Shown here: piece after piece, positions 1 through 64,000 of the stretch
How positions within the stretch are numbered: the first letter of the stretch is position 1
How the letters are laid out: the number at the start of each line of letters is the position of its first letter
NCBI GenBank assembly: GCA_947501605.1
Contig: CANMWZ010000009.1
Span: 52,893-116,892, forward strand
Direction of reading: 5' to 3'
Source of the DNA: Planctomycetota bacterium
Lineage (GTDB): Bacteria; Planctomycetota; UBA1135; UBA2386
Length of the DNA: 64,000 nucleotides
The notes under the pieces: model-generated
What the model saw: the letters and a program-made list of their open reading frames with translations, nothing else
The model's database searches: none
Told to the model about the DNA's origin: nothing
Made by a program: the position numbers and the translations under genes

Positions 1-57
1 CTTGCATCATCGTTCGCCGGTCACCTGGGCGGGTGGCCGACATTCCTTCAGCTACCG

Positions 58-1002
58 ATGGTCGACCGTTTGGGAGATAGGCAGCCCGGTGTCGCTCCTG
101 CGACCGCCGGAGCTCTGGGTCCGCGTGGACGCGGGCTGTTCGGTCGTTTGCTCGACGGTCTCCGCAGTAGCCCCGCGCAGCGCGCCGAAGCGTGCTCGAT
201 TGCGGTCGCGAGCGGCAAGGGCGGAACTGGCAAGTCGTTTGTCGCTACGTCGCTCGCCGTGTTGCTGCATCGGGCCGGGCGCCGCACGACGTTGGTGGAC
301 TGTGACTTTGGCCTCGCGGCTGACCACCTGTTGCTGGGCGTCAAGCCGATTGCATCGCTGCAGCAGCTGCTGAGCGGCAAGGCGACGTTGGCACAGGTGT
401 TGATCGAGACGCCGTGTGGACCGCGGTTGCTGCCGGGTGCGTCGGGAGTGCGCAAGCTGGCCGCGATGAGCGACAAGGACATGCTGCAGTTCGCGCATGA
501 ACTCGGCGCCGTGGCTGCGGACAACGACGTCGTGCTACTCGACGTCGGGGCTGGGATCTCGCCGGCAGTGCTGCTGACCATGCTCGCGGCGGATCACATC
601 GTGCTGGTCACCCAGCCCGAGATCGCCGCGCTCGTCGATGCCTACGCCGTCGTCAAGTGCGTTGCCCAACTGCGCAGCGACTCGCGCTTCCATGTGCTCG
701 TGAACCGCGTGCAAACAAAAGGTCGCGGCGAGCAGGCCTACCAGAAGTTGACGGAGGTCTCGCGTCAGCACGTTGGCATCTCGCTCGACTATCTGGGCGA
801 AGTGCTCGACGATCCGCGCGTCAGTCAGCATCGACTCGGTCAACTGCCGCTGGTCGTCACCGAGCCAGGCGCCGCGACCAGCCTCGCCATGCTCGACATC
901 GCCACGCGCCTCGAGCAGATCGCGGGTCCCCTGCAGCGTCGCTCCGTCGAAGGCGAAGCGGGGATCGAAGCGCGATTCCGCCGGCACCGACTGTTCCTCT
1001 GA
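58..1002 (+). CDS. MinD/ParA-family ATPase, FlhG/FleN-like
   Basis: Deviant Walker A SGKGGTGKS; VDCDFG, DVGAG and VTQPE..ALVDAY motifs typical of FlhG/FleN. Confidence 0.85.
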   Translation: MVDRLGDRQPGVAPATAGALGPRGRGLFGRLLDGLRSSPAQRAEACSIAVASGKGGTGKSFVATSLAVLLHRAGRRTTLVDCDFGLAADHLLLGVKPIASLQQLLSGKATLAQVLIETPCGPRLLPGASGVRKLAAMSDKDMLQFAHELGAVAADNDVVLLDVGAGISPAVLLTMLAADHIVLVTQPEIAALVDAYAVVKCVAQLRSDSRFHVLVNRVQTKGRGEQAYQKLTEVSRQHVGISLDYLGEVLDDPRVSQHRLGQLPLVVTEPGAATSLAMLDIATRLEQIAGPLQRRSVEGEAGIEARFRRHRLFL

Positions 1003-1111
1003 ACGGCGTTTGCTGGGGCGGTCGCACGGCTGCTTTCGGCTGCTTTCGGCTCGCACCCGCGACCAGCGATCCGTGAACGCCTGCGGCCTCGGCGAACCGC
1101 GCCGTTCGCGC

Positions 1112-1828
1112 TCAGCGCGACGGTGGCACGGTTCCGCGCACGACGCAGTAAGCCTCCCAGTAGCCGCGACCGCGGCCGTGCACCAAGGAGCGATACGCGT
1201 TGAGGCCGCGAACGCAATGGTCGTAGGCGACGTACGCGGTCTGGCTCTCGTAGCAGAGCATGGCCTTCTGCTTCTGCTCGATCACGGACGTGACGTCGAG
1301 CACGAGGTCCGGCAGCATCGCGTTCCAGACTTCGTAGCCAAGGGCTAGGCCGTCGAAGCCGACCCGATCCAGTGCCTGCACGACAGTGTGGTGCAACGCG
1401 TGATGGTCGGGGTGGCCTTCAAGGGCCCAGGGCACGTAGACCACGCGTGGTCGCGCAGCTTGCAGTGCACGCACGGCATGCTGGGTCGCGAGCTCGAGGT
1501 CCTTCGCGCTGAGTTGGCAGCTGTCAGGAAAGCCCCAGAAGGCGACGTCGTGCACGCCGAGCTCGGCGAGGCCGCGGCGCGACTCGTCGCGGCGTCGCTG
1601 CGGGTAGGTGAGGGGGTCGTAGCGGCCGTCGGGGTCGCCGGCTTTGCCGTCAGTCGCGACCACGACCGCGACGGCATCGCCGGCCAGCCGGTGCAGCGCC
1701 AGGGCGCCGCCGGGCCCGGCGATTTCGTCGTCAGGATGCGGTGCGAAGGCGAGGGCTGGGCCAGCCGGGACGGCCTTGAGGAGATGGGGCGCGCGCGGCA
1801 CCGGCGGCATCGACTCGAACACGGACAT
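1112..1828 (-). CDS. PIG-L/LmbE family deacetylase
   Basis: PHPDDE, TDG and HPDH motifs. Start chosen at ATG 1828, 7 nt after a TAGGAT box (alternative 1837). Confidence 0.88.
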   Translation of the reverse strand: MSVFESMPPVPRAPHLLKAVPAGPALAFAPHPDDEIAGPGGALALHRLAGDAVAVVVATDGKAGDPDGRYDPLTYPQRRRDESRRGLAELGVHDVAFWGFPDSCQLSAKDLELATQHAVRALQAARPRVVYVPWALEGHPDHHALHHTVVQALDRVGFDGLALGYEVWNAMLPDLVLDVTSVIEQKQKAMLCYESQTAYVAYDHCVRGLNAYRSLVHGRGRGYWEAYCVVRGTVPPSR

Positions 1829-2120
1829 GCGGCGCATCCTACGTCGGCGCTCTGCTCGGCCTCAAAGGCGAAGTCCAGTCGGGCGGTCTCCGGTCCTCAA
1901 GTCCTGCGGCGTCATGGGGTCCCACAGTCAGATTCGGCTCGCCGTCATCGGTGGGCCGAAGTGCCGTTGCGAATGTGCTCGGGGGAGGGTTGCACTCCGA
2001 GCCCTGGCGGGCACGTTGTTCGGCTCGATCCGGCCCCATGGACGTTTTGCACGCGATCTTCGCCGTGCCTTCTTCCAGCCGTGGAGCCTGCTTCGCACCT
2101 TGTTCCCTGTAGGCACATAC

Positions 2121-4076
2121 ATGCTCCGATTCTCCAGTGCGATCGTTCTGCTCGCGTCCACCGTTGTGGCGCAGGACCATCTGTTCACGTTCGGCTTCGC
2201 CAGCTCCCTCGGCCCGGCCGCTCCGAATCCCGGACTGTCGACCTCGAACGCGGCGCACCCCTCGGGGCGCGTCAAGGACAACAACCTCGACGGTTTCATC
2301 CAAGTCCCGACCGAACTGCACACCTTCCTCTCGACCTGCTACCACACGAGTGGTGGCGCCTGCTTCATGACCGACGTCCGCGCGGTCGTGACCAACGGCG
2401 AGTACGAGTTCTTCTTCACCGACAGCGAACAGGGTCGCGTCATCCGCGGCGTCGATCGCAACCACAACGGTTTGCTCGATCGCGACGAGGACACGAATGG
2501 CAATGGCGTGTTGAACGTCGGCGAGGACACCAACGGCAACCTCGTGCTCGATACCGAAGTCAGCGAGTTCGCCTACTTCGGCGTCGGCACCGGCGTCGGT
2601 GCGATCAAGTTGTTCGCCCCTGACACGCTCGGTGTCTACCGCGACCCGATCAGCAGCCAGACTCGCGTCTACGTCGGTATCGATACGCCATCGAACCTCG
2701 GGTTCGCGCGCGGCATCCACAAGCTCGTCGACGTCAACAACGACGGCGATGCCAAGGACCCAGGGGAGTCCTCACTGTTCGTCAACTCGACGATCCCGCT
2801 GACCACGCCGGGCCTCGGCACGCCGCTGCCAAACTTCTGGCAGCAGGTCCGCATCCTGCCGGGCGGCAAGATCATCGGCTACGCCAGTGGCTTGACCTAC
2901 ACGGCCTTGAGCACGTTGACGAACGAGAACTGCTTCTACGGCTTCACCGACAATGGCGGCGCAACGGCTGCGACGGTTGAGGTCTGGTTCAACTGCTCGA
3001 CGCTCAACTTGCTGCCGCGCCACCCGGACTTCCAGAGCGGCACGTTCCCGGTGATGGACATCGACTACGTGAACGGCGTCACGCCGACGCGGCGCACGTT
3101 CGCGCGTTGGCTCGCAGTCAGTGAGGCTGGTGGTACTGCCGGCGTCGTTCCTGCGTACTACCTCGCGAACAGCTACACCTGGGGCACGACCCAGGCGCCG
3201 CCGTCGTTCGGTGACATCAACGTCAACGGTCAGCACCTCTCGGGCCTCGTCTACCGCGTCAACGACCTCAACAACAACCAGGTCATCGACGCCGGCGAAC
3301 TTGGCCTCTGGGCCAACATGTCGGGTGCCACGGTCGCAGGCATTCCGGCCGCGACCTTCGTGAACGCGCAGAGCAGCGTGGTCATCAACACGTTGAACGA
3401 CCGCACCTGGAGCGTCGATGCGACGCGCGAGGGCGAGTTCAACTTCGTCTACGCCAACGGTGGCGGCGCCGATGCGATGGTGGCGATCCGCGACACCAGC
3501 TTTGACGACGTGATCCAGACCGGCGAAATCAACATGACGTACTACACGTCAGCGCCCGGCGGCGTCTTCCCGCCGCCGATGAACCCGGCGCTCGGTCCGT
3601 TCTTCAGCAGCGGCCACGCGTCGCTGGCGGACGGTACCCTTCCTGGCCCGTTCCTCACCGGCCTCGGCGTCACTGGCGAAGGCTGCATGGTCCCCGGCAC
3701 GGGCTACAACACGCTGATGGATGCGTGGGGCGGCTCGCCGGCGCAGGGCAACGCCGCGTTCAAGATCGGTGCGATCCGCGGCATTCCGTTCTTCCCCGCG
3801 ATCATGACCATCGAAGCGGCGCTGCTGCCAGCTCCGTTCCCGTTGTCGTCGGTTGGCTTCCCGGCCGGCTGTCAGCTCTACACGCCAAACCCGCAGATCT
3901 TCGGCTTCACCTTTGCCGACGCGCGCGGCCGCTCGATCTTTGGCGCGGGCATCCCGGTGAACCCCGGTCTCATTGGCCAGACTGCCATCTTCCAGGGCGC
4001 AGTCCTCGACACGTCGAGCCCCGCGTCACTGCAGTGGCACACGACGAACGCGCTGCTGGTCACGATCCAGCCGTGA
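2121..4076 (+). CDS. Secreted protein with DxNxxG Ca-binding loops (probable beta-propeller) and the shared C-terminal domain
   Basis: Signal peptide MLRFSSAIVLLASTVVA|Q; repeated DxNxDG/DxNxNG loops; C-terminal GEGC...PAGC...Q..VLD...TNAL. The upstream part of the 810-aa ORF looks non-coding. Confidence 0.8.
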   Translation: MLRFSSAIVLLASTVVAQDHLFTFGFASSLGPAAPNPGLSTSNAAHPSGRVKDNNLDGFIQVPTELHTFLSTCYHTSGGACFMTDVRAVVTNGEYEFFFTDSEQGRVIRGVDRNHNGLLDRDEDTNGNGVLNVGEDTNGNLVLDTEVSEFAYFGVGTGVGAIKLFAPDTLGVYRDPISSQTRVYVGIDTPSNLGFARGIHKLVDVNNDGDAKDPGESSLFVNSTIPLTTPGLGTPLPNFWQQVRILPGGKIIGYASGLTYTALSTLTNENCFYGFTDNGGATAATVEVWFNCSTLNLLPRHPDFQSGTFPVMDIDYVNGVTPTRRTFARWLAVSEAGGTAGVVPAYYLANSYTWGTTQAPPSFGDINVNGQHLSGLVYRVNDLNNNQVIDAGELGLWANMSGATVAGIPAATFVNAQSSVVINTLNDRTWSVDATREGEFNFVYANGGGADAMVAIRDTSFDDVIQTGEINMTYYTSAPGGVFPPPMNPALGPFFSSGHASLADGTLPGPFLTGLGVTGEGCMVPGTGYNTLMDAWGGSPAQGNAAFKIGAIRGIPFFPAIMTIEAALLPAPFPLSSVGFPAGCQLYTPNPQIFGFTFADARGRSIFGAGIPVNPGLIGQTAIFQGAVLDTSSPASLQWHTTNALLVTIQP

Positions 4077-4103
4077 TCGGCTAGCGCGCCGCGCCGCGCG
4101 TTC

Positions 4104-5930
4104 CTACTGAGGAGCGCGCGGCTGCAGTCGCGGCAACAAGCGCAGCAGGATCGCAATCGCGATCGCCGCGAACAGCAGGCACATCGTGGCCTTGCCCCAG
4201 TCGCCGAAGATGGCGGCACCGATCCCGGGCAATGTGGCCCAGATCGCGGCGGTGCCGAGCACGGCGCAGAACAGCGACATGCCGAGCGTCCCATCCGGCT
4301 TCGCCTCGGGCGCGACCGCGCGGATCGGGCCCCAGCCGGGCCCGTCCGGGCGCACCTTGCGGAAGAACGCGGCGAGGTGCTCCTTGGGCTCTGGCCTCGT
4401 CACGAACGTGGCCACGAGCCACAGCACCAAAGTGCCAGTGGCGACGATCAGCGCGGTGTACTGCGCGGGCATGTGCTCGGCCTTTGGTAGATCCGACTCG
4501 ACCGCGGCGCGCCATGCCGTGACTAGCGAGAACAACACGACCGAGCCGACCATCGCGACGATTTCGCTCCACGCGTTGATGCGCCACCAGAACCACCGCA
4601 GGATGAACACCGCGCCGAGTCCGGCGCCGAGGGCCGCTAGCAGTGCCCATGCGTCCTTCACCGACACGTTCTGCACGATCATGATCCACGACGCGATGCC
4701 GCCGAGGAGCAGCACGATCGCCGAGGCCCATTTCGACGCCGCCACGAGGTCGCGGTCGTTTGCCTCTGGTCGCGCGAATCGCCGCCACACGTCGTTGACG
4801 AGATAGCTCGCGCCCCAGTTCATCTGCGTGCTGATCGTCGACATGTAGGCGGCAAAGAAGGTGACCAGCAGCAGCCCGCGCAGGCCGGTGGGCGCCAGTT
4901 CGCGAATCAGCATCGGAAAGCCGGTGCCGGCGTCGGTCGCATCGTTGCCGTCTGTCGCCCAGGTGCGGAGTTCGGGGTGCAGAGCCAGCGCCGCGAACGC
5001 GACCAGGATCCATGGCCACGGCCGCAGGCAGTAGTGGGCGAGCTGGAACAGCAGTGTCGCCTTCACCGCGTGGCGCTCGTCCTTGCACGACGCCATGCGC
5101 TGCACGATGTAGCCACCGCCACCGGGTTCGGCGCCGGGGTACCACGTGGCCCACCATTGGCCGAGCACGAGGGCCAAGAACACACCGAGTGGCATCCACG
5201 CCGCCTGGGAGAAGTCGGGCACGAAGTCGAACAACTGCGTGCCGCCAAAGTTCTGGATCGCGCGTTCGCGCAGTGCATCGGTGCCGCCGACGTGGTCGAC
5301 GGCGACGACGGCAAACACGATGCAGCCGATCATCGCCAGTACGAACTGCACGACGTCGGTGATGGCGACGCCCCACATGCCCGAGATCACGCTGTAGACG
5401 CCGGTCACGACGAGCAGGATGGCGACGAGCCAGAAGTCCAACGAGCTGCCGGGCTCGAGGTTGGTCAGCACGGTCTGCTTCAGCACCTGGACCATCGCCT
5501 GCGTCACCCAACCGATGACGATCGAGTTGACGACGACGGCGACGTAGATCGCGCGGAACCCGCGCAAGAACGCGGCCGGCTTGCCGGCGTAGCGCAGTTC
5601 GATCAGCTCGACATCCGTCAGGACCTCGGCGCGGCGCCACAGTTTGGCGAACACGAACACCGTCAACATGCCGCCGAACGCGAAGGCCCACCAGAACCAG
5701 TTGCCGGCGAGGCCGTGCTCGGCGATGAGCCCGGTGAGCGCGAGCGGCGTGTCGGCCGCGAACGTGGTCGCGACCATGGACGTGCCGGCGACCCACCATG
5801 GCAGTGAGCGTCCCGAGGCGAAGTACTCGACGAAGCTCTCGCTCGCCTTGTTCTTGTAGTAGAGCCCGATGCCGAGTGAGACAGCGAAGAAGCCGAGGAT
5901 GATCGCCCAATCGATCGCGTGGAGTTCCAT
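4104..5930 (-). CDS. Sodium:solute symporter (SSS/SLC5) family protein
   Basis: YFASGRSLPWW, SMVATTFAADTP, QRMAS, AAYMSTIS; many TM segments. Confidence 0.93.
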   Translation of the reverse strand: MELHAIDWAIILGFFAVSLGIGLYYKNKASESFVEYFASGRSLPWWVAGTSMVATTFAADTPLALTGLIAEHGLAGNWFWWAFAFGGMLTVFVFAKLWRRAEVLTDVELIELRYAGKPAAFLRGFRAIYVAVVVNSIVIGWVTQAMVQVLKQTVLTNLEPGSSLDFWLVAILLVVTGVYSVISGMWGVAITDVVQFVLAMIGCIVFAVVAVDHVGGTDALRERAIQNFGGTQLFDFVPDFSQAAWMPLGVFLALVLGQWWATWYPGAEPGGGGYIVQRMASCKDERHAVKATLLFQLAHYCLRPWPWILVAFAALALHPELRTWATDGNDATDAGTGFPMLIRELAPTGLRGLLLVTFFAAYMSTISTQMNWGASYLVNDVWRRFARPEANDRDLVAASKWASAIVLLLGGIASWIMIVQNVSVKDAWALLAALGAGLGAVFILRWFWWRINAWSEIVAMVGSVVLFSLVTAWRAAVESDLPKAEHMPAQYTALIVATGTLVLWLVATFVTRPEPKEHLAAFFRKVRPDGPGWGPIRAVAPEAKPDGTLGMSLFCAVLGTAAIWATLPGIGAAIFGDWGKATMCLLFAAIAIAILLRLLPRLQPRAPQ

Positions 5931-6022
5931 CGCGAGCTAAGGAAGCGCGCACAGCGCCCGTTGGCCAGCGCCATCTGCCATCTCGCAAGCGATCGTCGTT
6001 CGCGGTAGTTTTTCGTCGGCGG

Positions 6023-7174
6023 ATGCTCCGGATACGACACGACGAAGCGCGCGCGGCGTTGCCGTTGCGCGTCTCTGCCGACATCGACCTCGGCGCGGTG
6101 CGCGACAACCTCGGGTTGCTGCGTTCGCGTTTGCGTACGGGCTGTCGGGTGATCGCCGTGGTCAAGGCCGATGGCTATGGCCACGGCGCGGTGCAGGTTG
6201 CGCGAACGGCGCTCGCAGCGGGCGCCGCCGAACTCGCGGTGGCCGATGCCGGGGAAGGCGTGCGCTTGCGCGAAGCGGGCGTCGAGGCGCCGATCCTGGT
6301 GGTGGGGCCGAGCCAGCCCGAAGACGCCGCCGCGATCGTGCACCATCGCTTGCGGCCGACGGTCGCCGACGCCGAGTTCGCGCGCGCGCTCGCGGCGCAC
6401 GCGCAAAGGACCGTTCCGATCGAGATCGAACTCGACACCGGGATGCGCCGGCACGGGATCCTGGACGAAGACGCGGTGGCCTTCGTGCGCTCGTTGCGGG
6501 TGCACAAGCACCTGCAGGTCCGCGCGGTGTTCACGCACTTCGCCGGACTCGATCGCACGGCGATCGAGGACATGCGCGCGCAGTGGCGTCGCTTCGAAGC
6601 GGCCAGGGAGGCGCTGGCTTTTGTCGGCTACGACGTCGAGGCGCACGCGTGCAACACGCTGGCGACGGTGCTGCTGCCGGAGGCGCACGCCGCGGCGGTT
6701 CGCATCGGCGGCGGGCTCTACGGCTTCGATTGCGGCACCAGGCTCTCCGGTCTGCGCCCGGCGATGACGTTGAAGACGCGCGTGGTCGGCGTTCGCGGAG
6801 CGGCTCCGGGCGACTTCGTCGGTTACGGCGCGATGCACCGGGTGACGCGCGCGACGACGCTGTTGCTGCTGCCGTGCGGCTACGCCGACGGCCTCTCGCG
6901 CGCCCATTGGAACGGCAAGGACGTGCTGGTGCGAGGTCATCGGCGGCCGATCGTCGGCCAGGTCAGCATGAACCAGACGGTGGTGGACGGCGGCGACCTC
7001 GACTTCGAGATCGGCGACGAAGTGGTGCTGCTCGGCGCCCAAGGTCGCGAACGGATCCGCGCCGAAGACCGCGCCGCTAGCGGTTGCTCGGCCTACGAAG
7101 TGACGACGCTGCTGCGCAGTGACCTCGCTCGCCGCTACGTGGGTGCGGAACCGGCGGTGTCCAGGCTGTCGTAA
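6023..7174 (+). CDS. alr: Alanine racemase
   Basis: PLP lysine motif AVVKADGYGHGA; DTGM, VGYG, GYADG, VGQVSM. Confidence 0.93.
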   Translation: MLRIRHDEARAALPLRVSADIDLGAVRDNLGLLRSRLRTGCRVIAVVKADGYGHGAVQVARTALAAGAAELAVADAGEGVRLREAGVEAPILVVGPSQPEDAAAIVHHRLRPTVADAEFARALAAHAQRTVPIEIELDTGMRRHGILDEDAVAFVRSLRVHKHLQVRAVFTHFAGLDRTAIEDMRAQWRRFEAAREALAFVGYDVEAHACNTLATVLLPEAHAAAVRIGGGLYGFDCGTRLSGLRPAMTLKTRVVGVRGAAPGDFVGYGAMHRVTRATTLLLLPCGYADGLSRAHWNGKDVLVRGHRRPIVGQVSMNQTVVDGGDLDFEIGDEVVLLGAQGRERIRAEDRAASGCSAYEVTTLLRSDLARRYVGAEPAVSRLS

Positions 7175-7281
7175 GCGCGACGTCGCGCCGCCCGGCGTCG
7201 TCGGGTCAGAAACCGCAGGCGCTCACTTCGCCGCACCGGGCGCCGCGGTAACGTGCTCGCCCCCGCACGCGCACCCAACCC

Positions 7282-8019
7282 ATGCACTCCGTCCTCTTGT
7301 CCGCGGCCATCGGCCTCGCTTTCGGCTTCGGCGGCTACTTCTTCGGCGCCTGGCAGCTGATCTGGGCAATCCTCTTCACTTTGGTGCTGACGATCGTCGC
7401 CTTCGTGGTGCTCGCGCGCCGCTTGACGAAGCGCTTGCAACCAATGATGGTCCGAGTGCAACAGCAGATGGAAGCGCGCATGCCGGATGCGGCAATGCAG
7501 AGCCTTCGTGAGTTGCTGCCACACGGCAAGTGGATGCCTCTGCTCGAAGGCCAGATCTATGCGCAAATGGGCATGCTTTCGTACCAGTTGGGCAAGCGCG
7601 ACGAAGCGATCGAGTTGCTCAAGAAGTCCTCGCGCCGCCTGCCCGACGGCCAGATCGTGCTGGCGGTGATGCAGTACGGCAAAGGCGAGAAGGCCGTGGC
7701 GCTGCAGACGCTGCAGCTCGCCGGCATGGTCAGCAAGAAGCACTCGCTGCTGCACAACGTGCGCGCGTGGCTGTTGGCGAAAGAAGGCCGCGCGGACGAA
7801 GCGATCGCCGTCCTGGCGGCGTTCACCAAGAAGAACCTGACCGACGAGACCAGCAAGGACAACCTGCTGCGCTTGCAGAACGGCAAGAAGATGTCGATGA
7901 AGTCGTTCGGCTTGATCTGGTATGCGCTCGGCTTCGAGACACCGCCGCCGGAGATGGGGCAGATGCAGCAGGCGCGGAAGGGGTTCCGCACGCCGCCGAA
8001 GCAACGCGGCGGCGGCTGA
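7282..8019 (+). CDS. Membrane-anchored TPR-like hypothetical protein
   Basis: Two N-terminal TM helices followed by helical TPR-like repeats; strong codon bias. Confidence 0.75.
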   Translation: MHSVLLSAAIGLAFGFGGYFFGAWQLIWAILFTLVLTIVAFVVLARRLTKRLQPMMVRVQQQMEARMPDAAMQSLRELLPHGKWMPLLEGQIYAQMGMLSYQLGKRDEAIELLKKSSRRLPDGQIVLAVMQYGKGEKAVALQTLQLAGMVSKKHSLLHNVRAWLLAKEGRADEAIAVLAAFTKKNLTDETSKDNLLRLQNGKKMSMKSFGLIWYALGFETPPPEMGQMQQARKGFRTPPKQRGGG

Positions 8020-8045
8020 GTCAGCGCGCTGGTGCGCGGCCAGCA

Positions 8046-8119
8046 GAGGTGTCCCAGTGGAGGTGTCCCTGTGGCGAGGACACATTCGCCCCAACCTGTC
8101 CTTCGTCCAAGGACACCTT
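8046..8119. repeat. Cluster of GGTGTCCC / GGACAC(C) direct and inverted repeats (REP-like)
   Basis: AGGTGTCCC at 8047 and 8061; inverted GGACAC at 8078 and GGACACCT at 8111; same core at 38039-38092. Confidence 0.5.
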
Positions 8120-8150
8120 GCCGTCAGCGCCGAACGAGTCGGAGCGCCGC

Positions 8151-8429
8151 CGCGGCCTCAGTTGCGCCGCAGGTTGAGCTTGCTGATGCTGACGCCAGCG
8201 GACTCACGACGTTGAGCACCTTGACCGTGACGATCTGACCGGCCTTCACCACTTCGCGCGGGTCCTCAACGAAGCGATCCGCCAGCTGGCTGATGTGGAC
8301 CAACCCGTCCTGGTGCACACCGACGTCGACGAAGGCGCCGAAGTTCGTCACGTTGGTGACGACGCCTTCGAGCTGCATGCCCGGAGTCAGGTCCTCCACC
8401 TCCTGCCCACCTTCTTGGAAGGTCGCGGT
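8151..8429 (-). pseudogene. Displaced, internally deleted copy of the tex 3' end (S1 domain plus last codons)
   Basis: Near-identical to tex 10307-10785 except for a ~200-bp deletion and a frameshift; no 5' portion. Confidence 0.9.
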
Positions 8430-8479
8430 TCGGAGTGTGGGAGCGAAATCGCTGGAGAGGTTGACCGATCCGATCCAGC

Positions 8480-8686
8480 CCGGAACAGTGGTTCTGTCGG
8501 CACGGGCTCGATGGACTTCGATCAGGCTCGGCTGCTGCGACCTACGCGCAAGGAGTGCGCGGTCTCGATGCCAGGAGTATCGCCATGTCCCGCAGAAGGT
8601 CTGCTCAGCGCGTCTACTACATGGTGTTCGTCCTGACGGCGGGAGGTGTTCCTTCGCCGGCAGGGTGGATCCAGATCGTCAACTGA
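8480..8686 (+). pseudogene. Degraded C-terminal fragment of a galactose-oxidase-like (DUF1929/E-set) gene
   Basis: [23 protein letters not shown] at 8615-8686 resembles the PPGYYMLFV..GVPS.A.WV tail; MDFDQ at 8511 lies in another frame. Confidence 0.5.
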
Positions 8687-8700
8687 GGAGCTCGAACGCC

Positions 8701-10287
8701 ATGAGGTTGCCGAAGTCGTTGATTGCGCAATTCTGCGCGGCCGGGTCTCTACTGGGGCAACAGCTGCTCTGGGAGGTCCCGGCAGCCGCCTACTCGGGCT
8801 ACAATGCCTGCTCCGCGTTCGGAGATTACAACCTCGATGGCTACAGGGATCTGCTTGCCTATCGGAGTGCCGGCCGGAGCCCGTTGACACAAATCAGCGT
8901 CTGCATCCTATCGGGGCGCGACGGCACCTTGCTTCATCAGCACATTCTCTTCTGGGGGATCGACAACCCTCAATGGGCAGGCGACTTCGACGGCGACGGC
9001 TACGACGAGTACACATGGTCGTCCAGCTTCGTGATTCACATCTACTCGCCTCGGCGGGGGATCGAACTCTTCAATCTTCTCCCGCCCGGACCCGGTGATT
9101 TTGGATTCGCCAAGGAGCCCCGCATCGACCTCGATGGAGACGGACTGAGTGACCTCCTGGCTGCGACGGCGCGCTCCTTCGATTCCAGCTTGTATGCCTA
9201 TGACCACGTCGGTGCGCTCCGCTATGTCATCCCGGCATCGGTCCACGGTTGGGTGATCCAGAGCATCGCCAATGTCGGTGACCGAGACGGGGACGGTGGC
9301 GAGGACTTCCTGGTCGGGGCCGTGGGCGGGGCGCTTGCCGAAGGCGGCGCCTTCCTGTACTCGGGTCGAACTGGCACCCTGCTGCGCTTCCACCCAGGAC
9401 TGCAGGCCTACGACCTGCTGGGTGACGCTGTGGCTCTTGCGGGTGACCTCGATCTGGACGGCGTCTCGGATTACCTCGCGAGCAGTGCTGCGAGCTTTTT
9501 CTCTTTGCGTCAGGTGACGGTCGCCTGGTCCGGGGCCGATGGCTCCGTCATTCGCGTTTGGCAGGACCCGAACTTCCAGCTCGGTTCGCCGGTCAGCGCC
9601 AAGTTCGACGCCGATCTCGATGGCATTCCCGACGTGCTGTTCGCCTGCCCAGGCTGCCAACCCGAACAGTATGTCTGGGGTGTGGTGCAGGTGATCTCGT
9701 CGCGGGACGGGTCGATTCTGCACCACGCGCAGCAGAGCCGATTCCCGTTCCAAGGCAACTACGGCTGGTTTGTTGCAGAACTCGGAGTTCAACCTGGGAG
9801 CCCTCATCCAGTGCATGCACTTACGTTCATGGATGGTGGCCAAGGAGCTGGCACGATCCAAGCCTGGCGCAGCGAACCGCGCCGCTCCAACCTCTCGGGC
9901 GCCGCCTGCACGAACCTAGGCACCGCGATGATCCCCGGCTTCCGGGCCACACCGACCGGCTCCCGACTCCAGATCGCGAACGCACCGCCGGGCGCACTCG
10001 CGTGGTGCATCCTCGGCGACGGCGTCGCCACCACGACGGGTGGCCTGCCTCTGCCCGTCGGCCTTGACGCCCTTGGCTTCCCCGGCTGTTCGCTGCTCGT
10101 GCCGATGGACTTCGTCAGCGCGAAGCCGACCGGCGTGTCTGGCATCGACCGCGGCTATGCCGCCTTCGATCTGCCGGTGCTGCCCGCTACGACCGGCGGC
10201 CGTCGCTTCGCCGTGCAGTGGCTCGTGCTGGATCCGGCGACCGGCCTTGAGGTCTGGACCGCGCGGCGCGACTTCTGGCTGCGGTGA
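8701..10287 (+). CDS. Secreted FG-GAP (integrin-alpha-like) repeat protein with the shared C-terminal domain
   Basis: GGAG RBS; signal peptide ...SLLG|Q; GDxxxDGxxD repeats; C-terminal GAAC...FPGCSL...QWLVLD. Confidence 0.85.
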   Translation: MRLPKSLIAQFCAAGSLLGQQLLWEVPAAAYSGYNACSAFGDYNLDGYRDLLAYRSAGRSPLTQISVCILSGRDGTLLHQHILFWGIDNPQWAGDFDGDGYDEYTWSSSFVIHIYSPRRGIELFNLLPPGPGDFGFAKEPRIDLDGDGLSDLLAATARSFDSSLYAYDHVGALRYVIPASVHGWVIQSIANVGDRDGDGGEDFLVGAVGGALAEGGAFLYSGRTGTLLRFHPGLQAYDLLGDAVALAGDLDLDGVSDYLASSAASFFSLRQVTVAWSGADGSVIRVWQDPNFQLGSPVSAKFDADLDGIPDVLFACPGCQPEQYVWGVVQVISSRDGSILHHAQQSRFPFQGNYGWFVAELGVQPGSPHPVHALTFMDGGQGAGTIQAWRSEPRRSNLSGAACTNLGTAMIPGFRATPTGSRLQIANAPPGALAWCILGDGVATTTGGLPLPVGLDALGFPGCSLLVPMDFVSAKPTGVSGIDRGYAAFDLPVLPATTGGRRFAVQWLVLDPATGLEVWTARRDFWLR

Positions 10288-10314
10288 CGGAGTGCGAATG
10301 CGGACCCGCGGCGC

Positions 10315-12699
10315 TCAGTTGCGCCGCAGGTTGAGCTTGCTGAGCGCCGCGGCGAGCGGGCTCACGACCTCGGGCTCGGGCTTGCGCGGAGTTGGTGCGG
10401 GCCGCGGGTCGCGGTTGCCGCGCGGATCGCGATTGCCGCCGCCGCTGTAGCCGCCGCTGCTGCGCGCGCCGGCAGACCCTGCGGCCGCGTGGCTGTCGCC
10501 GCGTCCACCAGCCGGCCGTTCGTGCAGCTTCATCGTCAGCGCGATGCGTTGCCGTGGGATGTCGACCTCGAGCACCTTGACCGTGACGATCTGACCGGCC
10601 TTCACCACCTCGCGCGGGTCCTCGACGAAGCGATCCGCCAGCTGGCTGATGTGGACCAATCCGTCCTGGTGCACGCCGATGTCGACGAAGGCGCCGAAGT
10701 TGGTCACGTTCGTCACCACGCCCTCGAGCTGCATGCCCGGAGTCAGGTCCTTCACTTCCTGCACGCCTTCCTGGAAGGTCGCGGTCTTGAACTCCGGACG
10801 CGGGTCGCGCCCCGGCTTCTCGAGCTCCTGCAGGATGTCGGTCACCGTCGGCACGCCGAAGCGTTCGTCGGCGAACTTCTTCGGGTCGAGCGACTTCAAG
10901 AAAGCGCGGTCGCCGATCAGGTCGCGGATCGCGCGGCCGCTCGCTTCGAGGATGCGTTCGACGAGCGGATAGGCCTCGGGGTGCACCGCGCTCTGATCGA
11001 GCGGGTTCTTGCCGCCTTGGATCCGCAGGAAGCCGGCGCACTGTTCGAAGGCCTTCGGCCCGAGGCGGGTCACCTTCAACAGGTCCTTGCGCGACTCGAA
11101 GGCGCCGTGCTCGTTGCGGTGCGCGACGATGTTCTTGGCGAGCGTGCTCGACAGACCGGCGACGCGGGCCAGCAGGTCTTCGCTCGCGGTGTTGAGGTCG
11201 ACGCCGACGCCGTTCACGCAGTCCTCGACGACGCCGTCGAGGGCACGCGCGAGGCGCGTTTGGTTGACGTCGTGTTGGTACTGACCGACGCCGATCGACT
11301 TCGGGTCGATCTTGACCAGTTCGGCGAGCGGGTCCTGCAAGCGGCGAGCGATCGACACGGCGCCGCGCAGCGTCACGTCGAGCTCCGGGAACTCCTGCGC
11401 CGCGCGTTCGCTGGCCGAGTAGACCGACGCGCCGGCTTCGCTGACGACGAGCTTCTGCACCTTGCCGCCGGCGAGCTTCAACAGCTGCGTCACCAGCTTG
11501 TCGGTCTCGCGCGAGGCAGTGCCGTTGCCGATGGCGATCAGTTCGACGGCGTGCTTCTCGCACAGGACCGCGAGGATCTTCAGCGAACCGTCCCAGTCGT
11601 CGCGCGGCGGGTGCGGGTAGATCGTCGTCGTCGCCAGCAGCTTGCCCGTTCGATCGACGACCGCGACCTTGCAGCCGGTGCGGATGCCTGGGTCGAGGCC
11701 GAGGATGGCCTTCGGCCCTGCGGGTGCCGCCAGCAGCAGGTCGCGCATGTTGTTGGCGAACACCGCGATCGCCTCTTCCTCGGCGCGTTCGCGCACGGCG
11801 GTGAACATCTCGCTCTCGAGGTGCAGCGCCAGCTTGACCGACCAGCAGAGGCGCGCCGTGTCCGCGAGCCACGCGTCGGCTTTGCGGTTCTGGTTCTGGA
11901 TGCCGAAGCGACGCATGACCAGGAGCTGGCCTTGGCCGGTCGGATCCTCGGTCGCCGGGGCGTGTTGGTCGCCGAGGCCGAGCCCGAGGTCCAAGAAGCC
12001 CTCCTTGCGCGCGCGGAACATCGCCAGCGCACGGTGACCCGGTACGCGGTCGAGCGGCTCGTCGTGCGTGAAGTAATCGCGGAAGCGCTGCGCCTCCGGA
12101 TCTTGTTCCTTGTCCTTGCGCACGCGGCTCGTCAGGAACGAGTCGTTCTTGAGCCAATGTCGCGCTTCGCCGACGAGCTGCGCGTCTTCGGCGAAGTTCT
12201 CCATCAGGATGTAGCGCGCGCCGTCGAGGGCCGCTTGCGTGTCGGCGACACCGCGCTCGGTCGACACGAAGGTCGCTGCGAGCACTTTCGGATCGTGCGT
12301 CGGATCGGCGAGGAGCTGCTGCGCGAGCGGTTCGAGCCCGGCTTCGCGCGCGATCGTCGCCTTGGTGCGCCGCTTCTGCTTGTAGGGCAGGTAGAGGTCT
12401 TCGAGCTGCTGCTTGGTCTCGGCGCCATTCACCGAGCGCTTCAGCGCCTCTGTCATCTTGCCTTGTTCCTCGATGCTCGCGAGGATCGCGGTGCGGCGCT
12501 CTTCGAGCTCGCGCAGGTAGATCAAGCGTTCGGCGAGCGTGCGCAGTTGCGTGTCGTCGAGGCCGCCGGTCGCTTCCTTGCGGTAGCGGGCGATGAACGG
12601 AACGGTCGAACCCTCGTCGAGCAAGGCAACGGCGGCGGCAACCTGCTGCGGCCGGGCGCTGAGTTCTTGGGCGATGCGATCGGAGATGGACGGAAGCAA
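10315..12699 (-). CDS. tex: Tex family RNA-binding transcriptional accessory protein
   Basis: [42 protein letters not shown], HhH motifs, C-terminal S1 domain; TTG start after GGAGG. Confidence 0.96.
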
Positions 12700-12837
12700 A
12701 GCGGACCTCCCTGGTGATTCCGCGCCGTCTGACCACGGTGCGGGAGAGTCTTGCTTACGGACCGCAGCGCGCCGGTCAAGGGCACGTGCACGAAGTCCGA
12801 GAACGAGACCGCGCGCCGGTGCTCGCCAAGCGGTCGG

Positions 12838-13503
12838 CTAGCGCGCCAACGCGCCGGCTTTTAGTTGGTCGAACGACGTGCTGGCATCGGCCTTGGTCCA
12901 GAACCCGATGCGGCCGGCGGTCGCGAAGGTGTCGTCGTCGATCGTGAATAGCGATTGGCCGTCGAACATCACGGTCATGTGCGGACCGCGCGCCGCGATC
13001 TCGAGTGTGTGCCACGCATCGGTCGGCACGCTGACCTTGGCAGTGTCGAGTTGCGCGCGCACCCCGTCCTGCACGCGGTAGATGCGGACGTTGTCCTCGA
13101 GTGGGTTCCACCGTGCGATGTAGTAGTTTTGTTCGTCGCGAGCGCGCCACACGAGGCCGCCGCCCTGGTCCTCTTTGCCGCCTTCGGCGCGAACCTTGAC
13201 CCCGAGTCGCACGTCCGTGTCGAACATCGGAATCTCGGTGAGCAGCAGGTGGAACTGCTCGCCTGTGGACTTCGGCGCATCGATGTGAACGTGGCGCGCA
13301 GAGCCGTCGGCGCCGCCTTCCTTCACGTGCCAATGGGCACGCGGGCCGGCGATGGACTCGAGCGACTCCATGAGCTGCGGCAAGGTCAGTGGGGCTTCGT
13401 CGTCGAAGTCGCGGTCGAAGGTCACAAGGCTGCCCGCGCGCTCGGGCGAGGAGTTGCAGGCAGCGAACAGGTACGCAGTGGCAGCGAGGATCGCGTTGCG
13501 CAT
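12838..13503 (-). CDS. Lipoprotein with a LamG/DUF1080-like beta-sandwich
   Basis: Lipobox LFAAC; GGGLVWR..D..NYY, WHTLEI, GRIGFWTKAD. Confidence 0.75.
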   Translation of the reverse strand: MRNAILAATAYLFAACNSSPERAGSLVTFDRDFDDEAPLTLPQLMESLESIAGPRAHWHVKEGGADGSARHVHIDAPKSTGEQFHLLLTEIPMFDTDVRLGVKVRAEGGKEDQGGGLVWRARDEQNYYIARWNPLEDNVRIYRVQDGVRAQLDTAKVSVPTDAWHTLEIAARGPHMTVMFDGQSLFTIDDDTFATAGRIGFWTKADASTSFDQLKAGALAR

Positions 13504-13755
13504 GGGCCAGAGAGATACGGCGTGCCCGACAAGGACGCCACCGTGAGGCGCACGGACGAAGTTGCGTTGTCGTTGTCAGGACTGCATTGCGACGGTGGCT
13601 CGATACCCAACGGAACGGGGGGCATGTGCGAAGGAGTCCGGCCACAAGTGCAGTGCCTGCTGCGTTCGTTCCATTCGTTCGTCGCGGCACGTGGCTTGCC
13701 GAGTGCTTGGCCGAAGCGGCGACTTCGCCGCTTTGGTCCGAACCGGAGAACCCAC

Positions 13756-14274
13756 GTGCTCGCCGAGATCCCCCTGCATCCGAAGCTCGTCCACCTTCCC
13801 CTGGCCCTTGCGGCACTGATGCCGCTGCTGTCGTTCGGCGTGCTGCTTGCGTGGTGGCGCGGGTGGATGCAGAAGCGCACTTGGTCGATCGTGCTATCGG
13901 TGCAAGCGGTGCTCGTCCTCGGCTCCGTCCTGGCAATGCGCTCGGGGGGAGATGACGAAGAGCGCGTCGAGGCAATCGTGCCCGAGGCTGCGATCGAGCA
14001 GCACGAAGAAGCGGGCGAGGTGTTCCAGTGGGGCGCCATCGGTCTGCTCGTCGTCGGCGTCGTGCCGTTGTTGCTGCGCGACCAACGCCGCGCGCAGATC
14101 GCGGCGCTCGTGACCGCAGTGGGCTCGCTGGCCGTGCTCGGTCTCGCGATCAAGACCGGCGAGAAGGGCGGCGAACTGGTCTACCGTCATGGCGCTGCGG
14201 CAGCGTTCGCCACCGGTGGTCCTGGTGCGACGAACGGGCCCGCGCCGGTGAAGGGCGACGACGGCGATCACTGA
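13756..14274 (+). CDS. DUF2231-like His-containing membrane protein
   Basis: GGAG RBS and GTG start; LHPKLVHLP, HEEAG and TGEKGGELVY motifs; 4 TM. Confidence 0.8.
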   Translation: MLAEIPLHPKLVHLPLALAALMPLLSFGVLLAWWRGWMQKRTWSIVLSVQAVLVLGSVLAMRSGGDDEERVEAIVPEAAIEQHEEAGEVFQWGAIGLLVVGVVPLLLRDQRRAQIAALVTAVGSLAVLGLAIKTGEKGGELVYRHGAAAAFATGGPGATNGPAPVKGDDGDH

Positions 14275-14503
14275 CATCACGACCAGCATCCACACCATGA
14301 CCGTCATGGTGTCGCGGATGAGCGCGCTGAACAGCGTGACTACCAGCAACACGGTGAGCTGGAAGCGGAGTTCGCTGCCAGCGCCGCCACGCGGGCACGC
14401 GTGCGGGAATGCAGGCACTTGCCTCGCTCTGCGTTCTCGAGGTCGGCGAGGTGTGTAGGTTGCCACTGGCGCCGCGCCCGTTCGCACCGAGAATCGTCGC
14501 CCC

Positions 14504-15682
14504 TTGGATTCCGCCGATCGCACCCCTCGCGACCTCTGCTACCGCTGCATGCGCCCGAAGGCGATGTGCCTCTGCGGGCTTGTGCAACAAGTGCACACGC
14601 GCACCAAGCTCGTCGTGCTCCAGCATCCGCGCGAGCGCCGTCACCCATTCGGCACCGCGCGGCTCCTGCGCCTTGCCATGCCCGACGCGCGCATCGAGAC
14701 CGTCTACGGTGGCTTCGACGAAGTGCTGCACCTCGAGGTCGAGGTCGCGAGCGATGCCGCGGTGCTCTACCCGCACGAGGCGGCGGTGGATCTCGCCGAC
14801 CTGCCGGCGAGCGAACTGCCGTCGACGCTGGTGTTGCTCGATGGCACATGGGCGCACGCCAAGAAGCTCTACAAGGACAACGCGTGGGTGCAGCGTCTGC
14901 GCCACGTGCGCATCAACCCGCCGCGGCCGAGCAACTACCGCATTCGCAAGGAGCCGCAGGAGGACTTCGTGTCGACCGTCGAGGCGCTGGTCTACGCGCT
15001 GTCGATCCTCGAGCCGGAGAACACCTCGGTGCCGACGCTGCTCACGGCCTTCGATCGGATGATCGATCGTCAGATCGAGGTGCTCGACGTGGTCGAACGC
15101 CACGGCCGGAAGAAGCGCGAACGCCACAAGGCCTCGCGGCGGCTGTCGCCGGTGCTCAGCGATCCGCGCCTCGTGGTCTGCTACGCGGAATCCGCGCTCG
15201 ATGGCGGGGATCCGAAGGCCCCGCGCAACCTGGTGCAGTGGTCGGCGGTGCGCCTCATCGACGATGCGGTGTTCGACGCGTTGATCCGGCCTGCGGGGGA
15301 CTGGCCGTCGCCGAGCCGCCTCGCGCACATGGGCATCACCACTGCAGATCTCGAGGCCGCCGCGCCGATCGAGGATGTTCGCGAACGCTTCCTCGCCTTC
15401 GCCGGTGCAACGTCGCCGGTCTGCGCCTGGACGCGGACGACCCTCGACTGGGGCAATGGGATGCTGGCACCGGACCATCCGCGCTGCGTGCTCAAGATCG
15501 ACTACAGCAACCTGCGCAATCAGCGCGCGAGCTTCTGCGAGTCGATGATGGAACGCGAAGGGTTGCAGCAGCGCGAAGTGGCAGCGCGCGGTCGCGCCGG
15601 CCGCCGGCTCGGCAACGCGGTGGTCGTCGCCAAGTGGCTCGCGGACCAACGGCGGTTGCAGGGGAGTCAAGAAGGGGCGTGA
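14504..15682 (+). CDS. DTW-domain protein (TapT/YfiP-like tRNA aminocarboxypropyltransferase) fused to a degenerate exonuclease-like C-terminal domain
   Basis: CYRC...CLC, QHPRE, LYP, DGTW, YRIRKEP, STVEA; C-terminal region resembles DnaQ-like exonucleases. Confidence 0.82.
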   Translation: MDSADRTPRDLCYRCMRPKAMCLCGLVQQVHTRTKLVVLQHPRERRHPFGTARLLRLAMPDARIETVYGGFDEVLHLEVEVASDAAVLYPHEAAVDLADLPASELPSTLVLLDGTWAHAKKLYKDNAWVQRLRHVRINPPRPSNYRIRKEPQEDFVSTVEALVYALSILEPENTSVPTLLTAFDRMIDRQIEVLDVVERHGRKKRERHKASRRLSPVLSDPRLVVCYAESALDGGDPKAPRNLVQWSAVRLIDDAVFDALIRPAGDWPSPSRLAHMGITTADLEAAAPIEDVRERFLAFAGATSPVCAWTRTTLDWGNGMLAPDHPRCVLKIDYSNLRNQRASFCESMMEREGLQQREVAARGRAGRRLGNAVVVAKWLADQRRLQGSQEGA

Positions 15683-15723
15683 CGCAGGGATTCCGCGTCG
15701 CGACAGTCGCACACCCGCACGCC

Positions 15724-16677
15724 ATGCATCCACTCAGTCCTGTGCATACTTCTTGCGCGCTACTCGCGCTCGTCGGTTCCTTGTTGACGGCCCAATCCGG
15801 ACCGCCGGACCAACACGCGGACGCGGACGGGAAACGCAGCTTGTTCAAGGCGGTGGAGGCGGCGCTCGCGGACAAGCCGCGAACTGGCTGCTTCACGACG
15901 CCGCACTGCGTCGTGATCTATCGAGCCGAAACGGACCACGGACCGGATGTCGACGCGGCGAAAGCTCGGGCCGCGGAGCACGCGACGTCGCGTCTCGAAC
16001 CCATGTTCGAGGTGTGCGAAGAGTGGTTGCCGCCACACGAGAAGTGTGGGCAGCGATTCGCGATCTGCGACCCGGACGCCGTGCTGGCAGCCCATTGGAA
16101 ACTCCCGGAGAGGCCATCGGGGGCAATGAGCACGAACACTGTCGCCGAGGAGTTCCGGCGCGCGCAGGAGCACAGCTACGTCGGGCAGTTCGAAGAAACT
16201 TCGGTCTGGGCGGTCTACGAGAAGGCATGGTTTGGCGATGTCAAACCAGCCAACTGGTTCACGGATCTCGCGATCGCGCGTTTGCAGGTTGAGGTGCAAG
16301 CACGCGAAGAGGTGCGGAAAGGCAAGGACCGGCCTATCGCCCGGCGCCAGGACCTGCGCGACTGGGCGAAGCTCACGCGCAAGGACCTCGACGAGGTGCT
16401 TACCGGGATCGGCGGCGAGGCTGGAGACCCCGGCATCCACGGTGGAGGGCCAACTCTCGATACCCACAAACTGGTGGCGACCTTCTTGGCGCATGGACAA
16501 GCCGACCTGAAGACCAAGTTCTCGGCCAGGTGGGCGAATCTGCTCGAAGCCTATGCCGACGCGTTGCGAGCGGGAAAGTCCGATGCAGAGGCCAGCGCGC
16601 TGGCGACCAGCGGCGTCGATCGCAACGACCTCGGCGAAGCGATCGTGAAGTGGTGCAAGGCACGCGCGAAGAAGTGA
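15724..16677 (+). CDS. Secreted hypothetical protein
   Basis: Signal peptide ...LLTA|Q; coding-like composition. Start uncertain (GTG 15679 possible). Confidence 0.65.
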   Translation: MHPLSPVHTSCALLALVGSLLTAQSGPPDQHADADGKRSLFKAVEAALADKPRTGCFTTPHCVVIYRAETDHGPDVDAAKARAAEHATSRLEPMFEVCEEWLPPHEKCGQRFAICDPDAVLAAHWKLPERPSGAMSTNTVAEEFRRAQEHSYVGQFEETSVWAVYEKAWFGDVKPANWFTDLAIARLQVEVQAREEVRKGKDRPIARRQDLRDWAKLTRKDLDEVLTGIGGEAGDPGIHGGGPTLDTHKLVATFLAHGQADLKTKFSARWANLLEAYADALRAGKSDAEASALATSGVDRNDLGEAIVKWCKARAKK

Positions 16678-16773
16678 CCTGAAGCAGCCCTCCCCGCCGA
16701 CCTTGCACAGACCTCCGGTTGTGTCGCGCCCGCACAGGGCGCACGATGCCGCGCGCGCCAAACCGCGCACCCC

Positions 16774-17772
16774 ATGGCGAGCAACAGCTTCGGCGAGATC
16801 TTCCGCTTCACGACGTTCGGCGAGTCGCACGGCCCCGCACTCGGCGTCGTCATCGACGGCGTACCGGCGGGGATCCCGTTCGCCGTCTCGGACCTGCTGC
16901 CCGAACTCGCGCGGCGACGCCCGGGGCAGAGTGCGGCGACCTCGCAGCGCAAGGAGAGCGATGCGCCCGAGATCCTCGCCGGGGTCTTCGAAGGTCGCAC
17001 GACCGGCATGCCCGTGTGCGTCATGGTGCGCAACGAGGACGCGCGTTCGCAGGACTACGACGCGCTGCGAACGCAGATCCGTCCCGGCCACGCCGACGAG
17101 ACCTGGGCGTCGAAGTACGGCCATCGCGACCACCGCGGCGGCGGGCGCAGCAGCGGCCGCGAGACCGTTGCGCGCGTGATCGCTGGCGTGCTGGCGCGGA
17201 AGCTGCTGCCGAGCGAAGTCACGATCACCGGCCATGCGCTGCAGATCGGCGAGATCCGGGCGCAGAGCTACGAGCCGCTGACCATCGAGCACAATCCGCT
17301 CCGCTGCGCCGACCCGGTCGCCGCGCGCGCGATGGTCGCGTTGGTCGAGGAGTTGCGTGGCCGCGGCGACTCGATCGGCGGCATCGTCGAAGTGCGGGTC
17401 GAGCGCGTGCCGAAGGACCTCGGCGAACCGGTCTACGGCAAGGTGAAGGCTCGGCTCGCCGACGCGTTCTTGAGCATCGGCGCCGTCACTGGGTTCGCGT
17501 TCGGCAAGGGCTTCGGCACCGCGACGATGCGCGGCAGTGACTACGTCGCCGACCGCGCCAATTACGGCGGCATCCTCGGCGGCATGACGACTGGCGAGCC
17601 ACTGGTGTTGCACGCGGCGATCAAGCCATCGAGTTCGATCGGCGACGTCGCGCAGAAGGGCCGGCACGACCCGTGCATCGTGCCGCGCGTGATCCCGGTG
17701 CTGGCGGCAATGACGGCGTTGGTGCTCGCCGATCTCGTGCTGCTCGATCGCGCGACGCGAGGATCGAGGTGA
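16774..17772 (+). CDS. aroC: Chorismate synthase
   Basis: TTFGESHG, RPGHAD, RGGGRSSGRET, GDSIGG, GRHDPC. Confidence 0.96.
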   Translation: MASNSFGEIFRFTTFGESHGPALGVVIDGVPAGIPFAVSDLLPELARRRPGQSAATSQRKESDAPEILAGVFEGRTTGMPVCVMVRNEDARSQDYDALRTQIRPGHADETWASKYGHRDHRGGGRSSGRETVARVIAGVLARKLLPSEVTITGHALQIGEIRAQSYEPLTIEHNPLRCADPVAARAMVALVEELRGRGDSIGGIVEVRVERVPKDLGEPVYGKVKARLADAFLSIGAVTGFAFGKGFGTATMRGSDYVADRANYGGILGGMTTGEPLVLHAAIKPSSSIGDVAQKGRHDPCIVPRVIPVLAAMTALVLADLVLLDRATRGSR

Positions 17773-18554
17773 GAACGAGGAGCTCGCCGAGCGTCTTTGC
17801 GCGGTTCCAGGCGCTGGACGCCATTGGGTTCGTGGCCGGTCTTGGCCTCGCGATCGCCCTCGGTTGGAAGACGGCGGATCTCGTGTGGGGGCTGTGGTTG
17901 TCGAGTCTCGTGATCGGCTGGGCCGCGCTCCTCTTCGGTGTGTTCCGTCACAAGGGCGATGGAACGGACGACGCCACTTCTGTGTGGATGATGAAGTTGT
18001 TCGTCATCGCGTTCTTCACGGTCCACTTCTGCGGCTTCCACTTGGTGCACTCGCTGTTCCTCGCGGGCCTGTTCCCGATCCGGACTGCCGACGGGCAGTT
18101 GCTGCTCGAGTTGCCCTACGCGCATGTGTTCGCGAACTACTGGCCCTGGCTGATCCCGGCCGCGATCGCCGAGCGCCGGATGTTCTGCGTTCCGAAGCGG
18201 ACGAGCACAGCCGCTGCGGATGGCGAGACCGTTCCCGCGATCGAGGCCGCACTGGTCGACGAAGTGGCGCGCAAAGGCAAGAAGCCGCCGAAGCGGTCGC
18301 CATCAGGATTCAACCCACCGCAGGCGTACACGAACGTCATCCGCATGCACCTGCTGATCTTCGCGCTGGTGCCGATGCAGTGCGCCGGCATCGCCGACTC
18401 GTGGTCCTACGCGTTGGTGTATGCGGTGTACTTCTGGCCGCGGCGAACGGCCTCCGACGCGCTCAGCGCGGCTGCGGCTCTTGGTTCGACCGAGGCCTCT
18501 CGATTGGCCGGGGCGAGTTCGCCAAGGCCTTCGCGAACGCGGACATCTGGCTGA
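17769..18554 (+). CDS. DUF6498-like membrane protein
   Basis: GTGA overlap with the aroC stop; LVWGLWLSS and FF.VHFCGFH.VH motifs; several TM. Confidence 0.7.
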   Translation: MRTRSSPSVFARFQALDAIGFVAGLGLAIALGWKTADLVWGLWLSSLVIGWAALLFGVFRHKGDGTDDATSVWMMKLFVIAFFTVHFCGFHLVHSLFLAGLFPIRTADGQLLLELPYAHVFANYWPWLIPAAIAERRMFCVPKRTSTAAADGETVPAIEAALVDEVARKGKKPPKRSPSGFNPPQAYTNVIRMHLLIFALVPMQCAGIADSWSYALVYAVYFWPRRTASDALSAAAALGSTEASRLAGASSPRPSRTRTSG

Positions 18555-19731
18555 CGGCACCGAGTTCGACCGCCGTCTGCACGGCAGTCGGCACGTCGAC
18601 GTCGCAAAGGTAGTAGGCGTGCGCCGCGAGCAGGAGTGCTCGCTGCTCCGGATCCGCAGAGACCACGAGCACGCGCGCGTTCACATCGCGTGGGATGGCG
18701 GCGTCCAACGCTTCTGCTGCAGCTCGGTCCGGGATGCCTGCAGGCAGCGGCACATGGCTGTAGTGCTTGTGGTGTTCCTGCGCGGCTTTGCGAAGGTCCT
18801 CGCTCGGCGTCGGTGCGACATCGACGAAGTGCGTGAACGCCAACTGCGCATAGGTGGTGGCGACGAGGCCCTCGCCTTTGGGCCCCGAGGTCAGCCGACG
18901 GTCATGAGGGACTGGTCTGAGGTGGGTGATGGCATCGCCGATGGCATCCACATCCTCCCTCGATGGACCCGTGGAGGGTCTTTCGTGCACGAGTCCTGGC
19001 GAGACGCCGGCGAGTTCGCAGACCCGGTCGATCGTCGCTTCGTCGACGGAGCCAACGGGCAAGTAGGCGGCGAGGATGGTGGCGCGGCACGACTTCCGGA
19101 ACTCCTGCACGAGCTGGTCGACCAGCGTGCCGCGGAACGGCGCCAGCATGGCGCGCTGCCACATCGAAATGCCCTCTGCGGTCAATCCTGCCTCGAGCAC
19201 GGCATCCGCAGCCTCTTCAAGGCAGTCAGTCGTCGGGAGCACGGCGACGAAGGCGGCTTGGTCGCGCAGGATCTGCGGCAGGGAAAGGGTCTCGTCGTCG
19301 CGCGGTACGGCGAAGCTGCGGATGCGCATCGGCACCGCCTCGTCGATCTCGACCTCGCGCCCGTCGCTGGTCTTGGCTCTCTCGAACGGCACTCGCACAT
19401 TGGTGGCCCCAGTCGCGCGAGCGTGCAGTTCGTTCATCGTCGTCGCGTAGGCCTCGAGCGGTTCGATCGGCAGCGGGTCGTCGAACTCCATGGCCAGCAC
19501 CAGACCTCGACGAGGTTCTTTGCCGGTCGCCTCCTTCACTTGGTCGGCCAACTGCGCCACACAGTCGTGGAGATCCGCCGCGCTGTGCTCGCTTCGCGCG
19601 ATGACGATGCACCGCGGGCCGTAGAACACTTCACGATCGCCGTGCGAAGTGGGCAGTCCTGTCGGCGGCGCTGTGAACGGCGATGCCGCACAGGCGGCTA
19701 GGCATCCGACAACGAACAGCACGCGTGTCAT
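18463..19731 (-). CDS. Lipoprotein with a C-terminal phosphatase-like (DUF442-type) domain lacking the CX5R cysteine
   Basis: Lipobox LAAC; GGAG RBS; C-terminal YSHVPL...RVLVVSADPEQR...AVELG. Confidence 0.65.
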   Translation of the reverse strand: MTRVLFVVGCLAACAASPFTAPPTGLPTSHGDREVFYGPRCIVIARSEHSAADLHDCVAQLADQVKEATGKEPRRGLVLAMEFDDPLPIEPLEAYATTMNELHARATGATNVRVPFERAKTSDGREVEIDEAVPMRIRSFAVPRDDETLSLPQILRDQAAFVAVLPTTDCLEEAADAVLEAGLTAEGISMWQRAMLAPFRGTLVDQLVQEFRKSCRATILAAYLPVGSVDEATIDRVCELAGVSPGLVHERPSTGPSREDVDAIGDAITHLRPVPHDRRLTSGPKGEGLVATTYAQLAFTHFVDVAPTPSEDLRKAAQEHHKHYSHVPLPAGIPDRAAAEALDAAIPRDVNARVLVVSADPEQRALLLAAHAYYLCDVDVPTAVQTAVELGAVSQMSAFAKALANSPRPIERPRSNQEPQPR

Positions 19732-19946
19732 TGTGCTCCTTGGTCACGTCCCCCGAGAGGCTCTCGAGTCGGCGTGTTCGCGATGCTAGCCCGGCGTGCT
19801 TCTGGATGCCCCACGGCACGTCCGCGAGTACAGAGTCCTGGCTGGGCCGAATGGACTCTGGGGGTCGGCTGGCCGCGAGCGCGGCCGCCACTCCCACAAG
19901 GAGGGAGCGCGTCACCTCGAGGCGACGCGCTCGACCTTCCCGCGAC

Positions 19947-21773
19947 TCAGAAGCCGACGGTCCACTGGTTCACGTTCGACGTGATCGCGCCAAGCGGATT
20001 GACCGGAGCGACCAGCGCAACCTGGCTGCGGAGCTGCACGCCGGCAATGAACACGTCCATCGGCACCGGCACGGACAGCGAACCCGTCGGCGAGCCCGGC
20101 AGGGTCGCGAGCGGGAACTCGCTGAGGAAGTCCGTGTACAGGAAGCAACCTGGAGCCATTCCTGGGCCAGCGAGCGAATCGACGGTGATCGCCAGCGTCT
20201 GGCTGCCGATGATGAACGTCGCGAGGCCGATGTTGCTCGGCGGCGCACCGGCGAAGTTCATCGTCAGGGTCTGCCCAAGTGCCGCGCCGACACCGACGAC
20301 CACGTGGGTGAGCGGCGTGCCGCCACCGGTCACGCGGACCGGGCCGACGATGTTGGCGACGCCAGCGGTTGCCAGATCGCTATTCGCCTGGTTGGTTGCC
20401 GGCGCCTGCGGGGCGATGCCGACGACCGGCGGGCTCGCGGTGACGACGCCCGTCAGTGTGCCGTAGGACAACGTGATGTTGCCGCTCGCGAGGGTCATCT
20501 CGATCTGGAACGTCTGGCTGCCAGCGCCCTGGAAGAGCGGCACGTTCTGCCACGTCGCCATGAAGCGCGTCGCGGTGTTTTCGACGTAGATCGGAGCCGT
20601 CGAGTTGTTCGGCACGAGGTCCTTCCAGTAGCCCGAGATGCGCGGCAACACCGAGGTATGGAACGTCGGCACCGACGCATTGACCTGCTGGAGTGCGGAG
20701 TTGCCGAGCCAGATGTAGCCGTTGCTGCTCAGGGTGATCTGCGAGATCGCCTGGTTGCCAAACTGGAAGGTGCTCGCGAGGGTGAAGTTGTGCAGCGTGT
20801 CGTCTGAGGCGCTCGGCAGAATGGCGCCGGACGTCGCATAGTTGGCATCGAGGCCAGGGCCCTGTGCCGTCGTGTAGCTGTCCGCCGTGCGGGCGAACAG
20901 GACACTGCTGTTGGCGAGGTCGATGGGCCGCGCGCCAGCCGTCGCCGTGAATGCCTCGTAGAGGGAGACGTTTGGCTCCGGGCAGCCAGTGCCCGAGGCG
21001 ACCGGGGCTACGGCCATCGGGAAGATGGTGCCGCAGACAGGCAATGGGTTGCCGTTCGGCGTGTAGTTGATCGGCGGCGTCGTGTTGGGCGGCGCGTTCG
21101 GGACGAGATTGACGATGCGACCGACCATGTCGAACGGCGAAACACCGACATTGCTCGTGAACACCTCGTAGGCCGTCGAATCGAGGGCGCTCGCGGGCAG
21201 CGTCGGCGACCAGTTGACGGGGCTGGCCGGCGCGGTCGTGCCGCGGCTAAAGCCGACGATGTTGGTCACGTTCGGGATGTTGTGGGTGCCGGCGTAGTAC
21301 AGATGGATGCCGCCGGTCGAGGTCAGCACGCATTCCATGTTGGCGAAGATCGTGCTGCTGCCAAAGCGCGGGATGCCCTTCCAGATGATGTTGCATTGCG
21401 TCAGCGTCGTGTTGAAGAACACGCCGCCACCTGGAGGAATCACGGCGAAGTTGTCGGTGTCCCAATCACACCAATCGACGGCGATGCGAGCCGGGCGGGT
21501 GCGCAACTCGGCTTCCGTGGCCGAGAAGTCCGCGGGATCCACGACAGGAGCCGCGCCAAGCCAGATGAACCCGTTGGAACAAATGGTGATGAGGTTGGTC
21601 GAGCCGCCGTTGAACGGGAACGAGAACGGCAGCGCGACGGTGCGTACCGCATCGTCGGCGATCGGAAAGCCTGCGCCGGACGGTACGTTGGCGAACTGGA
21701 AGCACTGCGAGGTGGCGTCCTTGGCAAAAGCCAGTGCTGCCGCGGCAGTGACGAGGAACGAGATCTTCTTCAT
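19947..21773 (-). CDS. Secreted protein with two NIDO-like repeats and the shared C-terminal domain
   Basis: Signal peptide MKKISFLVTAAAALAFAKDATS|Q; duplicated DD...F.F.F.......SNG[FY]IWLG...RI...W.D; APGCFLY...SQ...TSN. Confidence 0.82.
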   Translation of the reverse strand: MKKISFLVTAAAALAFAKDATSQCFQFANVPSGAGFPIADDAVRTVALPFSFPFNGGSTNLITICSNGFIWLGAAPVVDPADFSATEAELRTRPARIAVDWCDWDTDNFAVIPPGGGVFFNTTLTQCNIIWKGIPRFGSSTIFANMECVLTSTGGIHLYYAGTHNIPNVTNIVGFSRGTTAPASPVNWSPTLPASALDSTAYEVFTSNVGVSPFDMVGRIVNLVPNAPPNTTPPINYTPNGNPLPVCGTIFPMAVAPVASGTGCPEPNVSLYEAFTATAGARPIDLANSSVLFARTADSYTTAQGPGLDANYATSGAILPSASDDTLHNFTLASTFQFGNQAISQITLSSNGYIWLGNSALQQVNASVPTFHTSVLPRISGYWKDLVPNNSTAPIYVENTATRFMATWQNVPLFQGAGSQTFQIEMTLASGNITLSYGTLTGVVTASPPVVGIAPQAPATNQANSDLATAGVANIVGPVRVTGGGTPLTHVVVGVGAALGQTLTMNFAGAPPSNIGLATFIIGSQTLAITVDSLAGPGMAPGCFLYTDFLSEFPLATLPGSPTGSLSVPVPMDVFIAGVQLRSQVALVAPVNPLGAITSNVNQWTVGF

Positions 21774-22062
21774 GGGGAGACCGGGTGAGACCGGGTGAGA
21801 CAAGCAAGCTCATCGGCACGCGTTCGCGTGCACCACGGGTGAGCAAGGGAGCGACAGGCTACATCTCGCTGGCAAGGTGCCTGGAAGCTCCGTGCCAACG
21901 AGCGAGCCGGCGCGTCGGGGGTTCATTCTGCAGCGCCGAAAACGCGGTCCCGGCGATCCGCCAGAATCGCCCGAGCTGGGCGCAAGAGCCAGTCGCGGAG
22001 GCTACGTGCTCGGCCAGTACACGTCGGCGGCGGCGCGCGCGGCGCGCACCGAGGCCTGCTTG

Positions 22063-23475
22063 CTACCCGTGCTTCTTCGGCACTTGGAAGATGTGCACAG
22101 CCATGTTGTGCACGGCTTCGGCCGCTTCCATCAACGCTTCGGGCAGCGTCGGGTGGGCGTGGATCGTCTGCGCGAGGTCGTTGACGGTCGCACCCATCTC
22201 GATTGCGAGCGCCGCTTCGGCGATGAGTTCGGTGACCTCGGGGCCGATCATGTGCACGCCGAGCAGCTTGTCGGTCTTGGCATCGCCGATGACCTTGACC
22301 CAGCCTTCGGTCTCGTTGAGCGACATGGCGCGACCCGAGGCGGCGAACGGGAACTTGCCTTCAACCGGCTCGAAGCCCGCCTTCTTGGCCTCTTCCATCG
22401 ACAGGCCGACCGACGCGATCTCGGGGTCGGTGAAGATCACCGCGGGGATGCACGCGGGGTCGTAGGCCGCACCCTTGTCGCCGCTGATTGCCGCCGCCGC
22501 GATGAGGCCTTCGTGGGAACCCTTGTGCGCCAGCATCGGCTGACCGGCGACGTCGCCGATCGCGTAGATGCCTTGCACGTGGGTCTGGCGCCGGTGGTCG
22601 ACGGTGATGAAGCCGCGCTCGTCGACCTTCACGCCGACGGCCTCGAGGCCGAGGCCCTTGCCGTTCGGCTTGCGGCCGACGCAGGACAGCACGACATCGC
22701 ACTCGAACGTCTGCGGCTTGCCTTCGACTTCGGCGGTGACCTCGATGCCGGTCTTGGTCTTCTTGAAGCCCGTGGCCTTGGTCTTCAGGAACACCTCGAT
22801 CTTCTTCTTCTTGAGCGAGCGGCCCATCTCCTTGGACAACTCCTCTTCCATGCCCGGCAGCACGCGGTCCATGAATTCGAGCACGCGGATCTCGGTGCCG
22901 AGCTTGTGGTAGACGAGGCCAAGTTCGAGGCCGATGTAGCCGCCGCCGATGACGATCATGCGCTTGGGCAACTGCTTCGGTGCAAGCGCGTGCGTGCTCG
23001 ACCAGACGCTGTCGCCGTCAAAGGCGAAGCCCGGCACTTCGATCGGGGTCGAGCCGGTAGCGATCACGAGATTCTTGGCTTCGAACGTCTTCGTGCCGTC
23101 CTTGCTGGTGACCTCGACCTTGTTCTTGCCGGTGACCATGGCATTGCCCATGTGCACGTCGACCTTGTGGTTCTTCAGCAGGCCGCCGACGCCCGAGGTC
23201 AGCTTGTTGACGATGCCGGCCTTCCACGCGACGAGCGCACCGACGTCGAGACCTTCGTACTTGGCCTTGATGCCCATCAGGTCGGCATGCTGGATCTTGT
23301 CGATCAGCTTGCTGGCGGCGATCAGGGCCTTGCTCGGGATGCAGCCGACGTTGAGGCAGACGCCGCCGAGGTTCTCCTTTTCCACGATCGCGGTCTTGAG
23401 ACCGAGCTGGGCACAGCGGATGGCGCAGACGTAGCCGGCAGGGCCGGCGCCGAGGATCAAGACGTCGTAGGTCAT
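22063..23475 (-). CDS. lpdA: Dihydrolipoamide dehydrogenase
   Basis: GAGPAG, GGVCLNVGCIPSK, GGGYIG, LAHK, HAHPTLPE. Confidence 0.97.
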   Translation of the reverse strand: MTYDVLILGAGPAGYVCAIRCAQLGLKTAIVEKENLGGVCLNVGCIPSKALIAASKLIDKIQHADLMGIKAKYEGLDVGALVAWKAGIVNKLTSGVGGLLKNHKVDVHMGNAMVTGKNKVEVTSKDGTKTFEAKNLVIATGSTPIEVPGFAFDGDSVWSSTHALAPKQLPKRMIVIGGGYIGLELGLVYHKLGTEIRVLEFMDRVLPGMEEELSKEMGRSLKKKKIEVFLKTKATGFKKTKTGIEVTAEVEGKPQTFECDVVLSCVGRKPNGKGLGLEAVGVKVDERGFITVDHRRQTHVQGIYAIGDVAGQPMLAHKGSHEGLIAAAAISGDKGAAYDPACIPAVIFTDPEIASVGLSMEEAKKAGFEPVEGKFPFAASGRAMSLNETEGWVKVIGDAKTDKLLGVHMIGPEVTELIAEAALAIEMGATVNDLAQTIHAHPTLPEALMEAAEAVHNMAVHIFQVPKKHG

Positions 23476-23630
23476 GGTTGGAGGGCGAGCAGGATACGAC
23501 CGCAGGAACCGCAGTAAAGGGCGGCGGCACAGCGGCGGGCGAGAACCGGAGCGGTAGGGGCCGCCAGTCTTCGCCGAGGCCTCATGCCGAGTTGCTCTGG
23601 GCCTCGTACGCAGCGATTCGAATGACCGTC

Positions 23631-24701
23631 ATGCGCACGATCCTCACTGCTTGTCTGGGCCTGCTCGCCATGCCGATGTCGACCTGCGACCTCGCGGCGC
23701 AGGCAAACGTCGCGGTCCTGCCCGCCGCTGCCGACACCACGCTCTACGAGGATGCTGCCGGCGCGTTCGCCAATGGCGCCGGGGAGGGGTTCTTCGTCGG
23801 GCTCATCGCCAGCGGGCTGAAGCGCCGCTCGCTGGTGCGGTTCGATCCCGCGGCTGCGATCCCCGCTGGGGCTCGCATCGTCTCGGTCGAACTCGTGGTG
23901 CAGGTCTCGCGCGGCTTCGCGCAGAACCTGGTTCCCGTCGCACTGCATCGCGTGACTTCGTCGTGGGCCGAGGGACCTTCCGATGCGACCCTGTTCCGCG
24001 AAGGTCAGGGCATTCTCGCGGTCGCCGGCGACAACACCTGGCTGCACCGGAGCTTTGCCACCTCGTTTTGGAATGCGCCCGGCGGCGACTATGACCCGGT
24101 TGCGAGCGGCGTGGGCTTCACGCCTCCGCTCGGTCGCGTGACGTTTGCCTCGACCAATGCGATGACGACCGACGTGCAGCAATGGCTCGATGCACCGGCG
24201 ACCAACTTCGGCTGGCTCCTGCGCACCGACGAGTTGGTGCCGCAGGAAGCTCGCCGCTTCGAAAGCCGGACGACCAGCGTCGTCGGCACCAGCCCTGCCT
24301 TGATCGTCCGCTGGCTCGCGGCGGGCACGGCCACCAGTTTCGGCGTCGGTTGCGGCGCGCCGGTGCCCTCCCTCGCGGTGGCGGGCTCGTTCCAGGTCGG
24401 GGGCACGTTCACGTGCGTCGTCCAAGGCAACCCGTTCGCGGTCTCGATCCTGCTCTACGAACTGTCGTTGCAGCAGCCCGCACCCGAAGTCTTCCCTGGG
24501 TGCGCCTTCTACCTGCCGGTCTCCGCGGTATCGCCTGGGCTGCAGTTCCTCGATGGCGCCGGCCAGGCGAACACCAGCTTCGCCGTGCCGTCGTCGCCGG
24601 TCTTCGCCGGGCTCCCGCTCGCATTCCAGGCGGTCGTGTTCGATGCTTCTCAGCCGTTTGGAGTCGGGTTCACCAACGCGCTGTTGCTGGTGCTGCTGTG
24701 A
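23631..24701 (+). CDS. Secreted DNRLRE-like domain protein with the shared C-terminal domain
   Basis: Signal peptide ...LAA|Q; ADTTLYE, RSLVRFD, W.EG, W..PGGDY, VQQWLD...NFGW; C-terminal GVGC...FPGC...FQ..VFD...TNAL (alternative start 23622). Confidence 0.8.
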   Translation: MRTILTACLGLLAMPMSTCDLAAQANVAVLPAAADTTLYEDAAGAFANGAGEGFFVGLIASGLKRRSLVRFDPAAAIPAGARIVSVELVVQVSRGFAQNLVPVALHRVTSSWAEGPSDATLFREGQGILAVAGDNTWLHRSFATSFWNAPGGDYDPVASGVGFTPPLGRVTFASTNAMTTDVQQWLDAPATNFGWLLRTDELVPQEARRFESRTTSVVGTSPALIVRWLAAGTATSFGVGCGAPVPSLAVAGSFQVGGTFTCVVQGNPFAVSILLYELSLQQPAPEVFPGCAFYLPVSAVSPGLQFLDGAGQANTSFAVPSSPVFAGLPLAFQAVVFDASQPFGVGFTNALLLVLL

Positions 24702-24814
24702 CGGCCACAGCGGCCCTCTGCTGACGCGGCGGCAGGGTGTAGTGCGCGGCCGGGACGACCATTTCGGCGAACTCGGAGACGTTCGCCCTCCGGTTCGTAT
24801 CATCCCGCCTTCCG

Positions 24815-27172
24815 ATGGAACTCCGCGCCCGCTGGTTGTCCCTTCTTGTCCTCTTCGCTCTGTTGCCGGCCGCGCTTTCGGCCCAGGGTTCGGTCAAGCT
24901 CAGCGCTGCCTTCGAGCCCGCGAGCGCCAAGCCAGGGGACTCGGTGACGCTGAAGCTCACCGTCGAAGTGTCGCCCGGTTACCACGCCTACGGCACCAAG
25001 GAACCGACCAACGTCCCGGTGTCGATCGACCCGTCGACGTGGCAGCTGGTGGGGCTCGAACTCGACGGCGCCGCCAAGATCCCGCCCGGCAACAAGGCCA
25101 CCGCGTTCGGCCTCGACACCTACCCGTTGCCCGAGGTCTTCGTGGTGACGCAGGCGCTGAAGGTCAAGCAGGACGCGGCGGGAGAGATCGCCGCCAGCGC
25201 CACGTTCGGGTTCCAACTGTGCGACGAGAACGCCTGCGAGATGCCGAGCAGCGAGCCGTTCACGGCAAAACTGACGATCGCTGGCAGCGCCCCCTCCACG
25301 GCTGGCAACGCAGTCTCCGTGCCCAGTGCAGGGGCGGCCCAGGACCCAAAGCCGAAGCCCGCGGCGAAGCAAAAGCGCTTCCGCTCCAAGGACGGGCGCA
25401 TCACGATGACAGTGGCCTGCACCCCGCAGCCAGCGCGCCCGGGCGAGTCGGTCACGCTCACGATCGAGGCCGAGGTCGAAGAGGGTTTTCACGCCTACGG
25501 CACCAAGGAGCCGACCAACCTGCCGGTCAAACTCGATGCGGCGAAGTGGCAGCTTCAAGGGATCGAGACCGATGGCGCGGCGGTGATCCCCCCGGGTGAG
25601 GAGGCTGAGGCCTTCGGCATCAAGACCTATCCGCTGCCGCACGAGTTTCGCGTCACCCAGAAGCTGCGGGTGAAGGCTGACCAGGCGGCGGGGACGGCGA
25701 CGATCGAGGGCGAGTTTGGCTATCAGGTTTGCGACGAGAATGGCTGCGAGATGCCCCAGGTCGTCCCGTTTGCGATCGACCTGCCGATCGAAGCTGGCAC
25801 CGCGCGTGCCGCGGCCCCGGCCGCGGCGCCGGTAGACGAGGACTCCGAGGACGGTTCGCTGTGGGCGCTCCTGCTCGCGTGCATCGGCGGCGGCCTGTTC
25901 GCCCTGGTCATGCCATGCACCTACCCGATGATCCCGATCACGTTCAGCTTCTTCACCAAACAGGCCGACGCGCGCGGCGGCAAGGTGATGTCGCTGGCGC
26001 TGGCCTATGGCTTTGGCATCGTCGCGATGTTTGCGGCGATCGGCGCGCTGGCCTCGGCCCTGGGGGGCTACATCGTTCCGTTCGCCGCACACTGGGTCAC
26101 CAACGCGGTGATCGGCACGGCCTTCGTGGTGTTCGGCCTGTCGCTGCTCGGCGTGATCACACTGCAGCCGCCGCGCTTCCTGACCGACGCCGCGGGTAAG
26201 TCGCGCACGGTCGGCGGGCTCGTCGGCGTGTTGCTGATGGGGGCGACGCTGGTGATCAGTTCGTTCACGTGCACGGCGCCGGTGGTGGCGCTGTTGTTGG
26301 TGCCAGCGGTGCAGTCGGGCGAGGGCTTCCGGCCGATGCTCGGCATGGCCACGTTCGGCGCGACGATGGCGCTGCCGTTCGTGTTGCTGGCGCTGCTGCC
26401 AGGCCGGGTGAAGAAACTGCCGCGCTCGGGCGAATGGATGAACACCCTGAAGGTCTCGCTCGGCGTCGTCGAACTCGCCGCGGCATTGAAGTTCTTCAGC
26501 AACGCAGAGTACGTGCAGGACCTGCACGTGCTGCCGCGCGAGGTCTTCTTCGGGATCTGGATCGCTCTGTTCCTGGCCCTCGCCGTCTATCTGTGGGGCC
26601 TCGTGCCGCGCACGAAGGTCGGCAACGGTCGTCGCGTCGGTGGCTTGGCCAGCGCGTGGTTCGCGGCCTACTGCCTGTATGGCGCGCTTGGCTATCCGCT
26701 CGACTTCGTGATGAACGCGTTGGCGCCGGCCTACGGGGCGCGCGACATCTCGCGCCACGAACTCGTGGTCGACGACTACGAGAAGGCTCGCGCGTTGGCG
26801 CTCACGCAAGGCAAGCTCCTCTTGGTCAACATCACGGGATTCACCTGCGCCAACTGCCGCATGGTCGAGCGCGGGATCCTGCCGGCCTTGGCGATCGCTC
26901 CGATCCTCGAGCAACACTTCGTCGAAGCGCGCCTGCACATGGACAACGAGTCCGTGATCGAACCGACTCGATGGGCGCGACAGGTGAAGCTGCGCGACGA
27001 ACTGGTGCAAGGCCGCGTCACGACGCCGATCTACTGCAGCGTCGACCCGAAGACCGGCAACCTGATCGTCGCGCACGTGCTCAAGGGCGGACCCGGTGCG
27101 TGGGAGCAGGGCTACCTCGCGTTCTTGACCCAGTCGCTCGCGGCCTCGGGTCGGTCCATGGCGACGAAGTGA
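24815..27172 (+). CDS. dsbD: DsbD-family thiol:disulfide interchange protein with a duplicated N-terminal domain
   Basis: Two Ig-like N-domains ending CDEN[AG]CEMP; TM domain with MPCTYPMIPIT and FTCTAP; thioredoxin domain TCANC. Confidence 0.88.
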   Translation: MELRARWLSLLVLFALLPAALSAQGSVKLSAAFEPASAKPGDSVTLKLTVEVSPGYHAYGTKEPTNVPVSIDPSTWQLVGLELDGAAKIPPGNKATAFGLDTYPLPEVFVVTQALKVKQDAAGEIAASATFGFQLCDENACEMPSSEPFTAKLTIAGSAPSTAGNAVSVPSAGAAQDPKPKPAAKQKRFRSKDGRITMTVACTPQPARPGESVTLTIEAEVEEGFHAYGTKEPTNLPVKLDAAKWQLQGIETDGAAVIPPGEEAEAFGIKTYPLPHEFRVTQKLRVKADQAAGTATIEGEFGYQVCDENGCEMPQVVPFAIDLPIEAGTARAAAPAAAPVDEDSEDGSLWALLLACIGGGLFALVMPCTYPMIPITFSFFTKQADARGGKVMSLALAYGFGIVAMFAAIGALASALGGYIVPFAAHWVTNAVIGTAFVVFGLSLLGVITLQPPRFLTDAAGKSRTVGGLVGVLLMGATLVISSFTCTAPVVALLLVPAVQSGEGFRPMLGMATFGATMALPFVLLALLPGRVKKLPRSGEWMNTLKVSLGVVELAAALKFFSNAEYVQDLHVLPREVFFGIWIALFLALAVYLWGLVPRTKVGNGRRVGGLASAWFAAYCLYGALGYPLDFVMNALAPAYGARDISRHELVVDDYEKARALALTQGKLLLVNITGFTCANCRMVERGILPALAIAPILEQHFVEARLHMDNESVIEPTRWARQVKLRDELVQGRVTTPIYCSVDPKTGNLIVAHVLKGGPGAWEQGYLAFLTQSLAASGRSMATK

Positions 27173-27307
27173 CGCGAGCCGGCGAGGCGAATGCCGTGCG
27201 CGTCCGAATGCTGCGGACGCGACGTATCGATCCTGTACCTGCGCCGGCGATTCGCGGCTTTTGTCGGCAAGCCACCTAAGTTCTTCCTCCCTGCTGTTCC
27301 ACCGCCC

Positions 27308-29146
27308 ATGAAACCAAACCTAGGTCTAGCTGCGCGCCTCTTCGCTGCAGCTGCTCTCGCCTCGATCTCTCCCGTTGTGCTCGCCCAGGCCGAGCCCGCG
27401 CTGTTGCAGCAGGGTGCCAAAGCTCCTGACTTCGTCAGCCTCACACTCGCGGGCAAAGAAGTGCGGCTCGCCGACTACGCCGGCAAGGTCGTGGTGCTCG
27501 ACTTCTGGGCGACGTGGTGCGGACCGTGCATCGCCTCGTTCCCACATGTCGAGGCGGTGGCCAAGGCACATCAGAACGACGGCGTCGTCGTGCTCGCGGT
27601 GTGCACCAGCGACACCCGCGCGAAGTTCGAGGAGTGGGTCAAGACGAAGGGTGCCGAGTACCCGAACCTTGTGTTCACCTGCGATCCCAAGGAACGCGGT
27701 TCGGACGAGTTCGAGCAGCGCGCATCGCAAGCGCTCTACCACGTGAAGGGCATCCCGACGAAGTTCGTCATCGGCAAGGACGGCATCATCGCGATGGCGA
27801 TGGTCGGCCACACCGACGACGACGCGCGGCTCGAAGCCGGGCTCGCTCGCGCTGGCATTCAGGTCGAGGTTGCGACCAAGGCACGCGGCGAGGAGCAGGC
27901 TGCGGCAAGCGCCGCCAAGGCCGCCGCCGAAGCGAAGCGACTCGCTGACAACCCGCCGCCGCCGTTCTACCCGACGTTTGGTTCGATCAAGCACGGCGAG
28001 CCGATGCCGGACTTCACGTTGGTCGGCACCGATGGCAAGGAGTTCACCCTGTCGTCATTGCGCGGCAAGCACGTCGTCATCGGCTGGGGCTGGGAAGATG
28101 CGCTGCCCCGGCAGGTGCTCAACGAGATCCAGACCACCTACGCGGCCTACGGCGTGCAGTGCGTCGGCGCGATGGTGATGACCGATCGGACGACCTACGA
28201 CTCGTGGCTGCAGAAGTACAAGGCGGATCTGAAGTTCCAGATGGGCTACGACCCAGCGGGCAAAGCCACCGACGCGAGCGGCGCCACCACCGACGAATCG
28301 CGCGCCGCGTGGGACAAGGTCGCGGTGATCCGCAAGTTCTTCAAGGGCAACATGCTGCCGGCGATGCCGGCGTTCGTCGCCTGCGACCAGGACGGCGAGA
28401 TGCTCGGCAGCTTCTCGGGGCGCAACTGGCAGGAAGCGATGGGCAATCTGTTGCTGCGGTCCGGGGTCCCGCTCGAGGCCGCGCACCGGCCGAAGGTCGT
28501 GGTCAAGCCGGAGGCCTTCGTGGTGCCGGCTCCGCGCGCACCCGAAGCCAAGGTCGAACGGATCGAGGTAGGCGCGATGGCGCCCGACTTCGCGATGGTC
28601 ACGACCGACGGCAAGGCAATGAAGCTGTCCGACTACCGCGGCAAGATCGTCGTGCTCGACTTCTGGGCGACGTGGTGTGGACCGTGTGTGGCGGCGATGC
28701 CGCACGTGCAGGAGCTCGCCGATCATTACCGCGACCAGGGTGTCGTGGTGCTCGCATCGTGCACCAGCGACGAGCGCAAGAAGTTCGACGACTGGGTGGC
28801 GCAGCGCACGCAGGAGTTCCCCGACGTGGTGTTCGCGATCGATCCGCAGGAGAAGAGCCAAGAGCGCGCGTCGCGCAAGCTCTACGGCGTGAGCGGCATC
28901 CCGCAGCAGTTCGTCATCGACAAGGACGGCAAGATCGTCGCCGAGGTCTCCGGCTACATGAAGGGCGAGGTGCTGCTCGACGCGGCGTTGGCCAAGGCCG
29001 GGGTGAAGGTCGAGGACGCTGTGCTGGAGCAGGCGAAGAAGGACCAGTCCGGGCGCGATGCGCGCAAGAGCGAGTCGAAGCCGGCGATGCCGTTGAAGGC
29101 GCCAGGGTCCGTGCCGATGAAGCCGCTGACGCCCGGCGGCGGCTGA
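27308..29146 (+). CDS. Secreted TlpA-like protein with three thioredoxin-fold domains
   Basis: Signal peptide ...VLA|Q; DFWATWCGPC in domains 1 and 3; middle PDFTL domain lacks CXXC. Confidence 0.88.
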   Translation: MKPNLGLAARLFAAAALASISPVVLAQAEPALLQQGAKAPDFVSLTLAGKEVRLADYAGKVVVLDFWATWCGPCIASFPHVEAVAKAHQNDGVVVLAVCTSDTRAKFEEWVKTKGAEYPNLVFTCDPKERGSDEFEQRASQALYHVKGIPTKFVIGKDGIIAMAMVGHTDDDARLEAGLARAGIQVEVATKARGEEQAAASAAKAAAEAKRLADNPPPPFYPTFGSIKHGEPMPDFTLVGTDGKEFTLSSLRGKHVVIGWGWEDALPRQVLNEIQTTYAAYGVQCVGAMVMTDRTTYDSWLQKYKADLKFQMGYDPAGKATDASGATTDESRAAWDKVAVIRKFFKGNMLPAMPAFVACDQDGEMLGSFSGRNWQEAMGNLLLRSGVPLEAAHRPKVVVKPEAFVVPAPRAPEAKVERIEVGAMAPDFAMVTTDGKAMKLSDYRGKIVVLDFWATWCGPCVAAMPHVQELADHYRDQGVVVLASCTSDERKKFDDWVAQRTQEFPDVVFAIDPQEKSQERASRKLYGVSGIPQQFVIDKDGKIVAEVSGYMKGEVLLDAALAKAGVKVEDAVLEQAKKDQSGRDARKSESKPAMPLKAPGSVPMKPLTPGGG

Positions 29147-29226
29147 GAACGGGCGGCGGTCCCTGCCGCTACCTGCCGTCGCCTTCCATCCCGGCGTTTC
29201 CCCGCGGCAGGCGTCTTCTCCGCAGG

Positions 29227-30977
29227 CTACTTGTCCGCAGGCTTCTTGTCGCCCGTGGCGGGGACCTTCGCCGGCCCCGACTTCTGCTTGCGCTTCTGCT
29301 CGTCGAGCGCCGCCTGCTCGAGCACTTCTTTGCTCACCTCGATGCCGGCCTTCGCCAGCGCGGCGTCGACGAGAACTTGGCCGGCCACGTAGCCGCCGAT
29401 CGCCTTGCAGACCTTGCCCTCGCGGTCGAGCACGAGGGTCACCGGGATCATCATCACGCCGTAGAGGGCCATCGACGCGCGGTCGTCGCCTTTGCCCAGC
29501 GGGTCGTAGGCGAAGTGGATGTCGGCGTACTCGTCCTGGTGCTCGTCGACCCAGGCATCGAACTTCGCCCGCTCGTCGTTGGTGCACGAGGCGAGCACCA
29601 CGACACCCTGGTCCTTGTAGTGCTTCGCCAGTTCTTGCAGGTGCGGCATCGCCGCCTTGCACGGGCCGCACCACGTCGCCCAGAAGTCGAGCACCACGAC
29701 CTTGCCGCGGAACTGCAGAAGCGATACCGCCGCGCCGTCGCGATCGGTCATCGCGAAGTCCGGCGCCGTGGTGCCCACCGCCGGCAGCAGGACTCGCTTC
29801 GGCTTCGGCTTCGGCTTCAGCGAGGCGTCCGTTGTTGCTGCCACGGACGGCGTCGATTCGGTTGCGAGCCACATGCCAAACCACAGGAACTGCGGCAGCC
29901 AGTGCGTGGCGATCGCGAAGTCCGAGGCCCACAGGTCTTCGCGCTGCAGGATCGCCGCCGTCCGCGCGTCGAAGGTCTTGCGCGCGGCTGCATCCGTGGC
30001 CGCCGCCGCCGCAAAGGGCCACGTCTCGCTGATCGTGGCGCCGATCGGATGCACGGCCTTGATCGTCGGCAGCACTTCGGGAAGTGCCGTCCACGACGGT
30101 TCTGCCGGCGTCGCTCCTGCGGTCCCTTCGCGCTGCTGAATGACGCGATAGAGGGCGCCGATGTCGAGGAAGTCTCGCGCCTTGCGAGTCGGACCTGCGG
30201 CCAGCGCCGGACGCATCGGATCGAGCTTCGTGATCCTCAGAGCCTCGCGTCGCGCCTTCGCAGCGTCGCTGCTCGGAGTCACGAGCTGCGCCGCGAGGTA
30301 GCCAAACAGCCAGGACCGGTAGTGGCCGACGAACTCGCCAGACGGTGTCGCTGTGCTCTGTTGCAGTTCAGGGAAGGCGACGAGCTCGAGCTGCGTCAGC
30401 AGCCGCATTTCTGCCTCCTTGCGAAGGTCTGCGATCGCCGCCGCATCGATGCCCTCGTGGCGCGTCATCTCGTCCAGCAGGAGCAGCAGCCATGCATCCG
30501 CATAGGGTCGAATGAAGGCCATTGGGTCTGCCGCGACGCGGGCGTCGCCAGTCGCCGCGGTCGGTTCCGGCGAAGGCGCCAGCAGCGCCAGTTCCTGCTG
30601 TAGCACCACAGTCGGAAGTCGAGCGAGCGTCCACTTCGCCGTGTCCGCGTCACGCAGCGTGCGCGACATCGACAGCAAGGCCCAGTGAGCGGCGATGCAC
30701 GAATGCCAGTCGTAGCTGCCGTCGAACACGGTCGCTTGGCCTCTGCGCGTCCAGAGGTTGGCGCTCGGCTGCTTTTGCTCGATGCCCGCGCGCAACAGAT
30801 CGCGCATCTTGCCCAGCGCGGCGCGCGTGACTTCGGCATTGCTGGTGTGGGCTACGGCCGCATCCGTTGCCGCTGCCGAGGGATCAGGCGTGTGCTGGGC
30901 CAGGCCCGAAGGTGCGGACACGCTGAGGGCCGCGACGAGCACAGCAGCGGAGTAGAGGGATCGCATGCGATAGAGGT

Positions 30978-30981
<4 letters not shown>
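29227..30981 (-). CDS. DUF2891-like domain fused to a TlpA-like thioredoxin
   Basis: FDGSYDWHS...HW and HWL..F motifs (DUF2891-like); C-terminal DFWATWCGPC; GTG start overlaps the kinase stop. Confidence 0.8.
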
Positions 30982-34888
<3,907 letters not shown>

Positions 34889-34892
<4 letters not shown>

Positions 34893-35512
34893 GGGCCCTT
34901 GGCCTCGTGCCACGAGCCCTGGCCCAGCGCTGACTGCACTCTGGCTCGCAGCATCGACGCACCAGCCAGCAGCCGCCGGTAGGCCGTCGAGTCGGCGAGG
35001 GAGAGCAGCTTTGCCGCCATGGGCACCGACATCTCTTCGAACAGGCACATCCTCACCAGATCGCGATACTCATCCGACAGCGAATCGATCGCCTCGCGCA
35101 GCACGCGTGCGCGTTCGTGGCGGCCGGCCTCGCGGCTCGGAGTCGTCGTGACCGGAGGGAGGATTCCGTCCTCGGATCTTCTCGAATCTCCGGAAATCGA
35201 ATCGATCTTGTGGCCGCCGCCCCGCTTCTGCGCGGAGAGGCGTTCGACCGTGTCCTTGATGCGGTTCTGGGCGATGCCGCGGAGCCAGGCTCGGAACGCC
35301 GGCATGCCGCGCCAGTCGTGGGCCGCACGATCGCGCCAAGCCATCGCCAGGGTGTCCTGCCACAGGTCCTCGGGCGCGATCTGCGAACTCAGCGGGCGGC
35401 CCATCCAGCTGCCGATCAACGCGATCATCGCATCTTGGTCCAAGGCGGCGATCAGTTCGGTCCAGAGCGCGGCGTTCCGGTGCGGTTGGTCGTTCGGCGG
35501 GAGCGCGGTCAT
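34889..35512 (-). CDS. ECF sigma-70 factor (kinase-associated type)
   Basis: EDLWQDT, FRAWLRGIAQN, AQKR, TTPS, and region 4 LSDEYRDLV...HTH. Confidence 0.88.
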
Positions 35513-35850
35513 GGGCGGACGGGCAGTCTAACAGCCCGCGGGAGAACGCAGCCTGCGGGCGGGCCAGGCACGGTGGCTAAGCTCGAGCTCGTGCCAACTC
35601 GCTCGAGGCGCAGAAATCAGCTTGGTTCGGCCTCCTGGGTCGCGCCCCGGCCTTGCTGTGCGCAGTGACGGCGCCGGTCCGCAATCGGCGGTTGGCGAGG
35701 GGGGGCAGGCGCGGCGCGCCGTGCGAAGCGGTGGCCTTTGCGATTTTCATGGGGAGCGAACCGAGTGCCTCCCTCCATTCGTCTTGTCTGTTTCCCGTCC
35801 TCCTACTTCTGCGGCCGCGATGCGGTCGCATGGATCCGCTTCAAGAAGCC

Positions 35851-37941
35851 ATGCTCATGCACCGCATCTCCGCTTCTCTCGCCGTGAGCCTCGCGCTCCT
35901 CGGTTCGTCCACTGGCCTCCTCTGCCAGACGCAAGTGATCCCCGCGGCCTACACTGCGGCCGAAGCTGCCAGTAGCGCCTCGGCGCCCTGGAACACGCTG
36001 GCCGTACCGACGCGAGTCCAATACTGCTACGACTCGAGCTACTTTACGGCCGCGGGCATCACTGGGCCGGTGGTGCTCACCGGCATGCGGTTCCGCGCCA
36101 ACGCCGCCGCCGTGACCTCGACGTGGACGGGCGGAGTGTTCTCGAACGCGCAGATCGACCTGTCGACCTGCGGCACCAACTTCGCGGCCATCACGCCAAC
36201 GTTCGATCTGAACCACGGCAGTGATCGCACGAATGTCTTGGCGGGCACCGTCACGGTGCAGCCGGGCGCTGGCGCTGGCGCTGGCCTGCCGGGCGCGTGG
36301 TACATCACGATCCTGTTCGATGCGCCGTTCGTCTACGACCCGACGTTGGGCGATCTGCTGACCGAGTACCGCGTCAGCGGTTGGTCGGGCACCTCCAGTT
36401 TCTCGTGCGATCACGACTTCGCTGCGGCAACGGTTCAGGGCTCGCGTCTGCTGAGCAACGTCAGCACCACCAATGCCACGGGCACGGTCGCGCAAGGCCA
36501 CGCACCCGTGGTCGAGTTCACGTATGCCGCAGTCGCGGGGTTGTTCCCGAGCTTCACGGCGACGCCGATCCGTGGGGCCTCGCCCCTTCTGGTGCAGTTC
36601 ACCGACCGCTCGGTCACGTCGTCAGTGTTTGGCGTGTTGTCGTGGCAGTGGGACTTCGACAACAACGGCACAGTCGACTCGACGGCACAGAACCCGACCT
36701 TCAGCTACGGCTGTGGCACGCACTCGGTTCGGCTGACGGTCAGTGACGGCATCAACCCCGCCGGCAGTCTGTTGCGCGCGGGGCTCGTGGTCACTGACGA
36801 GATCGTGCCGGGCTTCACGTTTGTCGTGACCGCACCGGGCATCGTCCAGTTCACCGACACGACGACACCGCCAGCGACGTCCTGGGCCTGGGATTTCGAC
36901 AGCAACGCGAGCGTCGACTCGACGGTGCAAAACCCGGCCTTCAACTACGGCAGCTCGGGCCTGATCCCGTTGGCGACGTTGACGGCAAGTCGACTGTGCG
37001 GTCCGTCGACCGCCGTGAGCAAGCCGGTCTATACGAGCTTGTCGCTGGACATCCCGGGCATCGCCAATGTCGGGTCGCTGGCGTCGCCACCGTTCGGTGC
37101 GGGCTATTGGTTCAACATGACCGTGACCGAGCCGTCCGGGATCACGTTGAAGGGGTTGGTGGTTTCTGCCGGCGGCAACACGACCGGAACTCTGAACCTC
37201 TACGCCTCGAACCTGGGTTGGAGCGGCCGCACCGGCAGCTCGGCGGGTTGGCACCTGAACCAGACGGGCGCGGCGACCAAGGTCGGCAGCTTCTTCTATT
37301 CGATGTTCACGCAACCCAAGCACTACGGACCGGGCACCTATGGGATGTACATCCACCTCCTGGGCGGCATCCCGACATCGGGCACGATTGTCGCCGGCTA
37401 CGGCAACGCGGACTTCACGGTCAATCCAGGCGCGGTGCAGGTGGGCGGAACGCCGTTCGCGGGCGGCGCGCTGGCGACGCGCATGCACACGGGCGCCTTC
37501 CTCTACACCAAGGGTAGCTTCGACGGTGTCGCCAGCAACGGCTGGACCGGCAGCGGCTGCCCGGGCTCGCTGGGAGTGAGCGCCGCGACGCCAGTGGGCA
37601 ACCCGATCGTTGGGCAGAGTTACTCGATCGACTTCAGCAACTGCCCGGCCAACGTGGGTTTGGTCGCGTGGGGTCTGAGTCGCACGACCTCGGGTCTCGG
37701 CGCCTTGCCGGTCGACCTGACGGGCTTGGGTTACACCGGCTGCAATCTGCGCGTGAGCACCGACATCGACATCCAGGTCGCATTCACGGGCTCGACGACT
37801 CTGACGTGGGGCGTGGCGATCCCGAACGATCCGTTCTTCATCGGCATCGCGTTCTACAACCAGGTGCTGATGTTCGAGCCGGGCTTCAATGCCGGCGGCG
37901 GCGTCTTGTCGGACGCGACGAGTTCGCTGATGGGCAACTGA
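35851..37941 (+). CDS. Secreted PKD-domain protein with the shared C-terminal domain
   Basis: Signal peptide ...LLC|Q; two PKD domains (VQFTD...SW.WDFD.NGTVDST.QNP); GSGC...YTGCNL...NQ...SDA (alternative starts 35830/35857). Confidence 0.85.
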   Translation: MLMHRISASLAVSLALLGSSTGLLCQTQVIPAAYTAAEAASSASAPWNTLAVPTRVQYCYDSSYFTAAGITGPVVLTGMRFRANAAAVTSTWTGGVFSNAQIDLSTCGTNFAAITPTFDLNHGSDRTNVLAGTVTVQPGAGAGAGLPGAWYITILFDAPFVYDPTLGDLLTEYRVSGWSGTSSFSCDHDFAAATVQGSRLLSNVSTTNATGTVAQGHAPVVEFTYAAVAGLFPSFTATPIRGASPLLVQFTDRSVTSSVFGVLSWQWDFDNNGTVDSTAQNPTFSYGCGTHSVRLTVSDGINPAGSLLRAGLVVTDEIVPGFTFVVTAPGIVQFTDTTTPPATSWAWDFDSNASVDSTVQNPAFNYGSSGLIPLATLTASRLCGPSTAVSKPVYTSLSLDIPGIANVGSLASPPFGAGYWFNMTVTEPSGITLKGLVVSAGGNTTGTLNLYASNLGWSGRTGSSAGWHLNQTGAATKVGSFFYSMFTQPKHYGPGTYGMYIHLLGGIPTSGTIVAGYGNADFTVNPGAVQVGGTPFAGGALATRMHTGAFLYTKGSFDGVASNGWTGSGCPGSLGVSAATPVGNPIVGQSYSIDFSNCPANVGLVAWGLSRTTSGLGALPVDLTGLGYTGCNLRVSTDIDIQVAFTGSTTLTWGVAIPNDPFFIGIAFYNQVLMFEPGFNAGGGVLSDATSSLMGN

Positions 37942-38027
37942 GGTTGATCGATCCCGAGGTCGAGATCGCGCTCTTGCGGGTGCGCACGGCGCACCCGAAC
38001 TAGGGCTCGAAGAAGAACCGGCGCCGG

Positions 38028-38103
38028 GATCGGAGTCCGAAGGTCACACCATCTTGGTGTCCCTTCCGCCGCGCGCGGTCGGAAGGGACCCCGACCTCCG
38101 ATT
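38028..38103. repeat. Nested inverted repeats with a GGTGTCCCTT core (REP-like)
   Basis: GAAGGTCACACC-atctt-GGTGTCCCTTC palindrome; GGAAGGGACCCC at 38081; outer ATCGGAG/CTCCGAT stem. Confidence 0.55.
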
Positions 38104-38362
38104 CGCGCGCCCCGCCGTGGCTCCACCGCTCGCTCAGCAGGCGCGCACCATGCGGACGTCGAGCTTGCGACAGTGGTGCAGTCGTCGCGCGATCGCCGGC
38201 AGGCACTTCATCCCGATCGCGATGTGCTTCGAAGTATCCTCGAAGATCTCGCGCCGCTCGTCCCGCGCGAGCCCGAAGAGAAAATCGCACCGAGCGCTGC
38301 GTCCGTGGTCGCGGCTTCCTGCTCATGCGGTCGGAGCGGGCATCCCCCCCCGACCTACACGC

Positions 38363-39412
38363 ATGAACCTCCTCGCACCGTCCGTCCTGCCTCTCTTGCT
38401 CGCGGCCTCGTCGCTGTCGGCACAGGGTTCCTTCCTGACCTCCCCGTCGTCGCTGGCGTCGTCCGACGGCAACCAGTCGCTCGCCTTCAGCGAAGGCACC
38501 GGCACTCGCTGGCAGCAGATCCACGGGGACCTGATCGGTCCGGCGCGGCTGCTGCTCGGCCTGCGCTTGCGCCGCGACGAGGTGGTGCCGGCCCTGCCGA
38601 CGGCGACCTCGCGCCAGATCACGGTCGAAGTGCTGGCCGGCGAAGGCGACTTGGCACTGGTGGGCGGTGACTTCGCGCAGAACTTCCTGATCCCCGCGCA
38701 GCAGGTGGTGCCGCCGACGTCGATCACGCTGCCCGATTGGTCGCTGCCCGCCGGCGGGCCGCTGCCGTTCGACCTGGACGTTCCGTTCGCGGTGCCGTTC
38801 GCCTACTCGGGTGCACTGGCGCTCGTCGTCGAGGTCCGCATCGTCAACGACTCGCTCGTGTCGCACTTCGTCGACTCGTACGCAGAGGCAGGGAACTCGG
38901 TCGCGCCGGTCGACCTCGGCACGGGCTGCAACACCGGGTTCTTGCCGTTCCGCCAGGACGCGTCGCTGACGACGGTCTGGGTGCCGACGCAGCGCGGGGA
39001 ACTGGTGTGGGACCTGCGCGCGCTGTTCGCGCCCGTGGGGCTGCCCGGCTTCTTCCTCGTCGGCACGCAGAACCCGGTCACGGTGCCGGGTCTGTGCGAG
39101 ACCGTGTTCCCGACGCTGGACCTCGTGCTGCCGGCGACGCAGTTCGCCAGTGGCCCGATCGGGATCAACACGGTTCCGCAGGCCACGACGCCCTTCAGCC
39201 CGGGTCTCGTCGGCATGCAGGTGACGGTGCAGTCGGCTGCGATCGACCCGTCGCAGCCCGTGTTGCCGTTCGTGCTGTCGCAGGCACAGGTGCTGACCGT
39301 GGCGCCGCTGCCCCCGCAGCCGCTGCCGATCGTGTCGCTGCGCGGCAGCCTCGCCAACGCGCTCGCGGACGAGGTGGTCTACGGGGGCAGGGTGCTGCAG
39401 TTCGAGTTCTGA
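38363..39412 (+). CDS. Secreted protein with a variant of the shared C-terminal domain
   Basis: Signal peptide ...LSA|Q; N-domain similar to that of 35851-37941; GTGC...PGLC...VQSAAID...SQA. Confidence 0.78.
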   Translation: MNLLAPSVLPLLLAASSLSAQGSFLTSPSSLASSDGNQSLAFSEGTGTRWQQIHGDLIGPARLLLGLRLRRDEVVPALPTATSRQITVEVLAGEGDLALVGGDFAQNFLIPAQQVVPPTSITLPDWSLPAGGPLPFDLDVPFAVPFAYSGALALVVEVRIVNDSLVSHFVDSYAEAGNSVAPVDLGTGCNTGFLPFRQDASLTTVWVPTQRGELVWDLRALFAPVGLPGFFLVGTQNPVTVPGLCETVFPTLDLVLPATQFASGPIGINTVPQATTPFSPGLVGMQVTVQSAAIDPSQPVLPFVLSQAQVLTVAPLPPQPLPIVSLRGSLANALADEVVYGGRVLQFEF

Positions 39413-39654
39413 GGGTGGTTGCGCGAGGAGGCTGTGGCTAGTCCATCGCCTCGCATCGCGCGGCACTTCGTTCCGACGAGGGCGCGGTCGGACCCGAGTA
39501 GCGACGTTCCCGGGCGGCGAGGTGATCCCTGTCCGTGAGGGGCGTCGTCACGCGGTCACGCGCGTGGAGGTTGGCGATCGAAGCTAGAACGAGCGGAAGC
39601 CCGAAGGTCAGGGCATCTTGTCGCCGAGGAAGCCAACCAACTACCCGTCCACGA

Positions 39655-40404
39655 TCACTCCCCGACGGTCTCGGGCTTCGCCATCGGGGTAAGGGCGGCG
39701 CGCAACGCGCCGCCCACCGTGGCCTCCAACGTCCCCGCCCACGGGACCGAAGCCGCCGTGTTCCCGCCGAACAGCTGGTTCGCATTCCGGTCGACGACCA
39801 CGATGCGGATGCTGCACCCGACCGGCTGCCCGAGTTCGTTGCCCGCGATCTGGAACTCGACGCGGATGCTCGCATACGCCTCGCTGAGGCGTTCCGTGCG
39901 CAGCGTCTCCACGATCGAAGTCTTGCTCCCCGGGCCCCAGACGGGCAGCGTGTCGAACGTCGCGGCCGAGCACGGCTCCGGCACGTAGGCGAACTCGTCA
40001 GCGCGGGCCGAGCCGAACTTGCTGCTGCGCGCGCCGTCGGTCTCGATCGAGAAGCCGAGGCCATTGAGACACGCGACGACCGCTGCGTGCATCTCGGCGC
40101 CGTTGCTGGCGACCGCCGCGCGCCCGAGGTCCAAGGTCTTCTTCTCGCGCGCCATCTGAGCGGCCGCGTCGATCACAAGGTCCGGGTTGTCTTTGATCGA
40201 ATCCAAGATCCCGCCGAAGTCGACCTCGGCGCCTTCCGGTACGACGATCTCCTGTTGCTGGACGATCAGGTCGAAGTCGTAGCGGGCTGCGGCGCAGAGC
40301 GTTGGCAGCGGGGCTGCACCCGGGGCGACGGGGGTTCGCCAGACCGCTGGGTTCTGGCATGCAGCGAAGAGGGTGACGACGGCGAGAGTGAGGAATGGCT
40401 TCAT
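39655..40404 (-). CDS. Hypothetical lipoprotein
   Basis: MKPFLTLAVVTLFAAC lipobox; the real start lies well inside the 800-aa track ORF. Confidence 0.72.
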   Translation of the reverse strand: MKPFLTLAVVTLFAACQNPAVWRTPVAPGAAPLPTLCAAARYDFDLIVQQQEIVVPEGAEVDFGGILDSIKDNPDLVIDAAAQMAREKKTLDLGRAAVASNGAEMHAAVVACLNGLGFSIETDGARSSKFGSARADEFAYVPEPCSAATFDTLPVWGPGSKTSIVETLRTERLSEAYASIRVEFQIAGNELGQPVGCSIRIVVVDRNANQLFGGNTAASVPWAGTLEATVGGALRAALTPMAKPETVGE

Positions 40405-40599
40405 GGCGAGATCGAGGAACGGGGCGCACTCTTGTGCGGGACTCGCCAGCCAAACGACGTCGAGGGACGAACTCCCCAGCCCACGGATCGAAATCGGCGG
40501 CAGTGGGATCCGGTGACGGGCTCTCTGCGGTTCCGTCCTGCAGGCTCGCAGGGCAAGTCTGCTGCGGCCCAGACCAAGTCCCGGTAAGGTCGAAGGCCT

Positions 40600-42222
40600 A
40601 TGCGCACCTTCGCCGTGTCCTTCGCGTTCCTTCTCGTCGCGCCGTTGTGGGCGCAGGTCGCCCCCGAGCAGTTCGAACGCATCCGCCAAGAGGGCCTCGA
40701 GCGCTCCAAGGTGATGGCGCACCTCGATCACCTCGTCAATCGCATCGGGCCGCGGCTCACTTCCTCCGACAACCTCACGGTTGCGTGCGAATGGGCGCGC
40801 GACGAGTTTGCCGCGATGGGGCTCGCCGATGCTCGGCTCGAGCAGTGGGGCACCATGGACGTCGGCTTCAATCGCGGGCCGTGGTGGGGGCGCATGGTCG
40901 AACCAGAACAACTCGAACTGGTCTGTGCCACCGACGCCTGGAGCGCTGGCACGCGCGGCCCTGCTCGTGGTCCCGTGGTGCGGGCGCCGAAGGATGCAGT
41001 CGAACTCGCAGCGATGGCGCCGACGCTCAAGGGCGCCTGGGTCCTGGACGTGTCGCGCGACATGCTGACCAAGGTCGCCGATGCGATCGTCGAGCACGGT
41101 GGCCACGGCATGCTCGCGAGCTCCGGCGGCGATCTCGTGCTGACCGGCGGCAGTGAGCGCGTCCACTTCGACGACTTGCCCAAGGTGCCGATCGTTCGCA
41201 TCGACAAGGACGGGCATGACGCGATCGCCGACCTCGTAGCTACCGACAAACCCTGCGTCGTCGAGTTCGACATCCGCAATCACTTCAAGAAGGGTCCGAT
41301 CCCCGTGTTCAACGTCATTGCCGACATCGTCGGCAGCGAGAAGCCCGACGAGTTCGTCGTCGTCGGCGGGCACATCGACAGTTGGGACGGGGCCTCCGGC
41401 ACGACCGACAACGGCACCGGCACGGCGACCACGATGGAAGCCGCGCGCATCCTGATCGCCATCGGTGCCAAGCCCAAGCGCACCATCCGCTTCATGCTGT
41501 GGAGCGGCGAGGAGCAGGGGTTGCTCGGTTCGCGCGCGTGGGTGCAGGCCCACAAGGCCGAACTCGCGAAGTACTCCGCGTGTCTCGTCCACGACGGCGG
41601 CACCAACTACGTCTCGGGGATGGCCGGCATGAAGGAGATGCAGCCGCAGCTCGACAGCGCCTTCGAGCACGTGCTGAACTTGAATGCGGAGCTGCCGTTC
41701 AAGATCCGTGAGATCGAAGCGTTCACGCCGATCGGCAGCGACCACGAGTCGTTCACGGCGGCGGGCGTTCCCGGCTTCTTCTGGGACCAGCGCGGACGGG
41801 CCAACTACACCTTCACGCACCACACCCAGCACGACAACTACAGCGCTGCGATCCCCGAGTACCAGATGCACACCGCGGTCGTCGTGGCAACCGGCGCGCT
41901 CGGCCTCGCCAACCTGCCCGCACTGCTGACGCGCGAGAACATGAAGGTGCAGCGCGGCTTCGGCGGCGGTGGTCAGCGCAATCGACGCATGCTCGGCGTC
42001 ACGTTGCGCGACGACGGCATCACGATCGAGGAGTTCGGCGACGAGTCGCTGGCGCAAAAGGCGGGACTTTTGGCCGGTGACACGCTCGTTCGGATCGGCG
42101 ACCAGGCGGTCGCAAGCCAGGACGACTTGCGCAAGGCGCTTGCGGCTGGTGGCCCGGAGAAGACCGTGACCGTGAAGCGCGGCGACAAGGAGATCACCGT
42201 GCCCATCAAGTTCGCGCGCTGA
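40600..42222 (+). CDS. M28 family metallopeptidase with a C-terminal PDZ domain
   Basis: GHIDSWD, DNGTG, GEEQGLLGS, SDH, HHTQHD; C-terminal MLGV...AQKAGLLAGD PDZ domain. Confidence 0.9.
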   Translation: MRTFAVSFAFLLVAPLWAQVAPEQFERIRQEGLERSKVMAHLDHLVNRIGPRLTSSDNLTVACEWARDEFAAMGLADARLEQWGTMDVGFNRGPWWGRMVEPEQLELVCATDAWSAGTRGPARGPVVRAPKDAVELAAMAPTLKGAWVLDVSRDMLTKVADAIVEHGGHGMLASSGGDLVLTGGSERVHFDDLPKVPIVRIDKDGHDAIADLVATDKPCVVEFDIRNHFKKGPIPVFNVIADIVGSEKPDEFVVVGGHIDSWDGASGTTDNGTGTATTMEAARILIAIGAKPKRTIRFMLWSGEEQGLLGSRAWVQAHKAELAKYSACLVHDGGTNYVSGMAGMKEMQPQLDSAFEHVLNLNAELPFKIREIEAFTPIGSDHESFTAAGVPGFFWDQRGRANYTFTHHTQHDNYSAAIPEYQMHTAVVVATGALGLANLPALLTRENMKVQRGFGGGGQRNRRMLGVTLRDDGITIEEFGDESLAQKAGLLAGDTLVRIGDQAVASQDDLRKALAAGGPEKTVTVKRGDKEITVPIKFAR

Positions 42223-42231
42223 GTTCGGGTT

Positions 42232-42417
42232 TCAGTGCGTGCCGTCGCGTTGGCGCGGCGGCAACGCGCAACTGCCCTTGGTCGGCACCAACCGCGCGAC
42301 GAACATGCCGGCAAACAGCCCGATCAGCGGCGCGGGTTCGTAGTCGAAGGCCCAGCGGGCCCCGAAGCCGAGTACGAGGCACAGGATCGCGACCGCGATC
42401 CGCCGTGGGGAGTTCAA
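42232..42417 (-). CDS. Small membrane protein
   Basis: 61 aa with two hydrophobic segments; TTG start; follows the phosphatase-like gene. Confidence 0.5.
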   Translation of the reverse strand: MNSPRRIAVAILCLVLGFGARWAFDYEPAPLIGLFAGMFVARLVPTKGSCALPPRQRDGTH

Positions 42418-42453
42418 AGCTCAGAGCATGTGGGCTCTATCGGCTGACCTCGT

Positions 42454-42969
42454 TCACTTCGCCAGGGCTTCTGTCACGGCGTCTTCGAGTTTGGCGAGGC
42501 CGCAGGCCTTGCCGATGGCCAGCGCCTCTTCCTTGGTCTTGCCGTCGACGAACTTCGCTTTCAAGGCCATCATTGCGCCGACGCGATTGCTCGAGCCGCA
42601 GGCCACCAACGTGGTCGAGCCGCCGCCGATGGCAGCAGCAAACTCGCGCGCCTTTGCTGCCGTAAGATCGGCCGGCCCTTCGATCACGAGTCGAAGGAAC
42701 TCGAGGCCCGAGTGTGGGGCGAGTCCCTCTTCCCAACCGGTGCCGGACTCGGTCTTGGCCCGCAGGCAGACGACGCGGTCGATGCCGTGCTGTTTGAGCT
42801 TGGCGAATTGCTCCGGCGTCGGTTGGCCCGAGCAGTAGAGATCTGGCCCTTCTGCGTCGCTCGCATTGGCGACGTGCAGCGACTGGAGCGAGGCGAGGGA
42901 CGCGGGTGGCGCAGAGGCACAGGCGCCAAGCAGTGCGAGCAGGGCGGTGGGGGCGAGGGCTCGGAACAT
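42454..42969 (-). CDS. DUF442/phosphatase-like (CX5R) lipoprotein
   Basis: Lipobox LGAC; SGQP, VVCLR and ACGSSNR motifs. Confidence 0.82.
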   Translation of the reverse strand: MFRALAPTALLALLGACASAPPASLASLQSLHVANASDAEGPDLYCSGQPTPEQFAKLKQHGIDRVVCLRAKTESGTGWEEGLAPHSGLEFLRLVIEGPADLTAAKAREFAAAIGGGSTTLVACGSSNRVGAMMALKAKFVDGKTKEEALAIGKACGLAKLEDAVTEALAK

Positions 42970-43161
42970 GCCAAGAACCTACGGCCGGCGGAGCCGCGGC
43001 GAAAGCTCGCGATCGGCGGCAGGGCCTCGTGAGAGTGCGGCGGCGGCGGTCTTGGGCGGTCGACGCAACGTTGCGAAGTGTCCTCCTCGGTCCACGGGCG
43101 CCGAGTCGTGCAAGTCGCTGGCTATGCTGACCGGCCTCTCTCTCTCTCAGGAGGCTCTCGC

Positions 43162-43725
43162 ATGCTCACTCTCTCTGCTCTGCTTGTTCCGATCCTGCTA
43201 GCTGCCGTTGCCGTTTTTGTTGTCAGTAGTGTCGCTCACATGGTGCTGCCGTTGCATCGTTCCGACATGCGCGGTTTGCCGGGCGAAGATGCGATTCTCG
43301 ACGCGATGCGGAACGCCGGCGTTTCCCCTGGCGAGTACATGTTCCCTTGGTGCAGTTCCATTGCCGCGATGGGCTCGGCGGAGATGAAGGCGAAGTTCGA
43401 CCGTGGCCCAATGGGCAGCCTCATCGTGCGCCCGGCGGGTGGCTTTGGCATGGGCAAGTCCCTTGGCCAGTGGTTTGCCCTGTGCGTGATCACGAGCCTG
43501 ATGGTGGGCTACGTCGCCACCTTGGCGATCCCCGCGGGCGCTTCCGGCCACCTGGTTTTCCGCTTCGCCAGCGCCGCCGCCTTCTTGAGCTACGCGTTTG
43601 GCAGTGCGTCGAACTCGATCTGGAAGGCGGTGCCGTGGAGCACGACCTGCAAGTTCGTCCTCGATGCTCTGCTCTACTCGCTCGCGACTGGCGGGGTGTT
43701 TGCCCTCATGTGGCCCGCCGCCTGA
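43162..43725 (+). CDS. Hypothetical membrane protein
   Basis: AGGAGG RBS; 4 TM; H..D...LPGED and PG.YMFP motifs. Confidence 0.78.
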   Translation: MLTLSALLVPILLAAVAVFVVSSVAHMVLPLHRSDMRGLPGEDAILDAMRNAGVSPGEYMFPWCSSIAAMGSAEMKAKFDRGPMGSLIVRPAGGFGMGKSLGQWFALCVITSLMVGYVATLAIPAGASGHLVFRFASAAAFLSYAFGSASNSIWKAVPWSTTCKFVLDALLYSLATGGVFALMWPAA

Positions 43726-43983
43726 TCCAGTGCCCAACGAGGGCAAGGCGCAGTCTGGATTGCGGCGCTGGCGGCCCGCACGCGATGCCTGCGGAACGCC
43801 CGCCAGCGATCGTCGACTGCTTGGCCTGTGCACGCCCACGCCGCGCGAACGCGGCATGAGCGGGAGGAACCGCGGCGGAAGGAGCCACGGCGGGCGCAGC
43901 AAGTATCGCCGCGCGCGGCGCCGTCGTTCTTAGCGGCGCGGCCACAGCGCAGGGCCTGTGGCCATCGGCACCAAGGGCTGCGA

Positions 43984-44259
43984 TCAGCCCTTGATGTGCT
44001 GCGAGACCAGCTTGGTCATCTCGAACATGGTGACCTTCGTCTTGCCACCGAACACTGCCTTCAGTGCATCGTCGGCGTTGATGTTGGTCTTGACCTTGGT
44101 GTCCTGGAGGCCGTTCTTCTTGATGTACTCCCAGAGCTTCTTGGTGATCTCGCTGCGGGGAATCGGCTTGCTGCCGACGACTGCGGCCAGCACGTCATCG
44201 GGCTGGACGGGCTTCATCAGAGCGGGGTTGGGCTTCTTTGCGGCTTTCTTGGCGGCCAT
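43984..44259 (-). CDS. SWIB/MDM2 domain protein
   Basis: LAAVVG..PIPRSEITKKLWEYIKKNGLQD...INAD..LK.VFG...VTMFEMTKLV. Confidence 0.92.
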   Translation of the reverse strand: MAAKKAAKKPNPALMKPVQPDDVLAAVVGSKPIPRSEITKKLWEYIKKNGLQDTKVKTNINADDALKAVFGGKTKVTMFEMTKLVSQHIKG

Positions 44260-44416
44260 GGATGTCGTGTGCGATGTATCGGAGTACGTGGGGTCCGGAA
44301 CCCGGACCGGCGCCGTGCACCCTGCACGGCAGGCCGAGGATGATGCTGCGAGAAGGGCGCTGGCGCGAGCGTCTGCCGGGTGAACTTCGCAGGTCGTGCT
44401 CCGGAAAAGTCCTGGA

Positions 44417-45436
44417 CTACGCCCCAGAAGGAGGTTGCGGACACCGGTCTCGGATCGCGCGGGCGAGCAATTCGAGCGACCGCGGCGACGATCCTTCGGC
44501 CTTGTTGTTGACCACCACCGTGACCGGCAGCGACCGCGACAGGGCCTCGGCGACCACGTCTGCAACCTCTGCGCGGCGCACAGGATCGGGGTCGACGAGG
44601 CGATCGAAGGGTTCGTAGCGCTCGACGGCGTCGGCGTACTGCGAACCGGGTTGCAGCATCCAGCGAACGACGACTTCGCCGTAAGGTAGCGCGCGGGCTC
44701 GTTGTTCTGGGATCGAGGGCATGCTGGGATGGACCGAGTAGCAGTGCCGCGCTCCCGCGGCAGCGACGGCCTGCACGTAGTCGTCGGTGAAGAGGGCGTG
44801 GTCGCGCAGCTCGGTGGCGTAGCACGGGCCCTTTGGCAGCGCCGTCAAGAACGCGTGCAGCCGCTCGGCGAAGCGCTGGGGTTCGCGCACCACGGCCGCA
44901 CCTTGCGGCGGAAACTGGAAGAGCAGCGGTCCGAGACGTTCCCCGAGTCCGAGCACCGCCGGGGTGAGCACGTGGTCGAGCGTCGTCGTGACGTCGAGCC
45001 AGCGTGGGTTCTGCTTGCCAGGTCGCCCGTTCGCACCGCGTAGTCGCGGTGTCGTGACCTCGCTCCAGGCCTTGACGAGAAAGCGGAAGTCCGGCGGCAC
45101 GCTGACGGCGTACTGCGCGAACAGATCCTCGGCGATCGGCGCGTAGAACGTTCGGTCGATGCCGACGGTGCGCAGCAGCGGGTGCTTGCCGTAGGCGGCG
45201 AGGCCACCGTGCGCGAGTTGGTTCTGCTTGGTGCCGGGGGCGTAGACGATGCCGTTCCAGCCAACGAAGGACCACGACGAGGTGCCGAGGCGAAGCGTGA
45301 CCGGTAGTTGCGCCGCGACCACGCGCAGTTCGGGATCCACGGCAGCCGGTTCGACCACCGAGTCGCGTGGCTCCTTGGCGTCGTCGGGCGGGCCGAACAA
45401 GAACTGCTGTCGCTTGCGCGTGTCGTCGTCGCTCAT
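44417..45436 (-). CDS. DUF72 domain protein
   Basis: LGTSSW, TFY, PPDFRFLVKA, GPLLFQFPP, ELR, NN.AEG. Confidence 0.9.
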   Translation of the reverse strand: MSDDDTRKRQQFLFGPPDDAKEPRDSVVEPAAVDPELRVVAAQLPVTLRLGTSSWSFVGWNGIVYAPGTKQNQLAHGGLAAYGKHPLLRTVGIDRTFYAPIAEDLFAQYAVSVPPDFRFLVKAWSEVTTPRLRGANGRPGKQNPRWLDVTTTLDHVLTPAVLGLGERLGPLLFQFPPQGAAVVREPQRFAERLHAFLTALPKGPCYATELRDHALFTDDYVQAVAAAGARHCYSVHPSMPSIPEQRARALPYGEVVVRWMLQPGSQYADAVERYEPFDRLVDPDPVRRAEVADVVAEALSRSLPVTVVVNNKAEGSSPRSLELLARAIRDRCPQPPSGA

Positions 45437-45460
45437 CCGTGGCTCCTCGTCGCGGGGAAG

Positions 45461-46468
45461 TCAGCGCGAGGTGCCGGCGTCCTCGTGCCACACGAACACC
45501 GACGCGGCGTCGATCGGTTGCTGCAATCGGCCGATGCTCGTCAGCTGCTCGATGGTCTGCCGCCAGTGAGATTGGGTCATGCAGCCGAGGCCCAGTCGCT
45601 TGGTCGTCGCCGTCTCGATCAGGGTGCGTTGCCGTTCGGCGGAGCGGTCCATCGCCATGCGGCTCATGGCCGGGTTCTCTTTGGTCATCGCAACCTGAAT
45701 GGCCTCCATGTCGTCGAGGTAGCTCCGCCAGCCATGGGCGCAGGCGCGCACCATCGAGCGGCACAAGGTCTCGTTGGCGGCATAGAAGGAACGCGTCGTC
45801 ACAACGATGGCGTTGTACGGATCGAAGCCCGACTCGCCGATCATGAACACGCGCGTCTTGGTGCCTTGCAGTTCGAGCGACACAGGCTCGGAAGTGAAGA
45901 AGCACTGCTGCGCCAGCGCCGTGTCGGCGGCGAACTGCGCGAGGTTGGCCGAGTACGGCACGACGCGGTGTTTGCCGCCTGGATACACGGTCGACAACCA
46001 GGCGAAGTCAGCGAGCCCCTCCTCGAGCGAGATGGTCGCATCCGACAGCCACAGTTCTTCCAGCGTTCGATAGGGCGTGCTCTCGTGCACCATGATGCCC
46101 ATGGGATTGCCCTGGAACACCGCGAACAGCGCGATGAGGTCGCCGCCCTGCTGGCGTAGCTCCAGCAGTTGGTTGGCGGCAACGACGGCAAACTCGACGT
46201 TGCCGCTGGCGGCGAGCTGTGCCACCGGGATGCCAGGGCCACCCTGCACCAGTTCGACGTCGAGGCCCTCTTTGGCGAACAGGCCCCGCTCTCGGGCAGC
46301 GAAGAAGCCACCGAACTCCGGTTCCGCGGTCCAGTTGAGCTGCAGGCGAACGCGACCCTGCTGCACGCGGTCACCCGCATCGCCGCGGCAACCGCACAAC
46401 GACAGCAGCAAGAGGGAGGCAACGGCGACGGCGAGCGCCGACAAAGGGAACCGACGCCGAGTGCGCAT
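45461..46468 (-). CDS. ABC transporter substrate-binding lipoprotein, NMT1/THI5-like
   Basis: LCGC lipobox; LQLNW..EPEFGGFFAA..RGLFAKEGLDV; TACACT box 6 nt before ATG. Confidence 0.88.
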   Translation of the reverse strand: MRTRRRFPLSALAVAVASLLLLSLCGCRGDAGDRVQQGRVRLQLNWTAEPEFGGFFAARERGLFAKEGLDVELVQGGPGIPVAQLAASGNVEFAVVAANQLLELRQQGGDLIALFAVFQGNPMGIMVHESTPYRTLEELWLSDATISLEEGLADFAWLSTVYPGGKHRVVPYSANLAQFAADTALAQQCFFTSEPVSLELQGTKTRVFMIGESGFDPYNAIVVTTRSFYAANETLCRSMVRACAHGWRSYLDDMEAIQVAMTKENPAMSRMAMDRSAERQRTLIETATTKRLGLGCMTQSHWRQTIEQLTSIGRLQQPIDAASVFVWHEDAGTSR

Positions 46469-46474
46469 CGCCAC

Positions 46475-46490
46475 AGTGTAAGGGTAAGGT
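46475..46490. promoter_or_regulatory. Back-to-back -10-like elements for the divergent ABC transporter genes
   Basis: TACACT on - (46475-46480) and TAAGGT on + (46485-46490) in a 37-bp intergenic gap. Confidence 0.45.
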
Positions 46491-46505
46491 GCGCGAGTCG
46501 AATCC

Positions 46506-47264
46506 GTGTCCTTGGTCATCCGTAACGATCCGTTCTTGGTGCTGAGTGGGGCTTCGCGCTCATTCGCCGCTGCGCGCGCGGTGGATGCCGTGTCGCTAAC
46601 GCTGGCAGCAGGTTCACTCACGGCGCTGGTCGGCCCGTCCGGCTGCGGCAAGACCACGCTGCTGCGCATCCTGGGAGGAATCGAGCCGCTCGATGCAGGT
46701 ACGCTGCAGCGCGCACCAGGCGCTTTCAGCTTCTGTTTCCAGGAGCCGCGTCTGTTGCCGTGGGCCACGGTCTGTCACAACGTGGCGTTGCCGCTCCGGC
46801 TCGCCGGCGTGGCGCGTGCTGAACGGGAGGATCGCGCGCGGGAGGCGCTGAAGCTGGTCCAACTCAGCGACGCCGCCGGGTTGCGCCCGCACCAGTTGTC
46901 GGGCGGCATGAAGATGCGCACGGCACTGGCTCGCGCGCTGGTCGGGAATCCCCGCCTCTTGCTGCTGGACGAGCCCTTCTCTGCGCTCGATGAAGTGACG
47001 CGGCAAGAACTCGATCTCGCGTTGCGGCAGTTGTGGGAGCAGGCGCGCTTCACTGCGGTGATCGTCACGCACTCGCTGCCGGAGGCCGCATTCGTCGCCG
47101 AACGCGTACTCGTGTTGTCGCCAAGGCCCGCGCGAATCGTCGCCGATCTGGCCACGCCGACGGCGGTTCGCGACCGGTCGCTGTGGACCTCCCCCGAACT
47201 CAACGCCGTGGTTGCCGAGGCCTCGCGGCGGCTACACGGGGCGATTGCCGAGGCTCGTCGATGA
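46506..47264 (+). CDS. ABC transporter ATP-binding protein (TauB/SsuB-like)
   Basis: GPSGCGKTT, LSGGM, LLLDEPF, VTH. Confidence 0.93.
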   Translation: MSLVIRNDPFLVLSGASRSFAAARAVDAVSLTLAAGSLTALVGPSGCGKTTLLRILGGIEPLDAGTLQRAPGAFSFCFQEPRLLPWATVCHNVALPLRLAGVARAEREDRAREALKLVQLSDAAGLRPHQLSGGMKMRTALARALVGNPRLLLLDEPFSALDEVTRQELDLALRQLWEQARFTAVIVTHSLPEAAFVAERVLVLSPRPARIVADLATPTAVRDRSLWTSPELNAVVAEASRRLHGAIAEARR

Positions 47265-48058
47265 GCAGCGAGTCGGTCGATCGTCCGCGGTCAGGACTCA
47301 TCGATGCGTTGGCGCCAGCGGTCGTCGTAGTGCTTGCAGTGCTCGCGTGGGCCGCGGCGAAAGAACTGTTCGGCATCCAGGACTACCAGTTGCCGTCGCC
47401 GCTCGGAGTGGCGCGGGCCTTCTGTGCGGATCCAGAGCCGTTCTTGCGGGGCTGTGCCGAGACCGCCGGTAGCGCCGCCCTTGGCTTCGTCCTCGCCGTC
47501 GCGATCGGGGTGGTTGTTGCCAGTGCGCTGTCGCTGTCGCGCACGATCGAACGGTCGGTCTACCCGCTGACGCTGCTGTTCCAGATGGTGCCCCTGGTCG
47601 CGATTGCGCCGTTGCTGGTCGTCTGGTTTGGCTACGGCCGTCCGGCGATCCTCGCCAGTACGGTGGTCGTCGCGGTGTTCCCGGTGATTGCCAGCACGCT
47701 GTCGGGTCTGCGCCGCACCGATCGCGGCCTCGCCGAGCTGTTCGCCACGCTCGCCGCCCCACGATTCTCGACGTGGTGGCTCCTCGCCCTGCCCTCGGCC
47801 GTGCCCTCGATCGTCACGGGGCTGCGCATCGCCGCCGGCCTCGCGACGATCGGCACGATCACCGGCGAGTTCCTGGCCGGCGTCGGCGGGGAGAACGCGC
47901 CGCTCGGGATTCAGATCACGACGGCGTTGAAGAGCTTTCAGACGGACCGCGTGTTCGTTTGCGTGCTGCTCGCCGCCTTGGTGGGGTTCGCGTTGTTCTT
48001 TGCGGTCAGTCTCGTCAGCCGGCTCCTGCTTGCTCGTTGGATGCAGCGGAGCGACTGA
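47261..48058 (+). CDS. ABC transporter permease (TauC/SsuC-like)
   Basis: ATGA overlap; LPSP, P.VAIAPL, LPSAVPSIVTGLRI, GEF. Confidence 0.92.
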   Translation: MSSESVDRPRSGLIDALAPAVVVVLAVLAWAAAKELFGIQDYQLPSPLGVARAFCADPEPFLRGCAETAGSAALGFVLAVAIGVVVASALSLSRTIERSVYPLTLLFQMVPLVAIAPLLVVWFGYGRPAILASTVVVAVFPVIASTLSGLRRTDRGLAELFATLAAPRFSTWWLLALPSAVPSIVTGLRIAAGLATIGTITGEFLAGVGGENAPLGIQITTALKSFQTDRVFVCVLLAALVGFALFFAVSLVSRLLLARWMQRSD

Positions 48059-48067
48059 CGGACCGCT

Positions 48068-50320
48068 TCAGGCTCCCGGCCCCTCGAAGAAGTTCACGCG
48101 GCCGGCGGCAATGTCGTAGATCGCACCGGCGATGCCGATGTCGCCCTGGCTCACCATCGACGCCAGCACGGGGCTGTTTTGCAGGATCCACGCCATCGTG
48201 TGGCGAACGTTGGCCGCCGCGACGCTGTCGACAAAGTCGCTGTTGTGCGAGGTGCGAGGGCCGCTGACGTGGCGGTGGGCCGCTTCATCGCGCACGGCAT
48301 GCGCAATGGCGTCGGTCACCGCGCCGAGATTGGTGAGGCCGGTCGCCGCCATCGCCGTGACGCCTTGATCGACAAAGTCGCACGCTGCCTTGACCGCGCC
48401 GCAGCGCGTGTGGCCGAGAACGACGATGAGCTTGGCGCCTGCGACCTTGCAGGCGAACTCCATGCTGCCGAGGACTTTCTCGCTGGCGACGTTGCCGGCG
48501 AGGCGGCAGCTGAAGATGTCGCCGAGCCCGAGGTCGAACAGGATCTCCGCCGGGGATCGCGAGTCGATGCAGCTGAGGATCACTGCCATCGGGTGCTGGC
48601 CGTCCGCGGTCCCGTCGAGTTGGCGCACGAGGTCCCGGTGGATGCGGTGCCCGGTAGCGAATCGCTCGTTGCCGTCCTTGAGCAGTTGCACGACGCGGGC
48701 GGCGGTCAGCGAGGCCTGGATCTCGCGCGTGGTCCAGTCGACGAACCGAACGACGTCATCGATCGAGTAACGCGCTTGGAACCCAACAGTCGACACCTTC
48801 ACGCCGCGCGCCGGCGCCGTTTCGTTCACGAACTCGTGAATCAGCGACAGGATGTCTGGATCGACGTAGTCCGCCAAGCGCGCGTCGAGCAGCACCTGGT
48901 CCCCGCGATGGAACCCGTTGAGCGTGACCGTCAACCTGGCGCGATTCAGAAAACTGGTCTGGCCGGCGAGTTCGATTCTGTGCAGTACGCCGCTGACGTG
49001 GTCTTCGCGCACCATGCTGAAGCCGCGACGCAGGTTGCTGGCGAGGATGAACGTGATGCTGGTGCCGAGCCCGATGAGGACGCCAATCAGCAGATCGGTG
49101 AGCACGATCGCGACGATCGTCACGAGGAAGGGGATGAACTGGGCCTTGCCTTGCTGCCACGTCGACTTGAACACCTTCGGACCCGCGAGCTTGAAGCCCG
49201 TGACCATGAGGATCGCCGCCAACGCCGACAGCGGGATGCGATTCAACAGCTGCGGGATGAACACGACGCTGCCGAGCAGCAAGGCGCCGTGCGTCATCGT
49301 CGACACCCGGTTGGTGGCGCCAGCCTGGGCGTTCACCGAACTGCGCACGATCACCGAGGTCATGGGCAGGGCGCCAAGGAGGCCGGCGGCGATGTTGCCG
49401 ACGCCCTGCGCCACCAGCTCGCGGTTTGGCGGGGACACGCGGCGCTGTGGGTCGAGCTTGTCGGTCGCTTCGAGGTTCAGCAGTGTTTCTAGCGACGCGA
49501 CGATGGCGAGGGTGAGGCCTGCGAGCAGGACTCGCGGGTTCAAGATGTGGGTGAGGTCCGGTGTCAGCACGAGGTGCGTCCAGGGCGACTCGCCGGCTGC
49601 TGGCAGCGGCAGCGCGACCAGGTGCGAGTCGGCAATGACCCACTCCGAGCCAGTCGCCCGCAGCAGTTCGCTGAGCAAGACGCCGAGCAGGACGGCGCCG
49701 ATGGGCGCCGGGATCGGCGTTCGGGCGAGCGGTGTGCGTGGCCAGACGACCAAGAGTCCGAGGCACGCAAGGCCGGTGAGCGCTGCGCCCGGCACAAACA
49801 TCTCCAGCGACCGCAGCAGTTCGCTGAACGTGTTCTGTCCGTCGGGCTGGAAGAAGCTCATCTCGCCTTCCCAGTCAGCGTCGTGCCCGACGAGGTGCGG
49901 GATCTGTTTCAGTATCAGCACGATGCCGATCGAGGCCAGCAGGCCGCGGATCACGTTGCTCGGCACGTAGCTGGCGAGCGCGCCAGCCCGCAGCGCGCCG
50001 CCGAGCACCTGCAGCACGCCCGACACGGTCACGGCGCACAGAAAGGCCTCGAACGAGCCCAGGTCCTGCATCTGCGCCACGACCACGGCGGCTAGGCCTG
50101 CTGCTGGACCGCTGACGCTCACCGACGAACCGCTCAAGGCGCCGACGAGAAGGCCGCCCAGGATGCCCGAGAGCAGACCTGCTTGCATCGGCGCGCCGCT
50201 GACGTGCGCGATGCCGAGGCAGAGCGGGATCGCCACGAAGAAGACGACGAGACCGGCGACGACGTTGCGCAGCAGATTTGGTGCGTGGGGGGCGGCGGGT
50301 GGGGAGGCTGTCATGAGCAT
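48068..50320 (-). CDS. SulP anion transporter fused to a beta-class carbonic anhydrase
   Basis: AIPLCLGIA, SVSGPAAG, QGVGN, SVIVRS; STAS-like linker; CIDSR, AGN and GHTRCGA zinc ligands. Confidence 0.93.
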   Translation of the reverse strand: MLMTASPPAAPHAPNLLRNVVAGLVVFFVAIPLCLGIAHVSGAPMQAGLLSGILGGLLVGALSGSSVSVSGPAAGLAAVVVAQMQDLGSFEAFLCAVTVSGVLQVLGGALRAGALASYVPSNVIRGLLASIGIVLILKQIPHLVGHDADWEGEMSFFQPDGQNTFSELLRSLEMFVPGAALTGLACLGLLVVWPRTPLARTPIPAPIGAVLLGVLLSELLRATGSEWVIADSHLVALPLPAAGESPWTHLVLTPDLTHILNPRVLLAGLTLAIVASLETLLNLEATDKLDPQRRVSPPNRELVAQGVGNIAAGLLGALPMTSVIVRSSVNAQAGATNRVSTMTHGALLLGSVVFIPQLLNRIPLSALAAILMVTGFKLAGPKVFKSTWQQGKAQFIPFLVTIVAIVLTDLLIGVLIGLGTSITFILASNLRRGFSMVREDHVSGVLHRIELAGQTSFLNRARLTVTLNGFHRGDQVLLDARLADYVDPDILSLIHEFVNETAPARGVKVSTVGFQARYSIDDVVRFVDWTTREIQASLTAARVVQLLKDGNERFATGHRIHRDLVRQLDGTADGQHPMAVILSCIDSRSPAEILFDLGLGDIFSCRLAGNVASEKVLGSMEFACKVAGAKLIVVLGHTRCGAVKAACDFVDQGVTAMAATGLTNLGAVTDAIAHAVRDEAAHRHVSGPRTSHNSDFVDSVAAANVRHTMAWILQNSPVLASMVSQGDIGIAGAIYDIAAGRVNFFEGPGA

Positions 50321-50697
50321 CGATACGAGAGTGGACGAGCGCAGCGAAGGCAGTCGCTTCCAGTGCGATCGCGGCCCGGCTTAGAGGACTGTCCGGCTGC
50401 CGGCAAGCGCCAGCCCCGCGGTAACGAAGAAAGTCGTCGACCCTGGCTCCGCGTCGACGATGGTCGGTTGCTCCGGTATCGTGCTTCGCTCGACAACCGG
50501 CATCGGTCGAGTCGGCGCCGTCCGCATCCAGCAACCCTCTCGCAGTGGTTTCTCCACATCATGAAGGGAGCGCGACCAGCTCGAGCGACCGATGCCGGTG
50601 CCGCGAACTCGTCCCCTGCCGCTACGGATCCACTCCTTGTTCCCGGCCGCCTTGGCTCGGCCACACACGCAGTGCAGCTGTGAAGCCACTACCAATC

Positions 50698-51873
50698 ATG
50701 CGCATGCTGTTCCTTGTCTGTGGCGCGATCGCGCTGTTCCTTTCTTCTGCGGTTGCCCAAGACGCTGGGCTTGCCAACGCTGGGCTTGCCAACGTGCGCG
50801 ACTTGCACGCGGTCTTCGTCAAAGTCCGTGCGGAAACCGCAGCCGAGACCGAGACGCTGATGGCCGAGGCTCGCAAGCAGGAGCGCGGCAGCGACGAGCA
50901 GAAGCAGACCATGGCCAAGATGGGCGAGTTGCGCGCGCGTTCGGGGGTGGCCCAGAAGGCCCTGCTCGAGGCCTTTGCCAAGTGCGACTGGACCAAGCTC
51001 GACGTTGCGACCGACGCCGCCATCCTCAAGGACGGTCTGCCGTCGATCGCGCGCGATCTCGAGGTGCCCGCAGCTGCGATCAAGGCGGGCGAGTTCTTCC
51101 TCGCCCACTTTGGTGACGAGCGGATGGCGGATGCCATTCGCGGCAACGCGCTGCCGATGGCGTTGCTGTCGACCGGGCAAGCTCCCGCTGCACAGAAGCT
51201 GATCGAAGCGGCCGTCGCCAAGGCTACGGGCCCACAAAAGGTCACCATGATGCTGACGCTCGGCGACCTCCATGCTGCCAGCGGCGACATGGCAGCCGCG
51301 CAGACGATCTACGACGAGGCGGACGCTCTCGCCGACGACAAGACCAAGAGCTACGTCACGCTGCGCAAGGAGCTCATCGGCAAACCGGCGCCGGACATCG
51401 ACAGCAAGAGTTGGATCGGCGGCGAAGCCAAGCCGCTGTCGGCGATGAAGGGCAAGGTCGTGTTGGTCGACTTCTGGGCTACCTGGTGTGGTCCGTGTCG
51501 GATGGTCATGCCGGCCTTGAACAGCATGTACGGGGCGCACAAGGCGCACGGCCTCGAAGTGATCGGTGTCACGCACTTCTACGCCAACGGCTACATGGCC
51601 AACAACAAGTCGCAGATGCAGTCGGGCGGCGACTCGGTTCAAGGCATGACGGAGGCGAGCTTTCCGACTCACGTCACGGCGTTCCGCACCAACACCGAGA
51701 TTGCCTATCCGTTCGTCATCGGCACCGAGGCCGACTTCAAGAACTACATGGTCCGCGGGATCCCCACGCTCGCAGTCGTCGGCAAGGATGGCAACATCGC
51801 GCTGATCACGGTCGGTTCCGGCAGCGAAGGTCTGCTGCGCTTTGCGGTGGAGAAGCTCCTGAGGTCTGAATGA
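50698..51873 (+). CDS. Secreted TlpA-like thioredoxin with a helical/TPR-like N-terminus
   Basis: Signal peptide ...AVA|Q; DFWATWCGPC; VRGIPT. Confidence 0.87.
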   Translation: MRMLFLVCGAIALFLSSAVAQDAGLANAGLANVRDLHAVFVKVRAETAAETETLMAEARKQERGSDEQKQTMAKMGELRARSGVAQKALLEAFAKCDWTKLDVATDAAILKDGLPSIARDLEVPAAAIKAGEFFLAHFGDERMADAIRGNALPMALLSTGQAPAAQKLIEAAVAKATGPQKVTMMLTLGDLHAASGDMAAAQTIYDEADALADDKTKSYVTLRKELIGKPAPDIDSKSWIGGEAKPLSAMKGKVVLVDFWATWCGPCRMVMPALNSMYGAHKAHGLEVIGVTHFYANGYMANNKSQMQSGGDSVQGMTEASFPTHVTAFRTNTEIAYPFVIGTEADFKNYMVRGIPTLAVVGKDGNIALITVGSGSEGLLRFAVEKLLRSE

Positions 51874-54170
51874 GGTTTGCGGTCGCGCTGCTCGCAGCTG
51901 CGAGTCTCGCGGGCTGCGGCGGCGCCGACGATTCGGCGCCGGGTGGGGAGTCGGGTGGCGTCGCTGTTGTGGCTCCCGCATTCGTCGGGTCGGCAAGCTG
52001 TGGTCAGTGTCACGCCGGGCATGCGACACGTTGGGCTCACTCGCATCACGCGCTGGCGATGCAGCCGGCGACCGCGGCCACTGTGCTCGGTGACTTTGCC
52101 GATGTGACGTTCGAACACGAAGGTGTCACCACGCGCTTCTCGCGCCGCGCCACCGCGTTTGTCGTGCGCACGGAAGGAGCCGACGGCGCTTTGGCGGATT
52201 TCGAGGTGAAGTGGACCTTCGGCCTCGACCCGTTGCAGCAGTATCTCGTCGATCTCGGTCGCGGGCGCTTGCACGCGCTCGACATCGCCTGGGACGCGCG
52301 CAGCAAGGAGCAGGGCGGGCAGCGCTGGATCCACCTCCATCCGGCGGACAAGGTGGGCCCGTCGGATCCGCTGCACTGGACCGGTGCGAACCTGCAGTGG
52401 AATCACATGTGCGCCGAGTGTCATTCGACCAACGTGCACAAGGGCTACGACGCCGCCACCGACACGTTTGCGACCACGGCGACCGAGCACGGCGTCGGTT
52501 GCGAGGCGTGCCACGGACCGGGCGAACGCCACCTCGCGTGGGCCGGCCTCGAGGCCTCGCAGCGCCAACGCGATGCGGCGAGGGGGCTCGTGGTGCAGTT
52601 GCCGAAGCCTGCGGCCTTCGTGTTCGAAGCCGGCGCACGCACGGCGAAGCGGGTCGCGCCAGTGCCGCCGATCGAGGTCGAGGCCTGTGCGCGTTGCCAT
52701 TCGCGGCGCACGACGACGACGCTCGACTACGAGCACGGCAAGCCGCTGCTGGACACGCATCTGCTCGCATTGCTCGAGGACTCGCTCTACTTCCCCGACG
52801 GTCAGATCCAGGACGAAGTGTTCGAGTACGGCTCGTTCGTCCAGAGCAAGATGTTCCACGCGGGCGTCACGTGCAGCGATTGCCACGACGCCCATGCCGG
52901 CGGTCTGCGTGCGCCTGGCAACGAACTCTGCGTGCGTTGCCACGACCGCACCTACTTCGATCAGCCGGCGCATCACCATCATGCAGTCGGGACCAAGGGT
53001 GCAACCTGCGTCGAGTGCCACATGCCCGAACGGCACTACATGGTGGTCGACCCGCGTCGCGATCATTCGATTCGCGTGCCGCGTCCCGATCTCGCCGTCG
53101 TGCACGGCACGCAGGACGCATGCACGATGTGCCACACCGACAAGAAACCGAAGTGGGCCGCCGACGCGGTGGCGACATGGCGCGGCCAGGACGCAGCGCC
53201 ACTGCCAGAGCACTGGACGGCTGCGATCGCGGCTGGTCGCGCCCGTTCGCCTCGCGCCGGTTCGCTGTTGTTGGCGGCGCTGCGCCACGACGACTGGCCG
53301 GCGATCGTCCGCGGCACCGCCGCCAGTTTGCTCGGCGACCACGGCGGCGAAGAGGTGGACCGCAGCCTCGCTGCTGCTGCGCGCGATCCGAGCCCACTGG
53401 TTCGTCTCGGCGCGGTCCTTGGTCTCAGGGGTCGCGCTCCGGAACTGCGCGTCGCGCTGCTCGGCCCGCTCCTTGCCGATCCCATCGCGACCGTGCGGCA
53501 GTCCGCGGCCTTTGCTCTGGCGGATTGCGAGGCGCTGCTCACCGGCGACACTCGCACCGCCTTCGTGGCCGCGGCGCGCGAACATGACGAGGCGCAACGT
53601 GCCAACGCAGAGCGCGACTGGGCCTGGGTCAATCGCGGCCTGTTTGCGGCGCAACAGGGGCAGCTCGCCGAGGCCGAGCGCAACTACCGCAAGGCGCTGC
53701 GCCTCGATGCTGGCTCCGTCCGAGCGGCGAGCAATCTCGCCGATCTGCTGCGCGAAGCGGGCCGCGATGACGAAGGGGAGCAGGTTCTGCGGGCGGCGAT
53801 GCTCGCTGCGTTCGACGATCGTCCCTTGCAACATGTGCTCGGGTTGCTGCTGGTCCGCAGGGGCTCGCGCGACGAGGCGGTGCAGTTGCTGCGCGCAGCC
53901 GCGACGGGTTCCGATGCCGATCCGCGCTTTGGCTATGTCGCGGCGGTCGCACTGGTCGAGGCCGGCCGGGTGGACGAAGGGATCGCAATCCTCGAGTCGG
54001 TGCAGCGGCGCGACCCGTGGAACCGCGATGTGCTCGAAGCGCTGGTCGCGTTCACGCGTCAGCATTTTGGCAGCTTTCGCGCGATTCCATGGGCTCGGCA
54101 GTTGCGCGAACTCGCACCCGGCGATGTCGAGGTGCAGGCGATGCTGCGCGAACTCGAATCAGGCAAGTGA
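51870..54170 (+). CDS. Octaheme cytochrome c lipoprotein with HEAT and TPR repeats
   Basis: LAGC lipobox; eight CXXCH motifs (CGQCH, CAECH, CEACH, CARCH, CSDCH, CVRCH, CVECH, CTMCH); ATGA overlap with the TlpA gene. Confidence 0.9.
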   Translation: MRFAVALLAAASLAGCGGADDSAPGGESGGVAVVAPAFVGSASCGQCHAGHATRWAHSHHALAMQPATAATVLGDFADVTFEHEGVTTRFSRRATAFVVRTEGADGALADFEVKWTFGLDPLQQYLVDLGRGRLHALDIAWDARSKEQGGQRWIHLHPADKVGPSDPLHWTGANLQWNHMCAECHSTNVHKGYDAATDTFATTATEHGVGCEACHGPGERHLAWAGLEASQRQRDAARGLVVQLPKPAAFVFEAGARTAKRVAPVPPIEVEACARCHSRRTTTTLDYEHGKPLLDTHLLALLEDSLYFPDGQIQDEVFEYGSFVQSKMFHAGVTCSDCHDAHAGGLRAPGNELCVRCHDRTYFDQPAHHHHAVGTKGATCVECHMPERHYMVVDPRRDHSIRVPRPDLAVVHGTQDACTMCHTDKKPKWAADAVATWRGQDAAPLPEHWTAAIAAGRARSPRAGSLLLAALRHDDWPAIVRGTAASLLGDHGGEEVDRSLAAAARDPSPLVRLGAVLGLRGRAPELRVALLGPLLADPIATVRQSAAFALADCEALLTGDTRTAFVAAAREHDEAQRANAERDWAWVNRGLFAAQQGQLAEAERNYRKALRLDAGSVRAASNLADLLREAGRDDEGEQVLRAAMLAAFDDRPLQHVLGLLLVRRGSRDEAVQLLRAAATGSDADPRFGYVAAVALVEAGRVDEGIAILESVQRRDPWNRDVLEALVAFTRQHFGSFRAIPWARQLRELAPGDVEVQAMLRELESGK

Positions 54171-54193
54171 CGCCACGACCGAGCGCGGCGTCG

Positions 54194-55807
54194 TCACAGC
54201 GGGCGGCTGCGCATTGCATTGGAGGCTGACAACCCTTGTGGGTTCGAGGCGTCGAAGAACCAGTACTGCAGATAGAGGCTGACGCCGAGCGGGAGCTGCG
54301 GCCAGAGCAAGCTGACGTCGATGGCGCCGTGCGCGTCGATGGCCAGAGCCAGACCGCCACCGTCGGGCGCGAACGCATCGGGGACGATCTGGCCGCCTCC
54401 GAACGGCAGGTTGATCGCGCTGGATCCGAAGAGCAAGAAGCCGACGTCGAGCGGTTTGCCGTTGCGCAACGAAATCGTGGTCTTGGTTCCGGCCGCGCCG
54501 CTGCCCTTGCCATCGAGGACCGCGAAGCCCGGGGCGCCACGGAGTCCGCGACCGAGCATCTGCCACAGCGGCTCTGAGGGCGCGTTGACGAGATACCGGA
54601 TCATGGAGGGCAGCGCACTGGCAACGGCGACGTCGATGTCGCCATCGCCATCGCCATCCTTGGCGATCACGCGGTTGCTGTTCGGACCGCTGAGCAACTG
54701 CTGCTCAGTGCCAAACGTGCCGTTGCCGAGTCCGGGGAGGATGGCGAGATAGCCCGGGTTGCCGCCATCGCCGACCATTCCGCCCAAGAGGTCCAGATTG
54801 CCGTCGCGGTCGAGGTCGGCCAGCGTCAGATCGGTTCCGTGCGAAGGCGAGGGCAATGCCTGGCTGCCGAGGGGAGCCTGACCGACATCGCGGAAGCGAC
54901 CTTGGCCGAGGTTGCGAACGAACGAGTAGCTGTGGCCGACGACGTTGAGTGCGACCAGGTCCACGAGTCCATCGTTGTCGACGTCGCCTGCTGCGATCTC
55001 GATCGGCGCTGCGGCGGTGCCCCCCAGAGTCTCATGGCTCATGCTGCCGCCGAGGCCTGTGCCGTCGTTGCGGAGCACGGACACGTCGTTGTCGAGTCGA
55101 TTGCACACCGCAACGTCAAGGTCGGCGTCGCCGTCGAAATCCGCGATCGCGATGGACTCTGCAGTTGCCCGGTTGGTAGCGACGTTGACGCTTGACGCGA
55201 GCGTGATGCTGCCATGCACCGGCGTGATGTTGCGGGCGATGCAAATGAAGCCGGGCTGTTGGACGACGTTCAGTTGACTGGCGACGACGATCACGTCGGC
55301 GCGCCCGTCGCCGTCGAGGTCCGCGATTGCCAGATCGTCGGGAGTGATGGGGGATCCTGCGACGGCAGTGCCGATCACGACGTGATCGACTGGTGTCGCA
55401 AAGCTGCCGTCGCCGCGATTCCGCAAGACGGTCAGCACCGCATCGAAGTTTGGATGAGCGTCGGCGCGCACCGCCACCAGGTCGGGCGAGCCGTCGCCGT
55501 CGAGGTCGCCTGACGTGATCGCGCGGATGTCCGAGAGGGCCAGTGCGGCCAACGGGTAGCGGACCGCCGTTGCGTGAATGCCGTTGCCGAGACTCAAGGA
55601 CACTGAGACGGAGATCGTGTCACTGACAGCGAAATCGACGAAGCCGTCGCCGTTCCAGTCGTCGGCTGCGAACTCCGTTGCCGTCGTCGTCAACGGCGCG
55701 ATGCTGCGCAGGTGCAGCGGTGCTTGCGCTGCCACCGCCGTAGTCAGGCACCAAGAGGCGGCGCCGAGGAAGAGAGCTGTCAGCAGGCAGTTCGGCAGAA
55801 GCGGCAT
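54194..55807 (-). CDS. Secreted FG-GAP/VCBS repeat protein with a Cys-less variant of the shared C-terminal domain
   Basis: Signal peptide ...AAA|Q; seven DxDGDG..D repeats; C-terminal LYLQYWFFD...SASNAM. Confidence 0.85.
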   Translation of the reverse strand: MPLLPNCLLTALFLGAASWCLTTAVAAQAPLHLRSIAPLTTTATEFAADDWNGDGFVDFAVSDTISVSVSLSLGNGIHATAVRYPLAALALSDIRAITSGDLDGDGSPDLVAVRADAHPNFDAVLTVLRNRGDGSFATPVDHVVIGTAVAGSPITPDDLAIADLDGDGRADVIVVASQLNVVQQPGFICIARNITPVHGSITLASSVNVATNRATAESIAIADFDGDADLDVAVCNRLDNDVSVLRNDGTGLGGSMSHETLGGTAAAPIEIAAGDVDNDGLVDLVALNVVGHSYSFVRNLGQGRFRDVGQAPLGSQALPSPSHGTDLTLADLDRDGNLDLLGGMVGDGGNPGYLAILPGLGNGTFGTEQQLLSGPNSNRVIAKDGDGDGDIDVAVASALPSMIRYLVNAPSEPLWQMLGRGLRGAPGFAVLDGKGSGAAGTKTTISLRNGKPLDVGFLLFGSSAINLPFGGGQIVPDAFAPDGGGLALAIDAHGAIDVSLLWPQLPLGVSLYLQYWFFDASNPQGLSASNAMRSRPL

Positions 55808-55917
55808 GAGAGTAGCGCTGGCTGTGGTGCGGGAGTCGGCAGGTCATTCGGACGAAGGCCGCGGACTCGTCGTCGGCTTCGTGCCGGCAACGGGTCCGCG
55901 CGCGCTGCGGGCACAGC

Positions 55918-58146
55918 TCAGCGAGAGCGGCCGGTGATGGTCGTCGGCGACGAGTCGCTGCCGCCGCGTGAGGACCGCACCGTCACCGACGACGGGGCTG
56001 CCGCGACCGTGAGACTCAACACGCCACGGACCAGCGTGCCCAGCAGGACGCCGTCATCGCCGAACACCTGGAGAGTCGGTTGGCTGAAGACGTCCGACGA
56101 GGTGGCGACCACCGACAGGAGGTGAGTAGCGGTCGAGTAGCTGGCGCTCTTCACGTTGACGATGTCCGCGAGTTGCGCCACCACCGAGGCGAGGTTGCGG
56201 TTCGTCATGTCCTGGATGGTGACGCCCGTCGAGAACTGCAACGATGCGAACGGGATCTGCACGTAGAACCGACCCGGAGCCTGCTCGGTCATCAGTCGCG
56301 ACAGGCCGCTGCCGGTGGTCGCCTGCAGTGCGTGGCCGGCGGGGGCTGCGACGAAGACATTGGCATTGCCGTTGCCGCGATCGAAGCGCTCGAAGGTCCC
56401 GGCTTGCAGGCTCACCGGCGCGAGCGATGAGGCTCGGGCGAGTCTGGCTTGCGTGATCGGAATCGGGCTCGGTGGGATCGGGACCATGCTGAGGCGGCTC
56501 GCCGTGTTGAACGGGTAGAAGGCCGGCACGCGGGCCGCGGCGTTGCTCGGGAGCAGCGGTTCTTGCCCGACGGGATTCAGGCCAGAGACCGGGAACGGAT
56601 CGAGCGGTTGCGGGGTCGTCGCGCCATCAAAGCCACCGGGGCTCAGGCGGCGGTCGAGGTTCCACGGAATGCCCTCGAAGATGAACGGAGTCGTCAGCAC
56701 GTCGAGGTTGATTTCGACGAACTCAGGATGGCCCATACCAACTGGGGTCAGGTACTCGCCGTTGGGAGCTTCATTGCCGTTGATGTCGCGGGTGATGGTC
56801 CCTGGAGTCAGGATCAACTTGTGACGCGAGCGACCGATCAACTCGCGAGAGATCGGGCTCAGGATCGCGAAGTTGTCCTCGTAGCTGGCCGGACCGTTCG
56901 GCAGCCGCGAGCCAAAGCCCGCGTTGGTCAGGTTTTGGCCGGGCGAGCTGTCTGGATTGATGTCGTTGGACGCGGCTTCGAGGAAGTCCAGGTTGAACTT
57001 GATCTTGAAGATGCCGCCAGCACCGCCGCCGACGCCTTGGTTGATGGTGTCCGGGTTGTTCACCGTCGATGCCATGATGAACTCATGGTTGTCACCAGTC
57101 GTCGGATCGACGTAGAGCGAGAAGACGTCGACCTGCGACGTCGGGTCGGTCGAGAAGCCGATCATCAGCACGCGGCAACGCGAGTTCTGAAATCCCGGCA
57201 GATCCCATTCGACCTCGTCCCAGATCAGATAGTCGGGTTGGTTCGGCGCGTTGCGCGTCTGGATCGCGTTGAACACCGTCATCGAATGCGCCGAGATGTA
57301 GCGAACGCCGCCGAAGTCCTCCCAGTTGCCTTCAGCCTGGACCGTGTCGCCGACCAGGAGGGGGGCGAATCGACGCGAATCGGCAGCCGTGACGGCGCCG
57401 CGGTTGTTGGTGGGGCAGAACGGATCGCCCTGACCCTGCGCGTCGCTGGCGGCGCCGGCATTGTCGCTACCCGGAACGAACCCGGCGCGCTGGCCGACGG
57501 GCACCGTGCTGGGAATGCCGCAGGGGTAGCCCGTGGTGAAGGTGATGGTGTAGTTGTCCGGATCGAGGCCGAAGCGCGCGTCCGGGCTGCCGTTGCCTTC
57601 CGTGCCGGCGCCGAGGCCCTGCTGGATCGTGTGCCGACTTTCTGGGTCGTTGATCCGGACCATGACGCCGGTGTTTGGGTCGTTGGCGATGCCGTCGACG
57701 CGGAAGTAGCCATCGGTGTGCTCGATGAACGTCACCTTGCCGGTGATGAGTTCTTGGCCCTTCTCGATGAACACGTCGCCGGCGATGACATTGCCGTGGG
57801 CGTTGCGGTTGGCAAGGATGTGCGCAAAGGCACCGCCGTAGCCCGTGCTTTCGTCGGCGGCCAAGCCGAACTCGCCGACACTCCGACTGCGCGCTGGCGC
57901 CTCGGTCAGCAACTGTTGCAGCGAGAGCCGATTTGCCGGCAGATCAATCAGCAGATTGCGCGGAATGATCACTTGCTGACCGGCAACGACGATCTTGCCG
58001 CCGGACCAGACGTCATTGGCATCGTCGAGCACGATCGAGTCGATCTTGCCGCCAATGGTGGCGCCAGTGGCTGGAAACTGGGCCTGAAGGAGGGACGAAA
58101 GCGCAATGACCGTGGTCATTGCGCACGCATGGGCAACGAGTCGCAT
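55918..58146 (-). CDS. Large secreted protein of unknown function
   Basis: Signal peptide ...LQA|Q; 742-aa ORF with strong codon bias; beta-rich (alternative start 58119). Confidence 0.8.
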   Translation of the reverse strand: MRLVAHACAMTTVIALSSLLQAQFPATGATIGGKIDSIVLDDANDVWSGGKIVVAGQQVIIPRNLLIDLPANRLSLQQLLTEAPARSRSVGEFGLAADESTGYGGAFAHILANRNAHGNVIAGDVFIEKGQELITGKVTFIEHTDGYFRVDGIANDPNTGVMVRINDPESRHTIQQGLGAGTEGNGSPDARFGLDPDNYTITFTTGYPCGIPSTVPVGQRAGFVPGSDNAGAASDAQGQGDPFCPTNNRGAVTAADSRRFAPLLVGDTVQAEGNWEDFGGVRYISAHSMTVFNAIQTRNAPNQPDYLIWDEVEWDLPGFQNSRCRVLMIGFSTDPTSQVDVFSLYVDPTTGDNHEFIMASTVNNPDTINQGVGGGAGGIFKIKFNLDFLEAASNDINPDSSPGQNLTNAGFGSRLPNGPASYEDNFAILSPISRELIGRSRHKLILTPGTITRDINGNEAPNGEYLTPVGMGHPEFVEINLDVLTTPFIFEGIPWNLDRRLSPGGFDGATTPQPLDPFPVSGLNPVGQEPLLPSNAAARVPAFYPFNTASRLSMVPIPPSPIPITQARLARASSLAPVSLQAGTFERFDRGNGNANVFVAAPAGHALQATTGSGLSRLMTEQAPGRFYVQIPFASLQFSTGVTIQDMTNRNLASVVAQLADIVNVKSASYSTATHLLSVVATSSDVFSQPTLQVFGDDGVLLGTLVRGVLSLTVAAAPSSVTVRSSRGGSDSSPTTITGRSR

Positions 58147-58560
58147 AGAGCCTCAGTAAGGTGAGTGCCTGGAACGACCCGAGTAAGTCGTCCCAATGTC
58201 GGCGCCGATAAGGAGCGCCGCGAATCCACGGCCAACCCTACAAGCGAAGCATGCTTCCACAATCCCCACTTAGTGCGCACGGTGGCGCCGACGAACTGCG
58301 CCCTTCCGCCCGGGCGACGGGGATTGGCGGGCCCTGCTTGGCGGTCGTAACCAAGAACGAAGGGTGCATGCCGCATTTGCGCACCTCGCCCGAGGCTTGG
58401 CGCGCACACAGAGAGTCGCGAGCAGCCGCTGCACGGCGCGCACCAACGGCGCTACGACTGGGCCCGTGACAGGGCCGCGACGGCGAGGGCTCTGCGGCAC
58501 CGGTAGGTCCGCGCTCCGTCGAAGATCTTGATCGAGTCTTCGTTGGCAGCCAGGTGACCG

Positions 58561-58576
58561 TTCGAGAAAAGTCGAA
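58561..58576 (+). promoter_or_regulatory. Probable ArsR operator
   Basis: TTCGA-N6-TCGAA palindrome 2 nt before the arsR start; second palindrome CGAAGA...TCTTCG at 58520-58542. Confidence 0.6.
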
Positions 58577-58578
58577 GC

Positions 58579-59400
58579 ATGGACTTTGAGCAGACGGTGC
58601 GCGGCTTCGGTGCGCTCGGCCATGGCAAGCGGCTTGCGGTCTTCGTGCAACTCGCCCGCGAGGGCGCGCGCGGCCTCAGTGCGGGCGAACTCGCGGCTCG
58701 CACCGGGCTCGTGCCGTCGTCGCTGTCGTTCCATCTCGGCGATCTCGTGACCGCTCGCCTCGTGCGCGCCGAGCGTGCCGGTCGCGAGATCCGCTATGCC
58801 GTCGCCGTCGAATCGCTGCACGAGTTGCTGTGGTTCCTCGGCGAGGAGTGTTGCCAGGGACGCACGGATCTGTGCACGTCGCCGGTCGCGCGCATTGAGG
58901 CGCAGTTGCGCGCCATAGACGATTCGGAACGCGAGTCGGTCCTGTTCGTGTGCGCCCACAACGCGGCTCGCAGCCAGATCGCCGAGGCCCTGCTTCGCGA
59001 GCGCTGTGGCGACCGCTACGACGTTGCGAGTGCCGGCCTGCGACCCCAACGCGTGCACCCCATGGCCAAGACGGTGCTGCGCGAGATCGGAGTCGACGAC
59101 GCGGGGCTCGCCGCCAAGGACCTCGGGGCCATGCTCGGCAAACGTGCGTTCTCGCATGCGGTCGTGCTGTGCCACGAGTCGAAACCGGAGTGCGATCGGA
59201 TCGCGGCCTTCGCGCAGCGCACGCACTACTGGCCGCTGCCGGACCCTTCGGCTGCAGGCGGGGACCGCGAGCAGCGGCTGTCGGTGTTCCGTTCGGTTCG
59301 CGACCAACTCGTAGCGCGGATCGATGCGTTCCTTGTGTCAAAGCCGCGAGGTCGGTCGCCGCGGCGCCGGCCATCAAACGGGAAGGAGTCGAAGCAATGA
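58579..59400 (+). CDS. ArsR repressor fused to an LMW-PTP-type arsenate reductase (ArsC)
   Basis: wHTH SSLSFHL with ECCQGRTDLC As(III) site; VLFVCAHNAARSQ, C.....C pair and WPLPDP. Confidence 0.9.
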   Translation: MDFEQTVRGFGALGHGKRLAVFVQLAREGARGLSAGELAARTGLVPSSLSFHLGDLVTARLVRAERAGREIRYAVAVESLHELLWFLGEECCQGRTDLCTSPVARIEAQLRAIDDSERESVLFVCAHNAARSQIAEALLRERCGDRYDVASAGLRPQRVHPMAKTVLREIGVDDAGLAAKDLGAMLGKRAFSHAVVLCHESKPECDRIAAFAQRTHYWPLPDPSAAGGDREQRLSVFRSVRDQLVARIDAFLVSKPRGRSPRRRPSNGKESKQ

Positions 59401-60398
59401 AGATCGCCGTCAACGGTCTTGGCCGCATGGGCCGATTGTTCGTCCGCGCTGCCCTCGCGCGCGGTCTCGACGTGGTTTGCGCCAACGAGCCCAGGGGAAC
59501 GCCCGCGGCGATCGCGCTCGGGATCGAGTTCGACTCGGTGCAGGGCCGGTTCGACCGCGAGGTCCTTTCGGTGGACGATGCGATCCTGATCGACGGCCAT
59601 CGCATCGAACTCACGAAGTCCGTCGAGCCTCGGGAACTCGGATGGCCGCAGCGCGGCGTGCAACTGGTCGTCGAGTGCAGTGGCAAGGTCAAGAATCGAA
59701 CGTCGCTACAGCCGTGGTTCGAGGCCGGCATCGAACGGCTCCTGGTGTCGAACCCGGTGCCAGGGGTGCAGAACTTGGTCTACGGCGTCAACGACGAGGC
59801 CTGCGACTTCGCGACCGAACGTGTCGTTACAGCGGCTTCGTGCACCACCAACTGCCTCGTTCCTCTGGTGCGCGTGCTGCACTTTGCGATCGGCATCGAG
59901 CGCGGGCTGGTGACGACTATCCATGATCCGACCAATACGCAGGGTGTCGTCGACCGCATCGACACGGATATGCGGCGTGCGCGATCGGCGTTGTGCAACC
60001 TCATCCCGACGACGACGAACTCGGCTGTGACGGTGGGGGAGATCGTCCCCGAGCTCAAAGGGCGGCTCGACTGCATCGCCGTGCGCGCGCCCGTGCTCAA
60101 CGCGTCGCTCGTCGATTGCTCGCTGCACATGGCGCGGGTCACCACGATCGACGAAGTCAACGGGTGCCTGCGTGCCGCGGCGCAGAAGGGGCCTCTGCGC
60201 GGGATCCTCGGCTACGAGACGCGTCCGCTCGTCAGTAGCGACTTCGCGCGCGATCCGCGCAGCGCGATCGTCGACGCGCAGTGCACCAACGTCGTCGACG
60301 GCCGCATGGTGCGCGTCATGGCGTGGTATGACAACGAGTGGGGCTACGTCAACCGCATGGTGGATTTGGCAGCACGCTTCCGGGCAGCGATTTCGTGA
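59397..60398 (+). CDS. ArsJ-associated glyceraldehyde-3-phosphate dehydrogenase
   Basis: NGLGRMGR, ASCTTNC, TIHD.TNTQ..VD, WYDNEWGY; lies between arsRC and arsJ. Confidence 0.92.
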   Translation: MKIAVNGLGRMGRLFVRAALARGLDVVCANEPRGTPAAIALGIEFDSVQGRFDREVLSVDDAILIDGHRIELTKSVEPRELGWPQRGVQLVVECSGKVKNRTSLQPWFEAGIERLLVSNPVPGVQNLVYGVNDEACDFATERVVTAASCTTNCLVPLVRVLHFAIGIERGLVTTIHDPTNTQGVVDRIDTDMRRARSALCNLIPTTTNSAVTVGEIVPELKGRLDCIAVRAPVLNASLVDCSLHMARVTTIDEVNGCLRAAAQKGPLRGILGYETRPLVSSDFARDPRSAIVDAQCTNVVDGRMVRVMAWYDNEWGYVNRMVDLAARFRAAIS

Positions 60399-61609
60399 GC
60401 GGATCGAGCCGGCCCCAGTTCCTCGCCGTCTCGGCCTGCTATCAGGTCTTCACCTTGAGCGACGGCGCGCTGCGCATGCTCGTGCTGCTGCACTTGCACG
60501 AGCAGGGGCGAACGGCGCTAGCACTAGCACTCGTGCTGTTGCCCTACGAAGTGGCCGGCGTGTTCGCCAACCTGCTCGGCGGCGTGCTGTCGTCGCGCTT
60601 TGGTCAACGTCTGGTGCTCGTCACCGGCCTCGCGCTGCAAGGTCTTTCGTGCGCGATGCTCGCCGTCGAGGCCGCGTTGTTGTCGGTGCCCTTGGTCATG
60701 GCGACGCAGGTCATGTCCGGCGTGGCGAAGGACCTCGCCAAGACTGCGGCCAAGAGCTACACGCGCGCGCTCGCGGTCGACGACGGCTCGAGCCTGTTCC
60801 TGCTGGTCGCGTTCATGACCGGCAGCAAGAACGCCGTGAAGGGGCTCGGCTTCTTTGTTGGCGGCGCCCTGCTCTCGACCCTGGGCTTTCGTCACACCAA
60901 CACAGCTCTCGCAGTTCTGCTCGTGGTCGCGGCGATCCTGGCTGCGCGACTGTTGCCGGAGAAGGGCGCGAATCGCCGGGCTCACGGGGCGTCGATCCTG
61001 CGCCAAGAGCGGTCGGTGCAGTGGCTCGCGCTCGCGCGCTTGTTCTTGTTCGGTTCGCGCGACGTTTGGTTTGCCGTGGCTCTGCCGTTGTTCCTCGCGT
61101 CGGTGCACTCTTGGTCGAGCGCTGCCATCGGCGCCTTCTTGTCGGCATGGGTCATCGGCTACGGCGCCGTGCAGGCAGCTGCACCAAGGTGGTTGCGAAC
61201 CAAGGTCGTCGCGGTCGGCGCGCGGCAGGCCGTCGCGTGGACCGCGCTCCTGCTGGTGCCCTTGGGCGCGACGGCATGGCTGCTGGCCATGGCCACGTCG
61301 AGTGTTGCCGTGGTCGCCGTCGGCGTCTGTGCCTACGGCGTGGTGTTCGCCGTCTGCAGCAGCTTGCACAGCTGGCTCGTGGTGGCGTTGGCGAACCGCG
61401 ACGACGTCGCCGAGCGGGTGGGGTTCTACTACGCCGCGAACAGCGTGGGCCGCGTCGTCGGAACCCTCGCCTCGGGCTGGCTCTTCGACCTGGCGGACGG
61501 CGGCACTTCGGGGCTCGGACTCTGCATGTCGGCGTCTGCCGTCATGGTGCTGCTCGCGGCCTCGGCCTCGCTGCCGATGGCCGCGCGGGCGCGGGCGCTC
61601 AGTTCTTGA
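60395..61609 (+). CDS. arsJ: Organoarsenical efflux MFS transporter ArsJ
   Basis: FTLSDGALRMLVLLH, SGVAKDL.K..AKS, TGSKNAVKG.GFF.GG, FLFGSRDVWF.V.LP, VGFYY.AN. Confidence 0.92.
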   Translation: MSGSSRPQFLAVSACYQVFTLSDGALRMLVLLHLHEQGRTALALALVLLPYEVAGVFANLLGGVLSSRFGQRLVLVTGLALQGLSCAMLAVEAALLSVPLVMATQVMSGVAKDLAKTAAKSYTRALAVDDGSSLFLLVAFMTGSKNAVKGLGFFVGGALLSTLGFRHTNTALAVLLVVAAILAARLLPEKGANRRAHGASILRQERSVQWLALARLFLFGSRDVWFAVALPLFLASVHSWSSAAIGAFLSAWVIGYGAVQAAAPRWLRTKVVAVGARQAVAWTALLLVPLGATAWLLAMATSSVAVVAVGVCAYGVVFAVCSSLHSWLVVALANRDDVAERVGFYYAANSVGRVVGTLASGWLFDLADGGTSGLGLCMSASAVMVLLAASASLPMAARARALSS

Positions 61610-61934
61610 TCACGAGCGCGTTGATGGCGACCGCCGGGTCGACCTGGAACTTGTCGAGGCACGCCTGCTTGCAGAAGTGCATCGTGTAGTCCTGGACCTT
61701 GAGCGGCCACTTGTCTTCACCGGGCATGCCGAGGGAGCAGCCAGCGCACTGGTGCACGACCTTGTCGACCGCGCCGTCCTTCTGGTCGGCGAGCGCGAGC
61801 TTGGCGATCACTTCGGGCGTGATGGCGGCCTGCGCGACCGGCGCCGGATTCGGCGTCACCACCGGTTGGCTCTCCTTGGAGCACGAGGTCAGAGCGAAGA
61901 GGGCGCAGCCAATGGTCAATGCGAGTCGGATCAT
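61599..61934 (-). CDS. Small lipoprotein with a YHS/TRASH-like Cys motif
   Basis: LTSC lipobox; CAGCSLGM...HFCKQAC...F..DP. Confidence 0.75.
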   Translation of the reverse strand: MIRLALTIGCALFALTSCSKESQPVVTPNPAPVAQAAITPEVIAKLALADQKDGAVDKVVHQCAGCSLGMPGEDKWPLKVQDYTMHFCKQACLDKFQVDPAVAINALVIKN

Positions 61935-61944
61935 GGTCGCGAGT

Positions 61945-62454
61945 CTAGCTCGCGGAGGCCCGCGTTGTCGGCTCCGAACTCGCGCTCTTTCTCGCGACCC
62001 GAAGAAGCAGGCCGGTGAGGACCGCCAGCGCCAGCACCGTGCCGACATACACGGACGGCGCAGTCACGATCAGCATGGGCATCAAGGCGAAGACGGCGAA
62101 CGCTCCTACATCACCGCCGATGCTGCCAAAGCTCATTACCGAGAGGCTCATATGGAGTGCGACGCCGGTAGCGGATGCTGCCATGGGGCTCGCAATGCAG
62201 AAGCCGATCGTCCAGACGATCTTCGCCGCCGAGGTCTCGCATAGACGCAACAGGCAAATCAGCAACGCCGCGGCCAGCACGAAGCCGCCCATCACCGGCG
62301 CCAACACTGGCATCAGGCGCCGCCAATCGACGGCCGTGCCGTCATCGAGCGAGGTTGTGACCACGACCAGCACGAGCGGTGTTGCGGCCCACGCCAGGAG
62401 GGTGGCCAGCTGGTTCGTCAACTCGCGTTGGCAGGTCTGCTGGGTCTGGCTCAC
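61945..62454 (-). CDS. Hypothetical membrane protein
   Basis: About 4 TM; GTG start overlapping the upstream stop (GTGA). Confidence 0.55.
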   Translation of the reverse strand: MSQTQQTCQRELTNQLATLLAWAATPLVLVVVTTSLDDGTAVDWRRLMPVLAPVMGGFVLAAALLICLLRLCETSAAKIVWTIGFCIASPMAASATGVALHMSLSVMSFGSIGGDVGAFAVFALMPMLIVTAPSVYVGTVLALAVLTGLLLRVARKSASSEPTTRASAS

Positions 62455-62954
62455 TTCGTGCGCTGCATCTCGAACTGCACCGAACCTGCTGGGGCTTCCT
62501 TGCCGACATTCGACCACTGCGCCGTCGCGTGGTCCTGGTCGACGAATGTCAGCACCAAGGTCGCCATGCAGTGTTCGTCGGGTTGGGCATCGGTCACGCT
62601 GTCGAACTCGAAGCGGATCGCGTTTCCAGGCTCGGCGCGAGCGCGCATGCGCGGCTGGTTGCCGGCGGCGCAGTAGTGCGTCATGACCAACGTGCCGCCG
62701 TCCATGTGGTAGACGTTGGTCATTTCGTGCTCGGTGCCCGGAAACATGATCTCGCGCACGATGGAACCGCTGGAGCTGACGGTGAAGGTCGAGGTGCCCG
62801 GGGGCTGCTCCGGAACGCGCACCTCCCAGGTGCCGGCCATCGCCTTCACGCGATCGAGCAGGGCGGCTTGCTGCTCCTGGGTTGCGGCGGCTGTACGCAC
62901 GGGGCCAGACGCGCAGGCGGCGAACACGAGCGGCAGGAGTAGGAGGTGTCGCAT
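62451..62954 (-). CDS. Hypothetical lipoprotein (beta-barrel-like)
   Basis: FAAC lipobox; G.W, YHMDG..LVMTHYCAAGNQPRM. Confidence 0.78.
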   Translation of the reverse strand: MRHLLLLPLVFAACASGPVRTAAATQEQQAALLDRVKAMAGTWEVRVPEQPPGTSTFTVSSSGSIVREIMFPGTEHEMTNVYHMDGGTLVMTHYCAAGNQPRMRARAEPGNAIRFEFDSVTDAQPDEHCMATLVLTFVDQDHATAQWSNVGKEAPAGSVQFEMQRTK

Positions 62955-63086
62955 AGGGGGGTGTTTCTGACCTTCAGAAGGTAGCAGCAACGCGCCGCAG
63001 ATAGTTAGCCAGGGTTCCTTGCCCTGGGCAGGCGCAGGCGCTTTCGTTAGGGGTTTTCAGCCCCCACCTCCGGCACTAGGTCGCAT

Positions 63087-64000
63087 ATGCGTAAACTTCT
63101 CATTCTCGCGGCACTCACCGCGAGCGCCCACGCGCAGTCGAACACGATCGTCGGCCTCGAAGGTCGACTGACCAACAACGCCAGCCCGACCCTGTTCGGT
63201 CGCCGCGGTCCTGCTCACCCGAACGGCGAGATCGGCATGTCGTACAGCTACACGATGTGCAACCCCGGCACCGTCGCCATGGCGTGGACCGCGCCGATGA
63301 ATCCGAACCACCCGATGTTCGCCTACACGGTGGTTCGCGAATCGAACGGTCGCCTGGAGCAGATCACCAACAGCGCCACGACCTACGTGAAGCACGCGTT
63401 CGGCGCCGCCAACACGAGCAGCACGTGCGGCACCTGCACGACGGTCGGCACCGGTCTGCGCGTCGGCTGCAGCGACACCTATGGCGCCGGCACCAACGCG
63501 AACCGCTTCTACCTCGGCCCGGCGGGCGAGGTCGATCCGTGGACCGGCATTTGGAACCCGATCGGTTCGTACTTCGACAGCGGCGATCCGGCCGTTGCTC
63601 CTCCTGCTAGCACCGATGGCGTGCGCAGCTTGACCAGTGGCACGACCGGAGTGTTCGTCGACGCCGTGCGCAATCGCGTGACGCTCAATGAACAGGACCT
63701 GCTGGTGCCCGGCCGCTTGTTCCACTGCATGCACATTGTCGTGCGCGGCGAGGATGGCGACGCGCATTTCGACAACCTGGGTCATCGCCAGTTCACCGCC
63801 GCGTGGACGGGCACGACCTGGGCCTTCGTCAACACGGGCGTCGGCTTCACGCAGGGCACGGTGTTGAACCAGTGGGCCGGCGCCACGGTCAACAGCGCGC
63901 GCAACGGCGAAGACGACGGCCACTTCATCGTCGCGTCGAAGATCACCAACAACGGCAACGGCACGTGGCACTACGAGTACATCGTGCAGAACTTCGACAA
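63087..64000 (+). CDS. Secreted Cys-containing protein, truncated by the window end
   Basis: Own translation (absent from the track because there is no stop): MRKLLILAALTASAHA|QSNT...MCNPG...HP...EQI...VKHAF...CGTC...VGCSDTYG...LGPAGEVDPWTG...WHYEYIVQNFD, open to 64000. Confidence 0.85.
   Translation, partial: MRKLLILAALTASAHAQSNTIVGLEGRLTNNASPTLFGRRGPAHPNGEIGMSYSYTMCNPGTVAMAWTAPMNPNHPMFAYTVVRESNGRLEQITNSATTYVKHAFGAANTSSTCGTCTTVGTGLRVGCSDTYGAGTNANRFYLGPAGEVDPWTGIWNPIGSYFDSGDPAVAPPASTDGVRSLTSGTTGVFVDAVRNRVTLNEQDLLVPGRLFHCMHIVVRGEDGDAHFDNLGHRQFTAAWTGTTWAFVNTGVGFTQGTVLNQWAGATVNSARNGEDDGHFIVASKITNNGNGTWHYEYIVQNFD

Follow-up and report, generated by a model that had tools for sequence, protein, structure and literature searches.

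A module of ~125 residues, an uncatalogued domain family with no Pfam or NCBIfam model, is present in seven proteins encoded in the window (the whole 64,000-nucleotide stretch analysed here) and in 133 of the 3,585 predicted genes (~4 %) of this Planctomycetota genome (module HMM, iE<0.01). The module appears, with a probability slightly better than even, to be a retained, non-covalent docking handle that holds its carriers at the outer cell surface. The shared composition of the carriers, the position that the module takes among known tags and its occasional N-terminal or inserted placement lead to this reading.

Extent of the family and its carriers in the window

As originally predicted, the seven window segments are alignable as one family. 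The HMM, refined on this genome, scores them at iE 1.5e-25 to 1.2e-9, and reversed-sequence controls yield no match at iE<0.1. All seven open reading frames are present where they had been placed, with signal-peptide-like starts and the motifs ascribed to them. The genome carries on average ~1.9 module carriers per 64 kb and the window is ~3.7-fold denser, so the hundreds of copies per genome extrapolated from the local density were an overestimate. Beyond this genome, the module is present in 63 of 301 sampled genomes of the phylum and in public data its sequences group into 21,289 clusters at a 50 % identity threshold. It occurs in essentially one copy per protein. Clustering by cargo divides 120 carriers into 71 groups, and the cargos include propellers, peptidases and also sulfatases rather than glycoside hydrolases. 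Module paralogues are only 29 % identical (median), and between orthologues the module has in most cases changed more quickly than its own cargo; its conserved residues include Gln, Asp, Ser and Asn.

Comparison of the module with Pfam and NCBIfam returned no family, with 0 of 46 members matching at E<=1 and no carbohydrate-binding module (CBM) found in Pfam, which does not bear out the earlier concern that the HMM might describe an already characterized domain. The best sequence matches in the PDB (E 0.08–0.23) are at chance level, the ESM Atlas search leads to unnamed Planctomycetota clusters, and a related-loci search with the module alone as query gave none. No description of the domain was found in the literature covered, which comprised main texts and few subscription papers. 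The domain that closes positions 55921-58119 of the window is distinct from the module (P 0.32).

The window carriers combine the module with varied cargo. The 651-residue signal-peptide protein at 2121..4076 (+ strand) has a Ca-loop-rich cargo of no library family and a module at 3669-4070 (iE 1.8e-20), while the 528-residue FG-GAP repeat protein at 8701..10287 (+) bears a divergent copy at 9892-10275 (iE 4.7e-14). In the 608-residue signal-peptide protein at 19947..21773 (−), the cargo is beta-rich and internally duplicated, and the module (19953-20354, iE 2.6e-20) lacks the first Cys. The 359-residue DNRLRE-domain protein at 23622..24701 (+) has its module at 24333-24695 (iE 3.6e-22), and the protein at 35851..37941 (+), with an uninterrupted N-terminal domain of ~200 residues and PKD domains, at 37543-37935 (iE 1.5e-25). 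The 349-residue protein at 38363..39412 (+) holds its copy at 38909-39304 (iE 1.2e-9) within a jelly-roll-like cargo. In the 537-residue FG-GAP repeat protein at 54194..55807 (−), the module (54203-54562, iE 4e-18) has neither Cys. A probable eighth carrier lies at 63087..64000 (+), where the contig end cuts the gene before its C-terminus; its three closest orthologues (L041-L043; 82-83 % identical) terminate in the module. Among the cargo labels first proposed, both FG-GAP assignments and PKD were confirmed by Pfam and DNRLRE by NCBIfam, whereas the Ca-loop propeller (a sub-threshold EF-hand match only) and the NIDO-like cargo (no library match) found no confirmation. DsbD and thioredoxin-like genes also lie within the window, and no link is drawn between them and the module. 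Contigs from RNA runs span the region and can neither show transcription nor rank the genes.

Position in the protein, cysteines and predicted fold

The module lies within 15 residues of the stop in 120 of 133 carriers, in agreement with its predicted location at or near the C-terminus, but it is not strictly terminal there, being N-terminal in five carriers and followed by a tail of 30-45 residues in eight; counting either end, it is terminal in 125. The copy at 38909-39304 had been described as followed by a short tail, but positions 39305-39409 are better understood as part of the cargo domain. The N-terminal domain of the protein at 35851..37941 and the split domain of 38363..39412 are members of one family, and in a profile–profile comparison the pre-module part of the split version aligns with columns 2-155 and the tail with columns 172-200 of the undivided one (P 98.3; score 25.8 at E 5.8e-5, with 60 shuffles reaching at most 13.0). 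In the structure model of the 38363-39412 protein, jelly-roll matches span residues 1-329 with 138-152 aligned, and Ig-type matches cover residues ~156-297. These two lines of evidence are the sole support for the insertion, as single-tail HMM scores are weak, at most 6.1 bits compared with up to 6.4 for shuffled sequences. According to the model, the module of this family is inserted in a loop of the cargo jelly-roll, the tail supplying the last strands of the cargo. Excision from such a loop would wreck the cargo, and the N-terminal, tailed and inserted copies do not support a cleavable, strictly C-terminal signal. The insertion thus restricts the possible mechanisms to those in which the module is retained.

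Both cysteines of the module are present in 49 of 84 C-terminal copies and neither in 13, with the second alone in 18 and the first alone in four (Fisher p=4e-4), and the pair ranks third among MI-APC pairs. The disulfide proposed from their joint loss in the copy of the protein at 54194..55807 therefore gains support from co-occurrence and covariation, which fall short of proof, and the pair may form such a bond. The GxGC motif is not universal, since the copy of the protein at 19947..21773 retains only the second Cys.

The module is confidently predicted to adopt an all-beta, Ig-like sandwich fold. The model of the copy folded alone (37543-37935) is best matched by macroglobulin (complement C3 MG), FnIII and other Ig-like domains (Z 8.7, rmsd 2.9, 102 aligned), and the inserted copy by CCS domain 2 and the Cu-Zn SOD fold (Z 7.7, rmsd 3.4, 122 aligned, residues 158-293). 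Identities are <=15 %, and such Z scores indicate, by the tool's own scale, a common arrangement; the likeness predicted for these sandwiches is generic and permits no functional inference. Among the top Foldseek and VIA matches listed in the proposed structural comparison, all generic Ig folds, there was no T9SS CTD, cohesin or BslA. A two-copy complex model scored 0.28 against a mark of 0.42 and is evidence neither way.

Export, composition and proposed docking at the cell surface

The expected co-occurrence with signal peptides was upheld: a permissive rule was passed by 114 of 120 scorable carriers, although this crude rule was also passed by 1,552 of 2,896 other genes. When a small residue followed by Gln was required, the figures were 105/120 and 527/2,896, and a lipobox was found in 2 of 78 carriers compared with 114 of 663 others. 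Gln at position +1 of the mature protein was rejected as a module-specific mark, since it also occurs in many module-free exported proteins; the glutaminyl cyclase family PF05096 was not found.

Carriers share a distinctive composition. Their cargos contain <10 % K+R+E in 102 of 111 cases, compared with 26 of 341 module-free exported proteins, and Thr, Ser and Asn reach 9.2, 7.7 and 5.2 % (5.6, 5.3 and 2.4 % in the comparison set). The same Thr/Ser/Asn-rich, low-basic shift is described for PEP-CTERM and LPXTG proteins in section 5 of PMC1569441. The shared low charge of the cargos likely reflects one destination. The module itself is more hydrophobic than the cargo (GRAVY 0.49 versus 0.05), lacks Lys in 94 of 130 copies, and is low in Trp (1.1 %) and Tyr (1.7 %). 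It is not obligatory for this class of protein: in a dozen or so low-charge exported proteins that are not lipoproteins, no copy was detected. Among lipoproteins, the large Ig-repeat ones of this genome resemble carriers in composition and lack the module.

Homologues of the same cargo end in various tags. The 120 DNRLRE homologues terminate in the module (27), in PEP-CTERM-like (23), IPTL-like (13), T9SS/FlgD (10) or dockerin-like sequences (nine, one also PEP-like), in other recurrent tags (16) or in none or other (22); the module was never combined with another tag (0/120). Likewise, 17 out of 77 proteins homologous to the one at 63087 are module-ended, and 39 end in a dockerin-like pair, the pairs being recognized by regular expression. 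Judged by this homology, the module occupies the slot that known anchoring or sorting tags hold on related cargo in other bacteria. Such mutual exclusion makes it very unlikely that the module is a generic Ig or carbohydrate-binding accessory domain, spread by domain shuffling and directed not at the cell but at a substrate outside it, such as algal polysaccharide or particles. The generic Ig/FnIII/macroglobulin-type fold would suit that role, and the conserved Gln, Asp, Ser and Asn could bind sugar, but the single, terminal copy, the paucity of Trp and Tyr, the missing CBM match and the nature of the cargos argue against it.

The docking handle may be envisaged as follows. Carriers would leave the cytoplasm by Sec with type I signal peptides, whose presence is observed and whose cleavage would mostly leave an N-terminal Gln. 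Folding would follow in the periplasm, where a disulfide may form, and one of the genome's six secretin channels would be the likeliest route across the outer membrane. The hydrophobic, nearly lysine-free surface of the module would finally bind an envelope target of low specificity, more likely an outer-membrane lipid, glycolipid or abundant surface component than a lock-and-key receptor. The module would thus serve signal-peptidase-I substrates as the lipid anchor serves the large Ig-repeat lipoproteins. Low specificity is suggested by the hydrophobicity and scarcity of lysine, the divergence of paralogues and the fast evolution of the module. A point against this scheme is that an N-terminal arm and a long loop may cover the hydrophobic residues. 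The surface location is likely from composition and analogy; against it, some carriers resemble, by homology, periplasm-compatible enzymes (sulfatase, cytochrome c peroxidase-like).

The same slot and the marking of nearly all low-charge SPI proteins could also indicate that the module is mainly a position-independent, uncleaved export address, read by a type II-like or ExbB/ExbD-coupled double-secretin machine, with retention secondary or absent. The genome encodes six secretins, and the order secretin-TPR-X-ExbB-ExbD-ExbD-secretin is kept in the loci checked. The secretin of this cluster occurs in 62 of 63 module-positive genomes, but also in 156 of 238 module-negative ones, and is not dedicated. 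Fast divergence and the lack of an obvious recognition patch further render the export address rather unlikely, although T9SS CTDs are likewise poorly conserved (PMC11285876).

Profiling for co-occurring partners, as had been proposed, revealed no dedicated one among the candidate families. The Big_5 Ig-repeat lipoprotein family was detected in 53/63 module-positive and 55/238 module-negative genomes (three candidates scored per genome, with 10 module-positive genomes missed), a second large lipoprotein in 12/60 and also in module-negative G015, and the X protein encoded in the secretin-ExbBD cluster in 23/36 versus 4/24, and in a further 22/26 module-positive genomes; these counts include kin and are not independent. 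None of these, nor the secretin, is specific. A heuristic beta-barrel list contained no expanded family, and no evident linkage of its members to genes that carry the module. It is decidedly improbable that the module is a dockerin-like handle for a single protein receptor, such as a cohesin-like scaffold formed by the large Big_5 lipoproteins; such a handle would differ from the docking handle favoured here only in specificity. The replacement of dockerin-like pairs within the phylum, the absence of a PF00404 match from this genome and the frequency of Big_5 in module-positive genomes speak for it, and its incomplete, non-exclusive distribution speaks against it. A tiling repeat scan of signal-peptide proteins of at least 350 residues moreover found no long scaffold of repeated identical unknown domains.

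Self-assembly of the module, in the manner of hydrophobins or S-layers, into a coat or fibre of mixed composition that displays the cargos on the surface, with cargo-free modules as the bulk subunit, is improbable. It would accord with a hydrophobic, lysine-free domain, with four short signal-peptide proteins resembling cargo-free divergent modules (C40:7044, C41:437, C45:6157 and C64:11057), and with weak sequence matches, at E 0.08 to 9i0y, a DUF3992 protein, and at E 0.23 to a capsid decoration protein. However, the cargo-free candidates match weakly (hhalign P 42 % and 2 %), the PDB matches are those at chance level, and the paralogue identity is low for one lattice.

The original prediction thus stands as regards a shared, lineage-specific address or attachment module, on the strength of signal peptides, tag-slot equivalence, composition and the absence of a known family; as a new sorting system it is unproven, with no dedicated machinery identified.

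Comparison with known tagging systems

Dockerin-like paired Ca-loop tags (PF00404-like) of Phycisphaerae and other planctomycetes resemble the module in being retained, in the diversity of their exported cargo and in their slot. The module is predicted to be all-beta and lacks duplicated Ca-binding loops, and PF00404 matched neither its members nor this genome (the control matched). PEP-CTERM/exosortase and LPXTG/sortase systems share the many-to-one terminal tag, the signal peptides, the slot and the low-basic, Thr/Ser/Asn-rich cargo (PMC1569441, section 5), whereas the module is a folded domain of 125 residues without a motif-TM-basic tail. The view that it belongs to neither system is corroborated by 127 of 133 carriers, in which no segment after the signal peptide exceeds the TM hydrophobicity threshold, and by module C-termini that finish in a beta-strand with no basic cluster. 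One PEP-CTERM protein and one exosortase are encoded separately in this genome.

The T9SS type A CTD (PF18962) and the FlgD_ig-type domain (PF13860) share with the module the C-terminal position on many unrelated Sec substrates and homologues of the same DNRLRE cargo. Solved T9SS CTDs form a 3+4 Ig-like sandwich, and an Ig-like sandwich, generic in its top structural matches, is predicted for the module. Gln at +1, a feature of Bacteroidota, is a further likeness. The hallmark of a T9SS-style tag, nevertheless, did not hold: 13 of 133 copies are N-terminal or tailed, a tail completes the cargo fold, and hhalign detected no profile similarity (P 0.35 with seven T9SS CTDs; P 2.75 with FlgD). PorV was not found in this genome (positive control matched), nor was SprA_N in this and four module-rich genomes, one of them a one-contig genome (control matched in G319). 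PorP/SprF and PorU (peptidase C25) also gave no match in this genome, but their controls were silent too. With almost no Lys as well, the module was rejected as a T9SS CTD, and a cleaved T9SS-type signal with a sortase-like peptidase has next to no probability. T9SS CTDs measure 67-108 residues (PMC11285876), whereas the module has ~125, lacks the conserved terminal Lys and also occurs N-terminally or inserted.

With the HMM, a coherent and probably surface-bound set of proteins can be predicted in planctomycetes that are largely uncultured, and the module offers a defined handle on how diderm planctomycetes export and hold proteins without T9SS. It is conceivable, albeit improbable, that this uncleaved, position-independent Ig-like address is read by the pmf-driven double-secretin machine and thereafter keeps the cargo attached to the outer membrane. 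If so, it would represent a surface-display system, not described before, of planctomycetes outside the Planctomycetia, serving >100 proteins per genome and forming a functional analogue of T9SS from unrelated parts.

The module in G000 and its carriers

The seven open reading frames and motifs of the original prediction are present in the window, and the seven segments can be aligned, with 25–30 % identity to the first. As proposed, an HMM was built from them, and it recovers further C-terminal copies throughout the genome holding the window (G000), with reversed controls at 0. In six-frame ORFs, 51 domains were detected at iE<1e-4, 49 of them with a stop ≤10 aa away; iteration yielded 99 domains, and a --max run on the ORFs 107 at iE<1e-3 versus 0 in reversed ORFs. 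A refined HMM applied to 3,585 G000 genes, called with our own codon-usage gene caller, identified 133 carriers (module-bearing proteins) at iE<0.01, the last-round reversed control giving 0 at iE<1. This number is a floor, because some additional carriers are too divergent to pass; at a genome-wide density of 1.9 carriers per 64 kb, the anticipated 'hundreds' of copies overshoot for G000. The predicted C-terminal position holds for 120 of the 133 carriers and fails for 13, 8 with a tail of 30–45 aa after the module and 5 with an N-terminal module.

Of 46 module members searched against Pfam and NCBIfam, at most one matches any given family, even at E<=1. The AlphaFold2 model of the module is all-beta and confident (pLDDT 95.9), and the structures it retrieves in searches are Ig-like sandwiches of a generic kind, with Z at most 8.7. 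Conservation is seen at Gly/Pro turns, at two Cys that co-vary as a pair, at one Pro and one Gln that are nearly invariant, and at a Ser-Asn pair preceding the last strand. The module is hydrophobic (GRAVY 0.49 vs 0.05 for the cargo, i.e. the remainder of the carrier) and almost devoid of lysine, and paralogous modules have a median identity of 29 %. A self-assembling coat built by the module is considered quite unlikely. In two orthologue series divergence is mostly faster in the module than in the cargo (e.g. 69 % vs 51 % and 58 % vs 41 %), though not in some of the closest pairs. Four short signal-peptide proteins of 164–186 aa (G000 C41:437-994, C45:6157-6714, C64:11057-11608 and C40:7044-7535) resemble cargo-free divergent modules, and three of these are Cys-rich paralogues.

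The predicted co-occurrence with signal peptides is borne out by 114 of 120 scorable carriers under a crude, permissive rule (7 carriers cut by contig ends and 6 under 150 aa lie outside the count), and 105 of the 120 have a small residue plus Gln at the likely cleavage site. Genome-wide, signal peptides very often end directly before Gln (e.g. window 24815, 29230-30981, 40600 and 63087), module-free proteins included. This resembles the Bacteroidetes Q-rule, which passages of PMC5837995 present as Bacteroidetes-specific; the glutaminyl cyclase PF05096 was not found in G000.

Cargos fall into 71 clusters in 120 proteins, one cluster having 34 members; in 68 longer database matches hand-selected among 150, they include Kelch, FG-GAP, BNR, RCC1 and other propellers, subtilases, PKD, C-type lectin and beta-helix types. 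That the module is a substrate-binding accessory is very improbable. K+R+E is below 10 % in 102 of 111 cargos versus 26 of 341 other exported proteins, and Thr/Ser/Asn are in excess, likewise described for PEP-CTERM and LPXTG proteins in section 5 of PMC1569441. Among the low-charge proteins that lack the module are a group of large ones with a lipobox, several of which contain Big_5 domains, and some dozen further exported proteins. A 733-aa low-charge exported protein without a Pfam match (window 55921-58119 (-)) ends in a beta-domain different from the module; it has paralogues elsewhere in G000, one of which (C55:9111) bears the module.

In the window at 30981-35512 (-), an ECF sigma-like gene precedes one for a 1,290-aa Ser/Thr kinase that contains TPR and, at its C-terminus, FG-GAP repeats; these repeats are homologous to the cargo of the FG-GAP carriers. 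Next to the DNRLRE carrier (23622..24701 (+)) are encoded a DsbD-like protein and two thioredoxin-fold proteins of the AhpC/TSA type (24815-30981), which could handle the disulfides of exported proteins. The carrier at 8701-10287 lies between a Tex-like gene and a short S1-domain ORF that is separate from it (8127-8399 and 10318-12624 (-)), as if inserted into or beside a split or duplicated tex 3' end.

N-terminal and inserted copies

The module directly follows the signal peptide in three FGE-sulfatase-like and two Kelch proteins of G000. Eight carriers, that at window 38363-39412 (+) among them, are tailed; here the pre-module part aligns to columns 2-155 and the tail to columns 172-200 of a domain that is uninterrupted at the N-terminus of 35851-37941 (+) and of four paralogues. 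The tail-to-domain alignment reaches a score of 25.8, whereas 60 column shuffles give no more than 13.0; single-tail HMM scores reach no significance. AlphaFold models the protein at 38363-39412 with pLDDT 92.9; in this model, residues 1-329 match jelly-roll/PHR/CBM-like domains, with 138-152 residues aligned, while residues ~156-297 match Ig-type domains. The inserted-module architecture is maintained in 25 homologues. Elsewhere, a 2,627-aa alpha-2-macroglobulin/TPR protein (C58:2640-10520) adjoins an inserted-module gene.

Since excision of the module would part the cargo from its last strands, at least the tailed copies stay on the protein. An uncleaved export address, which would also stay in place, is regarded as rather unlikely. 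A strictly C-terminal, T9SS-CTD-like signal is contradicted by the N-terminal and inserted copies and by the lack of T9SS homology and machinery. Tails alone would not exclude T9SS, because portions of PMC11285876 report that its CTDs can accommodate short extensions at the C-terminus and are in some cases left uncleaved. The T9SS C-terminal signal is ruled out by absent homology together with absent machinery: PorV was not found in G000 (control positive), nor SprA_N in G000 and four module-rich genomes, SprA_N being found in a FlgD-tag genome. Searches with TIGR04189, PorP, C25 and PF18962 gave 0 matches, their controls being equally silent. A cleaved T9SS-like signal is scarcely credible. 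G000 encodes one PEP-CTERM protein, one exosortase and six secretins; dockerin was not found in it.

Candidate partners and distribution

At G000 C10:73797-85646 (L118), a secretin-TPR-X-ExbB-ExbD-ExbD-secretin cluster links TPR proteins and ExbB/ExbD/ExbD with two secretins. This order recurs across distant Planctomycetota families, being kept, wholly or partly, in 8/8 loci from other families (2 module-negative). The cluster seems to be a hitherto undescribed secretin system coupled to the proton-motive force; a literature search gave no paper on it. Its secretin is missing from whole families (f13 0/16, f11 0/3) and occurs in 62/63 module-positive and 156/238 module-negative genomes (218/301), counts confounded by kinship. 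Possible surface scaffold or S-layer-like components are large, lipoprotein-like proteins of low charge that contain Big_5 Ig domains (C20:9217-14594, C1:177210-188411, C2:21881-24859 and C33:37576-40509); the C20/C1 family among them also has a long glycine-rich region. The Big_5 lipoprotein family occurs in 53/63 module-positive and 55/238 module-negative genomes (108/301), again confounded by kinship. Both were rejected as dedicated partners owing to their presence in module-negative genomes; the phylogenetic profiling suggested at the outset (63 vs 238 genomes) thus marks neither as module-specific. Binding of the module to a specific scaffold receptor is deemed improbable.

The reading that we somewhat favour is a retained docking module. 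Carriers would pass the outer membrane through a secretin and be located on the outer surface, where the module may retain its cargo non-covalently by hydrophobic, low-specificity contact.

The seed model matches 20 of 21 relatives, and with the seven-sequence model some reach at least 119-136 matches; in G015, a genome of the same order (2.9 Mb, 91 % complete), the module was found with neither the seed nor a better model. A 46-sequence model is positive in 63 of 301 phylum genomes, grouped as blocks of whole families. A divergent subtype (proteins P0189, P0206 and P0214, loci L059, L067 and L103) is similar to the module over its full length, if weakly (hhalign P 37 %, E 4e-4), so some families with low counts may carry the subtype rather than lack the module. 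The module was not found in the one Eisenbacteria genome searched outside the phylum. In public data its profile matches 21,289 clusters of 50 % identity; among the best 150, the match lies at the C-terminal end in about 147 by approximate hand reading (internal in P0078, N-terminal in P0106, terminal in P0147 and others). No paper describing the domain was found in the article texts searched; the supplements of 10.1101/817700 could bear on novelty, and parts of that article make no mention of 'secret', 'C-terminal' or 'S-layer'.

Slot equivalence with known tags

Tags on the DNRLRE cargo (23622) were classed by regular expressions, save for Pfam-labelled classes. Among 120 listed of 157 homologues, 27 have the module at their C-terminus, 23 a PEP-CTERM-like, 13 an IPTL-like, 10 a T9SS/FlgD and 9 a dockerin-like tag, 16 one of three smaller recurrent tags, and 22 none or another; in none of these 120 does the module accompany another tag. 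Recurrent C-terminal tags that have no precomputed Pfam label also occur on DNRLRE homologues: a YLVVP..EGSYG-type domain and TWGxIK- and DGFES-type tails (P0167, P0177, P0196, P0197, P0201; P0190, P0205, P0217, P0244, P0245 and others), which are candidates for further sorting tags. For the cargo of the probable eighth carrier, truncated by the contig end (63087..64000 (+)), 17 of 77 loci end in the module, 39 in a dockerin-like tag and 12 in something else, while 9 are truncated. The dockerin-like homologues are mostly titled Phycisphaerales/Phycisphaerae or unplaced Planctomycetota, and two Eisenbacteria homologues have, by inspection, FlgD-like tails.

These counts indicate that the module occupies the place of sorting or docking tags in other lineages. 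Many signal-peptide proteins that belong to a single compositional class carry a common folded module, without T9SS; it sits where known tags do, whether at one end of its cargo or within a loop. It is real and uncatalogued, and it works like the known terminal tags while being a member of none of those tested.
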